Made by a program: the position numbers and the translations under genes. DNA of 64,000 nt. Source: Bacillota bacterium. GTDB lineage: Bacteria; Bacillota; Dethiobacteria; DTU022; UBA8154. The notes below the pieces were generated by a model. The model did not search any database. It saw nothing but the letters and a program-made list of their open reading frames with translations, and was not told the origin of the DNA. Positions within the stretch are counted from its first letter, which is position 1, and the number at the start of each line of letters is the position of its first letter. Location: assembly GCA_012728375.1 (NCBI GenBank), contig JAAYFF010000009.1, forward strand, positions 8,940 to 72,939, written 5' to 3'. Positions 1 through 64,000 of this stretch are shown here, piece after piece.

Positions 1-1
1 C

Positions 2-721
2 CGCGAAGAGAGGGACAGTCCCTTAATCGTGGAAGTAAACGGAATTAAGCTGTTCTTTCTTGCCTATACTTACGGAACGAACGGTCTTCCCATTCCCAAG
101 GGCAAAGAATATATCGTCAATCTGCTTGTGGAAGAACAAATGATAGCGGATCTTGCCGGGGCCAGGCGGCAGGGTGCTGATTTGGTCATTCTTTACCTCC
201 ACTGGGGAGAAGAATATTGTTCTGAGCCTTCGGAGGGGCAGAAAAGGTTGGCCCGGGTTGCGGCACAGGCCGGAGCAGATATTATTCTGGGAAGCCATCC
301 CCATATCATTCAGCCCATGGAATATATTACTGTTCCAGGAGAGCAGGGGGTAGAGAAAAGGGTTTTTGTTGCCTATTCAATGGGAAATTTTCTTTCCAAT
401 CAGCACCGGGTAGAAGGCAGCATTTCGACGGATGAAGTGGAGTTCGGCAAGATTCTTTACCTGCACCTGGAGAAAAATGTAAACACAGGAGAAGCCTATC
501 TCCGGGATGTTAATTATGAACTAACCTGGGTGAATCGCGACGACAAACACCGCATTCTGCCCCTTAACAGTGTCTTTGATGAGGGGTCTAAAGGGCATGT
601 TGCGCTGTCTGCGGCTCTTGTAGGGCGGCTGAAGCGGGACGGGGAAAGGCTGCAGGAGCGCCTGAAAGGTTTCGAGCAGGCCGCGCCCCGCATGACGGTT
701 CCGGTTGGGGCTGCAAAATAA
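2..721 (+). CDS. CapA/PGA_cap-family (poly-gamma-glutamate capsule synthesis-like metallophosphatase) protein, 5'-truncated by window edge
   Basis: The reading frame is open from the first base of the window. The C-terminal 230 aa carry the LHWGxEY and GSHPHI motifs typical of CapA/YwtB. Confidence 0.55.
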   Translation, partial: REERDSPLIVEVNGIKLFFLAYTYGTNGLPIPKGKEYIVNLLVEEQMIADLAGARRQGADLVILYLHWGEEYCSEPSEGQKRLARVAAQAGADIILGSHPHIIQPMEYITVPGEQGVEKRVFVAYSMGNFLSNQHRVEGSISTDEVEFGKILYLHLEKNVNTGEAYLRDVNYELTWVNRDDKHRILPLNSVFDEGSKGHVALSAALVGRLKRDGERLQERLKGFEQAAPRMTVPVGAAK

Positions 722-771
722 AGGTAATCTCGGATGAAGCAGCAAAACGGAGTAAAGCGCGGGATTATTTT

Positions 772-2112
772 TCAGTATTTTTCGCTGCATTCCTGTATAG
801 GTTCTGATGATATTGCCTCTTGGGAGGCCGGTTTTTTTAGAAACAGGGATCCGGCTGAGCCGAGCAGGGAGAAGAACCCGGCAACAGCATAGGCGATGCG
901 GAAGCTTCCGCTGTAATCTGTCAGGAAGCCTCCTATTATGGGTCCCAGGACCTGGCCGATACCGAAAAAGAAGGTTACAAAGCCCATGGCAGTGGAGGCC
1001 AACCGGGGACCTGTTTGATCTCCCGTTGCTGCCGCAACAATGGTAGGGATACCTCCCAGGGTCAGCCCGAAAAGAATTACGGAAAAATAGTAGCCCTTCA
1101 GGGAGCCTGAGAAGTAGAAGAGGGAATAAGAAACCGCGTTGACGAGATAGACCAGGCATAATCCGTATTTCCTTCCGAGCAAATCGGATATGCCTCCCCA
1201 CATGGCTGCGGAGAAAATGCTCAGGCTGCCGGCCAAAGCCCACATAGCTCCGCTCTGGCCTTTGGACAAGCCAATTTCCGTATTTAGAAAGGCATGGAAA
1301 AAGGTTGAATAAATGACGTAGGAAAGGCCGTACATTAGATAGACACAGCCAAGATGCCAGACTTCCTTGCGGCGATAAATAAAGCGCCACGGCGCGGCAT
1401 TCTGTTCGGATAATTGGGGAGAAGCGGCGGAACCTGAAGCTTCCGCGTTCCGACAGGGGGCGTTGGAAACGTTATCCGTAGAGGGAGGTTCTTTTGTTAT
1501 CCGTTTGGCTGCCGGAGTCTCCTGCGGATGATCCCGCAGGAAGATGAAGCTGACACAGGTAATGAGAAGTACCAGAATCCCCATGGCATACCAGGCGGTG
1601 GTCCAGCTCTTTGTACTGAGAATGGGAGGAACGATGAGCCCGGAAAGAAGAACTCCGATACCCGGTCCTCCGCCGACAATGCCGGTTGCCAGCCCCCGGT
1701 GCCGGCTGGTGAACCAGAGGGAACCCAGAGCCATAGCAGGTATATAAACCCCGCCGCTGCCTACACCTGTAAGAAAACGCATCACCAGCGTGGAGCGGAA
1801 GGTGGAGGCCGACCCGGTAAGGATGAGGCTAACGCCGATTAACAGCAGCGAAACGGTGATTATTTTGCGGCTGCCATAACGGGAGGCCAAGTAGCCGCCT
1901 GCCAGGGCAAAGGCGAGGTAACCGACAAAGTTTGCCGTTCCCAGTAAGCCTGCTTGGGTCCAGTTTAGCCCGAGCCCTCCGGCCATATCGGGAAGAATGA
2001 GACTGTAAGCCATGCGGCCGAAACCGTGGGAGCCGATGACTGCCAGCAAGCCGGTAAAGATGACGATCCAACCATAATGAAAAATTTTTTTCCCCTCTTC
2101 TGTCTGCTCCAT
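772..2112 (-). CDS. MFS transporter
   Basis: About 12 TM-rich segments and the MFS signature G-x-L-x-D-R-x-G-R-like 'GYLASRYGSRK'. The ORF-track start at 2187 was trimmed to the ATG of MEQTEEGKK. There is a long hydrophilic central loop. Confidence 0.7.
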   Translation of the reverse strand: MEQTEEGKKIFHYGWIVIFTGLLAVIGSHGFGRMAYSLILPDMAGGLGLNWTQAGLLGTANFVGYLAFALAGGYLASRYGSRKIITVSLLLIGVSLILTGSASTFRSTLVMRFLTGVGSGGVYIPAMALGSLWFTSRHRGLATGIVGGGPGIGVLLSGLIVPPILSTKSWTTAWYAMGILVLLITCVSFIFLRDHPQETPAAKRITKEPPSTDNVSNAPCRNAEASGSAASPQLSEQNAAPWRFIYRRKEVWHLGCVYLMYGLSYVIYSTFFHAFLNTEIGLSKGQSGAMWALAGSLSIFSAAMWGGISDLLGRKYGLCLVYLVNAVSYSLFYFSGSLKGYYFSVILFGLTLGGIPTIVAAATGDQTGPRLASTAMGFVTFFFGIGQVLGPIIGGFLTDYSGSFRIAYAVAGFFSLLGSAGSLFLKKPASQEAISSEPIQECSEKY

Positions 2113-2178
2113 CTTGCTTTTTCTCCCTGCAGCCTTGATACGGTTATATTCAATAAAGTAATGGGCTTTTCCTGCTTG

Positions 2179-2262
2179 GTGAAGCACGGGGACGGTTCTT
2201 CTGCTTCATATCTGCAAAAAAGAACAATGAAATGAAGCAGAAGAACCGTCCCCGTGCTTCAC
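2179..2262. repeat. Paired-hairpin inverted repeat element (family A, GGGACGGTTCT core), copy 1: perfect 31-bp arms, 22-nt spacer
   Basis: gtgaagcacggggacggttcttctgcttcat ... atgaagcagaagaaccgtccccgtgcttcac. The right arm overlaps the stop codon of the cyclase gene. Each arm is itself a tgaagca/tgcttca mini-hairpin. Confidence 0.9.
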
Positions 2263-4094
2263 TGGGCGAGCTGATATATTTTTACGGGTTTGCTTTTTCC
2301 TTTGACGGAAATTTCACCCATGGGCTCCAGGGGAATGCGGCCGGCCACTTCTTCATAAACCGTTTCGCTGACGAGAACCTGTCCGGGCTTGGCGTTGGAT
2401 TCCAATCTGGCGGCGAGGTTGACGGCGTCTCCGATGGCGGTATAGTCCATGCGGCTTACGGACCCGATATTCCCGACGACAGCATCGCCGGTATTGATCC
2501 CGATACCGAACTGCAGTGTGACCCCCGCCATTTCCTGGACTTTTTTCTGCAGAGCAGCCCCTTCCCTGGTAATAGCCTGGGCTGCTTTGACCGCCCAGAG
2601 GGGGTGATCCTCCAGGTCCAGGGGTGCATTGAAGAGGACCATGGCCGCGTCGCCAATAAATTTGTCGATGGTCCCTTTGTTTTCAAAAATACAGCGCGTC
2701 ACAATTTCGAAGTATTCGTTGAGAACAGCCACCACGCCCTCCGGGGGAAGTTTTTCCGAAAGGGGGGTAAATCCCCGGATGTCAATAAATAGTATAGAAA
2801 TACGGCGCCGGGTTCCTCCCAGTTTTAAATTTTCCTCGCCGACGGTGAGGATCTGGTCGACGACCTGGGGTGCCACGTAGCGGCCGAAGATACGCGTTAC
2901 CCGCTGCCTGTTGCGCTGCTCGACGACGAAATTGTAGACCAGCGCGGTTATGTAACTCCCCGACAGTGAAATAAGGGGATAAACGCTTTCTACATAGATG
3001 GAACGCTCATTAAAGAGGTTTGAGGTAATGACGAAGAATACAGCGCTCATGGCCAACAGGCCGGCGAATCCCAAAATCGGACGCAGTGCCTGGTAGATGA
3101 ACATGGAGAGCAGTGCCAAAAGAAAGACCAGCAGCAGGTTCAGCCACAATGGAAGGGGGTAGATAGGGCCTGCCTCCAGCAGGGTGTGAAGTATATTGGC
3201 ATGGACTTCGACGCCGTACATGGGGTTGTCCCTGGCAAAAGGAGTAAAATAGTAATCGCCCATCCCCGGTGCATAAAAGCCTACCAGAACTATTTTGTTT
3301 TCAAAGGTGGAGGGAGGGTATGCCTCTTCCACCACCAGATGGTAGGGGAGAACGGGGAAATTTCCCGGTCCTCCGCTGTAATTGATGAGCGTGCATCCTC
3401 CCGGGTCCAGGGGGTATTCGAACTCTCCCAGGGGCAGGATGGAGCGCCCCGGCTCAAAAACTGCGTCCAGGTGCGTATAAAGTTCGTCTAAAGTCATTTT
3501 CTGCGCAAGGGCCCAGATTACATCGTCAAAGGAAGCCAGCGGCCAGCCTTCGTACTCCATCCAGAGAATAGCCCGGCGCAAGATTCCGTCAGGATCGGGC
3601 GTGACATTGACATATCCCGCCTCTGCCACCTCCCGGAGTTCAGGAAGCGGCAGGGTTATGTCAGAAGGCGTAAGAAATCCCCGAATCCGGCTGATTGCCG
3701 GAGGTGCATCGATGGGGTACACGACCGGTGCCGAGCGCGCGGTTGCCTCCACCAGGGCCTTATCATGGCTTCTTTCCCTGGACGGTTCGGAAATGATGAT
3801 ATCAAATCCTACAACCGATGCTCCGCCCTCTGTCAGGACATCCAGCAGCCTGGCGTGGATATCCCTCTCCCACGGCCACCTGCCAAGCTTTTCCAGGCAG
3901 CTTTCCGTAATCCCGACGATGAGAATATCGCTGCAGGGGTCTTCTGCTCCGCGCAGTGAAAAGCGCAGGTCCAGCGAGCTTTTCTCCAAATTGCCGAAAA
4001 GGTTAAAATAGCAGAGTATGAGGGCCAGAATTCCCAAACCGCCCCCAATGACCAAGGATACTGAAAATGAGAAAGAACGATTTTTTTTGCGCAA
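2259..4094 (-). CDS. CHASE2-domain adenylate/guanylate cyclase (class III)
   Basis: N-terminal TM plus a CHASE2-like sensor. The C-terminus has the class III cyclase motifs FIDIRGFT and IGINTGDAVVGNIG. Confidence 0.8.
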   Translation of the reverse strand: MRKKNRSFSFSVSLVIGGGLGILALILCYFNLFGNLEKSSLDLRFSLRGAEDPCSDILIVGITESCLEKLGRWPWERDIHARLLDVLTEGGASVVGFDIIISEPSRERSHDKALVEATARSAPVVYPIDAPPAISRIRGFLTPSDITLPLPELREVAEAGYVNVTPDPDGILRRAILWMEYEGWPLASFDDVIWALAQKMTLDELYTHLDAVFEPGRSILPLGEFEYPLDPGGCTLINYSGGPGNFPVLPYHLVVEEAYPPSTFENKIVLVGFYAPGMGDYYFTPFARDNPMYGVEVHANILHTLLEAGPIYPLPLWLNLLLVFLLALLSMFIYQALRPILGFAGLLAMSAVFFVITSNLFNERSIYVESVYPLISLSGSYITALVYNFVVEQRNRQRVTRIFGRYVAPQVVDQILTVGEENLKLGGTRRRISILFIDIRGFTPLSEKLPPEGVVAVLNEYFEIVTRCIFENKGTIDKFIGDAAMVLFNAPLDLEDHPLWAVKAAQAITREGAALQKKVQEMAGVTLQFGIGINTGDAVVGNIGSVSRMDYTAIGDAVNLAARLESNAKPGQVLVSETVYEEVAGRIPLEPMGEISVKGKSKPVKIYQLAQ

Positions 4095-4339
4095 AAGAAA
4101 CTCCTTTATTGTCTAGATGGTATTATTCTCTATTTTTCATTTTATTTTACATTCCATAAAAAATAGATTTTTCCTGCCCACGGTTATTTTTAATTTTTAT
4201 TAAAAAAAATTTTATAAAAAAGAAGGAAATTTGTTTAGGATGGAGAATATGTGTTATGAATAAAAGATATCATATAATAAAAGATGTTCTTTGGGGGCAG
4301 GTTTTCCCTGGAGTTCTTTTAAAAAAAGGAGGAAAAAAG

Positions 4340-4912
4340 ATGTTGTTAAAGGGTTCAAAGACTGAGAGGAATATTTTAACGGCTTTTGCAGGGGAGTCCC
4401 AGGCCAGGAACCGCTATAATTATTATGCCAGTCAGGCCAAGAAAGAAGGGTTCGTACAAATATCGGCAGTTTTTGAAGAAACGGCCAACCATGAGAAGGA
4501 GCATGCCAAGAGGCTCTTTAAGCTGCTGGAGGGAGGGGAAGTGGAGATTCAGGCCTCTTTTCCCGCCGGAGTAATCGGCACGACGCTGGAAAATCTCCGC
4601 GCCTCCGCGGGTGGAGAAAACCATGAATGGACGGATATGTATCCCTCATTCGCCGCAGTAGCCAGGGAAGAAGGTTTTAACGAGATAGCAGACATATTCG
4701 AAGCTATCGCTGTGGCGGAGAAGCAGCATGAAAAGCGCTTTTTGGGCCTTCTCGCCAATGTGGAAAACGGCAAAGTCTTTAAAAAGGAAAAGAGTATTTC
4801 CTGGATATGCCGCAACTGCGGTTACCGCCATGAGGGAGAGGAAGCACCGGAGACATGTCCTGCCTGCAACCATCCCCAGGCTTATTTTGAAGTCCTCGCT
4901 GAAAATTGGTAA
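4340..4912 (+). CDS. rbr: Rubrerythrin (ferritin-like di-iron domain + C-terminal rubredoxin-like CxxC..CxxC)
   Basis: ExxH di-iron motifs and a C-terminal CRNCGY...CPACNHP. An AAAGGAGG RBS precedes the ATG at 4340. The ORF-track start at 4256 is rejected. Confidence 0.85.
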
Positions 4913-4972
4913 GAAACGGGAAGCGCGGGCAAAAAAGAGTGCACTAAAAAAACTAGGAGGCCTAGAGGAGAA

Positions 4973-5359
4973 ATGACGGAGAGCAGACAGGTTTACAAAT
5001 GTGAAATTTGCGGGAATATAGTGGAGATACTGCACGGGGGCAAGGGGCAGCTCGTCTGCTGCAACAAGCCCATGAAGCTGCTGGAAGAGAACACCGTTGA
5101 TGCTGCTCTGGAGAAGCATGTCCCGGTGGTGGAGAAAACGGAAAAAGGCGTGAAGGTTAAGGTGGGGAGCGTAGCCCACCCCATGGAAGAAAAGCATTAT
5201 ATCGAGTGGGTGGAGATTATCTCCGGCGATAAAATTTGCCGCAAGTGGCTGAAGCCGGGAGAGGTGCCGGAGGCGGATTTTGTTGTCGATTCCGGTGAGG
5301 TCGTTGCCAGGGAATACTGCAATCTCCACGGCCTGTGGAAAAGTTCAGGGGCTGTGTGA
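4973..5359 (+). CDS. dfx: Desulfoferrodoxin (2Fe superoxide reductase)
   Basis: N-terminal desulforedoxin motif CEICGN...CC and a C-terminal neelaredoxin/SOR domain. The RBS is GGAGGCCTAGAGGAG. Confidence 0.85.
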
Positions 5360-5426
5360 AAGAGAAATGTATTGAAGAGAAAGATTATAAGGGAAAAAAA
5401 CTGTTTTAAGGGAACTTTTCGGTGCA

Positions 5427-5457
5427 ACCCGCAAAAATTTTGCGGGTTTTTCTTTTT
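5427..5457 (+). terminator. Rho-independent terminator after dfx
   Basis: cccgcaaaaattttgcggg stem followed by a T-run. Confidence 0.8.
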
Positions 5458-5638
5458 CCACGGCAAAAAATATGTTCTGCTGCAGGAAACGGTATTTGCT
5501 TTTAGCGTCTTAGACAGCAAAAGTATTTTTTAATGCTATTTTAATTTTTAGATGCTGTTTTTTTATGACTTTTTAATTTTAATTTTTATAAAATAGTTAG
5601 GCCTGCGGCCGGGCATTGAGTCTGGAAGGAGTGAAAAA

Positions 5639-6121
5639 ATGTCTAACAAGCTGCCCGACGTTGAAGAAATCCTGGAGGGTGCCGTAAAAAAGCACGGGTT
5701 AGCCGTAGTTCCGCTTTTGCAGGAAATCCAGGAGCATTTCCGCTATTTGCCCGAGGAAGTGCTGCGCAAACTTTCCCAAAAGACCGGAATTCCCTTGATA
5801 GAAATCTATCACGCGGCAACCTTTTATAATTCATTATACTTAACACCGAGAGCCAAGCATCAGATCAATATTTGTACCGGAACTACCTGTCATATCCGGG
5901 GGAGCGGAAAACTTATCGAAGAAGTCTTCCAGGTTTTAGGCATAGGTCCCGGGGAGACAACTTCCGACGGCAATTTTACGCTGGAAACGGTGAACTGTCT
6001 CGGCTGCTGTGCCGTTGCCCCCGCGATGGTTGTGGACGGGAAGTATTATGGAAACCTTACACCCGGCGATGTCCGGGAAATCCTCAATAAAATTATGGAA
6101 AAGGCAGCAGTGGAAGAATAA
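5639..6121 (+). CDS. NuoE/HndA/HydC-like [2Fe-2S] thioredoxin-like NADH dehydrogenase 24 kDa-type subunit
   Basis: CxxxxC...CxxxC motifs (CTGTTCH...CLGCCAVAP). RBS GGAAGGAG. Confidence 0.8.
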   Translation: MSNKLPDVEEILEGAVKKHGLAVVPLLQEIQEHFRYLPEEVLRKLSQKTGIPLIEIYHAATFYNSLYLTPRAKHQINICTGTTCHIRGSGKLIEEVFQVLGIGPGETTSDGNFTLETVNCLGCCAVAPAMVVDGKYYGNLTPGDVREILNKIMEKAAVEE

Positions 6122-6161
6122 CAGTTTCCGGAAAGCCGGAAAAAGATGCTGCCGGCAGGGG

Positions 6162-8033
6162 GTGTATTGTTTGGAAGCGACGAGTAGGTTGGCAGTACCG
6201 GAAGATTTAGCCGGCTTGCGGGAAAGGCTCAAGGATAGGCTTGATGAAAAAAAGCCGCGGCTTGTGGTATGCGGTGATACTGGCTGTACGGTTCGCGACT
6301 CGCGCGAGCTCGCCGCGGCGATAGAGAAGATTCTCAGCGAGCAGGGGCTTAGCGACAGAGTAGAACTTAAGGTTACGGGCTGCCTCGGTTTTTGTGAAAA
6401 GGGGCCTCTGATGCTGGTCTTCCCGGGCGCGATCCTTTATCAGAAGGTTCAGCCGTCGGATGCCGGGGAGATCGTGGAGAAGACGGTGCTGAAAAACGAG
6501 CTTGTGGAAAGGCTTCTCTATACGGACCCGGAGAGCGGACTTCCCGTTGCCTGTGCCTATGATATACCTTTCTATAAGCTGCAAAACCGCGCTCTTTTGG
6601 AAACTTGCTGGTATATCAACCCGCTTGATATTTATGATTATATTGCCCGGGGCGGTTATGCGGCCCTGGCAAAAGTTCTGGGGGGGATGACCCCTGAGGC
6701 TGTGATTGCTGAGATGAAGGAGGCCAGGCTGCGCGGCAGGGGAGGGGCCGGCTTTGCTACAGGGCTTAAATGGGAATTTTGCCGCTCTTCCCCCGGTGAG
6801 GAGAAGTATATTCTCTGCAATGCCGACGAGGGGGACCCGGGTGCTTTTATGGACAGGAGCCTCCTGGAGGGCAATCCCCATGCAGTGCTCGAGGGCATGA
6901 TCATTGCCGCGTATGCTGTGGGGGCGAAGGAAGGAGTTATTTATATCAGAATTGAGTATCCCACTGCGGTTCTTAAACTGGAAGAGGCAGTGCGGCAAGC
7001 CCGGGAGCTGGGCCTTCTGGGGAAGGATATTTTCGGTTCGGGCTTTGATTTTGACGTGATCATTAGCAAAGGTGCCGGCGCTTTTGTCTGCGGCGAAGAG
7101 ACCGCTCTGATCCGTGGGGCTGAAGGGAAGGTGGGCGAGCCGCGCCAGAAGCCTCCTTTCCCGGCAGATGTGGGCTTCAGGGGCAAGCCCACGGTCATAA
7201 ATAATGTGGAAACCTTTGTGAACGTGCCGCTGGTTATTAATCAAGGAGCCGCCCTTTATCACAGTACCGGCACTGAGAGTTCCGGGGGGACTAAGATTTT
7301 CTGCCTGGTGGGCAAGGTGAAAAACACGGGGCTTGTGGAGGTCCCCTTCGGCACCACGCTGCGGCAGATTATTTTTGGCATCGGAGGCGGCATCAAGGAC
7401 GGCAAGAAATTTAAGGCGGTGCAGACCGGCGGTCCTTCCGGCGGCTGCCTTCCCGAAGCAATGCTTGATTTAAAGGTTGATTTCAGCGATCTCGCGCAGG
7501 CGGGCTCGATTATGGGTTCCGGCGGTATGATCGTTATGGACGAGGACACGTGCGTTGTGGATGTAGCCCGTTATTTTCTGCAGTTCCTGAAAAGCGAATC
7601 CTGCGGGAAATGCTTTTCATGCCGGGTGGGGATTGACCGCTTGCTGGAAATCTTGGACCGCATTATCGCGGGAAACGGCTCTGTTGAAGATCTCGCTCTC
7701 CTCGAGGAGCTGGCGGTGACCGTTAAGGATACGACCATGTGCGGATTGGGCCAGACTTCGGCAAACCCCGTTCTCTCTACGCTGAGGTATTTCCGCGACG
7801 AATACCTCGCGCATGTAAGGGACAAGCGCTGCCCCGCGGGGGTCTGCCGCTCCCTTTTCCGTTACCGTATCGATGAAGATCTTTGCGCCGGCTGCGGTGC
7901 CTGCGCGGAGCAGTGTCCTGCCGGGGCCATCAAGGAGACCGATGAAGGCTGCTACCGCATTGATCACGGCCTGTGCACCGTTTGCGGTGCCTGTGCAGAA
8001 ACCTGTGCGCTTGACGCGATCACGAAAGATTAG
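6162..8033 (+). CDS. NuoF/HndC/HydB-like NADH-binding flavoprotein subunit with N-terminal 2Fe-2S and C-terminal 2x[4Fe-4S] ferredoxin domains
   Basis: FMN/NADH motifs GRGGAGFATG and GEETAL, a SLBB domain, a NuoF C-terminal Cys cluster and two CxxCxxCxxxCP motifs. The start is uncertain. The in-frame ATGs lie inside nuoE, and GTG 6162 or TTG 6171/6189 are the alternatives. Confidence 0.75.
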   Translation: MYCLEATSRLAVPEDLAGLRERLKDRLDEKKPRLVVCGDTGCTVRDSRELAAAIEKILSEQGLSDRVELKVTGCLGFCEKGPLMLVFPGAILYQKVQPSDAGEIVEKTVLKNELVERLLYTDPESGLPVACAYDIPFYKLQNRALLETCWYINPLDIYDYIARGGYAALAKVLGGMTPEAVIAEMKEARLRGRGGAGFATGLKWEFCRSSPGEEKYILCNADEGDPGAFMDRSLLEGNPHAVLEGMIIAAYAVGAKEGVIYIRIEYPTAVLKLEEAVRQARELGLLGKDIFGSGFDFDVIISKGAGAFVCGEETALIRGAEGKVGEPRQKPPFPADVGFRGKPTVINNVETFVNVPLVINQGAALYHSTGTESSGGTKIFCLVGKVKNTGLVEVPFGTTLRQIIFGIGGGIKDGKKFKAVQTGGPSGGCLPEAMLDLKVDFSDLAQAGSIMGSGGMIVMDEDTCVVDVARYFLQFLKSESCGKCFSCRVGIDRLLEILDRIIAGNGSVEDLALLEELAVTVKDTTMCGLGQTSANPVLSTLRYFRDEYLAHVRDKRCPAGVCRSLFRYRIDEDLCAGCGACAEQCPAGAIKETDEGCYRIDHGLCTVCGACAETCALDAITKD

Positions 8034-8053
8034 AGGTGGATAAAGTGGTACAA

Positions 8054-8752
8054 ATGACGCTGAACGGGCTTAGGGTCGAGGTAGAGGAAGGTATGACCAT
8101 ACTGGAGGCCGCCCGTTTTTACGGCATTAACATTCCAACCCTCTGTTACCATGAAGGTCTGAGCCCCTACGGGGCGTGCCGCCTTTGCCTGGTGGAAATC
8201 GGGCCTTCCGGGCAGTCGAAGCTGGTAAGCTCCTGTACCCACCGGGTGGAAGAGGGGTTGGTGGTAAGGACCCACTCGGAACGGGTGGTCAAGCGGAGAA
8301 AGATGCTCATTGAGCTTTACCTGGCGACCTGTCCCCAATCCAGGGTCATCCAGGATCTGGCTTCCAAGTATCATGTCACAAGGGTGCGTTTTACACCCCG
8401 CTATGAAGATTGCATTCTCTGCGGGCTCTGCGTGCGCATGTGCGCGGAGCAGATGCAGGGAAAGGCCATCGGGTTCGCGCACCGGGGGAGCAACCGCAAG
8501 GTTGCCACTCCCTTTGATGTGAAATCCGAAGAATGCCGTTTGTGCGGAGGCTGCATGTATATCTGCCCCGCCTGCCAGAGCAGGTGCCAGGGTCCCCAGG
8601 AAGAGGAGCCGCTGTGCAACGCGTGCCTCAATCTGGATCAGCCCTGCCTGAATTATTTTGACGATAACATGTGCTTCATGGATCCCTGCGTCGCGTGTGA
8701 ATTGGGCGCCGGGCGCGAAGCTAAAGCAAAAAGCAGAGATGGGAGGCTTTAA
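8054..8752 (+). CDS. NuoG/HydA N-terminal-like ferredoxin (2Fe-2S + His/Cys 4Fe-4S + 4Fe-4S) lacking any catalytic domain
   Basis: MTLNGLRVEVEEGMTILEA...CYHEGLSPYGACRLC, then CxxCxxCxxxC motifs. RBS GAGGTGG. About 230 aa. Confidence 0.7.
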   Translation: MTLNGLRVEVEEGMTILEAARFYGINIPTLCYHEGLSPYGACRLCLVEIGPSGQSKLVSSCTHRVEEGLVVRTHSERVVKRRKMLIELYLATCPQSRVIQDLASKYHVTRVRFTPRYEDCILCGLCVRMCAEQMQGKAIGFAHRGSNRKVATPFDVKSEECRLCGGCMYICPACQSRCQGPQEEEPLCNACLNLDQPCLNYFDDNMCFMDPCVACELGAGREAKAKSRDGRL

Positions 8753-8756
8753 TGTA

Positions 8757-10340
8757 ATGAGTTTTTCGAGAATAAATTCCAGTGCCGCAACCCTTTCCAA
8801 AAACAGGACGGAAGAATCTATTAACCACCTGAGCGGGATGTGTGTCACCTGCATTGACGGTTGCATCGGAATGTGCGAAGTGGGCAAATCCGCATACCGC
8901 GGGCATGAGGTCCTCTATCCGCAGCCCTTTGGGCTGATCAGCACTGCTTCGGAGAAGAAATATCCCCTTGACTATTCCCATTTTTCTATTATGGGCACGG
9001 CAACGGGGGCAGTGGGCATCGAACCCGACAGCGACAAGGCCATTTTTTCCTCGGTAAACCTGGAGACGAGGCTGGGCCGCGACAAGGGCATAAAATTAAG
9101 ATTACCGATCATAATTTCCGCGATGGGTTCAACCCGCGTGGCGAGCATGAACTGGGACGGGCTTGCGGTGGGAGCAGCCCTGGCGGGAATAATCGTCACC
9201 ATCGGCGAAAATGTCTGCGGCATGGACCCGCAAGTGGAGATCAAAAACGGCAAGGTCGTCAAAAGCCCGGAACTGGAGAGGAGGGTTAAGCTCTTCCAGC
9301 AGTGGCAGATGGACGGTTACGGGGATGTAATTGTTCAGGCGAATGTGGAAGACACAAACCTGGGAGTGCAGGAGTATGCCATTCGTGAGCTCGGCGTCCG
9401 CACCGTGGAGATGAAATGGGGGCAGGGCGCAAAGGATATCGGCGGAGAGGTAAAGATAAACGATCTGGAACGGGCCGTCACCTTAAAGAAAAGGGGATAT
9501 ATCGTGCTCCCTGATCCGGAAAATCCTCAGGTGGTGGAGGAGTTCAAGCGGGGCGCGTTCAAAGAATTCGAACGCCATTCCCGGGTCGGCATGGCTGATG
9601 AGGAATCCTTTGTCCGCCGCGTCGAAGAGCTGCGCAACGCGGGGGCCAAGTATATTTCCCTGAAGACGGGAGCCTACCGGCCGGCTGATCTGGCCCGGGC
9701 CATCAAGTTCTGTTCCGTGGCCGGAGTGGATCTTCTCATTCTGGACGGGGCCGGCGGAGGGACGGGCATGAGCCCCTGGAGAATGATGAACGAGTGGGGA
9801 GTCCCGCCCGTGGAGCTCCATTCTCTCGCGTACAAAATGTGCTCCACCCTGGCTGCGAAGGGTAAATACGTGCCGGACCTGGTCTTTTCGGGTGGCTTTT
9901 CCATGGAAGACCAGATGTTCAAGGGGCTGGCCCTCGGCGCGCCGTACGTGAAGTGCATCGGTATGGCCCGTGCGCCCCTAGCCGCAGCCATGGTGGCAAA
10001 AACAATCGGGCGGCAGATTGGCGAGGAAAACTTGCCCGTTTATGTGGAGCGCTTCGGAAGGACCAGGGAACAGATCTTTGTGACTGCTGCAGAACTGAAG
10101 AATATGCTGGGCAGCGAAAAATATGCCGAAGTTCCCACGGCTGCCATGGGCGTTTTCACCTACTGCGAGAGGCTGTCCCAGGGGCTCAGGCAGATTATGT
10201 GCGGAAGCCGCAAATTTGCTTTGGAATACATTTCCAGAGATGATATTGCCTCGCTGACCAAGGAGGCGGCTGAAGCCAGCGGCATTACCTATATTATGGA
10301 GACGGACGGGGAAGAAATAGAAAGAATTTTAGAAGGCTGA
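8757..10340 (+). CDS. Glutamate synthase FMN-domain (GltB domain 2 / PF01645-like) oxidoreductase with N-terminal Cys cluster
   Basis: GAGGGTGMSPW-type FMN/TIM-barrel motifs and an N-terminal CVTCIDGCIGMC. A GGGAGG RBS sits 10 nt before ATG 8757. An alternative ATG at 8739 overlaps the upstream stop. Confidence 0.7.
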   Translation: MSFSRINSSAATLSKNRTEESINHLSGMCVTCIDGCIGMCEVGKSAYRGHEVLYPQPFGLISTASEKKYPLDYSHFSIMGTATGAVGIEPDSDKAIFSSVNLETRLGRDKGIKLRLPIIISAMGSTRVASMNWDGLAVGAALAGIIVTIGENVCGMDPQVEIKNGKVVKSPELERRVKLFQQWQMDGYGDVIVQANVEDTNLGVQEYAIRELGVRTVEMKWGQGAKDIGGEVKINDLERAVTLKKRGYIVLPDPENPQVVEEFKRGAFKEFERHSRVGMADEESFVRRVEELRNAGAKYISLKTGAYRPADLARAIKFCSVAGVDLLILDGAGGGTGMSPWRMMNEWGVPPVELHSLAYKMCSTLAAKGKYVPDLVFSGGFSMEDQMFKGLALGAPYVKCIGMARAPLAAAMVAKTIGRQIGEENLPVYVERFGRTREQIFVTAAELKNMLGSEKYAEVPTAAMGVFTYCERLSQGLRQIMCGSRKFALEYISRDDIASLTKEAAEASGITYIMETDGEEIERILEG

Positions 10341-10354
10341 GGAGGCGCGTGAGA

Positions 10355-10843
10355 ATGTATTCAAAGCTGGTAGAGCGTGTCACCAATATGCTTGAGGATT
10401 CTTTGCGGTATTCTGAAGAAAAACTCGGAGAAATCAATGCCCTGGAACTTTTAAAAAAGAACGATACCGAAGCTCTCGGCTATTTTCGTTACTCGCTGGC
10501 CATGCAGGCCGGCAATTTTCTGGGAGAGAACAGCGAACACGTTTTGGAAGTCTTCGTCTGCCCTGAAGAGGCAGACGAAGAAATAACGGCAACCCTGCCG
10601 CTGACATTAGTTGTGCGCGTAGAAAAGCATACCGCGGCACTGGCATCAATTGCAGAGGCTTTACAAAACGTTCTTCTTGAAGAATACCGGAAGTTGCTTT
10701 CTCCCCTTGCCGACAATCTCGCCCTTTTCTTAAAAGTTTATTTTGTGGATGAAGATGATTTTCTGAGGCGAAAAGGCCTGGCCGCAGCTGTCGGATCTCT
10801 GTATGCCCCGGCGCTTCGGGTCTGGAGACGGAGTTTCGTCTAA
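10355..10843 (+). CDS. Hypothetical protein (163 aa), co-oriented with the oxidoreductase cluster
   Basis: ORF with a GAGGAGG RBS. I recognise no domain. Confidence 0.5.
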   Translation: MYSKLVERVTNMLEDSLRYSEEKLGEINALELLKKNDTEALGYFRYSLAMQAGNFLGENSEHVLEVFVCPEEADEEITATLPLTLVVRVEKHTAALASIAEALQNVLLEEYRKLLSPLADNLALFLKVYFVDEDDFLRRKGLAAAVGSLYAPALRVWRRSFV

Positions 10844-10919
10844 AAAGTTTTTGTGTTATAATTGAAGGACAGGCCCGGCAGGGGCGTCAATAAAGCGTAA
10901 AGGGCAGTGAGATGCACGG

Positions 10920-12203
10920 ATGGGGCATCGCCATAAGAAGCGTTGCAGCTTATTTAAAAGATATCCGGTAGCTTTATTTTACCGAAAACTCCTGGAAGCG
11001 TTCGACCTGGACGGTTTTCTTCCTCAAGTAGCTTTCCTATTAAGGGAGGCTGTGCCGGAAATTGACGCTGCTGTTGTTTACCTTTATGATAATGCCGGGA
11101 AGCGGCTTGTGCCGGTTTCAGCCTGCGGCTGTGAACTGAAGGATGTCCGGGAGGTACATTTTGAGACAGAGACATCTCTGGTGGGGAAGGCTTTTAGCCG
11201 GGGAAGGCCTTTCCTGCAGAGGGAACAGGAAGCTGCCAAAGTCCTTGCACAGTATTTTAAACCCGCATCATGTGCACATTTCAGACCCGGCCAAATTGTG
11301 TCCTTATTTTGCGTTCCCATGGATCTTAGCGATGGTACCCGCTTCGGGTGCCTTCTGTTTTTCAGCGCGGCTAAAAATACTTTTTCACCCCGGCGTGCCG
11401 CTTTTTTAAAAAGGGCGGCAAAAATTATGGGACTTTTCATCTATAAGGCGCAGACTTTAAAACAAAGCCAGGAGAAAAAATATTCCAGTTTAGTATGCAC
11501 CCTCTCCCACGAGCTGCGCACCCCTTTGACCTGCATCAAGGGTTACGCAACAACGCTGCTCAGCAGGGAAGGGCAGTGGAGCAGGGATGAGGAGCAAGAG
11601 TTTTTAAAAATTATCGACGCGGAGGCCGACACGATGAAAGAGCTGATCAATGACTTGATGGATTCTTCCATGATCGAATCCGGCCTGCTCAGCGTCCATA
11701 AAGAACCGGTGCTTTTGCCGCGCATTATCAGCAAAGCTGTTGATGATGCGCGGCTGCGCACGACAAAACATAAATTTGTCGTCAGCATCCCAAGGGATTT
11801 TCCGGTGATAGAGGCTGATCCGGTCCGCACCAGGCAGGTTTTGGACAACCTCCTGGAAAACGCCATCAAGTATTCTCCCGAGGGAGGCCTTATTGTTGTG
11901 CAGTGCCGCATTGACCGCGGGGAGGTAATACTGAGCGTCGCGGATGAAGGTATGGGCATTGCACCGGAACATTTGAACCGCCTTTTTGAAAAATTTTATC
12001 GCGTGAAGTCGGATCTTGCCGGAACCGGGTTGGGGTTACCCGTTGCCTGTGAAATTGTGGAAAAACAGGGCGGAAGAATTTGGGCAAAAAGTACCCCCGG
12101 CAAGGGCAGCACCTTTTATTTTACCCTGCCCCTTACTCCCATGGACCAGGTTCCGGAAGAGGAGGAGTGTCCCGTTGAAGAAACAAACCATCCTGGTTGT
12201 TGA
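10920..12203 (+). CDS. Sensor histidine kinase (cytoplasmic GAF-like domain + HisKA + HATPase_c)
   Basis: H-box SHELRTPL, and the N, G1 and G2 boxes (DNLLENAIKYSP, DEGMGI, GTGLGL). There are no TM segments. Confidence 0.8.
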   Translation: MGHRHKKRCSLFKRYPVALFYRKLLEAFDLDGFLPQVAFLLREAVPEIDAAVVYLYDNAGKRLVPVSACGCELKDVREVHFETETSLVGKAFSRGRPFLQREQEAAKVLAQYFKPASCAHFRPGQIVSLFCVPMDLSDGTRFGCLLFFSAAKNTFSPRRAAFLKRAAKIMGLFIYKAQTLKQSQEKKYSSLVCTLSHELRTPLTCIKGYATTLLSREGQWSRDEEQEFLKIIDAEADTMKELINDLMDSSMIESGLLSVHKEPVLLPRIISKAVDDARLRTTKHKFVVSIPRDFPVIEADPVRTRQVLDNLLENAIKYSPEGGLIVVQCRIDRGEVILSVADEGMGIAPEHLNRLFEKFYRVKSDLAGTGLGLPVACEIVEKQGGRIWAKSTPGKGSTFYFTLPLTPMDQVPEEEECPVEETNHPGC

Positions 12204-12888
12204 TGATGAGTTGCGGGTGGCAAGGCTTATCCAGGCAAACCTGGAGGCAGGGGGGTACGCGGTGTCCTGCGCTTATGACGGCAGCGAGGCAGTACGCAAA
12301 GCCGCGGTTGAAAATCCGGACTTGATTATTCTCGATATTATTTTGCCCGGGGAGTTTGACGGGTATGATGTGTGCAGGCGCATTCGCTCTTTCTCCGGAG
12401 TGCCGATTATTATGCTTACTGCCAAGGCCCTGGAAAAAGACAAGGTTCGCGGCTTTGAGGCGGGCGCGGATGATTACCTGACCAAACCTTTTGGCTCGCA
12501 GGAACTTTTATCGCGCGTCAAAGCAGTTTTGCGCCGTGCGGGAGGGGAGCAGCAAAAAGGGCTGCAGGCACAGGGCAGCGCTTCTTTGAAATGCGATGCT
12601 TTGGAGATCGATTTCGTCCAAGCCTCTGTTGTGAGATCCGGCCGGAAAGTGAAACTTACCCCCACTGAATTTCGCCTGCTGAGCGAACTGGCCAGGTACC
12701 CGAACCAGCTTATTTCCCACGAGGATCTCCTTACCCGGGTCTGGGGTCCGGAGTACCGGGACGAGAGGGATTACCTGAGGGCTTACATTTGGCACCTCCG
12801 GAAGAAAATTGAGGAGGACCCCTCCAAGCCGAAATTTATTCTTTCCCGTACCGGTCTGGGATATATGCTTAAATTTCCTTTATGTTAA
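12175..12888 (+). CDS. OmpR-family response regulator
   Basis: REC domain (ILVVDDE...D...K) plus a winged-helix trans_reg_C domain. The TTG start, with a GGAGGAG RBS, overlaps the kinase 3' end by 29 nt. The ORF-track start at 12016 is rejected. Confidence 0.8.
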   Translation: MKKQTILVVDDELRVARLIQANLEAGGYAVSCAYDGSEAVRKAAVENPDLIILDIILPGEFDGYDVCRRIRSFSGVPIIMLTAKALEKDKVRGFEAGADDYLTKPFGSQELLSRVKAVLRRAGGEQQKGLQAQGSASLKCDALEIDFVQASVVRSGRKVKLTPTEFRLLSELARYPNQLISHEDLLTRVWGPEYRDERDYLRAYIWHLRKKIEEDPSKPKFILSRTGLGYMLKFPLC

Positions 12889-12893
12889 GGTGA

Positions 12894-13142
12894 GGGACAC
12901 ACCTCTTTCAGAGGAATGTCATTTACACTAATGTAAAGGGACACACCTCTTTCAGAGGAATGTCATTTACACTAATGTAAAGGGACACACCTCTTTCAGA
13001 GGAATGTCATTTACACTAATGTGCAGGGACATACCTCTTTCAGAGGAATGTCATTTACACTAATGTGCAGGGACATACCTCTTTCAGAGGAATGTCATTT
13101 ACACTAATGTAAAGGGACACACCTCTTTCAGAGGAATGTCCC
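12894..13142. repeat. Tandem array: 5 full + 1 partial copies of a 44-bp unit (family B: 28-bp GGGACACACCTCTTTCAGAGGAATGTCC hairpin + 16-bp TTTACACTAATGTAAA hairpin)
   Basis: Exact 44-bp periodicity, with units starting at 12894, 12938, 12982, 13026, 13070 and 13114. Units 3-4 carry co-varying substitutions (GGGACATACC / ..ATGTGCA). Confidence 0.95.
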
Positions 13143-13157
13143 TAAGTTTCGCCTTTT

Positions 13158-14009
13158 TTACCAAAGTTTCTGCATAAGTTCTGTGGCCAGGATGACGAAC
13201 TGGGAGCAGGGAAGAAAGATGAGCTGGCCGAGAAGGGTTCCCAGGATTTTTCCGGTAACCAGGCAGGTGACCATCGCGTTCAGCTCCCAGGGCTTTCTCT
13301 TTCCGGCCATGACCTGGTCGGTTATCAGGGAAGCATAAGGATCGATAAAAAAGGTGAGCAAAACGGTGCTGAAGCCGTTAAGGACCCCGGACATCTGGCT
13401 GGCGGTAAGGCGGTAATCCGGAACCAGGGCTCCGGCATAAATTGCTGAGAGGACTCCGGTGGTATTGATGGAAGCCACAAGGATGGTTAGCAATAAAATG
13501 CGCTTGACGAAGACCCTGTCCTTCAGGAGCAGCAGGTGGGAAAGGCGGGGGCGGCGGACGCTTTTTTCCAGGCGGTGATGGATCTTTTTAAAAAAATTAT
13601 CCGTATTGATCAGGCGAAGGAGCATGACACCCATGGACTCGCTTTTTTCCAGCAATCCGGTAAGGTAAATAAAAATGTGGATAAAAGTGGGAATAAGCGA
13701 GGCCGCCAGGAGACTGCCCAGGGTTGCCGAAAGGAGGATGCCGCGGATTGCTTCGGCCAAAAGGGCGGTATTTCCCGAGAGAATGGTCTCATCCACAAAA
13801 TAGCCGAGGAGGGGTGCCTGGACAAGGTTGGCCGTACGGGCCAGCAGGACGAGAACGCTGAACAGCGAGGCAGCCAGGTAAAGCCTCCTCGTCCTGATCC
13901 CGGCTATGCGGGCGCTGTAGGAGAGGGTCTCCACCATATGGATAACCCCTGTTAAAAGGCAGATTAAAAGCAGTCTTTCCGCTTCAGCGGATCCTGCGGG
14001 TATTAACAT
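13158..14009 (-). CDS. Integral membrane protein, probable lipid II flippase Amj (DUF2837) family
   Basis: Polytopic membrane protein. The N-terminal HMVETLSYSARIAGIRT...ARTAN pattern resembles Amj/YdaH. Confidence 0.45.
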   Translation of the reverse strand: MLIPAGSAEAERLLLICLLTGVIHMVETLSYSARIAGIRTRRLYLAASLFSVLVLLARTANLVQAPLLGYFVDETILSGNTALLAEAIRGILLSATLGSLLAASLIPTFIHIFIYLTGLLEKSESMGVMLLRLINTDNFFKKIHHRLEKSVRRPRLSHLLLLKDRVFVKRILLLTILVASINTTGVLSAIYAGALVPDYRLTASQMSGVLNGFSTVLLTFFIDPYASLITDQVMAGKRKPWELNAMVTCLVTGKILGTLLGQLIFLPCSQFVILATELMQKLW

Positions 14010-14184
14010 TTATTTTCCCCCTCCTTAACTTATATGCGCATCCTTGCGGTTTTATTTCTGCCGCAAAAGGACAAGCGAAGCAGGGGGACTGTTCCATCGT
14101 CTTCCTTCGCTTCGCTACGGAGACGCTCGTACCGTCCCCGCAGCTTCACTTATTTATTTACCTCTGTTACTCTTTTTTTTAAGT

Positions 14185-15588
14185 TTATTCGTTGCGAATG
14201 GCCACCATGGGGCTGACGCGAATAGCGCGGCTGGCTGGATACAGCCCTGCTGCCAGGCCGATAAAGATGGAAAAAACCAGGGCAAAGCCGGCCAGCCAGA
14301 CGGGGATAACGGAGATATTGGTGGCAGGGCCGCCCATACCCCGCTGGATATAATCCGCGCTGATGCGGTTAATAATCTCCGAGGCTCCGTAACTGAGGCC
14401 AAGGCCGAGGATTCCCCCGAAAAGACCGATCAGCGCGGCTTCCATCAGGAAGATGGAGCGGATATCGGCAAAGGAAGCGCCGATGACCTTCATAATGCCG
14501 ATTTCCCTGGTGCGCTCGTAAATGGACATGATCATCGTGTTCGTAATTCCCAGGGCAGCTACGAACAGGGTAATTCCGCCGATTCCTCCCAGGATGGCCT
14601 GCATGGTGCGGGAAGTGTTTTCAATACCTTCAAGGGAATCGGCCATGGACCAGGCATTATAGCCCCTTTCCCGCAGCTCTTTGGAGATTTCTTTGGTCTG
14701 CGCGACATCTTTGGTCCTGACCATGATGGAATTATAATCGTTGCTCCGGTCTTCCCTGCGGTTTCCCCGAGATCCGGAAGCCCTGCCGGTGGAGACCATC
14801 ACTCCGCCTCCGGAGATTATTACTTCTTTGGCCATGGGTCCCAGCATTTGTTTGGAGCTGTTTGCGCCCTGCATCATAAAATCCCGCATCCTTTTAATGT
14901 CATGAATGGACCCGTAGACTTGCCAGGAACGGTCCATGTTTGTTTCATCCAGGATACCTACGACGAATAAATTTTGTTTGCGCTCGTTACCCGCCTGATT
15001 GCGGATGGTAAGCCGGATCCGTTGCTCAAGCAGTTCCGCGGGGTCCTGCTGCTGTGGCCCTTCCCCCATCATCCCGCCTCCGCGTCTGGCAGCCCGTTCG
15101 TCCCAGAAGTTATTGATGACCTGCGATCCGGCTACAATGGCGAAGCGGTCCTCCGGAGTAAGGAGCCTGCCGTGGGAGACGGTAAATTCCAGCTCTTCCA
15201 TTGCTGCGGGGTCAATTCCCACGATGCTCAGGTAGCCTTTTTTTCGGCCTAATTGAGCCTCCCCGTCAATATTGTACACCGGAGAAACGGCGGTAACGCC
15301 CGGGATGGCTTTCAACTCTTCGACGGTTTCATCGGTCATACGTTTTTCTTCACCCGTGGGATTGCCGTTTTCGTCATATCGCATCCCGGGATGGACGTTG
15401 ATAATGTTCAGGCTTCCCCACTGGGCCATACTTTTTTCCATGCTGACCCTAAGCCCGATTCCCAGCGAGATCATCACTACGATGGAGGCGGTCCCAATGA
15501 CGACCCCCAGGCAGGTGAGGATGGTGCGGGCTTTGCGGCGCCATAAATTCTTGTTTGCCATCAGAAGTAGATCTCTTTTACGCATCAA
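14185..15588 (-). CDS. ABC transporter permease, FtsX/MacB-like with large periplasmic domain
   Basis: N-terminal TM, a long extracytoplasmic domain and a C-terminal 3-TM FtsX domain. It overlaps the upstream gene by 11 nt. Confidence 0.8.
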   Translation of the reverse strand: MMRKRDLLLMANKNLWRRKARTILTCLGVVIGTASIVVMISLGIGLRVSMEKSMAQWGSLNIINVHPGMRYDENGNPTGEEKRMTDETVEELKAIPGVTAVSPVYNIDGEAQLGRKKGYLSIVGIDPAAMEELEFTVSHGRLLTPEDRFAIVAGSQVINNFWDERAARRGGGMMGEGPQQQDPAELLEQRIRLTIRNQAGNERKQNLFVVGILDETNMDRSWQVYGSIHDIKRMRDFMMQGANSSKQMLGPMAKEVIISGGGVMVSTGRASGSRGNRREDRSNDYNSIMVRTKDVAQTKEISKELRERGYNAWSMADSLEGIENTSRTMQAILGGIGGITLFVAALGITNTMIMSIYERTREIGIMKVIGASFADIRSIFLMEAALIGLFGGILGLGLSYGASEIINRISADYIQRGMGGPATNISVIPVWLAGFALVFSIFIGLAAGLYPASRAIRVSPMVAIRNE

Positions 15589-17650
15589 AGAACTCCCCGT
15601 TACGTTTTTTCAAACTTCGCCTGCGCAGGAAGAAGCCTCCGGCTGCAGCAGCGATGACCACGGCGATAACCAGCCAAATATGTCTTTTCGAACCACCCTC
15701 CCCGGGTGCCCCCGGCCCTTTTACTCCCGGCGGCATTTCCCCATCCGGGAAAGGTTCCCTTTCCATCATGGGCATAACCTCAATTTGAAAGGGCTCCACA
15801 ACCTGGACCTCCCGGTTGTTATTATCTATGTAGGAAAAGATCAGTTCTCCCTCCAGGGTTCCCTCCTGTTCCGGGTAGATGATTCCCTGGTAATAATCGC
15901 TCATCCCGATTCCCAGGTTGCCCACGAAATAGGAGGCCCCCTCCTTGCGAAAATCTCCCTCCATCATGACGATGAAGTTGCCCAGGTCTACTTTTCCTAC
16001 GTTGACGAATTCCGCGCCGACAAACGCGGGCTGTCCGACGAAAGCCGCGGGCGGAACCTCGATGGAAAGAACCTGCAGCCTGCTTTCCTGGGTGACGGGG
16101 ATGTTGACCATTTCTTCTACTTCATAGGATTTGGCATTTCCATCCTCGTATTCAATAGTCACAGGGACGACATACGTCTTTGCCGTTGCGTTGGGGTCCA
16201 CTAGCAAGTCCAGGCTCTGCTCCAAAACGGTTTTAGAGGGGATCTCCTCGATAAAGAAGCTGTTGCTGCTGTTGACCGGCGAGAAAACCGTTCCCCCGCT
16301 TGTGGTGGAACTGCTGCCCGTTTCCTCAACCATGAGTATCCCCAGGGAAACCTTGATATTGTGGACCGGACGTGAGTGCGTGTTTTCGATAAAAAGGCTG
16401 AGGGTGACGATATTGCCTGCCAGTATTTTCTCCTCGGAAAGGGTATATTTGCTGATCAGAACTCGTGGCTCTCCCGCGGCAGCGCCCAGCCCCACCTGGG
16501 AGGCGGCGATGCCCAGAGTTTCCGTTGAAGCCGGGACAGGATTCCGATTGGCATCTTTATACTCTATCTTGATGTTTAGGGGAAGGTGGGAAGCTTCAGT
16601 ATCTGTGTTGATACCGAGCAAATATTCAATTTCAATTTCTTGCTTTGCATCAATTTGAGGAAAATAATTAACATTAGACCCGCCTAACACAAAGATGGCA
16701 TTGCCTCCATCCAACGCGAAGACAATATCTTTTGCTGCTTGGCCACCTGTATTTTGCAATATTAGTTTTAAAAGGTATTCTTTATCATTTGTTTTCTGTA
16801 AAGCATAGGATTTTGTTTTTAAAAAGGGACTACTGCCCGAGCTTGCTTGATCTAGGGGAAGATTTATAAAAAGCTCGCTGGTTGCCTTAGTTCCTGCGGA
16901 ATATTCATAAGCAAACGATAATTTAATTCTATTATCTTCCTTGTTTTCTTTGCTTTTTAAAGTAAAACCAAGAGAGGTGTTCGCATTTTTAACGATGTTT
17001 GGCAGGAACTTGCGGTTAGTTATGTCAACAATGTCAAAATTATTTAAACCGTCGATTTCAACATTGACATTTCGGGCTTCAATATTGCTGTAATTGTCAA
17101 AAGAAAAAAGTGCGGTAAACTTTTCAGTTAGTGTGGGGACTGCAGGATCAAGAGTTACTTTATTAACGGTAATATTGGGAGTAGAGAGATCGAAAGAGTC
17201 AGGCAAGGGAAGATTTACGGTGAGTGTTTGTGATCCTGATCTGATGGTCTCATTTCTATAATCATCATAGTCATAAGTAAAACTTAATGTAACAGTATTT
17301 TCTTTTCGTTCTTCCTTACTTTTAAGGGTGAAGGAGATGGAGCTTGCAGAACCTCCTCCGGAAATACTATTTTTGAACTGAAAGTTAGTGAGCCCGATAA
17401 CCTCAAAATTCCCCTGGCCATTGATTTCAACCCGGACATTGCGCGCATCAAGAGGGCTTATATTGCTAATTGAAAATTTGGCGGTAAAAGGTTCGAAAGG
17501 TTTAGGGTTTTCAGGCTCGATGGTTACTCTTTCGACTGACAGAAAAGGGTAGTCAGGTGCAGCTATTAGTACTTGACCTGATACATTAGAAGGCAGGATC
17601 TGGAGGATAAAAAAGCTTACCATTAACAAGAAAAGTAAAAATCTGTTCAT
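15578..17650 (-). CDS. Secreted/membrane-anchored repeat protein with CARDB/COG1361-like Ig-fold domains (ABC-transporter-associated)
   Basis: Signal peptide, about five beta-rich repeat domains of which the first two are a clear tandem duplication, and a C-terminal TM anchor followed by RRRSLKKR. Confidence 0.65.
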   Translation of the reverse strand: MNRFLLFLLMVSFFILQILPSNVSGQVLIAAPDYPFLSVERVTIEPENPKPFEPFTAKFSISNISPLDARNVRVEINGQGNFEVIGLTNFQFKNSISGGGSASSISFTLKSKEERKENTVTLSFTYDYDDYRNETIRSGSQTLTVNLPLPDSFDLSTPNITVNKVTLDPAVPTLTEKFTALFSFDNYSNIEARNVNVEIDGLNNFDIVDITNRKFLPNIVKNANTSLGFTLKSKENKEDNRIKLSFAYEYSAGTKATSELFINLPLDQASSGSSPFLKTKSYALQKTNDKEYLLKLILQNTGGQAAKDIVFALDGGNAIFVLGGSNVNYFPQIDAKQEIEIEYLLGINTDTEASHLPLNIKIEYKDANRNPVPASTETLGIAASQVGLGAAAGEPRVLISKYTLSEEKILAGNIVTLSLFIENTHSRPVHNIKVSLGILMVEETGSSSTTSGGTVFSPVNSSNSFFIEEIPSKTVLEQSLDLLVDPNATAKTYVVPVTIEYEDGNAKSYEVEEMVNIPVTQESRLQVLSIEVPPAAFVGQPAFVGAEFVNVGKVDLGNFIVMMEGDFRKEGASYFVGNLGIGMSDYYQGIIYPEQEGTLEGELIFSYIDNNNREVQVVEPFQIEVMPMMEREPFPDGEMPPGVKGPGAPGEGGSKRHIWLVIAVVIAAAAGGFFLRRRSLKKRNGEFFDA

Positions 17651-17684
17651 CTTGACACTCCTTTTAATATGGATTTAAGTTATT

Positions 17685-18377
17685 TCAGTTAATAATCCTT
17701 CCATCTACCATTTCAATAATGCGGTCCCCGTGCCTGGCCACCTCAAGATCATGAGTAACCATGAGCAGCGTCTGCCCGTTTTCCCGCACCGTTGAGATGA
17801 GCAGATTAAGGATTTCTTCCGTGGTCCGGGAGTCCAGGTTGCCGGTGGGTTCGTCGGCAAAGATGATCCTGGGGTTGTTGATCATGGCCCTGGCCAAAGA
17901 GATGCGCTGCCGCTGACCGCCGCTGAGCTCATTGGGTTTGTGCTTGAGGCGATCCCCAAGGCCCATGATTGTCAGCAGCTCACGGCCTTTTTCTTCTCTT
18001 TCTTTTTGGGGGACGCCTTCGAAAACCATGGGTAAAATGGCGTTTTCCAGGGCATTCATGGAAGGAATGAGGTTATAAAGCTGAAAGACAAAGCCAATAT
18101 ATTTGCGGCGAAAGGCAGACATCCTTTTTTCGCTGATCTTGTTCAGGTAATGGCCGTCGATGATGATATCTCCCTTGGTGGGGCGTTCCAGGCCTGCGGC
18201 GATATTTAAAAATGTCGTCTTGCCGCAGCCCGATTTTCCCAGGATGCTGACCACTTCTCCGTGGTAAATGTCCAAATTTATTCCGTTTAACACGGAGACT
18301 GCCTGAGTGCCTATGCGGTATTTTTTAATAATTTCTCTAGCCTGAAGAATAGGCTTTGGGGACATGGACTTCACCAC
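17685..18377 (-). CDS. ABC transporter ATP-binding protein (MacB/LolD-like)
   Basis: Walker A GKSGCGKTT, signature LSGGQRQR and Walker B IIFADEPT. Confidence 0.9.
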   Translation of the reverse strand: MVKSMSPKPILQAREIIKKYRIGTQAVSVLNGINLDIYHGEVVSILGKSGCGKTTFLNIAAGLERPTKGDIIIDGHYLNKISEKRMSAFRRKYIGFVFQLYNLIPSMNALENAILPMVFEGVPQKEREEKGRELLTIMGLGDRLKHKPNELSGGQRQRISLARAMINNPRIIFADEPTGNLDSRTTEEILNLLISTVRENGQTLLMVTHDLEVARHGDRIIEMVDGRIIN

Positions 18378-18542
18378 CAGGTTTCTGTTTCCTTATAGAA
18401 GCAAAGAAGGTATTTTTTTACCGGTAATAGTTTACTCTATATCCAAATAGACGGTTAAAATGGAAAATAGTTTCGGCTGTTACTTACGTTCTTATGATAT
18501 AATTTTTGCAGCAGCAGGGACAAATTGGGAGGCTAATAATTA

Positions 18543-20318
18543 ATGAAGGGAACCGCGCGCAGGCGGCTTAAAAGGCTTAAAAAAAGAAAACTGCTTTTTT
18601 TAGCTATAATTTTTGCTCTGGTGCTGTTGCTGCCGGCAGCTTTTTTGTCGCAGGCCGGAAAGGCTTCGTACGATTACGATCTGGTGGTTGCGGGAAGCGA
18701 TCCCGAAGGAATCGCGGCAGCCATCTCCGCGGCCAGGAACGGGTTGAAGGTGCTCCTTGTGGACTGGCGCAGCGAGGTCGGCGGCCTTCTTACCCGCGGC
18801 TGGCTTTGCACCCTGGACATGAATTACGATCCCGCGGGAAACCTGCTCACCCTGGGCATCTTCCAGGAATTTTTTCAGCAGCTGGAAGGGGTTTCTTTTG
18901 ATGTGGTGACCGCGAGGACAGCGCTGGAAAAGATGCTTGCCGCGGAGAAGAATGTTCAGCTTCTTCTCGGGCAGAGGATTGGCGGGGTTTTGCGGAAAAA
19001 GAACCGGGTTGCAGCCGTTCTCCTGGAAAACGGGGAGCGGATTACAGCGGCGCGCTTTATCGATGCCACTCAGGATGCTGACCTGGCTGCCATGGCTGGT
19101 GCCGGTTTTACCCTGGGGATGGAGGATCTGGGCAGCAAGCGGCGACAGGCTGTCACATTGGTGTTGGAAGTTGGAGGCGTTGACTGGGACGAGCTAACCG
19201 CTGCCCTTGCCAAAGATCCCAGTGGGCACAGCGGCGCCTCCGGGACTTCTGCCTGGGGGTTTCTGGAGGAGATGCGGGGTTACCGGTCTGTTGATCCCCG
19301 GATCCGCAGCCGGGGTCTGAATATAAGCCTGCAGAACAGCGGGAATGTCCTTATTAATGCCATGCATATTTTTGGCGTTGATGCCCTTGACCCGAAGTCC
19401 TGGGAAGAGGCCCTGGAAAGGGGACAAAAGGAGGCGGAATTCCTCGTCCGCTACATGCGGCAGAACCTGCCGGGTTTTAAGGGCGCGTTTCTGGCTGGTA
19501 CGGCCCCGGAACTGTACGTGCGGGAGACGAGGCACCTGCAAGGTCTTTACCGGCTCACCATTGACGACGTCCTGGAACACAGGAATTTTTGGGACAAGAT
19601 TGCCCTTGGCTCTTACCCTGTGGATGTTCAGGCTACGGCGATGGATGACTGGGGGGCGGTAGTGGGCAACCCGGCTATGTACAGCATACCGCTGCGCTGC
19701 CTGATTCCTGGGGAGCTTACGAACCTGCTGGTGGTAGGCCGCGGGGCCAGCTACGATTCGCTGGCTCACGGCAGCGCCCGCGTCGTCCCCGTGGGGATAG
19801 CCGTGGGAGAGGCAGCCGGGGTTGCCGCGGCCATCTCCCTGGAAAAAGGGGTGAATTTTCACGAGCTGAGCAAAGACAAAAGCCTTGTGGCTTCCCTGCA
19901 GGAGCGGCTTAAAGAACAAGGCGCGTACCTGCGGGATTTTGAGTTTCCCTATGCGCTGGAAGGCCATCCCCTTTATCCCGTGATCAGGGAACTGCGCGCC
20001 TACGGCCTGGTGACGGGGCGCTACGACAATGATTACCGCCTGGAGGAGCCCGCTTGTCTGCGGGATATTTCCCTGGTAATAGACGGGTACCTGGAGAGGG
20101 CTCTGCAATACAAATTCCGGGCAAGGAATCTTTCACAGGAACAGCGCGAGGCTGCTGTAGAAGACCTGCTTTGGTTTTTGGAGGGGATTGAAGGGGCTGA
20201 TCCAGGAGCTTTAGGATTAGATGAACTTTTGGTAAAATATGGATTCTGTCAGGGAAGAACCCTTTACCGGGGGGAAACTTTCGCTTTCCTGCTGGAGTTT
20301 TTGCAGCGGCTTAACTAA
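18543..20318 (+). CDS. FAD-dependent oxidoreductase (PF12831-like), N-terminal signal/anchor
   Basis: DLVVAGSDPEGIAAAISAARNG dinucleotide-binding motif and a hydrophobic N-terminus. Confidence 0.65.
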   Translation: MKGTARRRLKRLKKRKLLFLAIIFALVLLLPAAFLSQAGKASYDYDLVVAGSDPEGIAAAISAARNGLKVLLVDWRSEVGGLLTRGWLCTLDMNYDPAGNLLTLGIFQEFFQQLEGVSFDVVTARTALEKMLAAEKNVQLLLGQRIGGVLRKKNRVAAVLLENGERITAARFIDATQDADLAAMAGAGFTLGMEDLGSKRRQAVTLVLEVGGVDWDELTAALAKDPSGHSGASGTSAWGFLEEMRGYRSVDPRIRSRGLNISLQNSGNVLINAMHIFGVDALDPKSWEEALERGQKEAEFLVRYMRQNLPGFKGAFLAGTAPELYVRETRHLQGLYRLTIDDVLEHRNFWDKIALGSYPVDVQATAMDDWGAVVGNPAMYSIPLRCLIPGELTNLLVVGRGASYDSLAHGSARVVPVGIAVGEAAGVAAAISLEKGVNFHELSKDKSLVASLQERLKEQGAYLRDFEFPYALEGHPLYPVIRELRAYGLVTGRYDNDYRLEEPACLRDISLVIDGYLERALQYKFRARNLSQEQREAAVEDLLWFLEGIEGADPGALGLDELLVKYGFCQGRTLYRGETFAFLLEFLQRLN

Positions 20319-20321
20319 GGT

Positions 20322-20352
20322 TCGGGGACACACCTCTTTCAGAGGAATGTCC
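20322..20352. repeat. Solo copy of the family-B 28-bp hairpin repeat (GGGACACACCTCTTTCAGAGGAATGTCC)
   Basis: Identical to the array unit. It lies 4 nt after the stop of the FAD oxidoreductase gene. Confidence 0.9.
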
Positions 20353-20456
20353 TTCAATTCAAGTGAGCAGTTACAAATATTGTTTTAAATATTGAATTTT
20401 TGCAAACCATTTTCTCTGTTTGATCGTCATAATTAGGTAGAAGGTGGAGAAAAGGA

Positions 20457-21878
20457 ATGATAAATGTTACTTTGAAACACCGTTTTAAAAAGGCGGTTGC
20501 CGTGCTGCTGCTACTGCTGCTACAGTTGCTGCTGCTTGGCTATCCTTCTACCGCGCTGCTTGGGCAGAATGAAAAAACCCTTTTGCAGGAAATTGAAAGT
20601 TATATAAAAAGCTATTACATATACAAGCCGGATGAAAAATATTTTCCCCTTCAATCCCTGGAAGAGCTTCCGAAAGTTTTTCAAGATCCCTATTCAACTT
20701 ATCTTGACAGGGAAGGAATGAAGATTTTTAAAGAAGGCCTGGAACGGTTTCTTCCTGGGGGCATCGGTATTTCCCTGGAGCAAAAAGGGTCACAATTTTT
20801 TGTAATAGCGGTTTTTCCCGGCACACCCGCTGATCGGGCGGGGATCAAGAGCGGGGATATGATTGTCTCTGTGAACGGCAGCCCGGTTTTCAATCTTAGC
20901 CTTGAAGAGGTTGTTACCCGGGTCCGCGGGGAAAAGGGAACAGGAGTCAGGCTTTGCGTTCGCCGGAATGAGCAAATTCTTGCCTTTGAAATGACCCGTG
21001 AGAAGATCTCCCTTCCGCTGGTGGAGTATACCTGGGCGGATGAGGGGATTGCCCTTTTAAAAATCTACAGCTTTGGTGACGGGCTGGTTAAAGAAACGGT
21101 TCGCCTGCTGGAGGAGCTGAAGGCAAAAGGGTTGCGGGGACTTATCCTTGATCTGCGGAATAACCAGGGAGGATATGTGGAAGAGGCCCTGGCAATGTGC
21201 TCTCTTTTTACGGACGGAGTTCTCCTGAAAATTAGGGAAAAGGACTCTTCGTGGCAGGAGGTCCGGGGGCCGGAGATGGGGGAAACCCTTTCAATTCCCG
21301 CGGTCGTCCTGGTAAATGGTTGGACCGCCAGTGCCGGGGAAATTATGGCTTCAGCCCTGAAGGAGAACAGGGCTGCCCTCCTGGTGGGGGAAACGACTTT
21401 TGGCAAGGGAACGATGCAGACCCTTTTCGACCTGGGAGAGGAGGGCTGCCTGAAACTGACCACAGCCGAATTTACTTCTCCGCAGGGACGAACAATAGAA
21501 GGCAGGGGCATAGAACCGCAGTATCTGGTGCCTTTAGCCGGCGATCAGCTCCCGCTGGCCCTGAAGCTTTTGCACTGCAGGCTTAAAGCCGGAAAGGAAG
21601 ATGCCTTGTTCAAACCTGTCCGCATAAACGGCCGTGCATACTATCCTCTGCGCGCAGTTTTGCTGCAGACCGGACGGGGGATTGCCGCGGGGGATTCTCC
21701 GGGCGTTTACCTTTTTTACTGGGACAACATCCTTTACCGCCTGGATCTTCGCAAGAGCCTTCTCAGCTGGGAGGACCATACGGGAGAGGCACGGAACATG
21801 AAGGTTCTTTACCATCAGGGTATTACCTATGTGCAGGGAGGGTTTCTGGCAGAAGCCCTGGGACTGCCGATTAATTAA
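20457..21878 (+). CDS. S41 family C-terminal processing peptidase with PDZ domain and C-terminal copper-amine-oxidase-N-terminal-like domain
   Basis: PDZ (GIKSGDMIVSVNG) plus the S41 catalytic region (VLVNGWTASAGEI...TFGKG). The C-terminal roughly 90 aa resemble a Cu_amine_oxidN1 fold. Confidence 0.75.
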   Translation: MINVTLKHRFKKAVAVLLLLLLQLLLLGYPSTALLGQNEKTLLQEIESYIKSYYIYKPDEKYFPLQSLEELPKVFQDPYSTYLDREGMKIFKEGLERFLPGGIGISLEQKGSQFFVIAVFPGTPADRAGIKSGDMIVSVNGSPVFNLSLEEVVTRVRGEKGTGVRLCVRRNEQILAFEMTREKISLPLVEYTWADEGIALLKIYSFGDGLVKETVRLLEELKAKGLRGLILDLRNNQGGYVEEALAMCSLFTDGVLLKIREKDSSWQEVRGPEMGETLSIPAVVLVNGWTASAGEIMASALKENRAALLVGETTFGKGTMQTLFDLGEEGCLKLTTAEFTSPQGRTIEGRGIEPQYLVPLAGDQLPLALKLLHCRLKAGKEDALFKPVRINGRAYYPLRAVLLQTGRGIAAGDSPGVYLFYWDNILYRLDLRKSLLSWEDHTGEARNMKVLYHQGITYVQGGFLAEALGLPIN

Positions 21879-21948
21879 AAAAGTATTGGTATTAGCCTAG
21901 CCTAGCCGTAAGCAAAGGAAAGGGGAGGGGCCTGAAACGGGCAATTTT

Positions 21949-22917
21949 TTGAAAGTGGGTGAAGTATTGTTCCGGGGGCGAAATTTTTTGAAAAGAAATC
22001 ATTTCCTTTTATATCGCTTTTTTTTCCCGCCGGTGTTGCTGCTGGGGGCTATACTTTTTTCTGCCGGTGGGGCTTCTGTCGAGGGCGGGGATGTTCTGCC
22101 GGCAGACAAGGGGTTGCCTTCCGCGCTTACTTCCCCAGTTCAGGAGGAAAGCCCTGTTTTTCCCCTGCGGCGCATTTTTAAAGAGATGGGCTATGAAGTG
22201 TGCTGGGAAGCGGAAAACAAGCGGGCAGTCCTGACGGGCCGAGGGCGCCGCATCGTTCTCTATCCGCAAAACCCCCTTTACTCCATTAACGGGGTTGTCT
22301 ACCGCATGGCCAGGCCGCCTTTTCTTGAAGGAGGGCGGCTGATGGTGGATTTGGAATTTGTCCGCCAAGCTGCCGGGGTCAGCGAGCTGTTTTGGGACGA
22401 AGCCAGGGATCTCCTGGAGATTAGCTTTAAAGAAGACGAAAGAATGTGGAACCCTAAAGATGCTTATCCGCAGGGAGCTTCGGAGAAGTGTCCCACCTGG
22501 TTTTTGGAGGTTCTTCTACCGGAAGAAAACCGGGCAGAGATTGGCGAAAGTTTTACAATCGAGATTGGAGCTCCTTTTGTTGAAGGAATTCATTCCTACG
22601 AAGTACGCTTTTTCTTTAACCCGGAACTGATTAAGGTTCAAGACATTAAAAACCCTTCTTACCGCGAATCCGAAGAATTTTGCATGAAAGAGATCAATAA
22701 CCGGGAAGGGATAGCAGAATATACGCAGACGAATTTGGGGTTTAAGGCGGATATTCCTCCCCGGAGGACGCTGGTTGTCTTGGAGGCCGTCGGCTTTAGC
22801 GAAGGTGCCGTTCCCCTGAGCAGGGAAACGCTGCATGTTGAGTTGCAGGATAATACCGCGACGAAAATCCCTGCGGCTGTGGAAGAGAAAACTCTCCATA
22901 TCTGTGCCCCCCGTTAA
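21949..22917 (+). CDS. Secreted hypothetical protein with copper-amine-oxidase-N-terminal-like domain and a cohesin/Ig-like C-terminal domain
   Basis: Hydrophobic N-terminus. The segment PLRRIFKEMGYEVCWEAENKRAVL...VDLEFVRQAAGV is Cu_amine_oxidN1-like. The TTG start at 21949 is uncertain. Confidence 0.45.
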   Translation: MKVGEVLFRGRNFLKRNHFLLYRFFFPPVLLLGAILFSAGGASVEGGDVLPADKGLPSALTSPVQEESPVFPLRRIFKEMGYEVCWEAENKRAVLTGRGRRIVLYPQNPLYSINGVVYRMARPPFLEGGRLMVDLEFVRQAAGVSELFWDEARDLLEISFKEDERMWNPKDAYPQGASEKCPTWFLEVLLPEENRAEIGESFTIEIGAPFVEGIHSYEVRFFFNPELIKVQDIKNPSYRESEEFCMKEINNREGIAEYTQTNLGFKADIPPRRTLVVLEAVGFSEGAVPLSRETLHVELQDNTATKIPAAVEEKTLHICAPR

Positions 22918-22959
22918 CCGGATTTAAAACCTTGCCCGGAAAAGGAGCCGATAGATATC

Positions 22960-24390
22960 ATGAAGCGCATAAGTTTGCCCGGGATTATAGTTGTAATTAT
23001 TATGTTTATACTTTTTTCCCCGCCCCTCGCCGGTCGTGGAGATGCTGCAGGAAACAGGGATTTTTTAGGCGTTCTTGCTTTCCGGCCGGAGCTTCGCATT
23101 TTTATTAATGATCTGGAGATGGAGACGGAAACCCCACCGCCTTTGCTGAAAGGGCACGTTTATTTGCCCGGGCGTTTTTTCTTGGAAGCCCTTGGGGCCA
23201 TGGTGAACTGGGAGCCGGCGACGCGAACCGTGACAGCGGTTTGGGGGGAGAAAAGCCTTAAATTTTCCGTAGGGGAAACGGAAGCCCTACTTAAGGGTGC
23301 ACATGTGCAGCCGGAGGCGCCTGCCGTACTAATTGCGGGCCGGGTATATCTTCCCCTGCGCGAGCTAATAGAGTCTTTGGGGGGAGATGTTTACTGGGAC
23401 GGGAAGGAAAACAGGGTGAATATTACCCTGGAGGAAGCTGCTGTAATTCCCTTTCTTGCAGGCGATCTGCCGCCGGAATATTTCCCGGGCAAAGGCGATC
23501 CGTACAGCGGAATTGATTTTACGGTAGAAACACAGGGTATCCGTTTGGGAGAGACTGACTTGCGGGTCCGGCAGGTCCTGGGAGAACCCGCGGGCTTTGA
23601 AGAGACTGTTTATGGCTATCAGTGGTGGGTTTATAACAGGGACCCGCTCAACTATATGCTGGTGGGTATCAAAGATGCAAGGGCTGTAGCCCTGTATATT
23701 TATGGGGAGCAGTGGTCCTTTGGCCCGGTGAAGGCTGGAGACGGGCTGCAGGAGCTGAAAAAGCATTTTAAGCCGGCGGATGGTTTGTACCTGGAGGAAA
23801 ACAGGACGTTTTACAAGTACGTCCGGCCTGCCCTTGTTTTTCCCGGTCTGGTGGCGTCCTTTTATTATGATTCCGGTAAAAAGAACGCGCTGGTGGCGCT
23901 GCGCCTGGAAGAGCGGGAAACAGCCGAGGAAAGATTAAAAAATTTCTTCCGGTTTCGTTCTGCAAAAGGGGATCGCGAGGCATGGGACGCGGGCAGGATG
24001 CTCCGCGCGGAGGCAGCCGATGAACGGATTCTTTTTGACCTGGTCAATGGGGCGCGGGCCAGGGAAGGCCTTCCTTCCTTGCTTTGGCACGATGGGGCTG
24101 CAAACGCGGCGCGGGGGCACAGCAAGGAGATGTACCTGCACAATTATTTCAACCATGTTTCGGAGGTAACGGGGAAAACTCTTGCACAGCGACTGGATGC
24201 AGAAAAGGTCGACTTTGTGCTGGCAGCGGAAAATATTGCCCGGGGCCAAATGGATGCCGTGGAGGCGCACCACGACCTGATGAACAGCCCCGAGCACCGC
24301 AAAAATATTCTGAACCCTGAACTTTCCTCTCTCGGTGCCGGTGTTTACGGGGATTGTTTTACGCAGAACTATGTAACATTGAGGCAGTAA
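22960..24390 (+). CDS. Secreted CAP (SCP/PR1-like) domain protein with copper-amine-oxidase-N-terminal-like repeats
   Basis: Signal peptide, two Cu_amine_oxidN1-like modules and a C-terminal CAP domain (GHSKEMYLHNYFNH...HHDLMNSPEHRKNIL). Confidence 0.6.
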   Translation: MKRISLPGIIVVIIMFILFSPPLAGRGDAAGNRDFLGVLAFRPELRIFINDLEMETETPPPLLKGHVYLPGRFFLEALGAMVNWEPATRTVTAVWGEKSLKFSVGETEALLKGAHVQPEAPAVLIAGRVYLPLRELIESLGGDVYWDGKENRVNITLEEAAVIPFLAGDLPPEYFPGKGDPYSGIDFTVETQGIRLGETDLRVRQVLGEPAGFEETVYGYQWWVYNRDPLNYMLVGIKDARAVALYIYGEQWSFGPVKAGDGLQELKKHFKPADGLYLEENRTFYKYVRPALVFPGLVASFYYDSGKKNALVALRLEERETAEERLKNFFRFRSAKGDREAWDAGRMLRAEAADERILFDLVNGARAREGLPSLLWHDGAANAARGHSKEMYLHNYFNHVSEVTGKTLAQRLDAEKVDFVLAAENIARGQMDAVEAHHDLMNSPEHRKNILNPELSSLGAGVYGDCFTQNYVTLRQ

Positions 24391-24470
24391 TGTATCAAGG
24401 CGAAAAGATGACGGTAATCACGGCAGACAGAAAATTCGTTTAATCCGTTTAATAAGGGAGGTTAACCGAT

Positions 24471-25760
24471 TTGGTTTTTGGTAGCTTTGTTAAAGAGAAA
24501 TTTGTCTTGGTGATGCGCTTTCTTCTTCCGGCTCTTTCCGTTTTTCTTTTGTTGACTGCTTTTTCCTGTTCCCCGGGCGGGGATCTTAAGGGTTCAGGCA
24601 GCCATGAGGATAAGTCTGGCTTCTTAACCGGTTCTGATGAAACGGAAGAAAAAGATCCTCATCAAAATGATGACTTTAATGGCAAACTTAATGACCATGG
24701 CGAAGCTAATAATGAAGGGCAAGATTCTTCTTTTTTTAAAATGCTTGTGCCGGATGGCGCATTGCACAGGGTTGAAGGACTACCAGAATATTTTTTGGCT
24801 GAAGGGTGGATCGATGAAGAAAACTTTTTCGGCTTGACGGGAACCCATTGCCTATCTGTCAGCTTGTTGGGAAAGGGAACACGCTCCTTGGTGAAAAACG
24901 CCTGGAGCGCCCAGGTTTCTCCGGACGGGCGAAAATTATCTTACCTGGATGAAAACGGGATTAATCAGATAAATACTGATGGGAGCGGCCATAAATTTCT
25001 CTGGCCGGAAGGCGAGTCCGGCTCCCCTTTCCTGGAGGGCAGGCCTGCAGGAGGCATCTGGTCGCCGGATGGAGAAAAAATTCTCTGCTGGTACGAACAT
25101 GAATGGGATTGCGACTTTTTTTGCCTGAGGCCGGGCAACAATCATCTGCAAGCCCTCAATACGGCCATGGAAGGGTATTTTCTCGCCTCGCCTGCAGGAT
25201 GGATTGATGATTCCCGGTTGCTTTTCAACATACGGGCCAGCCGTAAAAAAGACGGGACTCAGGAATATTCCCTCGGATACCGCTGCGATCTGGCGGTCTA
25301 TGATCTTTCGGCCGGCACCTTTGAAATGATTACCGGTGCCGAGGATGGCGAATTTATTGAAGCAGCGGATTTAAGCCCTTCGATGATCGCTTTTAGAAGG
25401 TATTATGGTGAGGCCGCGGACCTCACGCACGGGGTAATGGATTACTCCGGGCGGGTTTTGTGGGAAAAGGACCTGGGGCGGGTTTTAAGCCTGTCTTTGT
25501 CTCCCGATGAGAAAAAGATTGCCTATCTGGTGGAAGAAGCAGCATCAGCAGCAGATTCCAACGCCGCGGTCAAACTTGTTGTCAAAGAAGGGGCGCAAGA
25601 AAAAGAGGTTGCTTCTCTTCTTGTAGGAGATCATTTAAAAGGGCCTTTCTGGTCACCTGCCGGTGACAGCATTTTGCTCAGCTTCTCCTCACGTTTGCCG
25701 GCTGAGGATTCGGCCGGTTCGTTGCTGACGCATTATACCACCCTCATCATTCTCCCTTAG
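24471..25760 (+). CDS. Lipoprotein with beta-propeller (PD40/TolB-like WxxDG repeats)
   Basis: Lipobox LLTAFSC. WSPDGEKI and WSPAGDSI repeats. The TTG start has an AAGGGAGG RBS. Confidence 0.55.
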   Translation: MVFGSFVKEKFVLVMRFLLPALSVFLLLTAFSCSPGGDLKGSGSHEDKSGFLTGSDETEEKDPHQNDDFNGKLNDHGEANNEGQDSSFFKMLVPDGALHRVEGLPEYFLAEGWIDEENFFGLTGTHCLSVSLLGKGTRSLVKNAWSAQVSPDGRKLSYLDENGINQINTDGSGHKFLWPEGESGSPFLEGRPAGGIWSPDGEKILCWYEHEWDCDFFCLRPGNNHLQALNTAMEGYFLASPAGWIDDSRLLFNIRASRKKDGTQEYSLGYRCDLAVYDLSAGTFEMITGAEDGEFIEAADLSPSMIAFRRYYGEAADLTHGVMDYSGRVLWEKDLGRVLSLSLSPDEKKIAYLVEEAASAADSNAAVKLVVKEGAQEKEVASLLVGDHLKGPFWSPAGDSILLSFSSRLPAEDSAGSLLTHYTTLIILP

Positions 25761-25831
25761 GATAAGGCAAAAGAAAGTTATATTGTCTCTTCTTCGGGGA
25801 TGAGGTATAATGTTTTTCGTTGGCGTAAATA

Positions 25832-26812
25832 ATGGCTGTTAATGAATTCGGAAAGGATCTGAAAGAATTTATGGGAAAAAGAAGAAAGCGGAGAAAGGGG
25901 TCCGGAATTCAAAAGTTTCTACTCATTACCGTATCTGTTCTGGCTGTAATCATTATTGCCTCAGGCATCTGGTTGAGTTCCATGTGGGGTCAAATCTACG
26001 AAGTGGTGATGCCTAAAAATAACGGAGTAATCCCCGCTCCGGAGCATGAAGAGGACGTAGCCATTCCCGATATTATGAACATCCTTCTTTTAGGCTTGGA
26101 TCCCAGGGATCAGAGTATGCGCTCCGATACTATTATGATCCTGACCTTGAACCGCCGGTCCGGTGAGATTAGCATTTTTTCCATTCCGCGGGATATGCGC
26201 GTAAGAATTCCCGGCTATGGACAGGACAAGATCAACCATGCCTATGCTTACGGAGGCGTTGCTTTGACCAGGGAGACCGTGGAGGATTTCCTCGATATAA
26301 AAATAGATTATTATATGACTACCGATTTTGACGGTTTCGAAAATATTATCGACATCCTCGGTGGTATTGAGCTTGATGTTGAGAAAAAAATGTATTACAA
26401 GGGGATCGATGTGCTAATCGATTTAAAACCGGGTCTGCAGCACCTGGACGGAGCCCAGGCGCTGCAATATGTCCGCTGGCGCAGCGACAGCGAAGCTGAT
26501 TTCGGGCGCGTCAAGCGCCAGCAGAAGTTTCTCAAGGCGCTGCTGCAGGAAATGATTGCTTTTAAAAATATCATTAAATTTCCGCGGCTTTTGCCGGAGA
26601 TTGCTGAAAATATAAAAACCGACCTGGAATTGAACCAGGCGATTTTATTGGTTAACAAGCTTAAGGGCGTGGATTTTGAGCAAATCAATACCTTTACTCT
26701 TCCGGGGAGGGGCGGAGAAATTAACGGCGTCAGCTATGTTATTCCCCAGGAAGAGGAGATCCGCGATCTGGTGGAAAAATATATGAAAAACAGCCGGGTC
26801 GAGCCCTCTTAA
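25832..26812 (+). CDS. LCP (LytR-CpsA-Psr) family cell-wall polymer ligase
   Basis: N-terminal TM and an LCP core (ILLLGLD...R.DTIM...N.AYA...L.YVR.R). Confidence 0.8.
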   Translation: MAVNEFGKDLKEFMGKRRKRRKGSGIQKFLLITVSVLAVIIIASGIWLSSMWGQIYEVVMPKNNGVIPAPEHEEDVAIPDIMNILLLGLDPRDQSMRSDTIMILTLNRRSGEISIFSIPRDMRVRIPGYGQDKINHAYAYGGVALTRETVEDFLDIKIDYYMTTDFDGFENIIDILGGIELDVEKKMYYKGIDVLIDLKPGLQHLDGAQALQYVRWRSDSEADFGRVKRQQKFLKALLQEMIAFKNIIKFPRLLPEIAENIKTDLELNQAILLVNKLKGVDFEQINTFTLPGRGGEINGVSYVIPQEEEIRDLVEKYMKNSRVEPS

Positions 26813-26822
26813 AAGGTGAATC

Positions 26823-27596
26823 ATGTCGAATCATTTGCCGGATAAAGTAAATGCAAAAAAAAATGAGGCCGCCCGCATCCGCATCCTTGGGCGGCCTGTT
26901 GACTGCCTGACCGGTGATGCGGCTGTGGGGAGGATCATGCGGGCGTGGAAGGAGAAAACATTTCTTCATGTTGTTACCGCTAATGCGGAAATGATCTACC
27001 AGAGCACCCGTGACGGGGAACTGGCAGCAATAATTGAAGAGGCCGGGCTGGTTACAGCAGACGGTATTGGTGTGGTTCTGGCTTCGCGCCTTTTAGGCAG
27101 GCCTGTTCCTGAACGGGTGGCTGGTTATGATTTGATGCTGGAATGTCTGAAACAGGCTGCCCGCCAAAAGGTTCCGGTTTTTTTCTTTGGGGCTCGTCCC
27201 GAAGTCCTGCAGGAGGCTGTTGCGGCTGCTGTCCGCAGGTTTCCCGGATTACGGGTGGTGGGAAGCAGGGACGGCTATTTCGGCGAAGAGGAAGAAGAAG
27301 GGATTGCACACCTGATCTCACAGCAGAAACCGGGACTTTTGCTGGTGGCCATGGGTGTTCCCAAACAGGAAAAATGGATCTTCCGCTTTCGGGACATGCT
27401 CCCCCCCTGCGTTGCCATTGGGGTTGGGGGGAGCTTTGACGTACTTTCCGGTAAGGTCCGCCGGGCACCGTCCTGGGTGCAGCGCGCGGGGCTGGAATGG
27501 CTTTACCGCATTGCCCGTGAGCCTTCACGTCTGAAAAGGGCGGCAAATCTTCCCCTTTTTCTCCTGTCCGTGCTGTTGCAGGTTCTACGGCGGTGA
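26823..27596 (+). CDS. tagA: WecB/TagA/CpsF family glycosyltransferase
   Basis: Typical TagA length and motifs (VVTANAEM, VFFFGARPEV, GVPKQEKWI). Confidence 0.8.
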   Translation: MSNHLPDKVNAKKNEAARIRILGRPVDCLTGDAAVGRIMRAWKEKTFLHVVTANAEMIYQSTRDGELAAIIEEAGLVTADGIGVVLASRLLGRPVPERVAGYDLMLECLKQAARQKVPVFFFGARPEVLQEAVAAAVRRFPGLRVVGSRDGYFGEEEEEGIAHLISQQKPGLLLVAMGVPKQEKWIFRFRDMLPPCVAIGVGGSFDVLSGKVRRAPSWVQRAGLEWLYRIAREPSRLKRAANLPLFLLSVLLQVLRR

Positions 27597-27666
27597 AGCA
27601 TAGGGACGGTTCTCCTGCTTCAAGAAAAAGAAAAGGTGAAGCAAAAGAACCGTCCCCGTGCTTCAC
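27593..27666. repeat. Paired-hairpin inverted repeat element (family A), copy 2: 30-bp arms (4 mismatches), 13-nt A-rich spacer
   Basis: gtgaagcatagggacggttctcctgcttca ... gtgaagcaaaagaaccgtccccgtgcttcac. It overlaps the stop codons of both convergent genes, tagA and the dehydrogenase. Confidence 0.9.
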
Positions 27667-28721
27667 TAGAGGTGGCCGACTACGAGGTCTCCGACTTCTT
27701 CCGTGCTGTGTCCCATTTTACCGGCTGAAAGGCTGCGGATATCTTTGGCACAGACGGCCATGACCGCTTTTTCAATGGCCAAGGCAGCTTCTTTTTCTCC
27801 CAGGTGATCGAGCATCATCCCTCCGGCGCAGATTGACGCCAGGGGGTTGATAGTGTTGGTGCCGGCATATTTGGGGGCCGAGCCGCCAATGGGTTCGAAC
27901 ATGGAGGTTCCTGCAGGGTTGATATTGCCCCCTGCGGCAATCCCCATTCCTCCCTGGATCATTGCCCCGAGATCGGTGATGATATCTCCGAACATATTAT
28001 CCGTGACGATAACGTCAAATTGCTCCGGGTTTTTGACCATCCACATGCAGATGGCATCCACATGCGCATAATCTTTTTGAATATCGGGATACTCTTCGCC
28101 AATTTCATGAAAAACCCGTTCCCAGAGGTCGAATGCGTAGGTGAGGACATTGGTCTTCCCGCAGAGGGTGAGCTTTTTCTTCCGGTTGCGCTCCCGGCAA
28201 TACTCGAAGGCATAACGCAGGCATCTCTCCACTCCCATGCGGGTATTGATTGATTCCTGAACAGCAACCTCATAGGGGGTCCCTTTGCGCAGGAAACCGC
28301 CGCTTCCGGCATAAAGGCCTTCAGTGTTTTCCCTTACCACAACAAAGTCAATATCCTCCGGGCCTTTGTCTTTGATGGGGGTTTCAATTCCCGGATAAAG
28401 CTTGACCGGGCGCAGATTGATGTACTGGTCCAGTTCAAACCGCAGCGTAAGAAGGATTCCCTTTTCCAGGATGCCGGGTTTAACCTCGGGATGCCCGATG
28501 GCCCCCAGGAATATTGCCTGATATTGTTTTAGCTCCTCTATGGCTCCCTCCGGGAGCACTTCCCCTTTTTGCAGGTAACGCTCTCCTCCGTAGTCAAATT
28601 CCGTAAAATCCAGGCGAAATTTAAATTTTTCAGCCGCAGCTTTCAGCACTTTAACACCCTCCCGGACCATTTCCGGCCCGGAGCCGTCCCCAGGTATAAC
28701 CGCGATCTTGTAGCTTTTCAT
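27666..28721 (-). CDS. Isocitrate/isopropylmalate dehydrogenase family enzyme (tartrate dehydrogenase/LeuB-like)
   Basis: YKIAVIPGDGSGPE N-terminus, the NLRP motif and GDIITDLGA. The start was trimmed to MKSYKIAV, which has a GAGGAGGG RBS. Confidence 0.75.
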   Translation of the reverse strand: MKSYKIAVIPGDGSGPEMVREGVKVLKAAAEKFKFRLDFTEFDYGGERYLQKGEVLPEGAIEELKQYQAIFLGAIGHPEVKPGILEKGILLTLRFELDQYINLRPVKLYPGIETPIKDKGPEDIDFVVVRENTEGLYAGSGGFLRKGTPYEVAVQESINTRMGVERCLRYAFEYCRERNRKKKLTLCGKTNVLTYAFDLWERVFHEIGEEYPDIQKDYAHVDAICMWMVKNPEQFDVIVTDNMFGDIITDLGAMIQGGMGIAAGGNINPAGTSMFEPIGGSAPKYAGTNTINPLASICAGGMMLDHLGEKEAALAIEKAVMAVCAKDIRSLSAGKMGHSTEEVGDLVVGHL

Positions 28722-28931
28722 TTTTCTGTCCCTCCTCGTTGGCTTTTGCAAACGGCTGTTTGCGCTGCAATATTATACATTATAAACGAAAAAGGTTGGA
28801 AAAGGAAAGGCAAAAAGCAGGATTCAGGAACCGGAAGTCGAAAAAAGACTTCTAAATCAGCAGCTTGTTTTTTGAGGCCGGGGCTGATAATATGTTAGCA
28901 CGATGAGCTTGAAGCGGGGAAAAAAAGAAAG

Positions 28932-29537
28932 GTGATGAGCAAAATGGAGCAGCTTAGACAAGAGATTCTCGAGCTGGTTTACAAAAAAGCATACCAGCGC
29001 CGCCGGGTTCGCCTTGCTTCGGGAAGGGAAAGCGATTTTTACGTAGATTGCCGGCAGGTTACCCTGACAGCGGAAGGGGCGTACAAGCTGGCCCGCTACA
29101 TACTCGGGCTAATCCGCAGGGAGAACCTGTCTGTAAAGGCCGTCGGCGGACCTGTGATGGGGGCCGTTCCGCTGGCGGCAGCTGTAAGCGCATTAAGTTA
29201 CGAGGAATTTTTACGCGATCCCGACGCCTGTCTTTTTGATACGTTTTATGTGCGTTCTGAGCCCAAGGGACACGGGACGGGCAAACAGATTGAAGGCCCC
29301 TTCCCCGGGGAAGGAACCCCGGTGCTGGTGCTGGATGATGTGCTTACTACCGGCGGGTCGGTGCTGAAAGCTGTCAGCGTGCTTCGGGAAGCCGGCTACC
29401 AGGTCAAAACAGTTCTGGTCATCGTTGACCGTCAGGAGGGCGGGAGAGAAAACCTGGAGAGGGAAGGCCTGGAGGTTCTCTCCATACTGACCAGGGAAGA
29501 CCTGGAAAACTTCCAATCGGGATTGCCGCTGCCATAA
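28932..29537 (+). CDS. pyrE: Orotate phosphoribosyltransferase
   Basis: YVRSEPKGHGTGKQIEG and the PRTase motif VLVLDDVLTTGGS. Confidence 0.8.
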   Translation: MMSKMEQLRQEILELVYKKAYQRRRVRLASGRESDFYVDCRQVTLTAEGAYKLARYILGLIRRENLSVKAVGGPVMGAVPLAAAVSALSYEEFLRDPDACLFDTFYVRSEPKGHGTGKQIEGPFPGEGTPVLVLDDVLTTGGSVLKAVSVLREAGYQVKTVLVIVDRQEGGRENLEREGLEVLSILTREDLENFQSGLPLP

Positions 29538-29626
29538 AAAAAGGAATCAGGCGGGTTTCTTCATGGGGGCCGCCAAATTCCTTAAATCCCTAAAATATTC
29601 CGACTATTTCGTGCTATTTCTTTTCC

Positions 29627-29782
29627 TTACTCCTTAAGCAATTTTTCTTCACTGTCAATGAGGTCTTCAACTTCAAAAATTTTGGCAAATATTTCTGCTT
29701 TCTCAGCTCTGTTGGCCAAAACCAGCTGGCGGAGCAAATCTTCCCTCATGCTGCGAAGACCTGACAGAATTGTGGGCGCCAT
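29627..29782 (-). CDS. Small hypothetical protein (51 aa), not in the ORF track (<60 aa)
   Basis: MAPTILSGLRSMREDLLRQLVLANRAEKAEIFAKIFEVEDLIDSEEKLLKE. A strong GGAGGGG RBS lies 5 nt upstream. Confidence 0.35.
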   Translation of the reverse strand: MAPTILSGLRSMREDLLRQLVLANRAEKAEIFAKIFEVEDLIDSEEKLLKE

Positions 29783-29854
29783 ATTTTCCCCTCCAAATCC
29801 TTCGTTATTTACATAAAAGTTTGCCCTGTTGGATGGGAAAATATACGAAGGCAG

Positions 29855-29900
29855 AAAAAATAGAGCTCCGCCCTTTAAGAAGAGAGCTCTATTTTTGCTT
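29855..29900 (-). terminator. Bidirectional intrinsic terminator downstream of hup
   Basis: Perfect 13-bp stem (aaaaatagagctc ... gagctctattttt) flanked by T-runs. Confidence 0.75.
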
Positions 29901-29951
29901 TTTGGTGTGCGGCTTAAAATTATTTTTTGATTTCTTGATTTAAACTGTTAT

Positions 29952-30233
29952 TTAAGCGTTAAGTTTTTCTTTAAAGACTTTTCCGGCTTTAAAAACAGGC
30001 ACAATTCTTGCGGGAATGATAATTTTTTCATCAGTCCCCGGTTTTCTTCCTTCCCTGCTTTCCCTTTTCCTGGCCATAAAAGTGCCGAAACCTACCAGTT
30101 GAACTTTATCCCCTTCCATAAGCTTTTCCTCAATGGTCTCTACCAGGGCTGAGATAAATTCAGAAGCTTGCTTTTGCGTAACCCCTATTTTCTGAGAAAT
30201 TGACTTTGCAAGTTCCGCTTTACCTATTGCCAT
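29952..30233 (-). CDS. hup: HU family DNA-binding protein
   Basis: 92 aa with the canonical HU fold motifs (GFGTF, RNP). Confidence 0.9.
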   Translation of the reverse strand: MAIGKAELAKSISQKIGVTQKQASEFISALVETIEEKLMEGDKVQLVGFGTFMARKRESREGRKPGTDEKIIIPARIVPVFKAGKVFKEKLNA

Positions 30234-30552
30234 ATTAATTCCCCTTTCAAGTTATATTTTTGAACATATATGCGGTAAAAAAGAGCTGTCCGGGCATGGA
30301 ACCGTAATTTATACAGTACTTTATCCCGAAATAGGAAAAATTATTTGTGGCTGCAATTATCTATAAGATTGTTTGGAAGTTTCCTACTAAGAATAGATTG
30401 TCCAAAAAATAGCGTTAAATCCGGCTTTGACATTAAGTTCAAGAATTTATTCAACAAAAGTCTGGTACTTCCTGCCTCTTTTTCGAGAAAAAGAAATATT
30501 TCCTGAATAAATTAGCAATTAATCTTTGCTTTCATTTTAAGGCGGGAATAAT

Positions 30553-31320
30553 CTATGAGCCCATAATATGGTAACCCGCATCCACGTAGATCGTTTCTCC
30601 TGTAATCCCCCGTGAAAGGTCGCTGCAGAGAAAGAGGGCCGCGCTGCCTATTTCCTCTCCTTCAATGTTTCGCCTCATTGGGGCTTTTTCGCGGATATGC
30701 TTTAAAAAACCTGTGAATCCTTTAATTCCGCGTGCTGAAAGGGTGTTGACGGGTCCGGGCGAGAGAGCGTTTACGCGAATATTCTTTTCTCCAAGATCAG
30801 CTGCCAGATAACGGACAGAAGATTCCAGCGCTGCTTTGGCTACGCCCATGACATTATAGTTCTGAACGACCCGCTGGCCGCCAAGGTAACTGAGTGTAAC
30901 AATGCTTCCTCCTTTTTCCATCAGGGGCAAAGCGGGGCGAACGACGGCCAACAGCGAATAAACACTTATTTCCATGGACAGCAGGAAACCCGACCGTGAA
31001 GTTTGGATAAACTGACCTTCAAGGTCTTCCCTGGAGGCGAAGGCAATACTGTGAACGATAAAATCCAGCCGTCCATAGGATTCGTGCAGTTGCCGGTAAA
31101 CATTTTCAATCTGGGCGTCATCCCGAATATCGCACAGCAATGCCAGCGGTTGATCCGGGAGCTCTTCCTCCGCCAACTTTTTCAACTTTTGCTCAAAGCG
31201 TTTATCCTGATATGTTATTGCCAATTTTGCACCCGCATTGGAGAGCGCTTTAGTTATAAACCAAGCCAGGCTGCGATGATTTGCTACTCCGAAAACAATT
31301 CCTGTTTTCCCCTGAAGCAA
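30553..31320 (-). CDS. fabI: Enoyl-[acyl-carrier-protein] reductase (NADH), FabI
   Basis: SDR fold with GVANxRSIA-like 'GVANHRSLA' and the Y-x6-K active site. The start was trimmed to a TTG preceded by a GGGAGG RBS. The ORF-track N-terminal extension is rejected. Confidence 0.8.
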   Translation of the reverse strand: MLQGKTGIVFGVANHRSLAWFITKALSNAGAKLAITYQDKRFEQKLKKLAEEELPDQPLALLCDIRDDAQIENVYRQLHESYGRLDFIVHSIAFASREDLEGQFIQTSRSGFLLSMEISVYSLLAVVRPALPLMEKGGSIVTLSYLGGQRVVQNYNVMGVAKAALESSVRYLAADLGEKNIRVNALSPGPVNTLSARGIKGFTGFLKHIREKAPMRRNIEGEEIGSAALFLCSDLSRGITGETIYVDAGYHIMGS

Positions 31321-31591
31321 TATACTTACTGCCTCCCTTCTTGTTTTTGTCGCATTGAACGCTAAAAGCAACAAAAAATACAATGTTTTGCAAATTGTAG
31401 CATAGGAGGAAAAGAAAAGCAAGAAATATTATGGCTTTTTCCAAAAAAAGTCGAAAATACGTGTGTTTATCCGGAGTTCCTGTTTTTTGTACATTTTTTA
31501 GCTGTGTTTCTTTCAATTTTACCCTGCATAAAAAACAGCCGATGTAGGAAAATACTTTTATAAAAACTATTAAAGGAAGGGATGTTTTTGC

Positions 31592-32053
31592 ATGACTGTA
31601 CAGCTAAGCCGGAAAGAAACAATGCTTTTGCAGGACCAAAAAAAACACGAGGAAGTATGCGTTGCCAAATATAATACCTATGCCCGGCAGGCGCAGGATC
31701 CGAATTTAAAGCAGCTTTTCAGCAATTATGCACAACAAGAACAACAGCACCTCGAGACAATCAACCAGATTCTTGCCGGCCATGTTCCCCAGGTGACACA
31801 AAATAGCGGCCAGGGACAGCAAATTTTGGGGAAAAATCTTAAAGGGGCTAATAATTCCCATGACGCCGGGCTCTGCAGCGATATGCTCATGACGGAAAAA
31901 TATATTTCCAATACGTACGATACGGCTATTTTTGAAACCCGGGACAGCAATATCCGCCAGGTATTAAACCATATTCAGAAAGAAGAACAAGAGCACGGTG
32001 AAGGGATTTTCAACTATATGAAGAACAGCGGCATGTATGAAACGGATAACTAA
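31592..32053 (+). CDS. Spore coat protein F (CotF/Coat_F ferritin-like) family
   Basis: Conserved Coat_F pattern (LLQDQKKHEE...YNTYARQAQDPNLKQLF...EQQH). Confidence 0.65.
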   Translation: MTVQLSRKETMLLQDQKKHEEVCVAKYNTYARQAQDPNLKQLFSNYAQQEQQHLETINQILAGHVPQVTQNSGQGQQILGKNLKGANNSHDAGLCSDMLMTEKYISNTYDTAIFETRDSNIRQVLNHIQKEEQEHGEGIFNYMKNSGMYETDN

Positions 32054-32243
32054 CTAGGAAATAAAATGCGCAATAGCCGGCTGCAAACGCTCTTAAACCG
32101 GCTCTCTTTTCCCGGAAGGGCCTTTTTAATGTTCCGCAGCATGGGTAGTTGGGACTCTGTATAAAAAACAAAAGGGCGTTTTCCCGGCTTCTGTAAAGAA
32201 GCAGAAAAAACGCCCCCTGATTGCTGTGCGCCCGGCATCTCTT

Positions 32244-34265
32244 TTACGGAATCGGCAGGGATTTGATTTCCTTGAGGGTGTTAATGTCGCAGGCCTTAAA
32301 GATTCCCTGGGATAGCGTGTAGAGGGCATCTTTAATATAAAGAATTCTTTGCACCTGTTTCCTGCCGTCGAATGAGTAGTGGCCGGCTTTAGGATAGTCG
32401 TCCTTTGTTAGATGCGTAATTCTGCCTTTTAATTGAAAACCATCCTTTAAATCCAGGTTGTAGACGTACGCACCCTGGAAGGAAAACTGCCCGTAACCGG
32501 GTACTGTTCCCGCGCTGTCCGTTGCTTCCATAACAGTAACGGGGAAGGCCAGGAGATTTTTCTCTTTGCTGAAGAGCAGGGCCTTGTGATTATGCAGGAG
32601 TTCCGAGGTAGTGCCGCGGCCCCCGATTGTTTCCTTAAATTTTTCCATGGGCTTTTGCACATCGCTGACGTCGAAGAGGGCCATTTTTATACCAAGATCG
32701 ATTACTCCTGTGCTAATGACTTTTCCCCTGCTGTCTTTGTGTACAATTTCCATGGTTTCCTTGCCGAAGCCGATGATGTGGTTTTCATCATAAGGATGGA
32801 GGTAATCGCTGTATCCCGGTATTTTTAAAGCTCCCAGAACGCGGGGCTTTTCCGGATTTTCCAGATCGATGACAAAAAGCGGGTCCACGGTACGGAAGGT
32901 GACCATGTACCCTTTCTTCCCCATAAAGCGCACTGAATAGATTCTTTCCCCCGGGGCGATGTCTTCAAGCTTACCCTTCAAGTTAAGCTTCCCGTCCAGA
33001 ATAAAAAGATTGTTGCTGGAAGTATCCTCTCCGCTGCCCCATGGATTTCCCGAGGTGGTGGCGATGCGAAAATGCCCGTCATATTCATCCATGGAAAACT
33101 GGTTCAAAACGGTGCCGGGAACCTTTCCTTTGGCGGCATAGTTGATCTTGCCGTTGTCCAGGGCAAATTTATAAATATAGGTGCTGGGATCGTAAGCAGG
33201 AATTCTCGCCACCGATTTGCCGTATCCTGTTACAGTTGTGTACAGATTTTCCCCGGAGGCATAAACGCTCTCTCCGGCACCGAGAAAGGTGCGCACTTCG
33301 ACATGCTCGTCAGGGCGATCCAGGTTCAGGCCGGCAACGAGGAGGTAGTTCGGCCTGGTAAAACCGGGAAAATAGCGGATATCTTCCAAATCTATGCTCG
33401 TAAATTCATCCGCTGCAGCGCTGTCGCGGTAGGAAGGTGTCGGGTTTCCCGCATCCTCCATGATATGGTAGTAATCTATGTTTCTATTGGCGACCAGGTA
33501 CAGAGATGAGCCGATTTTGCGGGAAGAGGCGTAGTACCCTTCCAGTTCCACCTCTCGCAGCTCTTTGATATTTTTGCGGTCCCTGATGTCGTAAATGATT
33601 GTTTTGACTGTGTTGTGGTAGTAGAAGGGAGGAGGGTAAATTTTTATTTTGGCATTATCATAAATAAGAGGCTCTCTGGTGTAGGGGATTTCCTTGCTGG
33701 AAGCCCCGATAACCACCAAGTACTTCCCGTCTACATAAATCTCCCTGGGAGTAAAGTTCTCGTCGTCAAATTCAAGGGTACTGCAAATTGCCATCTCCCC
33801 GGGGGGATAAGCCCTGGCGACAACGATGCGCCCCCTGTTGACCTGATAAATGTATTGTCCGTCCGTCTTGACGATATCTGCTTCGTCCACCCCCTGCACT
33901 TGGATATTGGTCCGGGAAAAGTCTTCCCAAGCGCCGGGAGGCTCGGGTTCCGTGGGCGCTGCTTTTCCGCCTGCTGCCGCCTGGCTGGCGTCTTCAACTG
34001 CCCGCGCCAGGCCATCGAAGCTAATTTCGTCGGTCCCTATGACTGCGTAGAAAGGTGCTGCTTCTTCCAGCAGCTTTTTCAGGTTTTCCAGCGAACCTAC
34101 CGTTGGGAGGTCTTCCAATGTTTTGCGGTCAGTTGGATTTTGCAGATCCGGATCTTCAATAGCCGCCGCAGAAGTTGCAGAAAAAGGACGGGCGGCGGCA
34201 CCCAGGGAAGAAGCGGCCATGAGCACCGCCGCGGCAATTAAAAGGAAAAGGCATTTCTTTTTCAT
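32244..34265 (-). CDS. Secreted beta-propeller domain protein (COG4880 / Beta_propel family)
   Basis: Signal peptide MKKKCLFLLIAAAVLMAASS and long beta-rich repeats. An AAGGGGGA RBS precedes the ATG at 34265. The ORF-track extension to 34523 runs through a tRNA and is rejected. Confidence 0.6.
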   Translation of the reverse strand: MKKKCLFLLIAAAVLMAASSLGAAARPFSATSAAAIEDPDLQNPTDRKTLEDLPTVGSLENLKKLLEEAAPFYAVIGTDEISFDGLARAVEDASQAAAGGKAAPTEPEPPGAWEDFSRTNIQVQGVDEADIVKTDGQYIYQVNRGRIVVARAYPPGEMAICSTLEFDDENFTPREIYVDGKYLVVIGASSKEIPYTREPLIYDNAKIKIYPPPFYYHNTVKTIIYDIRDRKNIKELREVELEGYYASSRKIGSSLYLVANRNIDYYHIMEDAGNPTPSYRDSAAADEFTSIDLEDIRYFPGFTRPNYLLVAGLNLDRPDEHVEVRTFLGAGESVYASGENLYTTVTGYGKSVARIPAYDPSTYIYKFALDNGKINYAAKGKVPGTVLNQFSMDEYDGHFRIATTSGNPWGSGEDTSSNNLFILDGKLNLKGKLEDIAPGERIYSVRFMGKKGYMVTFRTVDPLFVIDLENPEKPRVLGALKIPGYSDYLHPYDENHIIGFGKETMEIVHKDSRGKVISTGVIDLGIKMALFDVSDVQKPMEKFKETIGGRGTTSELLHNHKALLFSKEKNLLAFPVTVMEATDSAGTVPGYGQFSFQGAYVYNLDLKDGFQLKGRITHLTKDDYPKAGHYSFDGRKQVQRILYIKDALYTLSQGIFKACDINTLKEIKSLPIP

Positions 34266-34369
34266 TGACAATCCCCCTTGGATTTTTGTTTTTGTGCTGC
34301 ATTTACTAAGAAGACGCCGGTAAAAGGAAAATGTTCCCTGACAATTGAAAATTTTTCGGGGCAGAGGAA

Positions 34370-34426
34370 ACAGGGGACGGTTCTCTGTTTCCCTAAATGA
34401 AGCAAAAGAACCGTCCCCTTGCTTCA
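34370..34426. repeat. Paired-hairpin element (family A), copy 3 (degenerate left arm)
   Basis: gaaacaggggacggttctctgtttc ... tgaagcaaaagaaccgtccccttgcttca. It lies between tRNA-Thr and the downstream gene. Confidence 0.85.
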
Positions 34427-34462
34427 AAGAAATAGGCCCGCACTTATGGCGGGCTATAATGT

Positions 34463-34538
34463 TGGAGCCGGCAAGAGGACTTGAACCCCCAACAGGCGGA
34501 TTACGATTCCGCTGCTCTACCAATTGAGCTATGCCGGC
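34463..34538 (-). tRNA. tRNA-Thr (anticodon CGU)
   Basis: The 76-nt cloverleaf has a GCCGGCA acceptor stem, a TAGCTCAATTGGTAGAGCA D-arm, anticodon loop AT-CGT-AA, T-loop GGTTCAAGTCC, and a 3' CCA. Confidence 0.85.
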
Positions 34539-34555
34539 CTGTTTTTCGTAAGCGA

Positions 34556-34583
34556 TTATAACATTTTAATCCTTGAAAATCAA
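34556..34583 (-). promoter_or_regulatory. Sigma-A promoter for tRNA-Thr (TTGATT-16-TATAAT)
   Basis: Consensus hexamers about 17 nt upstream of the mature tRNA 5' end. Confidence 0.6.
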
Positions 34584-34646
34584 GGGGAGCATTTTCCTTG
34601 CGTGCAGTTTTCTTTGACCGGCATGGCAAATTACTGTTAGCCTTCG

Positions 34647-35318
34647 CTAAAAATTATGGCTTTCTCCCGGGGAAATGATAACGCAGCGGGAATTTGTTTT
34701 CTCTTCAACTTTTTTCTTAAATTCTTCCGGATCTGCTGCGATTAGGGGCCAGGTATTGTAGTGATAGGGAATTACCGTTTTGGCCTTGAGAAAGGAAGCA
34801 GCGATCGCGGCATCGTCAATTCCCATGGTATAATTGTCGCCGATGGGGAGAAGGGCGATATCAAGGGGAGTGAGTTCGCCGATAAGCTTCATGTCGCTGA
34901 AAAGGCCGGTATCTCCGGCAAAATAAATGTTTTTGCCGTAATAATGGACAACAAAGCCGCAGGCATGTCCGCCGGCAAAACCGGAACCATGAAAAGCCAG
35001 GGTAAGTTTAACCCAACCGAAAGGAAAATTAAATTTTCCTCCAATGTTCAACGGATGGGCGGATAATCCTTTGCTCTCGGCATCATTGGAGATTTCCGAT
35101 GTGGAGATAATCATAGCCTTATTCGCTTCGGCAATTTCGTATGCTTCCCCCAGGTGATCATAATGGCCGTGAGAGATGAGCACGTACTCTGCTTTTACCT
35201 CTTCCGGCCGCAGGGAGGCCTGAGGGTTTTCTCTCAAAAAGGGATCAAAAACAAGGGTTTCTTTTCCCTCTTCTCCCAGCAAAAAACAGGCATGACCCAA
35301 AAAAGTAAGTTTGGGCAT
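34647..35318 (-). CDS. Metal-dependent hydrolase, MBL fold (UPF0173 family)
   Basis: HGHYDH motif. 223 aa. Confidence 0.75.
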   Translation of the reverse strand: MPKLTFLGHACFLLGEEGKETLVFDPFLRENPQASLRPEEVKAEYVLISHGHYDHLGEAYEIAEANKAMIISTSEISNDAESKGLSAHPLNIGGKFNFPFGWVKLTLAFHGSGFAGGHACGFVVHYYGKNIYFAGDTGLFSDMKLIGELTPLDIALLPIGDNYTMGIDDAAIAASFLKAKTVIPYHYNTWPLIAADPEEFKKKVEEKTNSRCVIISPGESHNF

Positions 35319-35517
35319 TTGAAAGCACCTCTTTTAAGCTCATTTTTAAAGTATTATTTTCTTCTATTATAACATAGCAAAATTAAGTTGCCAAAGATGC
35401 CCTTTTATTTTTTTAGAGTTCTGCCGTAAAGCTGTTTCATTGACATTGCTTATAACCTTTATTAAGATAAAGATAAACGCAAATCAGTTGCAATTAATTT
35501 TTGGAGATGGAACAAAA

Positions 35518-36483
35518 GTGAAACGTGTGTTTATAAAGTTGTTGTGTTTATTGTGGGCGTTATTATTAGTTGCGGGTTGCGCTTCTTCTTCGCCAAAGGA
35601 TGAAGGCAGCGTTAAAGAAGGCCTTCCTTTGCCGGAAAACGGGGATAAGGCTGTCGAGGTGGTGGCCACTATTTTCCCCCTGGCGGATATTGCCGGCAAC
35701 CTCGGCGGGGGGAGAGTAAAGACCACTTATTTATTACCGTCCGGAGCAAGCCCCCATACTTATGAGCCCACCGTGGAACAGGCCAAAGCAGTTGCCAGCG
35801 CCGATCTTTTTCTTTTTGTCGGGGGAGGTTTGGACAACTGGGTGCTTGACCTGCCCGAAGGGGAAAAGGTGCCGGCTTTGGAAATTACGGCAAATATGGA
35901 AGAATATCTTTTGGGCAGCGATGAAGGTGCCGGGCAAGACAGCCATTTGCATGGCCGCAGTCACAGCTCTTATGACCCGCATGTTTGGACAGATCCTCTT
36001 TTGGTTAAAGAGATTATCGCGCCGCTGATAACAAAAGAGCTTAAAGCCGTTGACCCTGAGGCCGCGGCCGTTTATGACAACGCCTTGGAAAATTATCAAG
36101 CCGAACTGGAAGAACTCCATCAGGAAGTGGTTGCTGCTGCCGGCACATTTTCCAAAAAAAAGTATATCTCTTATCACTCTGCCTGGAATTATTTTGCCCG
36201 GCGCTACGGGCTGGAGGAAGTTGCCGCTGTGGAACCTTTCCCGGGAAAAGAGCCTTCAGCCGGGTGGCTGGCGCAGTTGGTCCGGTTAGCCGAAGAACAC
36301 CGAATTAATATTCTTTTTGCCGAACCTCAGTTAAATCCAAAGGTAGCGGAAATTATCGCCGAGGAAATTAAAGGACGGGTGCTGATACTGGATCCCCTCG
36401 GGGGCGAAGGAGTTCCGGGCAGGGATAGCTATACCGGCCTTATCCGTTATAATGTGGAAATTTTTAGGGAAGCTTTGGAGTAA
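35518..36483 (+). CDS. Metal (Zn/Mn) ABC transporter substrate-binding lipoprotein, ZnuA/TroA family
   Basis: Lipobox LLVAGC, a His-rich loop (HLHGRSHSSYDPHVW) and the TroA fold. The GTG start has a GGAGA RBS. No cognate znuBC genes are adjacent. Confidence 0.7.
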   Translation: MKRVFIKLLCLLWALLLVAGCASSSPKDEGSVKEGLPLPENGDKAVEVVATIFPLADIAGNLGGGRVKTTYLLPSGASPHTYEPTVEQAKAVASADLFLFVGGGLDNWVLDLPEGEKVPALEITANMEEYLLGSDEGAGQDSHLHGRSHSSYDPHVWTDPLLVKEIIAPLITKELKAVDPEAAAVYDNALENYQAELEELHQEVVAAAGTFSKKKYISYHSAWNYFARRYGLEEVAAVEPFPGKEPSAGWLAQLVRLAEEHRINILFAEPQLNPKVAEIIAEEIKGRVLILDPLGGEGVPGRDSYTGLIRYNVEIFREALE

Positions 36484-36564
36484 ATTAAAAAAGATGTTTT
36501 TTCTTGCAATTTTTTGTATAATAGTACTCAAGCCGGGAGTTTAGAACGGAGGAGAACTAAAAAG

Positions 36565-38262
36565 ATGTTGACTTTACAATTCTGCGGCGGGGCAAGAACT
36601 GTTACAGGTTCCTGTTTTTTATTGCAAACGAATAAATTAAAGATTTTGGTGGACTGCGGAATGTTCCAGGGAGGGAGGGAGCTGAGAGAGCGGAATTTTA
36701 AAGATTTCCCTTTTAACCCGGCAGAAATTTCCGCCCTGTTCCTGACCCATGCCCATATTGATCACAGCGGTCTTATCCCGAAGCTGGTGAGAAACGGTTT
36801 CAGGGGAAAAATATATACGACGAGCGCCACAGCGGATCTTTGCCGGATTATGCTTCCCGATAGCGGTCATATTCAGGAGATGGAGGCGGAGTGGCAAAGT
36901 CGCAAGGCCAGGAGAGCGGGACGGCCCGAAACGGAGCCCCTTTACACCGTTGACGAAGCGTACGCGTCTTTAGAGTATTTTGAAGAGGTGGATTATGATA
37001 AGATCGTTACCCTGGGGCCGGAGCTTTCCTTTCGGCTGAGAAACAGCGGCCATATTTTGGGCTCGGCTATTGTTGAGCTTTGGATAGCCGACGAGAAAGA
37101 CAGAAAAAAACTGGTGTTTACCGGTGACCTCGGGAGGAAGAATCAGAGCATTATCTGCGATCCCGATATTATTGAAGAAGCTGATTATCTAATTCTTGAG
37201 GGCACTTACGGGGGCAGGTTTCACGAAGGGGAGGAAGAGAAAGAGGACCTCCTCAGGGAAGTCATCAATTCAACCCTGGAGCAGGGAGGAAACATTGTTG
37301 TTCCGTCTTTCGCAGTGGGCAGGACCCAGGAGCTATTATACATACTGAACAAACTGATCGACAGAGGGGAAATTCCTCCCCTGCCTATTTTCATCGACAG
37401 TCCCATGGCAATTCGCACAACGGATCTCTTTATTGAGCACGAGGAATGTTTTGATTTGGAGATGCGGGCCTGCATAGCCCGGGGGGAATATCCGCTGCAT
37501 TTCCCGGAGGCGCATTTTACTCCCACGGTGGAACAATCCCGGGCGATTAATGAAATAGAAGGGGGAGTCATGATTATCTCCGCCAGCGGGATGTGCGATG
37601 CCGGCCGGATTAAGCACCATCTCAAGCATAATCTCTGGCGTCCTGAAGCGACAATTCTTTTTGTCGGCTATCAGGCGCAGGGATCCCTGGGGCGTTATTT
37701 ACTGGAAGGAGCTGACCGTGTAACGCTTTTTGGGGAAGAGATTAAAGTTAGGGCGCGCATCGCTTCCATTGAGGGTTTTTCCGCCCATGCCGATCAGAAC
37801 GAAATCCTCAGTTGGGTTGGCAAAATAAAGGGATTTCCCTCCCAGATTATCCTTGTTCACGGGGAAAGCGAACCATTGCAGCACCTGGCAGTTTTGCTGA
37901 AAGAAAAATACGGGGCAGAGGTTTATATTCCCTCTTATCTGGAAGAAATTTCTTTATTCCCCTTGGGGATCCCGGGGTTGGGAATTAAAGAGGAAATATC
38001 CGCACGGCTTAAAGCGCAGGAAATCCTGGCGATGTGGAAAGAAAACAGCGATTTTTTTACCAACAAGTTGGCTGATTACCTGGAGAAGGAGCGGGATCTG
38101 GGGCGTCTTGAAGCCCTGGAGGAACGCCTTGGCTTTTTCTTCCGGCAGATGGAAAATGAAAGCAATGCCATGAAGAACTATCCTCTTCTTTTTGCTCCGC
38201 CGCAGGCGGAGATGCTAGGGGAGAAGCTTAAAGATAGTAACGCAGGGGAAAAAGGGGCGTAA
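36565..38262 (+). CDS. MBL-fold beta-CASP family RNA-metabolising hydrolase (not canonical RNase J)
   Basis: THAHIDHSG motif and beta-CASP/RMMBL motifs (SAHAD). GGAGGAG RBS. Confidence 0.7.
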   Translation: MLTLQFCGGARTVTGSCFLLQTNKLKILVDCGMFQGGRELRERNFKDFPFNPAEISALFLTHAHIDHSGLIPKLVRNGFRGKIYTTSATADLCRIMLPDSGHIQEMEAEWQSRKARRAGRPETEPLYTVDEAYASLEYFEEVDYDKIVTLGPELSFRLRNSGHILGSAIVELWIADEKDRKKLVFTGDLGRKNQSIICDPDIIEEADYLILEGTYGGRFHEGEEEKEDLLREVINSTLEQGGNIVVPSFAVGRTQELLYILNKLIDRGEIPPLPIFIDSPMAIRTTDLFIEHEECFDLEMRACIARGEYPLHFPEAHFTPTVEQSRAINEIEGGVMIISASGMCDAGRIKHHLKHNLWRPEATILFVGYQAQGSLGRYLLEGADRVTLFGEEIKVRARIASIEGFSAHADQNEILSWVGKIKGFPSQIILVHGESEPLQHLAVLLKEKYGAEVYIPSYLEEISLFPLGIPGLGIKEEISARLKAQEILAMWKENSDFFTNKLADYLEKERDLGRLEALEERLGFFFRQMENESNAMKNYPLLFAPPQAEMLGEKLKDSNAGEKGA

Positions 38263-38295
38263 AGCCGGCCAATCCGTGCAAAGGAGCGGGAGTCT

Positions 38296-38736
38296 GTGGA
38301 AAGAGAACTGTCTGTTGAGGAGATTATGGAGATTATTCCCCATCGCTACCCTTTTTTGCTCTTGGACCGCATTACTGAAATTGCGGCAGGCGAAAGGGCT
38401 GTGGGGATTAAAAATGTTACCATTAATGAACCTTTTTTCCGGGGCCATTTCCCGGGGCAGCCGGTTATGCCGGGAGTGCTTATTATCGAAGCCATGGCCC
38501 AGCTGGGGGCTGCAGCTGTTCTCTGCAAGGAAGAATACAGGGGAAAGCTGATTTTGTTCCGGGGATTCAATAACGTCCATTTTCGGGGTGTTGTCCGCCC
38601 CGGCGACACGCTGCACCTTGAGGTCACTTTGACCGCAATTAGAGGGCGTGCCGGCAAGGGCAAGGGGCTGGCCCGCGTTGCCGGCAAAACCGTTGCTTCC
38701 GGGGAGATGACCTTTGCCCTCGTGGACAGGGCTTAG
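38296..38736 (+). CDS. fabZ: 3-hydroxyacyl-[ACP] dehydratase FabZ
   Basis: Hotdog fold with HFPGQPVMPGVL. The GTG start has an AAGGAG RBS. Confidence 0.85.
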   Translation: MERELSVEEIMEIIPHRYPFLLLDRITEIAAGERAVGIKNVTINEPFFRGHFPGQPVMPGVLIIEAMAQLGAAAVLCKEEYRGKLILFRGFNNVHFRGVVRPGDTLHLEVTLTAIRGRAGKGKGLARVAGKTVASGEMTFALVDRA

Positions 38737-38854
38737 AAAAAAAATGGGTTTAATGCATTGCTTCCCGCAGCGGAAGACGCCGCGGCAAGCGGTCTGTTGA
38801 CAATTTTATTTTGTTGTATTATGATTTTTGTGGAAAATCTATTTTACTTTTGAA

Positions 38855-39090
38855 CTCTTATCCAGAGCGGGGGAGAGACGGGCTCTATGAACCCCGGCAA
38901 CCGGACCTTTAAGGAGGGCGTAGCGCTGTTTTGTCTGCGCAGAAGGCAAATGCCCTTCCTTACGGATCGACTGGTGCCAAGTCCCACAGGGCCGGTATGG
39001 CGGCATTTTTGCCGGCTGTCCTGGGAGATAAGAGGTTAGGTTTTGCATGACCTCTGCCTTCCAGGCACGGGGTTTTTTCTTTTATCTTTT
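38855..39090 (+). promoter_or_regulatory. SAM-I (S-box) riboswitch with terminator/attenuator, leader of metK
   Basis: cTCTTATCcAGAGcGGgGGAGaGAC...CCCGGCAACC...GGTGCCAA.TCC...GGGAGATAAGAG, then a T-run at about 39075-39086. A TTGACA-17-TATGAT promoter lies at about 38803-38831. Confidence 0.85.
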
Positions 39091-39139
39091 AGCGGAAGTT
39101 TATCTGTCTTTAAGCTTGCAGGAAAGGGAGGAATTATTT

Positions 39140-40348
39140 GTGAACAAAAACAGCGGTGTTGTTTTATTTTCTTCGGAATCCGTAACTGAAGGCCATCCCG
39201 ATAAGATTTCAGACCGCATTTCCGATGCGATTCTTGATGCCATTATCAAGGATGACCCCTATGGTAGGGTGGCTGTGGAGACTCTGGTAACGACAGGATT
39301 GGTTCTGGTGGCCGGCGAGATTTCGACAACCTGTTATGTGGATATTCCTCAAATCGTCCGCAAGACTGTCAGGGATGTCGGTTATACCAGGGCAAAGTAC
39401 GGTTTTGACGCGGATACCTGTGCTGTGCTGACGTCCATTGACGAACAATCTGCGGATATTGCCCTCGGAGTTAACAGAGCCCTGGAGGTTAAAACAGGTG
39501 AGGAAAAAGAGGACAAGTACAATTTGACCGGAGCCGGAGACCAGGGGATTGTTTTCGGTTTTGCCTGTAACGAGACACCGCAGCTGATGCCCTTACCCAT
39601 CTACCTCGCCCACAAGCTTGCCCGAACCCTGACAGAAATTCGCAAAGAAAAGGTTCTTCCGTACCTGCGGCCGGATGGAAAATCACAGGTTACAGTGGAG
39701 TACCGGGACGGAAAGCCTTACCGCATTGCCGCTGTTATTCTGTCTTCCCAGCACAGGGATGATGTTCCCCTGTCCCGCCTGCGGGATGATTTAATCGAAC
39801 AGGTGGCCAAAAAAGTTCTTCCGCCGGAGATGCTGGACAGCAAGACCAAGTTTTTTATTAATCCCACTGGGCGCTTTGTCATCGGCGGCCCCCAGGGGGA
39901 TACCGGCGTGACGGGGCGGAAGATTATTGTGGATACTTACGGGGGATATTCCCGCCACGGAGGCGGTGCCTTTTCCGGAAAAGACCCCACCAAGGTGGAC
40001 CGGTCGGCAAGTTATGCGGCGCGCTATGTTGCTAAAAATGTGGTTGCCGCAGGGCTGGCCGATAAGTGCGAGCTGGAGCTGGCATATGCCATCGGCGTGG
40101 CGCGTCCCGTTTCTGTTTTAATTGAAACATTCGGCACAGAAAAGGTCCCCGTTTCCCTGATTGAAGATCTGGTCAAGAAACATTTTGACCTCCGTCCTGC
40201 GGCTATTATTGACCAGCTGGACCTCCGCCGTCCCATATACACAGCCCTGTCAGCCTATGGACATTTTGGCAGGGATGACCTGGATCTGACCTGGGAGCGC
40301 ACGGACAAGGCGGATCTTTTGCGGCAGGAGGCGGGGCTGCCTTCCTGA
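39140..40348 (+). CDS. metK: S-adenosylmethionine synthetase
   Basis: [12 protein letters not shown], the GAGDQG motif, and domains 2 and 3. The GTG start has a GGGAGG RBS. The ORF-track start at 39047 is rejected. Confidence 0.9.
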
Positions 40349-40413
40349 TTTAGCCTTTAGATAACGGAGTTGAAGCTAAGTTTAGCATTTTTCCCGGGAG
40401 GGACTTCTAATAA

Positions 40414-42642
40414 TTGGAGAGTGTGGAAGGTATCCTGGAGCGCATTACCTACTACAGCGATAAAACTTCCTACCTGGTTGGACGCCTGAAGCAGGAAGAT
40501 GCTGAAGCGGTAACCTTTGTGGGTTATTTTCCTGCCCTGAGGGAAGGGGAGATGCTTTGTCTGAAAGGGGATTGGAAGGTTCATCCCCGTTACGGAAAAC
40601 AGCTTCAGGTTAAGGAGTGGGAAGCGCTTGTTCCGGCGACGGAGAAAGGATTGGAGCGCTTCCTTGCCTCCGGGATGATTAAGGGTATAGGCCCGCATCT
40701 GGCCTCCCTGCTCGTCAAGCGCTTTAAGATGGAGACCCTGGAGATTATTGAGCATACCCCGCAGAAGCTCCTGGAGATTCCCGGAATAGGCGCCAAAAAG
40801 GCAGCTTTTATCCACCAGAGTTACCTGAAAAACAAGGAAATTAAAAATGTCATGCTTTTTCTCCAGGAACACAATGTCAGCCCGGCAATCGCGGTGCGGC
40901 TTTTTAAACATTATGGTCCGCAGACAGTTTCCGTGCTGAAAGAGAACCCCTACCGCACCGCTGATGAAGTATCCGGCATGGGTTTCCTGACAGCAGATAA
41001 AATTGCCCGGAAATTAGGGGTCTTGTCCAATTCTCCCCAGCGCATCAGGGCGGCTCTTCTTTATTTGTTGAACCGCGCCGCTGAAGACGGCCATGTTTAT
41101 CTCCCGGAAAAAGAGCTGGGCGAAAAAGTAGAGGCTCTCCTGCAAGGGGCGGAGAGCCCTGAGAAAATTAATCCTGCGAGTCCCACGCTGGCCGGATTGA
41201 TCAAGGAGCAGCTCGACGATCTCGCCGCCTCGAAGCACATTTTCTACCGGTATGATGACCGCGGAGAACGTTTGGTATATGCGGCACATTATTACCATGC
41301 TGAAGAGGGATCAGCCGAAAAACTGATGCTCCTGGCTAAAAGCCGGCTTTTTCTTTTTTCACCCGGAGAAGATACTTTAAACGGGGAGATTTTGCGCAGC
41401 GAAGAGCTTAAGCTGACCGGAGAGCAGATTGCAGCCGTCAGGAGTGCATTTCTTAACGGTGTTACGGTGATTACCGGCGGTCCGGGAACGGGAAAAACCA
41501 CTACCATAAGGACCATGATTAGGCTTTTTAAGCGGTTCGGGCTGAAAACTCTTCTGGCGGCTCCCACCGGGAGGGCGGCCAAACGGATGTCTGAAACAAC
41601 AGGGATGGAAGCGCGCACTATCCACCGCCTCCTGGAGTACAGCCATGCCGAAGGGGAGAGTCCCAGCTTTCAAAGAAATGAAAAAAATCCCCTTGAAGCC
41701 GGGGTTGTAATTATTGATGAGGTTTCCATGGTCGATCTCCTTCTTTTCTACAGCCTGCTGAAGGCGATACCCGCAGGGTGCCGCCTGATCCTGGTGGGCG
41801 ATGTGGACCAGCTCCCCTCCGTCGGCGCGGGAAATGTGCTCCGCGATGTGATCGCCTCCGGCGTGATCCCCTGCGTGCGGCTGCATACTATTTTCCGGCA
41901 AGCCTCTGAAAGCATGATTATCGTTAATGCCCACCGCATCAACCAGGGAAAGTTTCCTGTTTATAACAGTCCGAGGAAGGATTTTTTCTTTATTTCCGAG
42001 GATGATCCCGAGAAGGTTGCCCGCATTATCGCAGATCTCTGCCGGGAAAGGCTTCCCGGTTTCGGCTCTTTTGATTCTGTGGAGGATATACAGGTCCTTA
42101 CGCCCATGCGAAAGACTCCGGTGGGGGTTGACAGGCTTAACCGGCTCCTGCAACAGGAGCTCAATCCGCCCTCCAGGCAGAAACAGGAGTTAAATTACGG
42201 CAATATGGTTTTTCGCCTGGGGGACAAGGTTATGCAGATTCGCAACAATTACCGGAAAGAAGTATTTAACGGGGATATTGGCCGCATTGCTTTTCTTGAT
42301 GCCAGTGAAGGAGAGCTAAGTGTTTCCTACCCTGATTTGCAAGGCTCCCGCAATGTATCGTACGACCTGACGGAACTCGATGAGCTTGTTCTTGCTTATG
42401 CCGTTTCCGTTCACAAAAGCCAGGGGAGCGAATATCCGGTTGTCGTCATGCCTGTGGTTACACAGCACTTTATCCTGCTGCAGCGCAATCTTCTCTATAC
42501 GGGAATTACCAGGGCCAAAAGGCTGGCTATCCTTGTGGGCACCTCCAAGGCTATTGGTATTGCCATTCATAACACCAAGGTGAAAAAACGGTACAGCGAT
42601 CTTGCTCGGCAACTGAAGACAAGGGCAGGCGCTGAATGCTAA
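40414..42642 (+). CDS. RecD2-type SF1B ATP-dependent DNA helicase (RecD-like)
   Basis: N-terminal OB and HhH domains, Walker A GGPGTGKTT, and helicase motifs through VHKSQGSE. Confidence 0.85.
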   Translation: MESVEGILERITYYSDKTSYLVGRLKQEDAEAVTFVGYFPALREGEMLCLKGDWKVHPRYGKQLQVKEWEALVPATEKGLERFLASGMIKGIGPHLASLLVKRFKMETLEIIEHTPQKLLEIPGIGAKKAAFIHQSYLKNKEIKNVMLFLQEHNVSPAIAVRLFKHYGPQTVSVLKENPYRTADEVSGMGFLTADKIARKLGVLSNSPQRIRAALLYLLNRAAEDGHVYLPEKELGEKVEALLQGAESPEKINPASPTLAGLIKEQLDDLAASKHIFYRYDDRGERLVYAAHYYHAEEGSAEKLMLLAKSRLFLFSPGEDTLNGEILRSEELKLTGEQIAAVRSAFLNGVTVITGGPGTGKTTTIRTMIRLFKRFGLKTLLAAPTGRAAKRMSETTGMEARTIHRLLEYSHAEGESPSFQRNEKNPLEAGVVIIDEVSMVDLLLFYSLLKAIPAGCRLILVGDVDQLPSVGAGNVLRDVIASGVIPCVRLHTIFRQASESMIIVNAHRINQGKFPVYNSPRKDFFFISEDDPEKVARIIADLCRERLPGFGSFDSVEDIQVLTPMRKTPVGVDRLNRLLQQELNPPSRQKQELNYGNMVFRLGDKVMQIRNNYRKEVFNGDIGRIAFLDASEGELSVSYPDLQGSRNVSYDLTELDELVLAYAVSVHKSQGSEYPVVVMPVVTQHFILLQRNLLYTGITRAKRLAILVGTSKAIGIAIHNTKVKKRYSDLARQLKTRAGAEC

Positions 42643-42724
42643 ATGCTAAATTAAAAGCCAAGGCTTGCTCTTTTCTTTTCTTTTCTTGTCTTGTCTTGTC
42701 TTGTTTCTTATTTTACAGCAGAGA

Positions 42725-42916
42725 TTATACAGAGAGCATTCTTTTTTCCTTTTTCATTCCCATTTTCATATACCGGTTAATTTGCTGGTCCAGCTGCCTG
42801 GAAATCTGGAGCATTTCGGCACTTACCTGATGATTTTCTTCGTATAGTTTGTTTAACTGTGTTTTTAACCGTTCGATTTCGGAAATGATATCCGGCAACT
42901 CCATATTTTGTCCCAT
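42725..42916 (-). CDS. Spo0E-like sporulation regulatory (aspartyl-phosphate phosphatase) family small protein
   Basis: Helical 63-aa protein with an SxxLDxxI-like 'SRQLDQQINRYM' motif. The start could instead be 42904. Confidence 0.45.
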   Translation of the reverse strand: MGQNMELPDIISEIERLKTQLNKLYEENHQVSAEMLQISRQLDQQINRYMKMGMKKEKRMLSV

Positions 42917-43086
42917 TGTTCTAATCCTTTCATAGAAAAATTTGGGCTGGTAAGAGCCTGGCGGCGATTGGAAAACAAACATCGAGTGCCTTTGTCTAAG
43001 ATCCGTTTAGCAGATCTATTCAACACAAAAGTGCAATTTCCTTTAAAAATTTGTCATTTTATTTACAAAATTGGGAGGCTGTGTAA

Positions 43087-43821
43087 GTGCCTACGGGAAC
43101 TATTTTAAAAATGTTTTTTCCGCCCCGCTGTCCTTTTTGCCGGAAAATTCTGAAGGGGTTTCCCGTGGAAGACGGCACTTATCCGGTTTGGGCGAAAAAG
43201 GAAGCAATCCCGGAGGTGCTCTGCGGAAGATGCGCCTCCGAATTGCCATGGCTTAAGGATGATTGCTGCCCCAGGTGTGGCCGTGAGTTGGACGGGAAAG
43301 GAATTTGTTCCTGCAGGGAAGAGAAATATGCTTTTGAAAATTGCTGTGCAGTGAGCCGCTATACGGGTGAGGTCCGGGAAGCCCTCCGCTTTTTTAAATA
43401 TCACCAAAAAAAGTGGCTCGCAGAACCTCTGGGGAAACTTTTATCCTGGAAGCTGACTTCTTTGAACTGGGCCCGCTCTATTGAAGCCGTTGTTCCTATT
43501 CCCCTGACGCCCCGGCGCCTGGCCGCGAGGGGTTATAACCAGGCTGCCCTGTTGGCCGAAATAGTGGGAAAAGAAACAGGCCTCCCGGTCCTGGATGTTT
43601 TGGAACGGGTTAAAGAAACGGAGAGCCAAACCGGCATGAAGCGCGAGGAAAGATGGAAAAATCTTCAGGGGGCTTTTCGCTGCCGAGAAAGAGGGCAAAA
43701 ATATGGCCATCTGCTTCTTATTGACGATATATTAACCACGGGTGCAACGGCCCATGAGGCGGCCTGTGCTTTAAGGAACGGGGTTGCCGGACGGGTGAGC
43801 GTGGCTGTTTTTGCCCGCTAG
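43087..43821 (+). CDS. comFC: ComF family protein (ComFC-like phosphoribosyltransferase)
   Basis: N-terminal CxxC x2 zinc ribbon and the PRTase motif LLIDDILTTGAT. Confidence 0.8.
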   Translation: MPTGTILKMFFPPRCPFCRKILKGFPVEDGTYPVWAKKEAIPEVLCGRCASELPWLKDDCCPRCGRELDGKGICSCREEKYAFENCCAVSRYTGEVREALRFFKYHQKKWLAEPLGKLLSWKLTSLNWARSIEAVVPIPLTPRRLAARGYNQAALLAEIVGKETGLPVLDVLERVKETESQTGMKREERWKNLQGAFRCRERGQKYGHLLLIDDILTTGATAHEAACALRNGVAGRVSVAVFAR

Positions 43822-43933
43822 TCGGCAGATGCAGGCAAGAGCGGGTGCAGCGCCATCGGGCTTTTAGCTGAAAGCAAAGTTTTCCTTTTGCCCGCGGTGC
43901 TGCTGTAGTCGGCGAAAAGTTTTCCTGCCAAGG

Positions 43934-44614
43934 TCAGGTGGCTGTTGTTTTTTTCCAGAACAGCCCCAGAACGCCGATTGCCGCCCCGAAAACAAAGCCC
44001 CCGATATGTGCCCACCATGCTACTGCCTGGGCAGTGGCGCCTGCCATGAGAAAGGCGTTTAGGAGCTGTAGGATAAACCAGAATATGAGAAAAAACTTGG
44101 CGGAGATGCTGGCGGTCGTGAGAAGAAAACCGATGGGGATAAGCGCGAGCACTCTGGCCCGCGGGAAAAAAATAAAATATATACCGAGGACTCCGGCAAT
44201 AGCCCCGCTGGCTCCGATAACCGGTACCGGGGAGGCGGGGTTTGTGAGGATGTGCGCCAGATTGGCCGCGGCTCCGGCTGCCAGATAAAAAAGCAGGTAA
44301 CCGCCGTGTCCCAGCCGGTCTTCTACATTGTCCCCGAAAACCCAGAGATAAAGCATGTTGCCGAGTAGATGGAACCAGCTTCCGTGAAGAAAGGTGGCGC
44401 TTATAAAAGGGAACCATGCTGCCGGGAGTAGTGCTCCGCTGCCGGACAGTTCAAAAAATTGCTGCGGGATAACCCCGTAGTGGACAAAGAGCTGCAGCAG
44501 CTCTTCCCGGGTCAGCGTTGTTTGATAAAAAAATATCAGGACATTAACAATGATCAGGAAAATATTAATAAACGGGAACTTCTTCGGGCGCACATTATCG
44601 CGCAAAGGAATCAT
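43934..44614 (-). CDS. Rhomboid family intramembrane serine protease
   Basis: GASGAIAG active-site Ser, a downstream His and 6 TM segments. Confidence 0.8.
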   Translation of the reverse strand: MIPLRDNVRPKKFPFINIFLIIVNVLIFFYQTTLTREELLQLFVHYGVIPQQFFELSGSGALLPAAWFPFISATFLHGSWFHLLGNMLYLWVFGDNVEDRLGHGGYLLFYLAAGAAANLAHILTNPASPVPVIGASGAIAGVLGIYFIFFPRARVLALIPIGFLLTTASISAKFFLIFWFILQLLNAFLMAGATAQAVAWWAHIGGFVFGAAIGVLGLFWKKTTAT

Positions 44615-44769
44615 TTATAAACTCCTTTTTTTCACTTATACATTTATTATATCATACCCGGATCCGTGACAGAATAACAAAAACAAGGAGCCGGAAACGG
44701 CAGCGCAAGAGAATACAGGAAATAAAAACCTTCACCAAAAGGATATGATAACAGGGCGGGAAAGTGAGC

Positions 44770-45678
44770 ATGGGAAAAAACGGCGATGACAAAAAGATAA
44801 CATCCCCGTCATACCTGGCTAAAATTTTACGGGAAAGGGGGCTGGCCCCGCGGCGCTCGCAAGGTCAGCATTTCCTTGTGGACGAAAATATCCTGGGCAG
44901 AATTCTGGCCGCGGCATCCCTGGAAGAAAGCGATTATGTGCTGGATATCGGGGCCGGTCCCGGCGCTCTTTCTCTGGCTATGGCGGAAAAAGTTGCCGGA
45001 GTGATCGCTGTGGAGCAAGACAAAGGCCTGGTGGAGCTGCTGAAAGAGCAGGCTGATATACGGGGGCTTAACCGTCTGCATATAGTCGAAGGAGATGTCC
45101 GCCGCCTGGATTTGGAAGAAATCTGCCGGGAGCGCTGGGGGCGGGCATTGGGCCAGGAAGGGCACAATGTCAAGGTTGTGGCAAACCTGCCCTATTATTT
45201 GACGACGCCGCTTCTTTTTCAGCTCCTGCAGGGCTCGCTGCCCCTTAAGCTGCTGGTGTTAATGGTGCAGCTCGAAGTAGCACGGAGAATAAATGCTGCG
45301 GCGGGACAAAAAGATTACGGCCTGCTGACGGTCCTGTGCAGATATTATACAGAGCCCCGCTTTCTTTTCAAGGTCTCACCGGGGGTTTTTTATCCGCGGC
45401 CTGCGGTAGAATCGGCAGTGGTGCGGCTGGATGTTGTTCCGCCGCGACCTGTGGAAACCCGTCAGGAAATTCTTTTCTGGAAAATTGTCAGGGCAGCTTT
45501 TCAAAAACGGCGCAAAACAATCCTTAATGCCCTGGAAGGAATAGAAATGATGGGGAAGGCCGACTGGACCAAGCTCTTGAAAAAAGCCGGCATCCAGCCC
45601 AACCGCCGGGGAGAAACTCTCTCTTTAATGGAATTTGCAAAGTTGAGCGAGATACTTTATAATGTAAGTGTTCCTTAA
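44770..45678 (+). CDS. rsmA: 16S rRNA (adenine1518/1519-N6)-dimethyltransferase RsmA/KsgA
   Basis: GQHFL, LDIGAGPGALS and the NLPY motif. Confidence 0.85.
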   Translation: MGKNGDDKKITSPSYLAKILRERGLAPRRSQGQHFLVDENILGRILAAASLEESDYVLDIGAGPGALSLAMAEKVAGVIAVEQDKGLVELLKEQADIRGLNRLHIVEGDVRRLDLEEICRERWGRALGQEGHNVKVVANLPYYLTTPLLFQLLQGSLPLKLLVLMVQLEVARRINAAAGQKDYGLLTVLCRYYTEPRFLFKVSPGVFYPRPAVESAVVRLDVVPPRPVETRQEILFWKIVRAAFQKRRKTILNALEGIEMMGKADWTKLLKKAGIQPNRRGETLSLMEFAKLSEILYNVSVP

Positions 45679-45725
45679 TATATTATGTCGACCCGTGTAG
45701 GAATAAACGGAAAGAAGGCCGTCCT

Positions 45726-46202
45726 ATGATATTTCAGAGCCCTACTCGTGGGAAGATGACTCTGGAGGAGACGTTCCAGGAGATTATTGCGTACATCAAG
45801 GAACAACCCGGGGAACAATACAAACTCATTATTGGAACAGATTCACAAGCCCATTACGGAGAAGAAGTCAATTTTGTAACCGCGATTATTATTCACCGAG
45901 TTGGGAAGGGAGGGCGCTATTTTTACCGAAGTGAAAAACATCACTTTTTGCAAACTTTAAGGCAAAGAATCTTTTATGAGACCTCTCTGAGCCTTGATGT
46001 TGCCGGACGATTTTCTTCCCTGCTGTCAAAAAACGGTTTTTCTCAGCTTAATGTGGAAATACACATGGATGTGGGTATCCGCGGAGATACCCGGGAACTA
46101 ATCCGGGAAATGGTGGGGATGGTGGCCGGCAGCGGCTATGATGCCCGGATTAAACCCGATTCATACGGTGCCAGCAAGGTTGCTGACAAGTATACAAAAT
46201 AA
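45726..46202 (+). CDS. RNase H-like YkuK/DUF458 family protein
   Basis: LIIGTDSQ ... VTAIIIHRVGKGGRYFY pattern. Confidence 0.6.
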   Translation: MIFQSPTRGKMTLEETFQEIIAYIKEQPGEQYKLIIGTDSQAHYGEEVNFVTAIIIHRVGKGGRYFYRSEKHHFLQTLRQRIFYETSLSLDVAGRFSSLLSKNGFSQLNVEIHMDVGIRGDTRELIREMVGMVAGSGYDARIKPDSYGASKVADKYTK

Positions 46203-46250
46203 ATAAATTAAAATTAAAATAATAGAAAAAGATAAAAAAAGAAAAAAAAC

Positions 46251-46319
46251 TTGACATTGGCTTTGATAATTGGTAAAATCCAGAGTTCCCTTGACAAAAT
46301 AGAGGATTTATGTTAAAAT
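46251..46319 (+). promoter_or_regulatory. Two tandem consensus sigma-A promoters (TTGACA-17-TAAAAT twice) with upstream A-tract UP element, driving veg
   Basis: TTGACA 46251-56 / TAAAAT 46274-79, and TTGACA 46291-96 / TAAAAT 46314-19. The A-rich tract spans 46203-46250. Confidence 0.65.
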
Positions 46320-46336
46320 GCTCTTGAGGTGATGCC

Positions 46337-46615
46337 ATGATGGCCGCAAAAAACACCCTGTTGCAGATCCGCAAAGAACTCGAATCGCATGTTGGGGAAA
46401 AAATCAAGTTGCGGGCAAACAGGGGTCGTCGGAAATCTTATGAAAAGGTAGGGGTCCTTGAAAATACCTATCCCTCTATTTTTGTCGTCAGAGTTGATGA
46501 AGAAAATTATCACCAGAGATATTCCTTCAGTTATGCGGATGTCCTTACCGAAACCGTGGAACTAAGTCTTTGGGGCGGGGACAATAAATTGATTGCCCTT
46601 TGCGCCGGAAAATAA
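46337..46615 (+). CDS. veg: Veg (DUF1021) protein
   Basis: Strong similarity to B. subtilis Veg (GRRKSYEKVGVLENTYPSIFVV...YSFSYADVLTETVEL). Confidence 0.85.
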   Translation: MMAAKNTLLQIRKELESHVGEKIKLRANRGRRKSYEKVGVLENTYPSIFVVRVDEENYHQRYSFSYADVLTETVELSLWGGDNKLIALCAGK

Positions 46616-46821
46616 CAAAACTTGAACTTTCTATATCTATAAATAATATAAGAGCAACTTAAAATATCGTACTTACCATATTTCCTCCCGTATTTTCTAA
46701 AGCAGATAAGCGGGATTTTTTTATTTATCGAAGACTTTTCCCGCCGTGTCATAACTTCACCTCCTTTCTAATAACTATAATATGTGAAGGCGCATATTGT
46801 GATAAAGGAGGGATGTAGATT

Positions 46822-48387
46822 ATGGGGCGGAAAGCTTTAAAAGAGGGAAAAATAGAGCTGCTGACAGCTAAGCTTGACTTTGCATCGCTGGTAGGAGAAA
46901 CTGTTTTACGTTTCTTTTTAACAAAAGATTTGCTTTTTCAGGAAGAACCGGCCAGAGATAAGGACCGCCGGCCTCTTCCGCTGGGTGACCTGGCTGCATG
47001 GGTCAGCCTCATGGAGGTGAACATTGCAGAGAAAAATAAGGTTGTCGTCCAGGGAAAGGTGGAGGGAAAGGCCGTTTTTTATTCCACTGCCGGACCTAAA
47101 GAAGTGGGATGGGGGGCGGACGAATTCTCCAAAGAGGCTGATGTTCCCGGTGCATTGCCGGGAATGACGGTAAACGGGCATGGCCGCATTTTTTTCCTGG
47201 ATGACAGCCGTGAACCCCTGGAGGAAGAGGGCAAATGGCTGTACCAGCTACAGATCGGGATAGAAATATTGCTGACGGTTTCCGACCCGCAGCAGCTTGA
47301 AATCGGTGTCGGGGCAAAAAATATTCTTCCGGAGCAGGTTGTCCGGGGAGTAATTTCTGCCGAGGAGCTGGTGGGAGAAAAAAGTGTTCCTTTAACCCTG
47401 ACCAGTGAGCTGGATTTTCCTGAACAACTCGATTATATTAAAACATTATCCTGCAGCCTGGCTGATTACTCTTATGAAAAGGAGAAAGAAGGGCTTCTTT
47501 TTAAGGGCGAGCTGGTTACCGTCATCTATTTTATTGCCGGAAAGGAAAGGGGTTTTCAGGAAAGCAGGCAGACCTTTTCGCAGCAGATACCTTTCCCGCT
47601 GAAGAAAGGGGCGGAAGTTGTCTTTTTCCCGCAAGTAGAGTACGCCGCACACGACTTGCTGGGGAAAAAGGCCCGACAAAGGGTGTATGTAGATATTTAC
47701 TTAAGGGCCACCCGTCTGGTCCAGCAGGAGGTCCTCACCGATATCCGCGAAGGTGAGGTAAAAAAGGAATATCTTATGCTTCCCAAGCCTGCAGGAATAG
47801 CCCGGGAACCCCTTGAGCTGATGCAGAGGCTGGCTTTTCCCTTCCCCAGAGAGATTACTGCAGGACCCTGCCGCCTTATTAAACTGGAGGCCGATGTCCA
47901 GGAAAACAGGGTGGTTGTCAGCGGAATCCTGGAAAAAACAATCTATTATATTCCTGCACCGGAAAGGGAGCAGGCCGGGGAGGAAGAAGAACAGTGGCCG
48001 CTGGCTATTAAAATGGAGGAAGACTTTAACCGTTCCCTCCAATTGCCCGGCCTGGAGCCCGGCTCCAGCGTTATTGTTTATTTCAGTCCCGGAAGGACCG
48101 AATTTGCTGCTGTTGAAGCGGCGACCCTGCAGGTTACACATGCTTATCTGGAGGCTAAAGCGTGGGAAACGAATGAATATTCTGTAGTGGTTCCTTTTCG
48201 CGTGCCTCCTGAAACCAGTTTGGTAATTTATGCCGTTCATCCGGGTGACACCCTTTTAAAAATTGCCCGCTTGTACGGGGTCAAGACATCTACAATTGTC
48301 AGGGCTAACAACCTCAGCGACGAAGCTACCCCGCCTGCCGGCAGCAAGCTGATGATTCCTCTTTTTTATGAAGGAAATAATGAGTAA
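46822..48387 (+). CDS. DUF3794-repeat protein with C-terminal LysM domain (SipL/SpoVID-like sporulation protein candidate)
   Basis: The C-terminal LysM is YAVHPGDTLLKIARLYGVKTSTIVRANNL. The N-terminal two-thirds consists of repeated beta-rich modules. Confidence 0.5.
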   Translation: MGRKALKEGKIELLTAKLDFASLVGETVLRFFLTKDLLFQEEPARDKDRRPLPLGDLAAWVSLMEVNIAEKNKVVVQGKVEGKAVFYSTAGPKEVGWGADEFSKEADVPGALPGMTVNGHGRIFFLDDSREPLEEEGKWLYQLQIGIEILLTVSDPQQLEIGVGAKNILPEQVVRGVISAEELVGEKSVPLTLTSELDFPEQLDYIKTLSCSLADYSYEKEKEGLLFKGELVTVIYFIAGKERGFQESRQTFSQQIPFPLKKGAEVVFFPQVEYAAHDLLGKKARQRVYVDIYLRATRLVQQEVLTDIREGEVKKEYLMLPKPAGIAREPLELMQRLAFPFPREITAGPCRLIKLEADVQENRVVVSGILEKTIYYIPAPEREQAGEEEEQWPLAIKMEEDFNRSLQLPGLEPGSSVIVYFSPGRTEFAAVEAATLQVTHAYLEAKAWETNEYSVVVPFRVPPETSLVIYAVHPGDTLLKIARLYGVKTSTIVRANNLSDEATPPAGSKLMIPLFYEGNNE

Positions 48388-48395
48388 GTAAGATG

Positions 48396-48480
48396 TGAAG
48401 CAAAGGGACGGTTTGAAGCATGGGGACGGTTCTCCTGCTTCATTCAGAGAATGAAGCAGGAGAACCGTCCCCATGCTTCA
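48396..48480. repeat. Paired-hairpin inverted repeat element (family A), copy 4: half-unit + perfect 29-bp arms, 9-nt spacer
   Basis: tgaagcaaagggacggtt + tgaagcatggggacggttctcctgcttca ... tgaagcaggagaaccgtccccatgcttca. The right arm contains the queT stop codon. Confidence 0.9.
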
Positions 48481-48954
48481 CTTGTGTTTCTCGATAAAGT
48501 GCAGCAGGGGGATGCCTATTCCCAAAACGGCAATGCTCTGGCCCAGTCCGATGGAAAGGACGGTCGGCCAGTATGGTACGGCAAAGAGCAGATACAGGTA
48601 CAGGCTGACAAGGAAAGCGTTAAGGATGATGGGGCTGAGGTAGGCGATAAGTTTGTTATGGCGAAAGCGGCGGGTGATACAAGCTGCCAGAAGCGTTATG
48701 AGGCTGCCGAAAACAATATCTGCCATCCCGAAGGGACCGAAGAAGTTGGCCAGAAGGCACCCGAGGAATAACCCGACAATTGCTTCGGGAAAAAGAACAG
48801 GAAGCAGTGTTAATCCTTCGGCAATTCTCACCTGAACAGGGCCGAAGCTTATGGCTGAAAGCAGAAAAGTAACGGCCACATAGAGCGCCGCAATTATTCC
48901 CGCCCGGGCCAGATATGCAGCAGTAGGCGTCCGGGACCTTTTTTCTTTTTGCAT
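48478..48954 (-). CDS. queT: QueT-family (queuosine precursor) ECF-type transporter S component
   Basis: Five-TM small membrane protein with the QueT-like pattern. A GGGGAG RBS precedes the ATG at 48954. The TTG extension to 49008 is rejected. Confidence 0.5.
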   Translation of the reverse strand: MQKEKRSRTPTAAYLARAGIIAALYVAVTFLLSAISFGPVQVRIAEGLTLLPVLFPEAIVGLFLGCLLANFFGPFGMADIVFGSLITLLAACITRRFRHNKLIAYLSPIILNAFLVSLYLYLLFAVPYWPTVLSIGLGQSIAVLGIGIPLLHFIEKHK

Positions 48955-49113
48955 TTTTTTTTGCTCCCCGGCTGGAAGGGGGACTGTCCTTTGCGTTTCC
49001 CCTTCCAAGTCTGTTAAGTATATGATATACTATTACAATAGCAAAAAAAGTTTATGGTAACAAGTAAGTTTAGTCCGATTGGACAAGAATTTGGGAAAGG
49101 CAGGTGCCCTTGA

Positions 49114-50316
49114 TTGACAAAAAAAACATATGAAGAGATTAACGAGAAAATCCGGTCCGGAGCAGCAGTTGTCGTTACTGCGGAAGAAGTCATCTCTTTA
49201 GTTAAGGAAAGGGGAATAGAGGAAACCGCAGCTTATGTTGATGTGGTTACTACGGGCACCTTTGGGCCGATGTGTTCATCCGGCGCATTTTTTAACTTTG
49301 GCCATCCCAAACCGCGCATGAGAATGAGTAAAGTATATCTTAACGGGGTAGAGGCTTACGCAGGGATAGCTGCTGTTGATGCCTATCTGGGTGCCACCCA
49401 GCTGCCGGAGACAGATCCGGCTAATAAATCTTTTCCCGGGCATTTCAACTATGGCGGCGGGCATGTCCTCGAGGACCTTGTAGCAGGGAAGGAAGTGTTC
49501 CTGGACGCTTACAGCTATGGCACGGATTGTTATCCGCGGAAGTCCTACCAAAAAGCTATTAAGCTGGAGGATATACCCTATGCAGTTCTCTACAACCCCC
49601 GCAATGCTTATCAGAACTATAACGTGGGAGTTAATCTGTCCGATCGCACTCTTTACACCTATATGGGAATTTTAAAGCCAAACTTGGGGAATGCCAATTA
49701 CAGCACCGCGGGGCAACTTTCTCCCCTATTTAACGATCCGTACTACCGCACCATCGGGATGGGAACGAAAATTTTTCTGGGGGGCGGCGTGGGTTACGTG
49801 AGCTGGTTCGGGACACAGCATGCTCCGGAGGCACCCCGAGGCGAGAACGGAGTTCCCCTTTCCCCGGCGGGAACCCTGGCAGTTATCGGCGATTTAAAGC
49901 AGATGTCTCCCAAGTGGTTACGGGGGATCAGTTTCCTCGGTTATGGCGTCTCCCTCATGGTGGGGCTCGGGATTCCCATCCCTATTTTGGATGAAGAGAT
50001 TTTAAAATATACGGCAGTGAGCGATGAGGAAATTTTTGCCCCTATCGTCGATTACAGTCAATCTTACCCCCAGGGGCTGGGCGAGGTGCTGGGAAGGGTC
50101 AGCTACGCGCAGTTAAAAAGCGGGCAGATAACTCTGGGAGGAAAGGTTATCCCTACGGCTTCCCTTTCCAGTTATGCGGGAGCCAGGCAGATTGCTACCA
50201 TACTGAAGGAATGGATCCAAAAGGGTGAGTTTTTCCTGACCAAGCCTGCTTTTACCCTTCCCCGCTCAAATGAAGGAGTCGATTATAAAAGAAGCGTCGG
50301 GGAGGAGATTCTATGA
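49114..50316 (+). CDS. COG1900/DUF39 homocysteine-biosynthesis (sulfur incorporation) protein, MA1821-like
   Basis: Conserved COG1900 N-terminus MTKKTYEEINEKI..AVVVTAEEV. About 400 aa. TTG start. Confidence 0.75.
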   Translation: MTKKTYEEINEKIRSGAAVVVTAEEVISLVKERGIEETAAYVDVVTTGTFGPMCSSGAFFNFGHPKPRMRMSKVYLNGVEAYAGIAAVDAYLGATQLPETDPANKSFPGHFNYGGGHVLEDLVAGKEVFLDAYSYGTDCYPRKSYQKAIKLEDIPYAVLYNPRNAYQNYNVGVNLSDRTLYTYMGILKPNLGNANYSTAGQLSPLFNDPYYRTIGMGTKIFLGGGVGYVSWFGTQHAPEAPRGENGVPLSPAGTLAVIGDLKQMSPKWLRGISFLGYGVSLMVGLGIPIPILDEEILKYTAVSDEEIFAPIVDYSQSYPQGLGEVLGRVSYAQLKSGQITLGGKVIPTASLSSYAGARQIATILKEWIQKGEFFLTKPAFTLPRSNEGVDYKRSVGEEIL

Positions 50317-50717
50317 GAGAAAAAATGGTGCTGTATTTTCCGGCGTCCGTAGTGGAACAGCCTTTGACTTATTCTTTAATCAAGGAATATAATTTAATGG
50401 TCAATATCTTGAAGGCAAATATCAATCCAAAGATGGAAGGCCGCATTGTAGCGGAGATTAGCGGCAAAAAGGAAGATTTTGAGGCTGGCTTGGACTTTCT
50501 GCGCTCCCGGGGGGTGAAGACCTTTCCCCTTGAGCAGGAGATTGTCTGGGTGGAGGAACGCTGCACCCACTGCGGAGCCTGCAGCGTCATCTGTCCTGCC
50601 GGTGCCCTGGTCATGGAGCGCCCCGAGATGGTGGTCCGCTTCAAGGGCGAGAAATGCATTATTTGTGAGCACTGTATTACCGCCTGCCCGTCCAGGGCGA
50701 TGGAGGTTCGCTACTAG
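50313..50717 (+). CDS. NIL-domain + 2x[4Fe-4S] ferredoxin protein (MA1822-like partner of COG1900)
   Basis: N-terminal NIL domain, then C-terminal CTHCGACSVICP and CIICEHCITACP. The start overlaps the upstream stop (ATGA). Confidence 0.75.
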   Translation: MREKMVLYFPASVVEQPLTYSLIKEYNLMVNILKANINPKMEGRIVAEISGKKEDFEAGLDFLRSRGVKTFPLEQEIVWVEERCTHCGACSVICPAGALVMERPEMVVRFKGEKCIICEHCITACPSRAMEVRY

Positions 50718-50718
50718 A

Positions 50719-51462
50719 GTGGGGCATTCTCTGAGAGACTATCGCCGGAAGCTCTGTCCTTCCGGAATGTATTCCTTCACTGTGACTGTCAAGGAGACGG
50801 ACCTGTGGGTGGCTGTGGGGGAGCAGCCCGCAGCGGACAGCCTGCCGCAGGAATTGGAACAGTTTATCTGGCGGCAGAGGAAGCTTCTGGAAAGCTATAT
50901 TGCACGGGATCCGTTTTTCCGGGAGACCCTTGAACCCTATCTGGTCAGTCCCGATGCTCCCGCGATAGCGCGGGAAATGGCCCGGGCGGGAAACATCGCC
51001 GGGGTGGGTCCAATGGCCGCTGTGGCCGGTGCCTTTGCCCAGTATGCGGGGATGTGGCTCCTTAAAAAATACTCTCAGGTTATCGTAGAAAACGGCGGAG
51101 ACCTGTTTATCTCCTGTCCGCAGGAGGTAAAGGTGGGCATTTACGCGGGCAGTTCACCGTTTAGCGGCAAACTTGCCGTGCGGGTAGCTCCCGGTCCGCG
51201 GGGTCCCTGCGGGCTTTGCACTTCTTCCGGAACAGTGGGCCCTTCCCTGAGCTACGGCAGGGCGGATGCCGCTGTGATACTGGCCCAAGACGCGCTATTG
51301 GCGGATGCTGTTGCTACTGCTGCGGGTAACCTTGTTCAATCAGACGGTGACTTGGAGCGTGCTGTTGATTTTGCCCGGAAATTGCCCGGCGTGGAAGGAG
51401 TTCTGGTTATTCTGGATGATAAAATGGCGGCTTGGGGCGGGATTCGGCTGGAAGAGGTTTAG
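50719..51462 (+). CDS. UPF0280/COG2122 (ApbE-like) family protein
   Basis: The GTG start sits immediately after the upstream stop and has a GGAGG RBS. An alternative ATG is at 50767. The ORF-track start at 50530 overlaps the upstream gene and is rejected. Confidence 0.55.
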   Translation: MGHSLRDYRRKLCPSGMYSFTVTVKETDLWVAVGEQPAADSLPQELEQFIWRQRKLLESYIARDPFFRETLEPYLVSPDAPAIAREMARAGNIAGVGPMAAVAGAFAQYAGMWLLKKYSQVIVENGGDLFISCPQEVKVGIYAGSSPFSGKLAVRVAPGPRGPCGLCTSSGTVGPSLSYGRADAAVILAQDALLADAVATAAGNLVQSDGDLERAVDFARKLPGVEGVLVILDDKMAAWGGIRLEEV

Positions 51463-52095
51463 CTAAGTAATGAGCGGGACAAAACGGCATCCGCAGAGCT
51501 TGTGCACATTAATGCCGGTTTCTTCCTTGGTGATCAGGAGCAGATCCTGCAGGAGCCGATCTCCTACAGGGATAACCATGCGGCCTCCCGGGCGCAATTG
51601 TTCCAGGAGCAGCGGCGGGACCTCGGCCGCTGCAGCGGTAACAAGTATTCCGTCAAAAGGGCTTTCCTCAGGCCAGCCCGCGGCGCCGTCGCCGATTTTA
51701 TAGCTGATATTTTTGTATCCCAGCAGGCTGTGCACCTCTCTGGCCTGCAAGGAGAGTTTTTCAATCCGTTCAACGGTATAGACATGTTCTGTCAGTTCGG
51801 CCAGAATGGCTGACTGGTAGCCCGACCCGGTTCCAATTTCCAGCACTTTTTCATGTCCCTGCAATTCAAGGGATTGGGTCATCAGGGCAACGATATAAGG
51901 CTGGGAGATGGTTTGTTCTTCCCCGATGGGAAGGGGATGATCCCGGTAAGCAAGGTGCCGGTTCTCCTCTGCAACAAAGAGGTGCCGGGGGACCTTGCTG
52001 AAAGCTTCCAGAACAGCCGGGTCGTTTATCCCCCTGGGTTCCAGTTGATCCCGGATCATCTGCCGCCGGAGCAGGGTAAATTTGCTATCGTCCAT
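51463..52095 (-). CDS. pcm: Protein-L-isoaspartate O-methyltransferase
   Basis: SAM-binding LEIGTGSGY, and TISQP. A GGAGGA RBS precedes the ATG at 52095. Confidence 0.85.
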   Translation of the reverse strand: MDDSKFTLLRRQMIRDQLEPRGINDPAVLEAFSKVPRHLFVAEENRHLAYRDHPLPIGEEQTISQPYIVALMTQSLELQGHEKVLEIGTGSGYQSAILAELTEHVYTVERIEKLSLQAREVHSLLGYKNISYKIGDGAAGWPEESPFDGILVTAAAAEVPPLLLEQLRPGGRMVIPVGDRLLQDLLLITKEETGINVHKLCGCRFVPLIT

Positions 52096-52238
52096 GGTCT
52101 TTCCTCCTGCGCCACGATTATAACACGAATGAGGCGGGGAGCGCAAATTACGGACAGGGAGCATCCATTAATTGTTTGTTTTGAATTTCAAAAAAATGGG
52201 GGTTTTACCTCTACCATAACAGATTGGTGGTGAAAATC

Positions 52239-53360
52239 ATGAATTTTGAACAAGGACCGATCAGACCTCCCAACGAGGCGGAGAGCTTATTCGTCAGGCT
52301 TACCCGTAATTGCCCGTGGAATAAATGCCTCTTCTGCAACATCTATAAAAACAAAACATTTTCCCGAAGGACGGTAGAGGAGATCAGAAATGATATTCTT
52401 GCCATGAAAGAGGCGGAGGAAAAGGTGCTGTCGTATGCCCTTAGCCTGGGAGAGGATGAAGTAACCCGCGAGGTTCTGCAAATGGTTTATAATTATGCGC
52501 CGGACCTTCTGCAGATTGCTTTCTGGCTTTTCAGGGGGGGGAAGAATGTTTTTTTGCAGGATGCTGATTGCATGATTATGCCCCCCGAACAACTGGCCGA
52601 AATTATTTCTTTTATCAAGGAACAGTTTCCCTCTGTGAAGCGGGTTACTACATATGGACGTACGAAATCCATATGTAAATACACCGTGGAACAGCTCAAG
52701 ATGTTGAAAGAGGCGGGACTGAGCAGGATACATTCCGGCCTGGAATCGGGGTACGATCCTCTTCTGAAATTTATGAACAAGGGTGTTACCGCGGAAGAAC
52801 ATATCCAGGCGGGCCTCATGGTTAAAGAAGCGGGCATAAGCCTCTGTGAATATATTCTCCTTGGCTTCGGGGGAAAGAGATACTGGAGAGAACATGCCAT
52901 GGATACGGCTATCGTTCTTTCAACCATTGATCCGCATTTTGTCCGTATTCGCACCCTTGCCGCACGCAGAGAAAGTCCGTTGCAGGCGTATATCGAAAGC
53001 GGTGAATTTCAAGTTCAGAACGACGACGGCCTGGCTATGGAGGAAAGGCTGTTTCTGCAAAATTTTGACGGGACCGGCTTTATTGTCAGCGATCATATCT
53101 TAAACCTTCTGGAGGAGGTTCAGGGACAGCTGCCGAAGGATATGGAGAAAATCATCGGCGTTGTCAACAGTTATCTCAGCCTTCCCCCAGATGAAAGGGC
53201 GAACTTTAGTCTGGGGAGAAGATTGGGGCTTTACAGGTTTTTAAAGGACAGAAATGATCCCGCTCTTTTTCACCAGGTTGAAGAAGTAAGATTAAGCCTG
53301 ATAAAGCGCGGCAAGGATTTAGAGGAGTTTGTTTCCGAATATATGTCCAACTACCTATAA
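52239..53360 (+). CDS. Radical SAM protein of unknown function
   Basis: CPWNKCLFC (CxxxCxxC) near the N-terminus and a TIM-barrel core. No SPASM or B12-binding domain is evident. Confidence 0.65.
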   Translation: MNFEQGPIRPPNEAESLFVRLTRNCPWNKCLFCNIYKNKTFSRRTVEEIRNDILAMKEAEEKVLSYALSLGEDEVTREVLQMVYNYAPDLLQIAFWLFRGGKNVFLQDADCMIMPPEQLAEIISFIKEQFPSVKRVTTYGRTKSICKYTVEQLKMLKEAGLSRIHSGLESGYDPLLKFMNKGVTAEEHIQAGLMVKEAGISLCEYILLGFGGKRYWREHAMDTAIVLSTIDPHFVRIRTLAARRESPLQAYIESGEFQVQNDDGLAMEERLFLQNFDGTGFIVSDHILNLLEEVQGQLPKDMEKIIGVVNSYLSLPPDERANFSLGRRLGLYRFLKDRNDPALFHQVEEVRLSLIKRGKDLEEFVSEYMSNYL

Positions 53361-53392
53361 AATAAAAATTGACTCTGGCTGGAGGTGGCAAA

Positions 53393-53995
53393 GTGACAGG
53401 ACAAGCCGGCGAAAATGATCATGGTTGTCCGGCGCTGCGGCAGCGGAAAGGAAAAAATTGGTTTTTTTCTTTAACCCTGGCCTTTCTTTTTTTGCTGGCA
53501 GGTTTTTTTCTGGGCCGCATCGCGGTGGCGGATACGGGGCTTATTCCCGGTTCAGAAGAAGATCCGCTGGTTACTGCGAGCTGGGTTGAAGCAAGGCTAA
53601 ATACTTTTTCCAAAACCATCAAAGCCGAGCTGGCAGGGCAGCAGGCTGGAAACGGCAGCCAAAAGACCCCGGAAGCCCCCTCTGAACAGCCCCCGGCCGG
53701 GCAAATTATTGCCGTACCCAGCCCCGCACCCGCTTACGAAGTGATTGTTTTGCAGCCGGGAACCAAGCTGTTGACAGGTGCGGGGACAGAATTCATCCTG
53801 CGCAGCGGAAAGGCCCGCATTATTGCTGGTCCCGGCGGGGGGATTGCCGATCTGACGGCCGGAAAAGAACTGGTCGACGGGGATGCTGTTCCCAGGGAAC
53901 ATCTCCTGCTTTCTCCCAGGGATGACGGCCGCGGCGCGCTGATGGAAACCGAGGTTATTTTTTTAATTCGGGGGAAATTTAATACAACACAATAA
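53393..53995 (+). CDS. Hypothetical membrane-anchored protein (Pro/Ala-rich linker, Gly-rich C-terminal domain)
   Basis: GTG start with a GGAGG RBS 7 nt upstream. It has a single TM and is likely co-transcribed with the radical SAM gene. Confidence 0.45.
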   Translation: MTGQAGENDHGCPALRQRKGKNWFFSLTLAFLFLLAGFFLGRIAVADTGLIPGSEEDPLVTASWVEARLNTFSKTIKAELAGQQAGNGSQKTPEAPSEQPPAGQIIAVPSPAPAYEVIVLQPGTKLLTGAGTEFILRSGKARIIAGPGGGIADLTAGKELVDGDAVPREHLLLSPRDDGRGALMETEVIFLIRGKFNTTQ

Positions 53996-54198
53996 TGATT
54001 CTACATAATGGTTCTGCTGCATAAACTCCATTTGCAAAGCGTTCGCTGAAAACTGCAACCATTCGACTAACAATTTTTCGCACGGGCCAATTGAACGTCC
54101 TGTTCAGTGGCCCTAAAAATGGCATCCTGCCATTTTTGCTTCAAAATTGTTACGTTTTCATGGACTGTTTTTGCAGCTCACACTTAAAGCAAATGTCG

Positions 54199-54272
54199 TT
54201 TTATGCAGTAAAACATAATTTATGAAGTGGAATCAGTAGCAAAACATAATTTTTATGCAGTGGAATCAATCA
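54199..54272. repeat. Approx. 2.3 direct repeats of about 30-33 bp (TTTATGCAGT / AAAACATAATTT / ATGNAGTGGAATCA) in the csaB upstream region
   Basis: Each of the three sub-motifs occurs twice in the same order, 30-33 bp apart. Confidence 0.8.
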
Positions 54273-54295
54273 TTGTTGCGGGAAGGAGAAAGCTT

Positions 54296-55405
54296 TTGAC
54301 CTGTATTGCCCTTTCGGGTTATTATGGTTTTTACAATATCGGAGACGAGGCTATCCTGGAAGCAATTATCCGATTTTTGCGCCGCCGGCTTCCGGAAGCG
54401 GAGCTGGTGGTTTTTTCTGCGGATCCCGCCCATACTCGCAGGACCTACGGCGTTGAATCCGTTTCCAGAACGCACCTGCCCTCTATTTTTCGCACCTTAC
54501 GGCGTGCCGACCTGCTCATCAGCGGCGGGGGCGGTTTACTCCAGGATGTAACCAGTTTGCGCTCAGTTGTCTATTATCTGGGTATTATGGAGATGGCAAT
54601 GCAGATGGGAAAGAAAGTTGCCGTCTTTGCCCAGGGCATGGGACCATTGCATCACCGCCTGGCCCTGCACTGGGTGAAAAGAGTGCTAAGCCGGGTTGAC
54701 TTTGTCAGCGTGCGCGATCCCCTTTCCGGGAGTTTCCTGTCGCAGCTGGGAATCAAAAGGGAAATTATGGTTACAGCGGATCCGGTTTTCTCTTTGGAGC
54801 CGGCATCGGGGGAGGAGATTAAAGCGTTCTGGGCAAAGAAGGGGCTCCCGGAAGAAAAAAAATATTTGCGCATAGGGGTTGCCCTGCGCCCTTTTCCCCG
54901 GGAAACGAGCTCTAATGCGCAAATTATGGAAACAGTCGCCAGGGCCTGTCTTTACCTGGAGAAACAGCACAAAGCCAGGCTGATTTTCCTTCCCTTCCAC
55001 CTGCAGAAGGATTTGCCCTTGGCCAGGCAGATCGCCTCCAGGCTCTCGCAGCAGAGCATAATTATAGATAAATTCCTCACGATCCGGGAGATAATGTGCC
55101 TGATGGGAGGGCTCGATCTTCTTGTGGGAATGCGCCTTCATGCCCTTATTATTGCTGCAGTAAGCGGGGTCCCCTTTCTGGCTCTTCCATATGATCCCAA
55201 GATAAACGCTTTTCTCTCCCGCATTGGAAAAGACCCCCCGCCTCCGCTGCAGGAGCTGACCCTGCAGCAGCTTATACAGGGCTTGGAAACAGTTTTGGCG
55301 GGAAAAGAAAAAGACTCTCGAAGGCTTGGAAGGATACAGGAGTTAAAAAACGAAGTGGAAAAAGCAGCGGACGAGCTGCTCTCCCTTGTTGGCAGTGCAG
55401 GATAA
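54296..55405 (+). CDS. csaB: Polysaccharide pyruvyl transferase CsaB
   Basis: N-terminal ALSGYYGFYNIGDEAIL, typical of CsaB. The TTG start has an AAGGAG RBS 7 nt upstream. The ORF-track GTG at 54227 is rejected. Confidence 0.75.
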   Translation: MTCIALSGYYGFYNIGDEAILEAIIRFLRRRLPEAELVVFSADPAHTRRTYGVESVSRTHLPSIFRTLRRADLLISGGGGLLQDVTSLRSVVYYLGIMEMAMQMGKKVAVFAQGMGPLHHRLALHWVKRVLSRVDFVSVRDPLSGSFLSQLGIKREIMVTADPVFSLEPASGEEIKAFWAKKGLPEEKKYLRIGVALRPFPRETSSNAQIMETVARACLYLEKQHKARLIFLPFHLQKDLPLARQIASRLSQQSIIIDKFLTIREIMCLMGGLDLLVGMRLHALIIAAVSGVPFLALPYDPKINAFLSRIGKDPPPPLQELTLQQLIQGLETVLAGKEKDSRRLGRIQELKNEVEKAADELLSLVGSAG

Positions 55406-55517
55406 GCGGGATAAGGTCGGACACTTCCGCTGGAAGAGGTTATGCGGGGGAAAATTTGACATCAAGAAAGATGATAAAGGCAGCACTTTTTTGCATTAGC
55501 CCACATCCGGCAAAATT

Positions 55518-56033
55518 TCAGACGAAAACCATAACGTCTTTTAACGGCCTTTTTACAGGTTTAGCGGGTTCTTCGTCCGGATAGCCGATGGGAATCATGG
55601 CCACCGGGCGAATTTTTTTCGTATCCAGCCCCAGCACCTTTGCCACCGCCTCTTCACGAAAAGCCCCTACCCAACAACAGGCCAATCCTTTTTCCACAGC
55701 ACACAGCAGGAGATTTTCTATTGCTGCTGCGGTGTCCTGAAGGGCATAAAGGGTATAGCCCCGCTGCCCGTAGGAGGCGGCTGACCTCCACAGTTCGGCG
55801 CAGACAACAATAATAACCGGAGGTGTTGCCATCCAGGACTGCGCTGCAGCTTCCGCCAGGTCGTCCCGAATTTCCTTATTTTTAACTATATAAAATTTCC
55901 ATGGCTGGACATTGCCGGCAGTCGGAGCCAGACAGGCTGCTTCCAGCAACTGGAAAAGAATTTCCTCCGGAAAGGGATCTCCTTTAAAGCTTCTTACGCT
56001 GCGCCTTTTTTTAACAGCTTCAAAAACATCCAT
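55518..56033 (-). CDS. Nitroreductase family protein
   Basis: RRSVRSF motif and the nitroreductase fold. 171 aa. Confidence 0.8.
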   Translation of the reverse strand: MDVFEAVKKRRSVRSFKGDPFPEEILFQLLEAACLAPTAGNVQPWKFYIVKNKEIRDDLAEAAAQSWMATPPVIIVVCAELWRSAASYGQRGYTLYALQDTAAAIENLLLCAVEKGLACCWVGAFREEAVAKVLGLDTKKIRPVAMIPIGYPDEEPAKPVKRPLKDVMVFV

Positions 56034-56183
56034 TTTTTCTTCTGAAGCATAAAAACTCCAGCTTCCCCTCCTTTCATATGTAAGACTATTTTACCACTTG
56101 CCCCCAGAAAATGAAATAGAGAAATAGCAACGGGCAAAAGACTAAGCTTGCCTGCGGAGGGGGAGGGGGCTGCAGCGGTGCTG

Positions 56184-56633
56184 TCAGGTGCTGAACATAA
56201 GCCTCGTTCCTGCTGCCAGCAGCCCGAGTCCAAGGAGTTTCCACCAGGTAAAAGGAACTGTTTCCATGCCGAAAAGTCCCAGATGATCGAGCAAAACTGC
56301 TGTGGTTACCTGGGCGGCGACGATAGCTGTTGTCGCATTGGCGACTCCCAGCCTGGGGATGGAGGCGGCTACCGCATAGGTGATGAGGACGATTAACAAG
56401 CCGCTTAAAAAGTAATACCAGGGTGCGCTGCCTGCCCGGGCAATATTTCCTTTACCCAGTCCCAAAAGGAATAAGGCTGCAAGGGAGGTCAGCGTTCCCG
56501 TGAGCATGACGATAAGGGTAGTCTCCAGCACGCCGATAATTTTGCCAAGCGCGGCATTGAAGGTTCCCTGTACTGCCATGGTGGCACCGGCCAGGGCAGC
56601 CAGGACAAGGGCAATTAGACTGAACTTCATCAT
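56184..56633 (-). CDS. DMT-superfamily small membrane protein (DUF606/YdcZ-like)
   Basis: 149 aa with 4-5 TM segments. Confidence 0.55.
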   Translation of the reverse strand: MMKFSLIALVLAALAGATMAVQGTFNAALGKIIGVLETTLIVMLTGTLTSLAALFLLGLGKGNIARAGSAPWYYFLSGLLIVLITYAVAASIPRLGVANATTAIVAAQVTTAVLLDHLGLFGMETVPFTWWKLLGLGLLAAGTRLMFST

Positions 56634-56705
56634 GGAAAAGCTCCTTTATTGAATTAACAAGTTCAGTTTGCCCCCATTAAGAAAAATTAGTCATACTAAC
56701 AACTT

Positions 56706-57158
56706 TTATTCGTTCACGTCCCGCGGGCGATCCTTCCCCCGGAGCTCACGCTGGAGCTTGATGGCCTTTAAAAAAACGAGGAGCCCCTCTTTTTCGTCCG
56801 GGGAAAGCCGGCCGATTTCCCTGACAGCCGAGTTCAGGTCCGGATCCCGTACAATCTCCTGCCAGTGGGAATCTGCGGAGATATCGTCGTAGTTGTTGGC
56901 CGCAGGGCTATTATCTTTGCTGCCGGGTTTTCGGCTAAGATAGCCAGCCGCGGTTAACAGTTCCTCCGGGGTGAGGCCCAGGTGCGGGGCCAGCCGTTGC
57001 AGGATGCGGGCATGGGGAATGTTTCGCTCTCCCCTTTCAATACGGGAAAGGTAGGAGGGGCTTAAATCAGCCAAAGCTGCCAGTTTGGTCAAGGGGATGT
57101 TTTTCTCCCGGCGCAGCTTTTTAATAAAGAAACCGAAGGATACGGGATCAATGGGCAT
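56706..57158 (-). CDS. XRE-family HTH transcriptional regulator
   Basis: N-terminal HTH_XRE (LRREKNIPLTKLAALADLSPSYLSRIERGER). Confidence 0.8.
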   Translation of the reverse strand: MPIDPVSFGFFIKKLRREKNIPLTKLAALADLSPSYLSRIERGERNIPHARILQRLAPHLGLTPEELLTAAGYLSRKPGSKDNSPAANNYDDISADSHWQEIVRDPDLNSAVREIGRLSPDEKEGLLVFLKAIKLQRELRGKDRPRDVNE

Positions 57159-57296
57159 TTTGTCACCAAACCTTTCGTTTCCCTATTTTAAAGGAAAAAT
57201 TGCCTCAGGGCAACAATAAAAGACAAAGGCCTTCGTATTGACAATTGGCAAATTATTTTGATATATTGTGTCAAATGGCAAATACGGAGGTTAAAA

Positions 57297-57533
57297 ATGA
57301 TGCACCTGGATATTAGAAGGGATCTCCTTGAAAAAATTTTACAGGAAAAGGGCTGGAGCAAAAAGAGATTTGCCCGGGAGCTGGGAATTGATTATTCGTA
57401 TTTTTGCCGTATCCTGAGAAACGAGCGAAATCCCGGAAGCAAATTTATTAACGAGTTTTTATTTTTTTGCAAGAAATATGGCCTTTCCTTTAACGAATAT
57501 GTTTTTATAAAACTTGGCAAAGAACGCAAATAA
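57297..57533 (+). CDS. Small HTH (XRE/Cro-like) DNA-binding protein, divergent from the XRE regulator
   Basis: KKRFARELGIDYSYFCRILRNER HTH. A GGAGG RBS lies 6 nt upstream. Confidence 0.6.
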   Translation: MMHLDIRRDLLEKILQEKGWSKKRFARELGIDYSYFCRILRNERNPGSKFINEFLFFCKKYGLSFNEYVFIKLGKERK

Positions 57534-57600
57534 CATTATCATATACATAATCATATACATAACTCCACTAACGATAACGGGACTGGAGGCAAAAGGAGTC

Positions 57601-58404
57601 ATGCGGACAGAAGAAATTACTATTCAGGTTGAAAACTTTGCCCTTCGGGGCCGGGCTTACTGGCCCGGGAGTGTTTGTAGCCCGGATAAGGATAAGCCTT
57701 TTCTAATTCTTTGCCACGGCATACCCCGGGCGGGGACAGAAGGGGAAAAAAAGGCGGTAGGCCAAGAAGGGGGCAGTGACGGCGGCTATCCGGCTCTAGC
57801 CGCCAGGTGTGCGTCCCTGGGGCTGCCGGTTTTCCATTTTAATTTTCGCGGGACGGGTGAGAGCGAAGGAGACTTTGATTTGCCGGGGTGGACCCGGGAT
57901 TTGCTTGCTTTTTTGGATTACTGGGAAAAAAGGGGAGCAGAGCGGGGTTTTTCTCTCTGGGGTTTCAGCGCGGGGGCTGCTGTTTCAGCCTGCGTGGCTG
58001 CCGCGGAGCCGCGGGTTAAAAATGTGATTCTCGCCGCTTGTCCGGCAAGTTTCCGGAAGCTTTTCCCCCGGGAAGGGCTGGACCAGCTCATTGACCGCTT
58101 CCGCCGGACCGGGATAATACGCGACCCGGCTTTCCCTTACGATCCTGTTCAGTGGCTGGAGGGTATTTACGCGGTGGAACCCGTGAAGTACATAGCCCGG
58201 CTGGCTCCCAGACCCCTGCTTTTGGCGCACGGCACCGCTGACGAGCTGATTCCGTACAGCCACGCCTTTGAATTATACCGGCAAGCGGGCCGCGGCAGGC
58301 AACTGTTAATCCTGCCGGGGGCGCGCCATCAGCTGCGCAGGGATGAAAAGGCGGTAGATTTCTGCCTGAAGATGCTGGAAGAAATGGCTCGCCAGGGTAC
58401 TTGA
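57601..58404 (+). CDS. Alpha/beta hydrolase family protein
   Basis: GFSAGA nucleophile elbow (GxSxG) and a C-terminal HGTADELIP. The start was trimmed to MRTEEIT. Confidence 0.7.
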   Translation: MRTEEITIQVENFALRGRAYWPGSVCSPDKDKPFLILCHGIPRAGTEGEKKAVGQEGGSDGGYPALAARCASLGLPVFHFNFRGTGESEGDFDLPGWTRDLLAFLDYWEKRGAERGFSLWGFSAGAAVSACVAAAEPRVKNVILAACPASFRKLFPREGLDQLIDRFRRTGIIRDPAFPYDPVQWLEGIYAVEPVKYIARLAPRPLLLAHGTADELIPYSHAFELYRQAGRGRQLLILPGARHQLRRDEKAVDFCLKMLEEMARQGT

Positions 58405-58460
58405 CCTCGTCATTTGCCATCCGTACTCCTATCCGGCTTCAACCCTTTGAGACCGGAAAT

Positions 58461-59048
58461 CTATCCCGGAAAAAAATTGTTCTCCCAGAAGGAGTGTTTG
58501 AGGCTGTGTCCTTCCAGAGCGGCGATACATGATTCGGTGAGGAGATCGAGCCGGTAAAACAAGGCTGGGGCTTGCTTTTCCCCCGAGCCTTTGCGGGTCA
58601 GGGGTCCAAAGGGAACGAAATAAATGCCCCGGATATCCATCAGCGCGGAGATATCGCCAAAGGGCGGAGGGGTATCCTTCTCCAGGACCGGGGCGATGAC
58701 CAGCGGCAGGCCGTTGTGATCCCGATCCCGGGGAATCATTTCCGCCAACAAGCTCAGCTGCTTTCCTGTACAGGGGATAAAAACCAGCAAATCAAAAAGG
58801 GAGCCTTCCCTAGCAGGACAAAACTTGCCCAGGGGCTTCAAATCCTGCCCATAATTATCCGTTATCTTCCGGATTGGCGTCAGCTTGCGGATAAAGGCCG
58901 GAAAACCGTCTTTTTCTTCTCCCAGTAAAATGATGAGGACTTCCGCGCCTTCGAACATAATCCTGTTGATTTCATTTAAAATACGGGTATCGCCGAGCTG
59001 TTTAATTTTCAGCATGATACCGATTTTTTTGCTCTGTAAGCGCATCAT
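58461..59048 (-). CDS. Dipicolinate synthase subunit B (SpoVFB/DpaB)-like flavoprotein homolog, possibly degenerate
   Basis: It aligns with SpoVFB at the N-terminus (KKIGIMLK...FEGAEV), at V(F/I)APxTG and at I(Y/F)F(V/I)PFG...(K/R)(M/L)DLL. The GLTGSHC flavin-loop is replaced by MLKIKQLGD. Confidence 0.45.
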   Translation of the reverse strand: MMRLQSKKIGIMLKIKQLGDTRILNEINRIMFEGAEVLIILLGEEKDGFPAFIRKLTPIRKITDNYGQDLKPLGKFCPAREGSLFDLLVFIPCTGKQLSLLAEMIPRDRDHNGLPLVIAPVLEKDTPPPFGDISALMDIRGIYFVPFGPLTRKGSGEKQAPALFYRLDLLTESCIAALEGHSLKHSFWENNFFPG

Positions 59049-59112
59049 GGAAACACCTCCCGGTGCTAATTTATGGTATGCTTTTCAGCCGGGAAGGTGT
59101 CAATGAAAAAAA

Positions 59113-59919
59113 TTAGAGGTCGAGGAGATTTTCCAGGCCGTAAACCAGCCCTTTAAGGGAAGCAATTTTTTTAATTGCCAGTAAGACTCCGGGCATAAAT
59201 GATTTGCGGTCGTAGGAATCGTGGCGGATGGTTAAAGTCTGGCCCAGTCCGCCGAAGATGACCTCCTGGTGAGCGATAAGTCCTTCCAGCCTGACGCTGT
59301 GGATATGGACGTTTTCTGCTACCGCGCCCCTCGCTCCGGCGAGTTTTAAAAGCTCTTCCCGCTTTTGGGGCTCTTCGCGGCGGCCGGCGGCAATCATCTC
59401 CGCGGTCTTTAACGATGTTCCCGAAGGGGCATCGATTTTCTGGTCGTGATGCAGTTCGATAATTTCCGCATGTTTGAAATAGCGGGCAGCTAACTGGGCA
59501 AATTTCATCATCAGGACCGCTCCCAAGGCGAAGTTCGGCGCGATAAACGCGCTTAAGCCCGCTTTTTCAACCCATTCTTCAATAAGCTTAAGATCGACCT
59601 GGGTAATTCCGGTGGTGCCGACAACAGGGCGGATTCCGCAAGCCAGGGAGATTTTAATATTATCCATGACAGCCATGGGAGTTGTAAAATCTACCATAAC
59701 TTGGATTTTCCCCTCGGCGAGGGCTTCGCTGCTTAAATTCCGGAGCACAATTCCCAGTTTTTTCTTTCCCAGCACTTCGCCGATATCTTCCCCAATGCCC
59801 TGGAGATCGAAAGCTCCGGCCAGTTGGAGTTCTTCATCATCCAGCACAGCTTGGCAAACTTCCCGTCCCATGCGCCCAAAAGCCCCGTTGACGGCAACAT
59901 TGATTTTTTCCACTGTCAA
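59113..59919 (-). CDS. dapB: 4-hydroxy-tetrahydrodipicolinate reductase DapB
   Basis: GAFGRMGREV NAD(P)-binding motif and the ELHHDQKIDAPSGT catalytic motif. Confidence 0.9.
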   Translation of the reverse strand: MTVEKINVAVNGAFGRMGREVCQAVLDDEELQLAGAFDLQGIGEDIGEVLGKKKLGIVLRNLSSEALAEGKIQVMVDFTTPMAVMDNIKISLACGIRPVVGTTGITQVDLKLIEEWVEKAGLSAFIAPNFALGAVLMMKFAQLAARYFKHAEIIELHHDQKIDAPSGTSLKTAEMIAAGRREEPQKREELLKLAGARGAVAENVHIHSVRLEGLIAHQEVIFGGLGQTLTIRHDSYDRKSFMPGVLLAIKKIASLKGLVYGLENLLDL

Positions 59920-60089
59920 TACCCCCTGTTTTTAGCTGCTATTCGCTTAAACTCCTTTGATTGTCCTAGAAAAACCAGAAGATGTCAAGAATTCATCTAG
60001 GTTGGGCGGGGAAACTTACAAATAACGGGTTTATGAAAATTCGGCAACAAATTTTAGGGTGAAGATGCAATAGAAAAGGGGGTACCCAG

Positions 60090-61127
60090 GTGGTATTAAA
60101 AATCGGAATTAACGGTTTTGGCCGTATCGGCCGCGTAACATACCGCGCGCTTCTTGAAAAAGGCGGCGCGGAGGTGGTAGCTGTAAATGATCTGGCCGAC
60201 AGCAGGACCCTGGCACACCTGCTCAGCTACGATTCCCTTTATGGAAAGCTTCCGTTTGAAGTTGAGGCGGAAGAAGGGGCGCTCAGGGTCAACGGGAGAG
60301 TTATTTGGACATTTCAGGAGAAGGACCCGGGGAAAATCCCCTGGGCTGAGCTTGGGGTGGAGGTTGTCGTGGAGTCTACCGGGCGCTTCCGCACGCGGGA
60401 AGAGGCCTCGCGCCACCTGGAAGGGGGGGCTTTGCGGGTTATTGTTACCGCTCCCATGAAAGATCCCGATATCACAATTGTCATGGGCGTCAATGAGGAA
60501 AAGTATAACCCCGATGTTCACAAGGTGATCTCCAATGCCTCCTGCACCACGAATGCCCTGGCCCCTGTAGTCAAGGTTCTGCAGGATTCCTTTGGGATAG
60601 AAAAAGCCCTTATCAATACTACCCATGCTTATACAAACGACCAGAGCCTGCTGGACTTTGCCCACAGGGACTTGCGCCGCGCCAGAGCGGCTTTTCTTTC
60701 CTTAATACCTACTTCAACAGGAGCAGCCCGGGCTATCGGTGATGTAATTCCCGAATTAAAAGGGCGTATTGACGGTTTTGCCGTACGCGTTCCCACTCCC
60801 ACCGTGTCCCTTCTGGATATCGTCGCCCTGCTGGAAAGGGAAGTCACGGCAGAGGAGGTTAATGAAGCGCTCCGCCAGGGCGCGGAGAAGGCGCCGGAAA
60901 TTCTGGCTTTCAGCATGGAGCCCCTGGTTTCGGCTGATTACCGGCGGAGTCCCTATTCCAGCGTCATTGACGGGCTCAGCACCATGGTTACCCGCGGCAA
61001 TCTCGCGCGGGTCGTCACCTGGTACGACAATGAGTGGAGCTATTCCTGCCGGGTTGTTGATCTGGCGCTATTCACCCGGGAAAGGGAAAAGGAGAAGAAA
61101 GAAGCAGTTTTGGCCGGGCAGGCTTGA
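60090..61127 (+). CDS. gap: Type I glyceraldehyde-3-phosphate dehydrogenase
   Basis: INGFGRIGR and the ASCTTN active site. The GTG start has an AAGGGGG RBS. Confidence 0.9.
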   Translation: MVLKIGINGFGRIGRVTYRALLEKGGAEVVAVNDLADSRTLAHLLSYDSLYGKLPFEVEAEEGALRVNGRVIWTFQEKDPGKIPWAELGVEVVVESTGRFRTREEASRHLEGGALRVIVTAPMKDPDITIVMGVNEEKYNPDVHKVISNASCTTNALAPVVKVLQDSFGIEKALINTTHAYTNDQSLLDFAHRDLRRARAAFLSLIPTSTGAARAIGDVIPELKGRIDGFAVRVPTPTVSLLDIVALLEREVTAEEVNEALRQGAEKAPEILAFSMEPLVSADYRRSPYSSVIDGLSTMVTRGNLARVVTWYDNEWSYSCRVVDLALFTREREKEKKEAVLAGQA

Positions 61128-61231
61128 TTTTTTTGCCTCCTGCCCTTTACTTTTTCTTTTTTTAAGCGATAAGATTTTTAGAGAGCGCATACTCCAAGTT
61201 TGGATATTTTGTGCAGGCGAAGGTGAAAAAA

Positions 61232-61525
61232 ATGAAAGTAAATCGGCCTGAGATTATTTCCTTGATTAACAAGATTTATAAGCAGGAGCATGCCAGAGGA
61301 AAAGTTCGCTCCACCCCCTTCGGCAACAGCCGTAAGGATCGGGTTGAGTTTTCCGCCACCTTGGAATCGCTGAAAAAAGAGCTGGCACGCCTGGAAGAGA
61401 TGGATACTGCCAGGGCGGAAAAGCTTGATCAGCTGGCCCGCCGCATTGAGGCGGGAGAATACGAGGTGGATGCCCGGGAGCTGGCCGACATTCTAATGGG
61501 AGTTATCAGAGAAAACCGCTTTTAG
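61232..61525 (+). CDS. flgM: Anti-sigma-28 factor FlgM
   Basis: Typical FlgM N- and C-termini (VRSTPFGNS...ARRIEAGEYEVDARELADILM). Confidence 0.8.
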   Translation: MKVNRPEIISLINKIYKQEHARGKVRSTPFGNSRKDRVEFSATLESLKKELARLEEMDTARAEKLDQLARRIEAGEYEVDARELADILMGVIRENRF

Positions 61526-61602
61526 CCTGAAAAGATCATTCACAAGGAGGTGTGCCTGTTTTTCCGGGCAGGTAAACTGCCTGTTACGAAAACAGGATTT
61601 TT

Positions 61603-62073
61603 ATGGTTGACGGAGCAAAGTTGCAGGAAATACTGCAAGAAAATGCCGATCTTTTGGAGCAAATGGTTGATCTGGAAGAAGAAACCCAGTATTTGCTCGT
61701 GCACAGCGATGCCGGGAAGCTGGAGGCATTGAACATGCGGAAAGAGAAGCTGATTACCCGCATGGCGGAGCTGGAGGAGCAGCGCAAGGGAATGTTTGCT
61801 GCGGGGACTACCCTGGAACAATATCTGGCTGCTGAAGAACCCCCAAACCGCAGGGAGCTGGAAGAGCTAAGAAAGCTTATTTTAAAAAGGCATGCCTCCC
61901 TGCAAAAAAAGTTGAGAATAAACCGCTATTTACTGCGCCATAACCTGCATTTTACCCGCCAGGCAATGAACTGCCTTTTCCCCGGGGTAAAAGATGCCGC
62001 GCTTTATGCTGCCAGCGGGGAAAAAAGCGGTCAGGTGCCGTATCCTGCAGGTCTTGTTGATTCCAATGCTTAA
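61603..62073 (+). CDS. flgN: FlgN-family flagellar export chaperone
   Basis: Helical 156-aa protein located between flgM and flgK. Confidence 0.65.
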   Translation: MVDGAKLQEILQENADLLEQMVDLEEETQYLLVHSDAGKLEALNMRKEKLITRMAELEEQRKGMFAAGTTLEQYLAAEEPPNRRELEELRKLILKRHASLQKKLRINRYLLRHNLHFTRQAMNCLFPGVKDAALYAASGEKSGQVPYPAGLVDSNA

Positions 62074-62167
62074 AAATGATTTAGGTGTAAGAAGTCGGCA
62101 CCCGGAATGAGTTCCGGGAATTCGAAGGAGCGAAGAAGCCGGCTTTTAAAAAAGGAGGAGCCGTAAT

Positions 62168-64000
62168 ATGGGAAGTACCTTTGGAAGCTTTGAAATAGGC
62201 CGCCGGGGCATCCACGTGATGCAAAAGGGTTCGCAGGTTGCGGGTCAGAATATCGCCAACGCCAATACGCCGGGGTATTCACGGCAGATTATGAACCTCA
62301 AGGCCTTACGTCCGCCTGCTGTTCCGGGGGTTGAGACCCCGCCGGGCTACGGGGTGGACGTTGCGGCGATTAATCGCATCAAGAGCGAATTTTACAGCAA
62401 TCAAATTCTGCAATCCTTAACCGCCCGGGATTACTGGAGCCAATTGGGAGAGACCCTGGCTGCCCTGGAAGTGATCTTTCTCGAACCCGGTGATACGGGG
62501 ATCAATACATACTTAAGCGAGTTTTTTGACGCCTGGCAGGAGGTCAGCGTTAACCCGGAAAGCTACGCGGCGCGGGTCAACCTGGTGGAACAGGCCGATA
62601 CCCTGTCAGGAGTAGTCCGGGAAATGTACGGCCGGCTGGAAGATATGTTCATTGATACTGAAAAAGAGATAAACGATTGCATTACTGAGATCAATGTTCT
62701 GGCCGAGGAGATTGCCAATTTAAACAAGCAAATTGTTTTCCATGAAGCACTGGGCAAGGTTTCCAATGAGCTGCTGGATGAACGGGATCTTCGTATACAG
62801 GAACTGAGCGAGCTTATTGATATCAAGGTTTTGCAAAAAGAAAGCGGCGCCGTGGAAATAATGGCCGGGGGGCGCACCCTTCTCCATGACGATCTCTTTT
62901 TTCCGCTGGAAAAAGTAATAGTTTTTAACGAGGAAACGCGGGAAAGGGAATTTTCGATTCAGAACAACTTTAAGTTCAAGGTAAACCCCCTGGGAGGAAA
63001 ACTGCAAGGCCTGCTGGAGACCTTTAACGAAGTCCTGCCTTTTTACAGGGCTGCTATGGACGACCTCGCCTATCATCTGGTCCGGGAGGTCAACCGCGTT
63101 CACCGGGAGGGCTTCGGACTTGAAGGGAGCACGGGGCTTAATTTTTTTGAGCCCTGGGAAGATCCCATGCCCGGGGACGTAATTATCTCAGGTTTTGAGG
63201 CCGACCCGGGGGGCAATATTACCTCCCTCGGCTTTCCTCCGGGAATCCCGGACAGCAGGAAACTTTTGGACGGAGAGTACCGACTGGAAACCGAAGTCGG
63301 TTATAACGGGGTGTCAACAGCTGAAACAGTTTCCTCATACAGCCGCAACGGACAAGCCCTTGTCAGCGGGGTTGATGTAGCCGTTGACAACGAGCTTAAT
63401 TCCTCCATATTCTTCGAAGTCACCAAATTGGACGGAGAGGACATCTACCTTCACTATAGCTACATCCATACAAAAGTTAACGGCGATGGTGAGCTGCAAA
63501 CCAATGTAGATGAAGGGATAAAAAAATTAAAGGCCGGGGATAACGCAGGTGTTGCCTTTGGTTCCGGTGATGGCTGGACGCTGGAGCTGAATATTACTCT
63601 TGAAGATATCCTGAATTTTTCCGAAGGCGATAAATTTATTATCCAAGTCTCAGCAGCAGGAAGCGGATCGGATCGGATCAGGCTGGAAAGCACGGATGGG
63701 GTAAAGGCGGTTTATGCAATAACTGCCGCAAGCGGGGCCTTCGAGGGAGAGCAGGAGCTGCAATTTTTCCAGCTCGACGAATCAACCGGAGAACATAGAA
63801 AAGTAAGTCTTATTATCGGGGTGAACGGCCTGACGACGGATTCGGATGCTGTATTTACAGTGGGACCGTTTCAGCCGGAACATCCAAGGGAATACATCTA
63901 CCAGGCTGCTGCCAAATTAAAAGTGAATCCATACCTCATTGAAAATAAGGACGCTGTTGCTGCAGCGGGAAAAGACCGCGCTCCCGGGGACGGTGCCAAT
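62168..64000 (+). CDS. flgK: Flagellar hook-associated protein 1 FlgK (3'-truncated by window edge)
   Basis: N-terminal flagellar rod/hook motif (GQNIANANTPGYSRQ). GGAGGAG RBS. The ORF is open through the window end. Confidence 0.85.
   Translation, partial: MGSTFGSFEIGRRGIHVMQKGSQVAGQNIANANTPGYSRQIMNLKALRPPAVPGVETPPGYGVDVAAINRIKSEFYSNQILQSLTARDYWSQLGETLAALEVIFLEPGDTGINTYLSEFFDAWQEVSVNPESYAARVNLVEQADTLSGVVREMYGRLEDMFIDTEKEINDCITEINVLAEEIANLNKQIVFHEALGKVSNELLDERDLRIQELSELIDIKVLQKESGAVEIMAGGRTLLHDDLFFPLEKVIVFNEETREREFSIQNNFKFKVNPLGGKLQGLLETFNEVLPFYRAAMDDLAYHLVREVNRVHREGFGLEGSTGLNFFEPWEDPMPGDVIISGFEADPGGNITSLGFPPGIPDSRKLLDGEYRLETEVGYNGVSTAETVSSYSRNGQALVSGVDVAVDNELNSSIFFEVTKLDGEDIYLHYSYIHTKVNGDGELQTNVDEGIKKLKAGDNAGVAFGSGDGWTLELNITLEDILNFSEGDKFIIQVSAAGSGSDRIRLESTDGVKAVYAITAASGAFEGEQELQFFQLDESTGEHRKVSLIIGVNGLTTDSDAVFTVGPFQPEHPREYIYQAAAKLKVNPYLIENKDAVAAAGKDRAPGDGAN

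Follow-up and report, generated by a model that had tools for sequence, protein, structure and literature searches.

The four paired-hairpin repeats described here are very probably non-autonomous elements of the REPIN type, their family constituting the cognate ends of one clade of RAYT transposases in the Bacillota. They lie in a 64-kb stretch of DNA from a Bacillota bacterium, referred to below as the window. The elements are a known kind in a little-described Gram-positive version, and both the donation of stop codons by REP termini and the association of RAYT genes with inverted repeats have been described previously. REP/REPIN-RAYT biology has so far been drawn almost wholly from Proteobacteria.

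The repeat unit and its copies

Eight exact copies of the core GGGACGGTTCT, with 0 mismatches, occur in the 64-kb window (mean 1.0 and maximum 5 in the shuffled window), and they form four head-out inverted pairs with +/- cores at 2189/2242, 27603/27646, 34374/34407 and 48423/48461. The repeat unit is an imperfect palindrome of 31-32 nt with sharp boundaries at -10 and +21 and the consensus (G)TGAAGCA-NG-GGGA-CGGT-TCTY-N-TGCTTCA(TT). The outer stem of the folded unit has 7 bp (TGAAGCA/TGCTTCA) and is followed by a 2/1-nt internal loop, an inner stem of 4 bp (pairing: A-T 100%, G-C 100%, G.T/G-C 99%, 84% paired) and the loop CGGT. The earlier note had recognized the outer stem correctly; what it took for a 15-nt loop actually holds, on folding, the inner stem and the tetraloop. 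The unit begins with the head (G/A)TGAAGCA, whose TGA pairs with TCA inside the stem; the unpaired GTAG tetranucleotide that forms the 5' foot of classical REPs is absent from the unit, which has GTGA instead. Two inverted units together make a hairpin of about 30 bp, and the outermost three bases at both ends of the element are TGA when read inward.

Direct reading and the core counts confirm that the four loci have a common paired-hairpin architecture, and the peculiarities assigned earlier to the individual copies were recovered as well. Copies 1 and 4 are perfect, with palindromes of 31-32 nt and exact cores. Copy 1 (2179..2262) is a REPIN-type doublet in which the left unit (2179-2210, +) and the right unit (2231-2262, -) are separated by a 20-nt spacer; its arms are 34 nt long and 97% complementary, scoring 50-52 bits with the position weight matrix (PWM), and its neighbors are a cyclase gene (2259-4094, -) and an MFS gene (772-2112, -). 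In copy 4 (48396..48481), a partial head duplication (48396-48414; additional half unit GTGAAGCAAAGGGACGGTT) precedes a perfect doublet whose left unit spans 48413-48444 (+) and whose right unit spans 48450-48481 (-), with arms of 32 nt that are 100% complementary; the neighbors of this copy are convergent, a SipL/LysM gene (stop TAA, 48385-48387) and queT. The doublet of copy 2 (27593..27666; left unit 27593-27624, +; right unit 27635-27666, -) occupies the entire gap between the convergent tagA and a dehydrogenase gene of the iso(propylmalate/citrate) type, and its arms of 30 nt are 87% complementary, which corresponds to the 4 mismatches counted before. In copy 3 (34366..34427) the right unit (34396-34427, -) is canonical, and the degenerate left unit (34366-34392, +) retains an intact core within a different, still self-complementary stem, GGAAACAG...CTGTTTCC.

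The statement that every copy lies just 3' of a gene is accurate overall, except that copy 3 follows not a protein-coding gene but tRNA-Thr (34463-34538, -), on whose 3' side it lies. The tRNA gene and a small GC hairpin stand on one side of this copy and the 5' region of a beta-propeller gene on the other. The family was thought to have four copies in the window; a PWM scan turned up a probable fifth, a decayed inverted pair at 14075..14150, whose left arm is GCGAAGCAGGGGGACTGTTCC and whose right arm reads GTGAAGCTGCGGGGACGGTAC when reverse-complemented. Its left arm scores 12.6 bits, a value with 0 matches in shuffles, and the ORF 14185-15588 on the minus strand has the pair 35 nt beyond its 3' end.

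Association with RAYT transposases

The earlier note had proposed a search for RAYT genes elsewhere. In related Bacillota such genes, encoding a RAYT-type Y1 HUH transposase, are enclosed by exactly this unit in the layout [unit+]-RAYT-[unit-]. The layout is seen at repeat-selected loci and, independently, at protein-selected ones. The E. coli RayT query retrieves homologues in four genomes chosen for the repeat (L033, L048, L054 and L075), all of them flanked by units. These four match Pfam Y1_Tnp (PF01797) with E = 1e-12 to 1e-17 and score 76-91 bits against NCBIfam NF047646 (REP-associated tyrosine transposase), straddling its cut-off of 80 bits so that three of the four pass; the IS200 model NF033573 gives only 16 bits. 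They carry the HUH motif NHxHLL and the motif YIHQN within RYIHQNPVKA, which places N at Y+4, a signature of TnpA-REP (PMC3333891), and their sole PDB match is 4ER8, a TnpA-REP. Close homologues bear the name "REP-associated tyrosine transposase" in their source records. The clade also has a C-terminal extension of about 110 aa, in which helix-turn-helix matches are weak and sub-threshold.

Of the protein-selected metagenome loci, 21 of 35 have a core no more than 260 nt upstream of the RAYT gene, and 29 of 33 have one no more than 200 nt downstream. RAYT protein clusters are mostly represented by one contig each, no second RAYT gene copy was found among the sampled loci of genomes carrying the unit, and no close RAYT relative was found on plasmids. 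More distant homologues (30-35% identity) form units of 1.05-1.1 kb that recur in different contexts with 97-99% identity.

Distribution and orientation

More than 25 genomes of Bacillota carry the exact unit, at 108 loci altogether, and the hosts include Neobacillus, Bacillus, Mesobacillus, Syntrophomonadaceae, Dethiobacter and Clostridiales; it was not found in viral contigs. Paired units are head-out ("+-") in 69 cases and "-+" in 0, and single units and head stutters are also numerous. Together with the RAYT association, this orientation bias upholds the REP side of the earlier description of the repeats as a REP/MITE-like family. Variable positions are common to both arms in 24% of pairs versus 2.9% of random units, roughly an eight-fold excess.

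The 64-kb window has 5 copies. In N. notoginsengisoli the density reaches 15 cores per 8 kb, and 88 kb of Neobacillus sp. D3-1R contain 63 cores; in the latter genome every exact copy lies within the 184 kb surrounding the RAYT gene. By crude gene calls, 17 of 212 clusters fall inside ORFs and 31 of 171 between divergent genes. The constrained position at gene 3' ends noted earlier is thus a tendency rather than a rule. The same unit extends from Bacilli to Clostridia-like classes, with RAYTs that are 36-69% identical.

Insertion sites and donated stop codons

Comparisons with empty sites show that the elements are genuine insertions, one of them between the overlapping convergent stops of tagA and icd. 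At locus L194 the tagA and icd stop codons overlap and no element is present, providing an empty site for copy 2, of which L192 and L193 carry a decayed orthologue; L192 also has a single diverged unit at the site of copy 3. At L102, reciprocally, a unit lies between orthologues of window genes that overlap one another in the window. Direct repeats of at least 4 nt, as expected of a target-site duplication, occur in 0 of 40 pairs under four boundary definitions. Relatives at about 90% identity share copies 2 and 3, and probably copy 1, so the activity of the elements appears to be low or old.

Three genes of the window terminate at a TGA within the TGAAGCA head of a unit: the CHASE2/adenylate-cyclase gene (2259..2261, -) in the right unit of copy 1, tagA (WecG/TagA glycosyltransferase; 27594..27596, +) in the left unit of copy 2, as reported before, and queT (48478..48480, -) in the right unit of copy 4. 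The right arm had been thought to supply the stops of three minus-strand genes, which is correct for the cyclase and queT. It is incorrect for the dehydrogenase; TGCTTCA does not provide that stop, because the TAG at 27666-27668 overlaps the arm by no more than its final base. Proteins ending at units are full or nearly full length compared with family models: the tagA product aligns with the TarA model over 3-243 of 247, and the QueT domain is matched over 1-141 of 141 and ends 2 residues ahead of the stop.

The overlap between the TGA of the unit and gene stop codons, which the earlier note suggested checking, is systematic: 37 ORFs stop at the terminal TGA and 9 read further into the unit (p = 7e-11). 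Gene 3' ends lie within 60 nt of 46% of unit heads versus 17% of unit tails. The idea of a stop-codon donor is further supported at the cyclase gene, whose orthologues at L198 and L200 lack the element and are 7-9 codons longer; copy 1 has therefore cut 7-9 codons off the gene and supplies its stop.

Comparison with known systems

The closest counterparts are REP/BIME with TnpA-REP in E. coli and REPIN-RAYT in Pseudomonas (Nunvar 2010, PMC2817692; Bertels and Rainey 2011, PMC3116915; Ton-Hoang 2012, PMC3333891). As in the Bacillota, the unit in these systems is a short imperfect palindrome, inverted head-out doublets fold into long hairpins, and units surround a Y1 HUH transposase with N four residues past the catalytic Y. 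The Bacillota repeats, like those of these systems, tend to be extragenic at gene 3' ends and lack target-site duplications, and the Bacillota transposase likewise appears to be chromosomal, missing from phages and without close relatives on plasmids. In contrast to these systems, the Bacillota tag is a stem-paired GTGA (TGA) rather than GTAG, the transposase has the additional C-terminus of about 110 aa with its weak, sub-threshold HTH matches, and exact copies in Neobacillus sp. D3-1R are confined to the vicinity of the RAYT gene. One unit is also kept over several Bacillota classes instead of being lineage-specific. REPIN-RAYT systems have been pictured as lineage-specific and vertically co-evolving (bioRxiv 10.1101/2021.07.10.451892), a picture that fits poorly here because the unit is near-identical across bacterial classes. 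Bacillota hosts are not mentioned in the REP/RAYT surveys (PMC2817692, PMC3116915, PMC3333891).

In TIRtrons, or TIRYTs, RAYT-like genes lie between long terminal inverted repeats, which also make up families of repeats (Di Nocera et al. 2013, PMC3733652). They share the arrangement of a tyrosine transposase gene between inverted repeats, and these repeats are similarly self-complementary in part and are found singly, as dimers and in clusters. Some TIRtron TIRs contain a GGGGWSAS motif similar to GGGGACGG of the Bacillota unit (7 of 8), a likeness by motif only. REP termini often give a TAG stop to flanking ORFs (PMC3733652), whereas the Bacillota unit donates TGA; Firmicutes or Bacillota are not mentioned in that survey.

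Insertion sequences of the IS200/IS605 family (IS608, ISDra2) also have a Y1 HUH transposase (PF01797), produce no target-site duplication, and carry subterminal hairpins recognized as single-stranded DNA, for which a counterpart may be supposed here by analogy. Unlike these, the Bacillota RAYT has N rather than Q at Y+4 and finds its best PDB and NCBIfam matches in TnpA-REP, and the multi-copy part consists of non-coding doublets, with no second transposase gene in the genomes sampled. Identification as an IS200/IS605 insertion sequence was rejected on the residue at Y+4, the NF033573 score and the lack of a duplicated RAYT element among the sampled loci.

Folding and alternative explanations

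As single-stranded DNA, copy 1 folds with -40.9 kcal/mol (z = -14), copy 2 with -26.4 kcal/mol (z = -9.3), the degenerate copy 3 with -17.6 kcal/mol (z = -5) and copy 4 with -41.6 kcal/mol (z = -13.5). The earlier remark that, for want of a U-tract, these are not simple intrinsic terminators agrees with a terminator scan of 1500-3000, which found no intrinsic-terminator-like site, and with direct reading of the flanks of all four copies, in which no T-run follows either arm. An intrinsic (Rho-independent) terminator was accordingly rejected, as the hairpins have no directly following U-tract. Copy 4 is accompanied only by the weakly T-rich CTTGTGTTTCT.

It is possible, if rather doubtful, that the copies in this genome are inert fossils of a RAYT-derived family that persist and decay after the loss of the host RAYT. 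Neither the window nor the 8 kb next to it on the right contains a RAYT gene, copies 2 and 3 are already imperfect and have orthologues in a relative of about 90% identity, and the fifth copy is badly decayed. However, the 72 kb seen are only part of the genome, and copies 1 and 4 are perfect with exact cores where the orthologous copies of L192 have decayed, which suggests maintenance in this lineage.

A host RNA or DNA signal, such as a 3' stabilizer, a terminator or roadblock, a stop-codon attenuator or a protein-binding site whose position reflects selection rather than tolerated insertion, is an improbable explanation. The hairpins are very stable and begin exactly at stop codons, window cores are exact while orthologues elsewhere decay, and heads rather than tails tend to face gene 3' ends. 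REPs are also known to stabilize upstream mRNA. Liang, Rudd and Deutscher reportedly found in 2015 that E. coli REPs up to about 15 nt from a stop codon reduce translation, with ribosome stalling and tmRNA. Yet no Rfam family was matched, the U-tract is missing, insertion sites vary among relatives, an element truncated the tail of the cyclase gene, and elements are present between divergent genes too. The transposase link already accounts for the conservation of sequence, and a host role would be compatible with exaptation of a mobile element, hence no true alternative origin.

A conventional MITE, a deletion derivative of an IS with a DDE transposase whose 31-nt arms would be terminal inverted repeats, agrees with the inverted arms, the length of 60-85 bp and the intergenic, multi-copy occurrence, but is very improbable and largely ruled out by the absence of target-site duplications, the folding of each arm into a hairpin by itself, the Y1 HUH transposase as the only gene recurrently between arms, and the many single units and head stutters. 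Gram-positive MITEs such as bcr1 of the Bacillus cereus group and RUP of S. pneumoniae are similarly small, non-coding, hairpin-forming and near genes; they have a link to DDE-type IS elements and target duplications, in contrast to the Y1 link of the Bacillota unit and its lack of duplications.

A model for REPIN-type elements in the Bacillota

For elements of the REPIN type, we infer both mobility and any role at the RNA level. The RAYT would bind the small single-stranded DNA hairpin and cut and rejoin at its foot, like the TnpA of IS200/IS605 and E. coli TnpA-REP, and would thereby copy doublets in trans to new sites. Presumably only insertions in promoter-free 3' regions survive, and insertion in the last codons of a gene may be tolerated chiefly if its reading frame takes in the terminal TGA, as the other two frames would append a tail of at least 17 residues; the elements may resemble stop-codon donors for this reason. 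Fixed copies would then pass vertically and decay. Transcribed copies would form a hairpin of about 30 bp from the stop codon on, which could stabilize the 3' end or hinder terminating ribosomes.

More tentatively, a single REP type and its RAYT clade, with the extra and possibly HTH-like C-terminus, may have remained near-unchanged over Bacillota classes while spreading preferentially near the transposase gene, for which the 184-kb cluster of Neobacillus sp. D3-1R is an example. The inward TGA at both ends might let the repeat colonize last codons and zero-length convergent junctions and so rewrite C-termini and stop codons, and the stop-codon hairpin might be co-opted for translation-coupled control of 3' ends. 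If this broad reading is true, the Gram-positive REPIN system follows rules unlike the vertical, lineage-specific ones of Proteobacteria. The occurrence of one unit in several classes also matters for the question of whether REPIN-RAYT systems are strictly vertical. Cultivable Gram-positives (such as Neobacillus and Bacillus sp. REN3) now offer a defined unit together with the RAYT clade cognate to it, with dense local clusters and perfect doublets, and clean filled and empty sites are available as well. In annotation, such elements can be expected to supply stop codons and shorten C-termini. They also break short-read assemblies: Logan contigs break off inside copy 1.

Elements in the window

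Direct reading of the sequence confirms the four inverted-repeat loci described in the earlier note, and the feature is real. The core GGGACGGTTCT has eight exact matches (no mismatch) in the window, which form four plus/minus pairs; shuffled sequences yield about one match. Copy 1 (2179-2262), at the stop codon of a cyclase gene, has inverted arms of 34 nt that match at 97%, and copy 4 (48396-48481), beside queT, has arms of 32 nt that match at 100% and carries an additional half unit. The arms of copy 2 (27593-27666), between tagA and a dehydrogenase gene (icd), span 30 nt and match at 87%. Copy 3 (34366-34427) retains the core, with a left-arm stem that differs yet is self-complementary. 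A position-weight scan, with a matrix derived from related loci, scores every canonical unit in the window at 46-53 bits and also detects a decayed fifth pair at 14075-14150; shuffled sequences give no hits. The elements are without any U-tract. Positions 34437-34456, between tRNA-Thr(CGU) and copy 3, contain a small GC hairpin (GGCCCGC-ACTTAT-GGCGGGC, one mismatch). At Rfam gathering thresholds the window holds only this tRNA-Thr and a SAM (S-box) riboswitch (38855-39034, plus strand, 67 bits), and the elements match no family.

Anatomy and folding of the unit

An alignment of 323 units, taken from the window and from related loci, gives the consensus (G/A)TGAAGCA-N-G-GGGACGGTTCT-NN-TGCTTCA-TT, with sharp boundaries; the TGAAGCA side is here called the head. 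The 15-nt interval that had been taken for a plain loop is structured, with GGGA/TCTY pairing around a CGGT tetraloop and a small asymmetric internal loop, which makes the unit a REP-like imperfect palindrome of about 11 bp. Covariation in the stems is weak, exceeding expectation only at pair -9:19, because the unit sequence is so conserved. Folded as single-stranded DNA, inverted unit pairs form hairpins of about 30 bp, with energies of -26 to -42 kcal/mol (z = -9 to -14) for the three canonical doublets and -17.6 kcal/mol (z = -5) for the degenerate copy 3.

The units across loci are arranged as 69 head-out ('+-') pairs and 114 singles, along with some stuttered heads, and no '-+' pair occurs. 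Three variable positions are identical between the arms in 24% of pairs, versus 2.9% for random units, and a doublet therefore acts as one unit. Stuttered partial heads (TGAAGCANNGGG, up to GGGACGGTT) are present on the outer ends of many elements, directly upstream of a full unit, as at 48396-48414 in the window and, in comparison loci, at L033 5308-5330, L069 3078-3100, L199 1903-1925, and L048 1051-1068. These may be the footprint of a copying mechanism.

Association with a RAYT transposase

The proposed link to a REP-associated (RAYT) transposase gene is borne out in relatives of the window organism. Queried with E. coli RayT, the repeat-selected loci yield homologues in four cases, each from a different genome (L033, L048, L054, and L075), and inverted units bracket every one of them. 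All four proteins match Pfam Y1_Tnp and reach 76-91 bits with the NCBIfam "REP-associated tyrosine transposase" model, for which the cut-off is 80. They have the HUH (NHxHLL) and YIHQN motifs, with asparagine at position +4 from the catalytic tyrosine, a residue that separates TnpA-REP from IS200/IS605 TnpA (PMC3333891). Their only solved relative is a TnpA-REP (4ER8). At the C-terminus they have about 110 additional residues with weak helix-turn-helix matches, all under the Pfam cut-offs.

As an independent test, metagenome loci were picked by the RAYT protein alone, and the 38 closest (36-69% identity) were inspected. The core lies within 260 nt upstream of the gene in 21 of the 35 loci with enough flank. 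On the downstream side, 29 of 33 loci have it within 200 nt, frequently 11-15 nt past the last codon. Homologues at or below about 37% identity are mostly without the core. Distant homologues that lack it (30-35% identity) sit on segments of 1.05-1.1 kb that share 97-99% identity across unrelated contexts (L152, L154, and L155, with L158 and L160, from human-gut and other metagenomes) and behave like mobile insertion sequences. Close RAYT homologues are widespread in Bacillaceae, where sources name them RayT or transposase; no close relative was found on plasmids.

None of 40 doublets is flanked by a target-site duplication of at least 4 nt, which fits single-strand transposition by a Y1 enzyme and not a DDE-type MITE. 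Neither the window nor the 8 kb immediately to its right contains a RAYT gene; leftward, the only contigs end inside copy 1. Two short-read Logan contigs of the window organism (L201 and L202) have the inner arm of copy 1 at position 1, and the element thus breaks assemblies.

Insertion at orthologous sites

Related genomes preserve both empty and occupied versions of the window sites. At the copy 2 site, the element is absent from L194 (TagA 76% identical), where the convergent tagA and dehydrogenase stop codons overlap (TTTTTAAAGG), and the L195 junction holds an unrelated terminator hairpin; in L192 and L193 (about 90% nucleotide identity) this site is occupied by a decayed copy. In L192, the closest relative, the copy 3 site is likewise occupied, by one diverged unit, and synteny with the window stops at the copy 3 boundary. 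In the Syntrophomonadaceae MAG locus L102, a unit separates two genes whose window orthologues overlap. An empty site for copy 4 was sought in L102, which does not encode QueT at that place.

The orthologous copies in L192 (10770-10840 and 19985-20025) have decayed cores (GGCCGGTTCT and GGGAACGGTTTT), whereas window copies 2 and 3 keep exact cores, and copy 1, common to the window and L199, is still a perfect palindrome. This difference points to upkeep of the elements in the window lineage, or to correction of one arm by the other. Empty cyclase sites (L198 4827-4840 and L200 2085-2098) hold CAGGGAC(G) exactly at the position of the window element. This sequence resembles the GGGGACGG core of the unit, a likeness that may be fortuitous or may hint at insertion guided by homology.

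Stop codons supplied by the unit

Overlap of the units with stop codons, which the earlier note had raised, proves to be systematic. Where the head of a unit faces outward, 37 long ORFs stop exactly at its TGA and only 9 continue further into the unit (binomial p = 7e-11), and gene ends approach unit tails much less often than heads. Measured against family models, proteins with a unit-borne stop are complete or almost complete.

The element could instead have targeted a pre-existing TGA, a reading that is largely rejected, as cyclase orthologues without the element are 7-9 residues longer and end later with TAA (...QLVRDDHAANN* and ...QLSRDQGTHRPAG*), and the cyclases of the window and L199, where it is present, both end ...LAQ* at the unit TGA. 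The empty tagA site, with its TAA end, also opposes a pre-existing TGA; TagA is about 2 residues shorter here than in genomes without the element. On the simplest reading, the tolerated insertions would be those in promoter-free 3' regions, including the last codons of genes. An in-frame terminal TGA would halt translation immediately, and the other two frames would add at least 17 residues. Termini of GTAG REPs often supply the stop codon of a flanking ORF (Di Nocera et al., PMC3733652), and the behavior is therefore not new in kind.

Relation to known systems

The earlier interpretation, of a REP/MITE-like family, is essentially right overall. The system works like REP/BIME-RayT and REPIN-RAYT systems, and the unit-RAYT-unit arrangement matches the TIRtron/TIRYT, in which some repeats have a common GGGGWSAS motif similar to the GGGGACGG of the unit (PMC3733652). 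Classical REPs bear a GTAG tag, which the Bacillota unit lacks; further differences from classical REP/RAYT systems are the host phylum, a transposase with an additional C-terminal region, and a unit that stays nearly identical from class to class. This near-identity contrasts with the picture of REPINs as lineage-specific and vertically inherited (bioRxiv 10.1101/2021.07.10.451892). Group 1 RAYTs have been reported in Clostridia, and abundant REPINs for Groups 2 and 3 only (Bertels et al., PMC5581495). Literature searches with the core sequence returned only unrelated primer matches, and those on RAYT or REP in Firmicutes and Bacillus found no paper describing the Bacillota unit.

Distribution across Bacillota

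A scan of one genome per prokaryotic species finds the exact unit pattern at 108 loci, a set that leaves out the window's own organism, which is known only from metagenomic runs and whose nearest named relatives are Dethiobacteria/Bacillota MAGs. Named hosts include Neobacillus, Bacillus sp. REN3, Mesobacillus, Metabacillus, Niallia, and Rossellomorea; MAG hosts are Syntrophomonadaceae, Dethiobacter, Peptococcaceae, Epulonipiscium, Clostridiales, and Oscillospiraceae. Viral contigs lack the unit.

At least two copies of the rRNA operon in Bacillus sp. REN3 are followed by a unit, about 430 nt beyond the 5S rRNA (L043 554-1092 and L084 4469-4887), with flanks that are 94% identical and situated at contig ends. 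This contig-end repeat was considered as a transposase-bearing element and rejected, being the rRNA operon flank with its 5S rRNA.

In Neobacillus sp. D3-1R (NZ_CP197471.1, 4.65 Mb), all exact-pattern matches fall inside 184 kb (3,968,001-4,152,000; loci L018, L021, L033, L045, L047, L061, L071, L079, L082, L091, and L104), which include a RAYT gene at about 4,068,227-4,069,012. The 88 kb fetched from this cluster contain 63 cores, about one per gene. The cluster represents either local spread around the transposase gene or an acquired REP-rich island. Three D3-1R doublets adjoin a repeat of about 400 bp (L071 2950-3354; L082 3510-3902 and 6810-7192) that contains a small ORF (METFLEFLKEVLKGIVREISAYYFRKSLLETRKPPRRRKVKGGSRKK) and hairpins, and could be a toxin-like small gene or a separate repeat family.

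Follow-up and report, generated by a model that had tools for sequence, protein, structure and literature searches.

Gene organisation of the locus

The window, the whole 64,000-nucleotide stretch of DNA that was analysed, carries at positions 5639-10843 five co-oriented, closely packed genes (g1 to g5) with intergenic gaps of 40, 2, 4 and 14 nt. A GAF histidine kinase and an OmpR regulator lie directly 3' of g5. This layout had been described in an earlier reading made from the letters only, and all of the domain calls of that sequence-only reading were correct in the Pfam scan. The features are as follows:

5426-5448, forward strand: terminator-like hairpin with a 10-bp stem and a T-run, TTTCTTTTT
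5565-5594, forward strand: weak candidate sigma-70-like promoter match, 45 nt 5' of g1
5639-6121, forward strand: g1, 160 aa, NuoE/HydC/BfuC-like thioredoxin-fold [2Fe-2S] subunit (PF01257)
6162-8033, forward strand: g2, 623 aa, GTG start, bifurcating-type NuoF/HydB/BfuB flavoprotein (Pfam, NCBIfam and PDB matches)
8036-8752, forward strand: g3, 238 aa, small BfuA of the NuoG/HydA N-terminal type (PF13510 and Fer4_7, 9mqx_A)
8757-10340, forward strand: g4, 527 aa, FMN TIM-barrel protein (PF01645, alignments, model, fold searches)
10355-10843, forward strand: g5, 162 aa, lineage-specific orphan (few homologues, no family match)
10920-12203, forward strand: sensor histidine kinase, GAF-HisKA-HATPase (Pfam)
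12175-12888, forward strand: response regulator, OmpR/winged-helix, TTG start (Pfam)

The hairpin is strong, divides the operon from an upstream rubrerythrin/desulfoferrodoxin unit and marks its 5' border. The promoter candidate matched 9 of 12 positions, and promoter-like matches in the region were no more numerous than in shuffled sequence. The open frame of g2 starts at 6009, and an 88%-identical relative is annotated with 622 aa; g5 has an alternative GTG start at 10349. The TTG start of the regulator is preceded by a GGAGGAG ribosome-binding site. The regulator is the partner of the adjoining kinase, which keeps its downstream position in the relatives L001-L003 and is a candidate regulator of the operon.

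The g5 product, noted earlier as having no recognisable domain, indeed had no match in Pfam or NCBIfam. Only four homolog clusters were present in 5.8 billion proteins, and among the loci compared the gene was confined to the closest relatives (L001-L003). The model (pLDDT 79) gave no significant fold match. The gene is probably co-transcribed with g1-g4.

Electron-input subunits

The first three genes encode the electron-input core of HydABC-type complexes, as had been proposed. The g1 product matched PF01257 at 159 bits, in agreement with a NuoE-like 2Fe-2S subunit, and its NuoE/HoxE NCBIfam matches were below the equivalog cut-offs. The g2 product, called previously as a NuoF-like FMN/NADH flavoprotein with extra ferredoxin domains, matched PF01512 (155 bits), PF10589 (108 bits) and SLBB, with a PF01257-like 2Fe-2S domain at the N-terminus and Fer4 domains at the C-terminus. 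It aligned end to end with the bifurcating HydB/BfuB structures 7q4v_B (739 bits) and 9mqx_B (698 bits), and over its full length with 7t2r_B, 8a6t_B and 9n5u_B (NfnB, 653 bits). The cofactor sites comprise an N-terminal [2Fe-2S], FMN/NADH, an N3-type [4Fe-4S], the His/Cys3 B2 site (C464, H551, C557 and C562) and a C-terminal 2x[4Fe-4S]. The ligand columns C464, C481, C484, C487, C527, H551, C557 and C562 were invariant in all 69 of the 69 family members, and so were the B1 ligands.

The g3 product was comprised of PF13510 and a 4Fe-4S dicluster domain (Fer4_7), and no catalytic domain was identified in the Pfam scan, which bears out its description as a NuoG/HydA N-terminal polyferredoxin. 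Its closest solved relative was 9mqx_A, the 247-aa, catalytic-domain-less "type 2" BfuA of the tungsten aldehyde oxidoreductase complex Wor-Bfu; like that subunit, g3 carries one [2Fe-2S] and two [4Fe-4S] sites. A family-specific C-terminal tail with eight conserved cysteines (77 homologs compared) distinguishes it from the BfuABC family.

The BfuC and BfuB core, with all of its cofactor ligand sets, is the same as in the BfuABC family (Schut et al. 2022, PMC9304861), where a separate catalytic subunit likewise exchanges electrons via BfuA. The catalytic partners in that family are a hydrogenase, pterin enzyme, CODH, POR or rubrerythrin, whereas here that place is taken by a glutamate-synthase-superfamily FMN TIM-barrel protein. 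Neither 'glutamate' nor 'GltB' occurs in the text or supplement of Schut et al., and the partner is absent from their list of third substrates (PMC9304861). No paper describing the cassette was found in the literature.

Electron bifurcation by the g1-g4 complex is a prediction. It is unlikely that the complex is instead a non-bifurcating, plain NADH-dependent reductase (NAD(P)H-dependent in fused relatives), with the extra BfuB clusters serving as a wire or vestigial. By our calculation, NADH alone would give an exergonic reaction under standard conditions; the fifth B2 ligand position is Ile in the g2 of the window (Thr or Ser in relatives), and the N-terminal [2Fe-2S] of BfuB has lost two of its four cysteines in many relatives. 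Furthermore, in 41 of 69 relatives (about 60%) the C-terminus of BfuB carries not the ferredoxin-type domain but a fused GltD-like FAD/NAD(P)H module. However, the g2 of the window retains all the cluster ligand sets of bifurcating BfuB, including the B2-site His that is reported to be missing in non-bifurcating homologs, as well as both terminal domains, neither of which occurs in the known non-bifurcating NuoF homologs (Schut et al. 2022, PMC9304861).

The FMN subunit

The presumed catalytic subunit, g4, matched PF01645 as its sole Pfam family, at 55 bits (cut-off 20.4) and over only about a third of the model. The earlier label of a GltB domain-2 protein was correct as to the FMN TIM-barrel and the family, but g4 stands much further from true GltB than this name implies. 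Neither single-sequence nor HMMER profile searches of all PDB sequences retrieved GltS. Fold searches did not retrieve it either, and the top places went to FMN 2-hydroxyacid dehydrogenases/oxidases and type-2 IPP isomerase. Homolog clusters at 66-96% identity numbered more than 8000 (66-70% across cassette loci). The g4 profile gave only 1344 matches in 1.84 billion representatives.

The g4 loop 'KWGQGAKDIGGE' aligns with the E. coli GltB loop 'KVAQGAKPGEGGQ', the glutamine of the GltB loop being replaced by glutamate, and 'GGGTGMSP' of g4 is the counterpart of 'DGGTGASP' of GltB. The QGAK...GG(E/Q) loop, the GGTGxSP FMN-phosphate motif and their similar spacing are common to both proteins. 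The two loops are bridged by 'QGAKPGMGGE' of P0230, an FrhB-fused protein that matched the g4 profile at E = 8e-50 and has the motifs TIGENV, QANIED, QGAKPGMGGE, KKKGY, FKTGAY and GGTGMSP in common with the g4 family. R246 is invariant, lies 20 residues past the loop lysine and is positioned like the GltB arginine that we take to bind the 2-oxoglutarate gamma-carboxylate.

The amidotransferase, central and GXGXG domains of glutamate synthase are absent from g4, as is its CX5CX4C 3Fe-4S motif. In place of the latter, g4 has the N-terminal CxxCxxxCxxxC noticed previously (C29-x2-C32-x3-C36-x3-C40), which was invariant in an alignment of 19 homologs from different phyla. Conservation of the N-terminus is high although the monomer model leaves it unstructured, a combination that fits a cluster-binding interface.

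The fold-search ranking, the partial PF01645 coverage and the missing amidotransferase/GXGXG partner favour a reading in which the same Bfu-type complex acts through g4 on another substrate, such as a 2-hydroxy/2-oxo acid pair (lactate, glycolate, 2-hydroxyglutarate), another imine or an enoate. This would make the complex a Bfu analogue of the confurcating lactate dehydrogenase/Etf or Bcd/Etf systems. We consider this somewhat unlikely; the loop and motif spacing resemble those of GltB, and the fusion of GltD to BfuB in the relatives also argues against it.

Cassette conservation and neighbouring genes

Of 68 informative loci, 63 had the order g1-g2-g3-g4; they represent at least 20 phyla of bacteria and archaea. 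The four-gene cassette was found in hundreds of anaerobic species. As the same order recurs in unrelated phyla, the arrangement is far beyond chance. Although five genes adjoin here, as first read, the conserved unit is the four genes g1-g4, and g5 is lineage-specific, accompanying the cassette in few relatives.

The Pfam scan of the window took in essentially all plausible genes of 150 aa or more between 1 and 31.4 kb and, for the remainder, the ten largest ORFs. No GltB1, GltB3, GltD, hydrogenase or formate dehydrogenase was identified among the scanned ORFs; neither a nearby split archaeal-type glutamate synthase nor a hydrogenase or formate dehydrogenase owning the NuoEF genes, the two findings that the sequence-only reading had set against itself, was thus observed there. 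No GltB amidotransferase or GXGXG homolog was present within 8 kb in approximately 80 related loci. GltD is the canonical electron donor of glutamate synthase. The claim that there is no amidotransferase or GltD partner stands for the scanned ORFs of the window, but the GltD half of it fails in the relatives with the fused module.

It is most improbable that g4 serves a split archaeal-type glutamate synthase, or N-methylglutamate synthase, as its FMN subunit, or that g1-g3 are parts of a hydrogenase or formate dehydrogenase. The PF01645 match is consistent with such a conventional enzyme, as is the public annotation of the g4 family, 'FMN-binding glutamate synthase family protein', a generic name that N-methylglutamate synthase MgsC also bears (PMC6237917). 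The lack of GATase-2 and GXGXG domains, both among the scanned ORFs and around the related loci, contradicts it, and the lack of a scanned hydrogenase or formate dehydrogenase and the preserved gene order argue in the same direction.

Adjacent genes in the approximately 80 loci, mostly co-oriented with the cassette, included those for glutamate dehydrogenase (11 loci), glutamine synthetase (5), NrpR (5) and PII (2). Glutamate dehydrogenase was the commonest metabolic neighbour, with a chance expectation that we estimate at less than one locus. NtrC-family sigma-54 regulators, which scored below the NtrC equivalog cut-off, adjoined the cassette in approximately 28 loci, and sigma-54 promoter motifs were observed in 9 of 65 loci versus approximately 1.4 expected. 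Most loci had no nitrogen genes within 8 kb, and the window had none. The recurrence of nitrogen-assimilation neighbours narrows the candidate substrate, given earlier as 2-oxoacid/imine-type or unknown, towards 2-oxoglutarate/NH3/glutamate. Co-transcription with glutamate dehydrogenase could instead point to catabolism or cofactor cycling.

For a substrate other than these, an adjoining glutamate dehydrogenase could feed 2-oxoglutarate to a next step, and an orphan g4 copy (L063) adjoins an IclR regulator, an SDR and an MFS transporter. However, the glutamine synthetase, NrpR and PII neighbours are hard to account for with a hydroxyacid enzyme, and the CoA-transferase or dehydratase genes of the hydroxyglutarate pathway were not recurrent in the cassette neighbourhoods.

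Proposed reaction

On the basis of distant homology and genomic context, we tentatively suggest, with confidence a little short of even, that the enzyme encoded by g1-g4 is a Bfu-family, ammonia-dependent glutamate synthase or glutamate oxidoreductase linked to NADH and ferredoxin. The four proteins would form a soluble HydABC-type iron-sulfur flavoenzyme, in which the FMN of BfuB (g2) takes up electrons from NADH, ferredoxin docks on the C-terminal 2x[4Fe-4S] domain of BfuB, and BfuC (g1) supplies the gating [2Fe-2S]. From the N3-type cluster of BfuB, electrons would reach the small BfuA (g3), where the [2Fe-2S], the two [4Fe-4S] and then one or two more clusters coordinated by the Cys-rich tail would relay them to g4, first to its N-terminal [4Fe-4S] and then to its FMN. 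As g4 has no amidotransferase, central or GXGXG domain, the nitrogen donor would be free NH3. The most likely substrate would be 2-iminoglutarate, formed from 2-oxoglutarate and free ammonia and reduced to glutamate at the g4 FMN. The enzyme would thus be an amidotransferase-less, ammonia-dependent glutamate synthase, probably reversible, with the net reaction NADH + 2 Fd(red) + 2 2-oxoglutarate + 2 NH4+ -> NAD+ + 2 Fd(ox) + 2 glutamate. The identities of the subunits, their cofactor ligands, the conservation of the cassette and its genomic context are read from sequence, and the order of electron transfer, substrate, stoichiometry and physiological direction are inferred. If the proposal is right, the cassette may represent a route of glutamate synthesis or breakdown that has not been described before.

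The standard potential of 2-oxoglutarate + NH4+/glutamate, from the glutamate dehydrogenase equilibrium, is approximately -0.13 V, well above that of NAD, and in this respect the couple differs from the third substrates of previously characterised Bfu enzymes. At scarce NH4+ its effective potential would drop to or below that of NADH, and the role of the complex could be ATP-independent ammonium assimilation under such conditions.

The same chemistry might run in the catabolic direction in amino-acid-fermenting or syntrophic anaerobes, with glutamate oxidation pulled by reduced ferredoxin from 2-oxoacid oxidoreductases and yielding 2 NADH; alternatively, the complex and an adjacent NADP-dependent glutamate dehydrogenase might form a metabolite-mediated transhydrogenase cycle. 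The hosts include Aminicenantes, Thermoplasmata, Syntrophorhabdus, Smithella and Zixibacteria, which we take to be protein/amino-acid degraders or syntrophs, glutamate dehydrogenase is the leading metabolic neighbour, and the mean of the glutamate and ferredoxin (approximately -0.45 V) potentials is near that of NAD by our calculation. Nevertheless, we regard the catabolic direction as distinctly unlikely: glutamine synthetase, NrpR, PII and NtrC-type regulators typify assimilation, spending low-potential ferredoxin on NADH wastes energy that these organisms normally conserve, and an ordinary glutamate dehydrogenase already suffices. In thermodynamic terms, the catabolic and bifurcating variants follow the same logic as lactate dehydrogenase/Etf and butyryl-CoA dehydrogenase/Etf, in which a flavoenzyme reaction above the NAD potential is coupled to NADH and ferredoxin. 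The analogy is functional only, as those systems use EtfAB with a bifurcating FAD and their proteins are unrelated to the cassette.

Comparison with related enzymes

The ammonia-dependent glutamate synthase proposed here would share with NfnABC/StnABC (9n5u, 8oh5), the NADH-dependent ferredoxin:NADP+ transhydrogenase, a Bfu core joined to a module borrowed from glutamate synthase. In Nfn/Stn this module is GltD-like, lies within BfuA and serves NADP(H) as the third substrate, whereas in the cassette it is GltB-FMN-like and a separate subunit. Relatives of the cassette carry a GltD-like FAD/NAD(P)H module as Nfn/Stn do, but fused to BfuB rather than BfuA. Glutamate synthase itself feeds its FMN through Fe-S clusters, as proposed for g4, and its genomic ties to GltD, glutamine synthetase, glutamate dehydrogenase and nitrogen regulators resemble those of the cassette.

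Putative F420-dependent glutamate synthases (FGltS) have been described in methanogens (Susanti and Mukhopadhyay 2012, PMC3448663; Kaster et al. 2011, PMC3087415). Like the cassette, they combine a GltB2-type catalytic module with a non-canonical electron-input module, and may by analogy serve as a precedent for exchanging such modules on a g4-type catalytic domain. The likeness extends to the FrhB-fused P0230, with its match to the g4 profile and its shared family motifs. The donor in FGltS is F420H2 via an FrhB-like domain, rather than NADH/ferredoxin via BfuABC, and the reaction was formulated by its authors as glutamine-dependent, whereas that proposed for the cassette would be ammonia-dependent.

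Gene Layout and Borders of the Operon

Five co-oriented genes (g1 to g5, region 5639-10843) were resolved, with intergenic gaps of 40, 2, 4 and 14 nt, in agreement with the tight spacing described in the sequence-only reading. Each of its NuoE, NuoF, polyferredoxin and GltB-FMN domain assignments was recovered in Pfam and NCBIfam HMM searches, and the GAF kinase and OmpR regulator that it had placed downstream were present.

Features of the operon and its borders (window coordinates)
4256-4912, same strand as g1: rubrerythrin, directly upstream
4973-5359, same strand as g1: desulfoferrodoxin, directly upstream
5426-5448: strong terminator-like hairpin, closing the transcription unit upstream of g1
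5639-6121, + strand: g1, 160 aa, NuoE-type thioredoxin-like [2Fe-2S] protein (PF01257, 159 bits)
6162-8033, + strand: g2, 623 aa, GTG start at 6162, frame open from 6009
8036-8752, + strand: g3, 238 aa, Fer2_4 (PF13510) and a 4Fe-4S dicluster domain (Fer4_7), no other domain
8757-10340, + strand: g4, 527 aa, PF01645 as the sole Pfam/NCBIfam match
10355-10843, + strand: g5, 162 aa, no Pfam/NCBIfam match
10920-12203, downstream of g5: GAF histidine kinase (Pfam)
12175-12888, downstream of the kinase: OmpR-type regulator (Pfam)

The start of g2 was set at the GTG because the gene of an 88%-identical relative (locus L001) is called at 622 aa. The Pfam and NCBIfam domains of g2 were an N-terminal 2Fe-2S domain, NuoF FMN, SLBB and NuoF 4Fe-4S domains, and C-terminal ferredoxin domains. 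With rubrerythrin and desulfoferrodoxin genes directly upstream, a complex of the rubrerythrin-Bfu type proposed by Schut et al. (PMC9304861) was considered; it was rejected, as a strong terminator lies between and the adjacency is absent in L001.

The g1-g3 Genes and the Bfu Family

The B subunit of the HydABC-type electron-bifurcating (Bfu) family is defined by the NuoF FMN, SLBB, NuoF 4Fe-4S and ferredoxin-type 4Fe-4S domains (IPR011538, IPR019554, IPR019575 and IPR017896, respectively; Schut et al. 2022, PMC9304861), and the Pfam equivalents (PF01512, PF10531, PF10589 and PF00037/PF12838) were all present in g2. The protein aligned end to end with bifurcating B subunits, namely HydB (7q4v_B, 739 bits), NiFe-HydB (7t2r_B, 735 bits), Wor-Bfu (9mqx_B, 698 bits), 8a6t_B and NfnB (9n5u_B). 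The similarity of complex I NuoF and of non-bifurcating formate dehydrogenase beta subunits to g2 was limited to its central part.

The B2-site ligands of the A. mobile enzyme are C438, C476 (or Thr), H525, C531 and C536, and non-bifurcating homologs lack the histidine (PMC9304861). By alignment column with 7t2r_B, C438, H525, C531 and C536 correspond to C464, H551, C557 and C562 of g2, all invariant across 69 aligned family members, as are the N3/B1 ligands C481, C484, C487 and C527. The fifth B2 ligand, C476, falls on I502 (about nt 7665-7667); the window has Ile at this position, and 65 of 69 relatives have Thr or Ser there. C37/C42/C74/C78 of the N-terminal [2Fe-2S] and the eight cysteines of the two C-terminal [4Fe-4S] are retained, so that the full B1-B5 cluster set is represented in g2, with the caveat of Ile502 at the fifth B2 ligand.

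The g1 protein is a NuoE-like [2Fe-2S] subunit (IPR002023), as BfuC is defined, with its gene adjoining the others in 63 of 68 loci. BfuA is defined by at least one 2Fe-2S and one 4Fe-4S ferredoxin-type domain, type 2 forms being without the A3/A5 clusters and relying on a catalytic subunit that is separate (PMC9304861); g3 carries PF13510 and Fer4_7. Its top PDB match was the type-2 BfuA 9mqx_A, a 247-aa "NuoG-like" protein without a catalytic domain. Across 77 homologs, 4 + 8 cysteines of g3 (one [2Fe-2S] and two [4Fe-4S]) were invariant, and a family-specific C-terminal tail contained conserved cysteines at 180, 184, 194, 197, 204, 213, 218 and 221. No His-x3-Cys motif of the N5 type (His-ligated cluster) was found in g3. 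By the published criteria (PMC9304861), g1-g3 are, as far as their sequences tell, a "type 2" Bfu core. The proposal that these genes copy the electron-input core of HydABC/Hnd complexes was thus upheld by the full-length g2 alignment and the ligand sets.

Conservation of g4 and Its Distance from Glutamate Synthase

Homologs of g4 appear in public records only as "FMN-binding glutamate synthase family protein". The homology search returned at least 8000 clusters at 90% identity, all significant, and full-length identity was 66-77% in Bacillota, Thermoplasmata, Aminicenantes, WOR-3, Aerophobetes and others. With 66-70% identity from Bacillota to Thermoplasmata, g4 ranks among the most conserved uncharacterised proteins. 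In a cross-phylum alignment of 19 sequences, mean column identity was 81% and C29, C32, C36 and C40 were invariant, corroborating the N-terminal CxxCxxxCxxxC cluster noted previously.

The PF01645 match, for which the cut-off is 20.4, scored 55 bits and covered only profile positions 185-302 of 369. No GltS was found among the g4 matches when all PDB sequences were searched by single sequence (phmmer) and by profile (hmmsearch). Alignment of g4 with E. coli GltB by hhalign gave a probability of 14% over 79 columns around the FMN-phosphate motif. Against 1.84 billion cluster representatives, the g4 profile matched 1344 proteins at E <= 0.001, a number that we judged too low for the canonical GltB families to be among them.

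The tie to GltB lies in the catalytic-loop motif and in motif spacing. The E. coli GltB loop reads IKVAQGAKPGEGGQLPG followed by GYDGGTGASP, and the g4 counterpart reads MKWGQGAKDIGGEVKI followed by DGAGGGTGMSP; QGAK...GGE and GGTGMSP of g4 align with the E. coli motifs. R246, 20 residues beyond the loop lysine, is invariant and stands presumably where a GltB arginine binds the distal carboxylate of 2-oxoglutarate, which we treat as a lead only. The [3Fe-4S] motif of GltB (CX5CX4C) follows the FMN-binding strands, as in GCKYLRICHLNNC of E. coli; the matching stretch of g4, MARAPLAAAMVAKT, contains no cysteine, and the four invariant cysteines of g4 are instead N-terminal. The protein is best described as a remote relative of GltB, far from real glutamate synthases. 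The earlier label of "GltB domain-2" stands with respect to PF01645 and the loop motifs, but it implied a much closer relationship to true GltB than was found.

Occurrence of the Cassette Across Genomes

A GTDB scan with one genome per species identified a g4 homolog in at least 599 species, and 80 loci were kept for neighbourhood comparison. Bacterial hosts of the kept loci included Zixibacteria, Planctomycetota, Bacteroidota, Ignavibacteria, Dehalococcoidia, Acidobacteriota, Latescibacterota, Verrucomicrobiota, Myxococcota, Syntrophaceae, Smithella, Syntrophorhabdus, Desulfatiglandales, Acetothermia and Aerophobetes; Altiarchaeales, Thermoplasmata and others were also represented. For three homologs looked up individually, the order NuoE-NuoF-small NuoG-g4 was seen in one Bacillota genome, one Thermoplasmata archaeon and one Aminicenantes bacterium.

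Among the 68 loci with enough upstream DNA, 63 had the order g1-g2-g3-g4 and three more had g2-g3-g4 only, with g2 running into the contig edge in two. There were two true exceptions. L063 has g4 as an orphan, its neighbours being an IclR regulator, an SDR and an MFS transporter. At L076:2651-7971 (Aminicenantes), a truncated g3 without the 2Fe-2S domain precedes g4, and this broken cassette adjoins TraG/TrwB-like and Mrr-like genes, which suggests disruption by a mobile element. Identity across loci was highest for g4 (66-70%), with 50-64% for g2, 50-74% for g3 and 39-55% for g1. Whatever its substrate, g4 is almost always joined to the bifurcating NADH/ferredoxin core.

The conserved unit consists of four genes, not five. 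The sequence-only reading had counted g5 with the others, but g5 is lineage-specific and was found only in the three closest loci. It formed four homolog clusters in 5.8 billion proteins and was identical to one public protein (P0121). As had been described, no domain was recognisable; the structural model was confident, with no significant fold match and a weak MNT-like resemblance at TM 0.3-0.37. The idea that g5 conceals an amidotransferase, a GXGXG domain or a chaperone was rejected, given only four homolog clusters and no family match or significant fold match. The gene is most simply regarded as an addition particular to this lineage.

Divergent g4-like paralogs, 50-58% identical, adjoin the cassette at three loci.

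Second g4-like paralogs
L008:2084-3709, Dethiobacter
L052:9945-11573, Altiarchaeales
L072:1000-2703, Desulfatiglandales

In 17 loci (L071:2707-3099 and 16 others), a recurrent ORF that encodes about 131 aa and is unmatched in Pfam lies directly upstream of g1, and the BfuC ORFs of these loci are about 290 aa long with a C-terminal extension.

Alternative Electron-Input Modules

In 41 of 69 relatives, BfuB is fused C-terminally to a GltD-like module, giving a protein of about 1060 aa (e.g. L022:4111-7296). The module (Fer4_20 and Pyr_redox_2) is of the glutamate-synthase small subunit/NfnB FAD/NAD(P)H type and replaces the C-terminal ferredoxin domain; many of the fused proteins lack two of the four N-terminal [2Fe-2S] cysteines. 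The absence of a GltD partner, as first reported, holds for the scanned ORFs of the window but not for many of the relatives. A database protein of 800 aa (P0230) joins an FrhB/FdhB-type F420-binding module with two [4Fe-4S] clusters to a g4-family catalytic domain. It matched the g4 profile at E = 8e-50 with motifs common throughout, and its loop, QGAKPGMGGE, is intermediate between those of g4 and GltB. Considered together with the cassettes, this fusion places one catalytic domain on F420, NADH/ferredoxin or NAD(P)H input modules. Such natural module swapping (BfuABC, BfuB-GltD and FrhB) on a single domain may help in understanding and engineering electron bifurcation.

Search for Conventional Partners

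The Pfam scan of the window took in practically all plausible genes of 150 aa or longer in 1-31.4 kb and, past that point, the ten largest ORFs. The scanned ORFs included PGA_cap, MFS, CHASE2-cyclase, rubrerythrin, desulfoferrodoxin, Amj, ABC transporter, peptidase and cell-wall enzyme genes, together with isocitrate/isopropylmalate dehydrogenase, SAM synthetase, RecD2, GAPDH and others. None of these ORFs matched a hydrogenase or a formate dehydrogenase, nor GltB1, GltB3 or GltD. In GltS, an amidotransferase supplies NH3 through a tunnel. A class-II (Ntn) amidotransferase, sought with E. coli GltB 1-780 as the seed, had no match in about 80 loci or in the scanned window ORFs, consistent with the original statement that g4 has none beside it. 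The C-terminal GXGXG beta-helix/GltB3 domain (seed, E. coli GltB 1241-1486) likewise had no match in about 80 loci, and no PF01493 was seen in the window scans.

Alternative explanations were weighed against these results, the first two being those by which the sequence-only reading could have been refuted. The PF01645 match would suit a subunit of a conventional split glutamate synthase, which was rejected as GltB1 and GltB3 are absent from the scanned window ORFs and about 80 loci. A nearby hydrogenase or formate dehydrogenase to which g1-g3 would belong was set aside, with none encoded among the scanned window ORFs. An N-methylglutamate synthase, whose FMN subunit MgsC is accompanied by MgsA (GATase-like), MgsB (GXGXG) and usually gmaS, was also rejected, since no such neighbours were seen in the window scans or the loci.

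Nitrogen Genes and Regulators in the Neighbourhood

The neighbouring ORFs of the loci were clustered and recurrent families annotated. In about 80 loci, glutamate dehydrogenase occurred in 11, glutamine synthetase in 5, NrpR in 5 and PII in 2. Glutamate dehydrogenase was mostly co-oriented with the cassette and next to it, either just after g4 or just before g1, and by chance fewer than 1 locus in 80 would be estimated to have such a neighbour (1-2 genes per genome, about 16 genes per window). Matches to stand-alone GltD were obtained in 4 loci and represented a clearly separate gene in L013 only. At L004:6041-6901 (Thermoplasmata), a 286-aa protein with no Pfam match is encoded between the glutamate dehydrogenase and BfuC genes, on the same strand and with overlapping ends; it has no homolog in the other loci.

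Sigma-54 response regulators of the NtrC family, with a kinase, were present in about 28 of the approximately 80 loci examined. Of 65 loci, 9 carried a strict sigma-54 promoter motif in the 500 nt before g1, versus about 1.4 expected. The top NCBIfam matches of the regulators were AtoC and NtrC, both with scores below the equivalog cut-offs, so that the regulators are assigned here to the NtrC family and not to NtrC proper. The window has a GAF-kinase/OmpR-type pair rather than a sigma-54 type, and no nitrogen gene was present among its scanned ORFs. Across the loci, the neighbourhood context points to nitrogen and glutamate metabolism.

Proposed Mechanism and Energetics

The motifs of g1-g4 show an NADH/FMN site, a ferredoxin-type C-terminal domain and a chain of cluster-binding motifs through BfuB and BfuA, continued by the extra cysteines of the BfuA tail and by the four-cysteine motif and FMN barrel of g4. 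Electrons would pass from the BfuB FMN through B1, the BfuA clusters, the tail cluster(s) and the [4Fe-4S] cluster of g4 to the g4 FMN, which would reduce an imine or oxo acid. The general architecture of a Bfu-type complex with g4 as a further subunit is very probably correct. The earlier idea of a bifurcating-type NADH module with a GltB-like subunit is supported, and tight coupling of NAD(H), ferredoxin and a third substrate by bifurcation or confurcation is a prediction from sequence.

The favoured substrate would be 2-oxoglutarate with NH3, yielding glutamate, because of the GltB-type loop, the GltD fusions, the glutamate dehydrogenase, glutamine synthetase, NrpR and PII neighbours, and a precedent in the putative F420-dependent glutamate synthases, whose catalytic module is of this type (PMC3448663, PMC3087415). 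We put a specifically glutamate-forming function at slightly under an even chance. That the cassette is a third, ATP-independent system of ammonium assimilation, a confurcating, ammonia-dependent glutamate synthase using NADH and low-potential ferredoxin (NADPH if GltD-fused), is more doubtful still.

Textbook ammonium assimilation has two routes, glutamate dehydrogenase (GDH) and GS-GOGAT, the latter at the cost of one ATP. The E°' of 2-oxoglutarate + NH4+/glutamate is about -0.13 V; at ~50 mM glutamate, 0.5 mM 2-oxoglutarate and NH4+ of 1 mM or less, the calculated potential is about -0.28 V or lower, at or below that of NADH. With ferredoxin electrons added, as in H2 formation by HydABC, scarce ammonium would become assimilable without spending the ATP that GS-GOGAT needs. 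The same reaction may run in reverse, or the complex may perform plain NADH bifurcation (2 NADH + Fd(ox) + 2-OG + NH4+ -> 2 NAD+ + Fd(red) + Glu). If the confurcating reading is true, a glutamate synthase boosted by ferredoxin and lacking an amidotransferase would provide a third route that fits life near the thermodynamic limit, working at ammonium levels where NAD(P)H-GDH sits at equilibrium and sparing the ATP of GS-GOGAT. The Bfu family would also gain a nitrogen-assimilating member, carried by hundreds of species of energy-limited anaerobes among bacteria and archaea. The finding yields a concrete, cheaply testable enzymatic hypothesis.

Relation to Known Bfu Systems

The Bfu partners listed in the family paper are hydrogenases, FDH, Nfn, F420, Wor, Por, Codh, Bam, Rbr, Mbh and Nuo, and 17-18 Bfu clades have no assigned partner; neither its text nor its supplement mentions glutamate or GltB (PMC9304861). 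Full-text searches of the openly readable literature, with targeted reading of papers on Bfu, FBEB and Fe-S flavoenzymes, turned up no account of a GltB2-like subunit attached to a Bfu core. The electron-input machinery is thus the known part, a bona fide Bfu core, and the catalytic partner, the Cys-rich connector and the implied reaction are the new, undescribed part. Through the near-constant pairing of g4 with Bfu, some of the complexes lacking a known third substrate are now given a partner.

Other Features of the Window

A 690-aa ORF with no Pfam match (15578-17650, - strand) lies between the genes of an ABC-transporter ATPase and an FtsX/MacB-type permease. A tandem array (12893-13140) separates the stop codon of the response regulator from the Amj gene, which is convergent; it comprises 5.6 copies of the 44-nt unit AGGGACACACCTCTTTCAGAGGAATGTCATTTACACTAATGTAA, 97% matching, with a small hairpin in each copy.

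Follow-up and report, generated by a model that had tools for sequence, protein, structure and literature searches.

The window analysed in this work, that is, the whole stretch of 64,000 nucleotides from contig JAAYFF010000009.1 of a Bacillota bacterium, harbours a tandem array of palindromic units in the gap between two convergent genes, together with a solo copy of the same unit and several related palindromic repeats. The features considered are the following (coordinates are those of the window):

12175–12888, + strand: gene of an OmpR-type response regulator (Pfam Response_reg and Trans_reg_C; ORF list)
12886–12893, + strand: 5′ flank of the first array unit, TAAGGTGA (family consensus TAAGGTAAG, from the logo of 118 distinct sites)
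12894–13141, + strand: 44-bp array, composed of six 28-nt hairpin cores and five 16-nt linkers
12894, 12938, 12982, 13026, 13070 and 13114, + strand: starts of the six cores, at exact 44-bp spacing
12922–12937, 12966–12981, 13010–13025, 13054–13069 and 13098–13113, + strand: the five 16-nt linkers
13142–13146, + strand: 3′ tail of the array, CTAAG, in which a second array at another locus (L131) also ends
13158–14009, − strand: convergent Amj gene (lipid II flippase family, DUF2837; Pfam PF10997; ORF list)
14073–14150, no strand assigned: palindrome of about 78 nt, GCGAAGCAGGGGGACTGTTCCATCGTCTTCC...GGAGACGCTCGTACCGTCCCCGCAGCTTCAC, called here module B, an outer module that lacks the hairpin
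20316–20352, + strand: solo copy, with the flank TAAGGTTC followed by GGGGACACACCTCTTTCAGAGGAATGTCC (20324–20352)
2179–2262, no strand assigned: inverted doublet of family A (TGAAGCAyGGGGACGGTTCTyCTGCTTCA), of the same GGGGAC repeat system
27593–27666, 34373–34428 and 48414–48480: further family A copies

Tandem Repeats Finder delimited the array at 12893–13140 with a period of 44, 5.6 copies, 97% matches, no indels and a score of 454, in agreement with the periodicity and copy number advanced in the original prediction, which had been made from the sequence of the window. The 28-nt core GGGACACACCTCTTTCAGAGGAATGTCC gave six matches with up to two mismatches in the array, all of them on the + strand, and an exact match at the solo site (20325–20352, + strand), while none was obtained in 100 dinucleotide-shuffled sequences; within the window, the 16-nt linker ATTTACACTAATGTAA was confined to the array. 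Junctions between units were of two types, ...TGTAAA+GGGACAC (A) and ...TGTGCA+GGGACAT (B), arranged in the order A A B B A. Three linked substitutions (AA to GC in the linker and C7 to T in the core) were common to two adjacent units, as had been noted, which supports the duplication history proposed for them. Inner cores ended in TGTCA and the last one in TGTCC. The 5′ flank of the first unit, TTAAGGTGA, was unlike the linkers, indicating that the 44-nt unit or its linker did not come from duplication of local sequence; this difference hints at insertion rather than at pure slippage. Elsewhere in the window (42664–42704), a CTTTT/CTTGT pentanucleotide run of about eight copies follows a 742-aa ORF and could be slippage-prone.

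The TAA stop codon of the response regulator (12886–12888) falls within the conserved 5′ flank of the repeat, 5 nt separate it from the first core, and a distance of 16 nt lies between the last core and the end of the Amj ORF (13158); the gene context that had been described was thus correct. On the − strand, the array would constitute the 3′ untranslated region of the convergent Amj gene. Genes located within 6 kb of the array code for a histidine kinase, the response regulator, Amj and an ABC transporter. At the solo site, the TAA of the flank is the stop codon of an FAD oxidoreductase (20316–20318). The isolated unit foreseen after this stop was present with an exact core, although at a distance of 6 nt from the end of the ORF at 20318 (5 nt when the additional 5′ G is included) instead of the 4 nt given before. 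Two further assemblies carried the solo copy in identical form. Near the 5′ end of an S41 peptidase ORF, at 20503–20536, an imperfect (TGC)n/CTG run probably encodes a Leu-rich signal peptide.

The predicted folding energy of the main hairpin as RNA was −18.7 kcal/mol on one strand and −21.3 kcal/mol on the other, and about −10.5 as DNA, the structure being stable on both strands. Two hairpins per unit had been proposed; the main one withstood the folding analysis whereas the 16-nt one was marginal as RNA (−1.5 kcal/mol) and imperfect in two of the five linkers. This second hairpin is weak and lineage-specific, and a double-hairpin unit does not describe the family in general, the linker being different in every other array (periods of 39, 40, 42, and 43 bp) except for the second array, L131. 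Folding of the whole array departed from that of shuffled sequences with z values of −9.4 (+ strand) and −15.5 (− strand); because each part is palindromic, the entire array can fold as one long hairpin. The palindromic linker also puts UUUAC directly after each stem on both strands.

The dispersal of the unit was analyzed by scanning one genome per species with the pattern GGGACA NN CCTCT NNN AGAGG NN TGTC (20 fixed and 7 free positions). The core GGGGACACACCTCT-nnn-AGAGGAATGTCCCC appeared at no fewer than 115 intergenic stretches in at least 26 species-level assemblies of anaerobic Bacillota, a single MAG carrying at least 31 loci, so that the dispersed core suspected from its two occurrences in the window was corroborated. 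Carriers among the matches listed included Dethiobacter and other Bacillota MAGs, Desulfocucumis (including the isolate NAW-5), Ca. Formimonas warabiya DCMF, Peptococcaceae, Syntrophomonadaceae and two rumen 'Eubacterium' MAGs. The unit is therefore dispersed in intergenic DNA of many anaerobic Bacillota. Some MAGs were labelled 'Desulfovibrio' or 'Desulfovibrionaceae', and spread across phyla was considered and rejected: these MAGs have 45–46% G+C and syntenic operons with 54–79% amino acid identity to the window, and as relatives of the window organism they place the spread within Bacillota. The labels of JAGVAS01 ('Desulfovibrio sp. DeMMO6_36') and CAZQXY01 ('Desulfovibrionaceae') look wrong.

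Conservation was uneven along the unit. The internal loop, left free in the scan, was CA/AA in 117 of the 120 listed sites. Upstream, the core was preceded by the conserved flank AAGGTAAG (logo consensus tAAGGTAAG, 118 distinct sites), with G as the base immediately before the core, whereas the three bases following it were CCC (3′ flank consensus CCCA). The hairpin loop was variable (TTC, TGC, TAC, or TTT), and the inner stem showed compensatory UA-to-CG changes at two pairs, with CCTCC/GGAGG in L131 and CCCC/GGGG in several genomes. The basic unit is thus about 40 nt long: AAGGTAAG + GGGGACA-CA-CCTCT-loop-AGAGG-AA-TGTCCCC. Since the outer stem, the internal loop and the foot are conserved at the level of sequence, whereas the inner stem conserves no more than its pairing, we infer that a folded single strand is recognised.

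Rfam searches at gathering threshold were negative for the array of the window and for 19 related loci; with the array at E ≤ 10, the best sub-threshold hits were chance microRNA models of up to 24 bits. No core match was found in viral contigs or in phage and plasmid collections; a full-text search for the core in both orientations retrieved MMP7-type human primers only, and a keyword literature search yielded no REP or MITE reports in these taxa. The repeat family is apparently undescribed in Rfam and in the open-access literature covered by our limited search. A SAM riboswitch (67 bits) lies at 38855–39034 (+ strand) of the window.

Sites of the family were essentially intergenic, with tandem, convergent and divergent gaps all represented, and the CACACC strand ran with the genes in 32 cases vs. 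19, which is a weak orientation bias. Placement just after a stop codon, which the two loci of the window had suggested, was not a rule: a long ORF ended within 30 nt upstream at 9 of the 125 listed sites. At five of these nine, both window loci among them, the stop was a TAA among the 9 bases that precede the core, where the conserved flank lies. The neighbours were unrelated housekeeping genes, and all-against-all clustering of 1300 ORFs revealed no recurrent neighbour protein, only generic families (ABC transporters, kinases). Pairs of inverted hairpins bracketing a gene at 250–3000 nt were not found. Hairpin composites were located at two points of a ribosomal-protein S10 operon, one ahead of S10 and the other separating S19 from L22 (L064, 200–450 and 3690–3815), and hairpins were also observed about 10 nt downstream of 5S rRNA (L038, 2312–2418, and L067, about 5931).

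In each lineage the hairpin was embedded in longer, lineage-specific mosaics. One of about 370 bp, with the hairpin in a central position, had at least 15 copies with 84–94% identity in DeMMO6_36 and SURF_39 (L048, L097, L102, L106, L112, and others, from JAGVAS01 and QZJM01). Contigs often ended 50–113 nt beyond this mosaic, indicating that it breaks short-read assemblies. The Formimonas mosaic was of about 250 bp and that of the rumen MAGs was composed of multiple modules. In one orthologous gap, a whole mosaic of about 400 nt, not the hairpin alone, was present in DeMMO6_36 and missing in SURF_39.

The mosaics combine the unit with other GGGGAC modules. The palindrome that we call module B lies in the window between the start of amj and the stop of an FtsX-permease gene, and elsewhere (L005, L078, L083, L091) the hairpin unit is inserted at its centre. 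Family A cores (GGGGACGGTTC-type) were found within 150 nt of the hairpin at 21 of 119 listed loci vs. about 4% expected, so the link to family A, originally based on the shared GGGAC start, takes the form of physical nesting at other loci. Family A itself mostly forms inverted doublets 3–16 nt apart, a REPIN-like layout, with the GGGGACGGTTC core in the loop of each unit; a tRNA gene (34466–34538, − strand) adjoins one of its copies in the window.

Tandem half-copies flanked the hairpin at 42 of 90 solo sites. They were polar: left arms preceded the hairpin (5′) and right arms followed it (3′), the reverse being almost never seen, and the counts on the two sides correlated (rho = 0.55). Nested insertion was rejected as their simple source, as the AGAG of the inner stem is missing from the right half-copies. 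This polar architecture is explained neither by slippage alone nor by simple nested insertion.

Full units were arranged head-to-tail at several other loci (L105, L038, L046, L111), each array having its own linker and periods being 39, 40, 42, or 43 bp; L105 contained at least five units with period 40 and L038 three units with period 39. A metagenome scan for the core-linker junction returned the known locus and a second array (L131, 2270–2477; Ga0209537_1000236), which was found at an unrelated locus in one of the metagenomes with near-identical strains described below. This array comprises four units and a degenerate one, and both its linker TTTACACTAATGTAAA and its tail GTCC-CTAAG are identical to those of the window, while its four units all carry the compensatory CCTCC/GGAGG stem. 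The two genes that converge on this array are one of nucleotidyltransferase/phosphomannomutase type and one for a small membrane protein, and the CTAAG tail contains the stop codon of whichever is on the − strand. It appears that two loci received a unit or short array together with its linker, and that homogenisation or amplification followed at each locus.

Relatives of the window organism differed in the presence of the unit. The closest named one, Dethiobacter alkaliphilus BL5_bin.7 (86% Amj identity), had no array at amj and carried, instead of the solo copy, a degenerate one of reversed orientation downstream of its orthologue of the FAD-oxidoreductase gene, whereas a relative at 83% Amj identity had neither the array nor the solo copy. 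This comparison shows gain or loss of the unit between close relatives, the intergenic DNA of these 83–86% relatives being too diverged for exact insertion boundaries to be read.

Copy number also varied among near-identical strains. Contigs encoding the exact Amj protein of the window were located in five independent assemblies. The gap between the regulator and amj contained three hairpins in JGI 3300027510 and 3300002167, with junctions of the TGCA+GGGACAT type (B B), and two in ENA ERZ27280784, with a single junction of this type (B); a Logan contig ended inside the array with a TAAA+GGGACAC end as in the window. In the shorter alleles, the last hairpin was of the CAT type and joined straight to the 3′ flank, a junction that is absent from the window, which identifies these shorter arrays as genuine alleles rather than the result of collapse. 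Apart from the array, the JGI contig was 99.1–99.4% identical to the window. The array of the window therefore varies in copy number (2, 3, or 6 hairpins) and in unit composition among near-identical strains, as anticipated when it was considered a possible hypervariable satellite, and its occurrence in JGI, ENA, and Logan assemblies, with two or three hairpins (JGI, ENA) and a different terminal unit, dispels the suspicion of an assembly artefact.

We consider it probable (about 0.65) that the array represents a local tandem expansion of one member of an interspersed family of intergenic palindromic repeats, similar to REP/BIME, BOX, or MIRU elements. The series of alleles suggests that copy number would change by slipped-strand mispairing or by unequal recombination between 44-bp units. 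In addition, a unit or short array, including the linker, may occasionally be moved by a trans-acting enzyme recognising the folded single strand, as suggested by the conservation pattern, the second array, and the gain or loss between relatives; we use the term mobile with reference to the distribution of the repeat, as no mobilising enzyme was found. Conservation of about 30 nt of the hairpin across several Bacillota classes counts against the local-expansion reading.

In an alternative reading, the arrays would grow by enzymatic insertion. According to it, the hairpin, with its AAGGTAAG foot and CA/AA loop, would be the recognition site of a putative trans-acting enzyme spread among distant anaerobic Bacillota, most plausibly a single-strand DNA transposase or nuclease. 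More specifically, it could be the substrate of an HUH/Y1 transposase (RAYT-like or similar to IS200/IS605 TnpA) or of a comparable enzyme, and arrays would then result not from slippage but from 44-nt units being inserted, one after another, at a specific site directly 3′ of the TGTC with which an existing hairpin ends. We regard both the general proposal and its transposase version as rather unlikely; what leaves room for a new mobilisation system specific to the hairpin is the conservation of some 40 nt across classes, together with the invariant internal loop, the ladders of polar half-copies, and the dispersed 44-nt unit. Hairpins of IS608 show a conservation pattern like the one found here, which affects sequence in the outer stem, internal loop, and asymmetric 5′ flank and structure alone in the inner stem. 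REP-RAYT hairpins show this pattern as well (PMC3479197), and RAYT Group 1 has been reported in Clostridia (PMC5581495). The ends of the units fit such an insertion, inner units of three independent arrays finishing in TGTCA and only the last one in TGTCC(CC), as do the presence of one linker at two unrelated loci and the distinct 5′ flank of the first unit of the window. In contrast, tblastn with three Y1 query sequences detected no Y1 transposase in the window or in the roughly 0.8 Mb that surround 120 sites, neither an inverted pair of hairpins around a gene nor a GTAG-type motif was observed, and the inner junctions of L105 retain full GTCCCC ends. If this enzyme existed, it would build head-to-tail arrays, by insertion 3′ of TGTC, as well as the ladders of polar half-copies. 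Gram-positive anaerobes would then possess a host-element system akin to REP-RAYT, in which self-targeted amplification would follow a new mode.

It is improbable that the array is a selected bidirectional terminator or insulator between convergent genes, and the whole family a terminator module. The location of both arrays with this linker between convergent genes, the UUUAC following every stem on both strands, the conserved flank of the CATTCC strand (CCCC-UUACCUU), and the hairpins downstream of 5S rRNA in L038 and L067 would agree with this function, and a terminator scan flagged five sites on the + strand. What passed the scan, however, was only the 5-bp inner stem plus AATGTCATTT, and the U-tracts were short and interrupted. 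Moreover, family members occur in divergent gaps and inside operons; the hairpin between S19 and L22 in the S10 ribosomal-protein operon (L064) argues against efficient termination in the CACACC orientation, and the more frequent orientation (32 vs. 19) puts the strand lacking the U-tract in the sense direction. A single hairpin would be enough for termination, and strains with two and three units exist.

Far less credible is an RNA gene with processed repeats, whether a type III antitoxin of the ToxI type or a sponge for an RNA-binding protein. ToxI is made of tandem repeats of 34–45 nt that are cut into monomers, and the 5.6 direct repeats of 44 nt, each one strongly structured, resemble such arrays in number and size. 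No toxin-like gene follows the array, though, its neighbours being the response regulator and the convergent Amj gene as identified by Pfam; no promoter-like site was found upstream of the array and no Rfam match was obtained, so the protein or sRNA sponge contemplated in the original prediction received no support. The hairpin is also solo at more than 100 unrelated intergenic sites and its copy number varies freely.

CRISPR arrays have unique spacers of about 26–72 nt and usually cas genes nearby; in spite of the regular, partly palindromic 28-nt repeat and of the tendency of short-read assemblers to mis-size tandem repeats, a degenerate or orphan CRISPR or an assembly artefact can practically be discarded, as the 'spacers' are 16 nt long and identical or nearly so, cas-type domains were absent among the genes called within 6 kb (CRISPR had already been dismissed on account of the spacers), and the array was recovered in five independent assemblies, with an allele whose CAT-hairpin/3′-flank junction does not occur in the window.

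With regard to function, the probable local expansion of an interspersed repeat would have a passive effect when expressed. Both convergent transcripts, that of the response regulator and that of amj, would carry six predicted stem-loops at their 3′ ends, where these structures would hinder 3′ exonucleases, protect the 3′ ends, and damp read-through into the opposite gene. In Escherichia coli, REPs within 15 nt of stop codons have been reported to interfere with translation termination; the array may also disturb termination of the response regulator, as only 5 nt lie between the stop codon and its first stem. For the genes of the window, the consequence would be modest, probably concerning the stability of mRNA 3′ ends and the read-through between the response regulator and amj.

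Much is known of interspersed palindromic repeats in Proteobacteria and in a few pathogens, but very little has been described for the deep-branching anaerobic Bacillota, which dominate digesters and subsurface sites. The family provides a compact, recognisable motif for these lineages and explains some of the contig breaks in MAGs, and its variable copy number would offer loci for strain typing. It also raises the question of what recognises a hairpin of about 40 nt conserved across classes.

Among known systems, the family resembles REP/BIME and REPIN elements in being composed of short imperfect palindromes (about 30 nt) in which a stem mismatch and an asymmetric 5′ flank are conserved (PMC3116915, PMC5581495, PMC3479197). 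As with REP/BIME, the copies are extragenic, numerous in each genome, combined in mosaics, located inside operons or after stop codons, and able to give stable stem-loops at RNA 3′ ends. In contrast to these elements, the flank here is AAGGTAAG (tAAGGTAAG), conserved and asymmetric but different from GTAG, and array units are head-to-tail and all direct, not alternating or inverted, although family A does form inverted doublets in the window. No RAYT was found with the three Y1 queries in the window and about 0.8 Mb of loci, and the same 30 nt or so are shared by several Bacillota classes, whereas a REP remains within one genus. To our knowledge, the polar tandem half-copies have no REP counterpart.

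Short conserved repeats bracketing variable modules, which form lineage-specific intergenic mosaics, are likewise found in the dRS3/NIME and Correia elements of Neisseria, with other sequences and another architecture; dRS3 is the target of a known recombinase. In layout, the family is also similar to BOX of Streptococcus pneumoniae (boxA-boxB(n)-boxC), a modular intergenic repeat of Bacillota with distinct modules at its 5′ and 3′ ends. The internal module of BOX, of about 45 nt, occurs in variable tandem number, the element as a whole is predicted to form a long stem-loop, and we know of no transposase for it. The periods of 39–44 bp of the arrays described here, with a distinct 5′ flank and 3′ tail, may correspond to this arrangement; in contrast to BOX, each single unit forms a hairpin, and units also occur alone or as halves.

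The likeness to the MIRU-VNTR loci of Mycobacterium tuberculosis lies in the tandem units of 40–100 bp at intergenic positions, in their polymorphism among strains, and in ends that overlap the upstream stop codon. MIRU units, however, are not hairpins and are confined to mycobacteria. As in those VNTRs, intergenic tandem units were found here at several loci, with a strain-polymorphic number (6, 3, and 2 at about 99% identity); the present family differs from MIRU in that it consists mostly of solo copies, arrays such as that of the window being exceptional.
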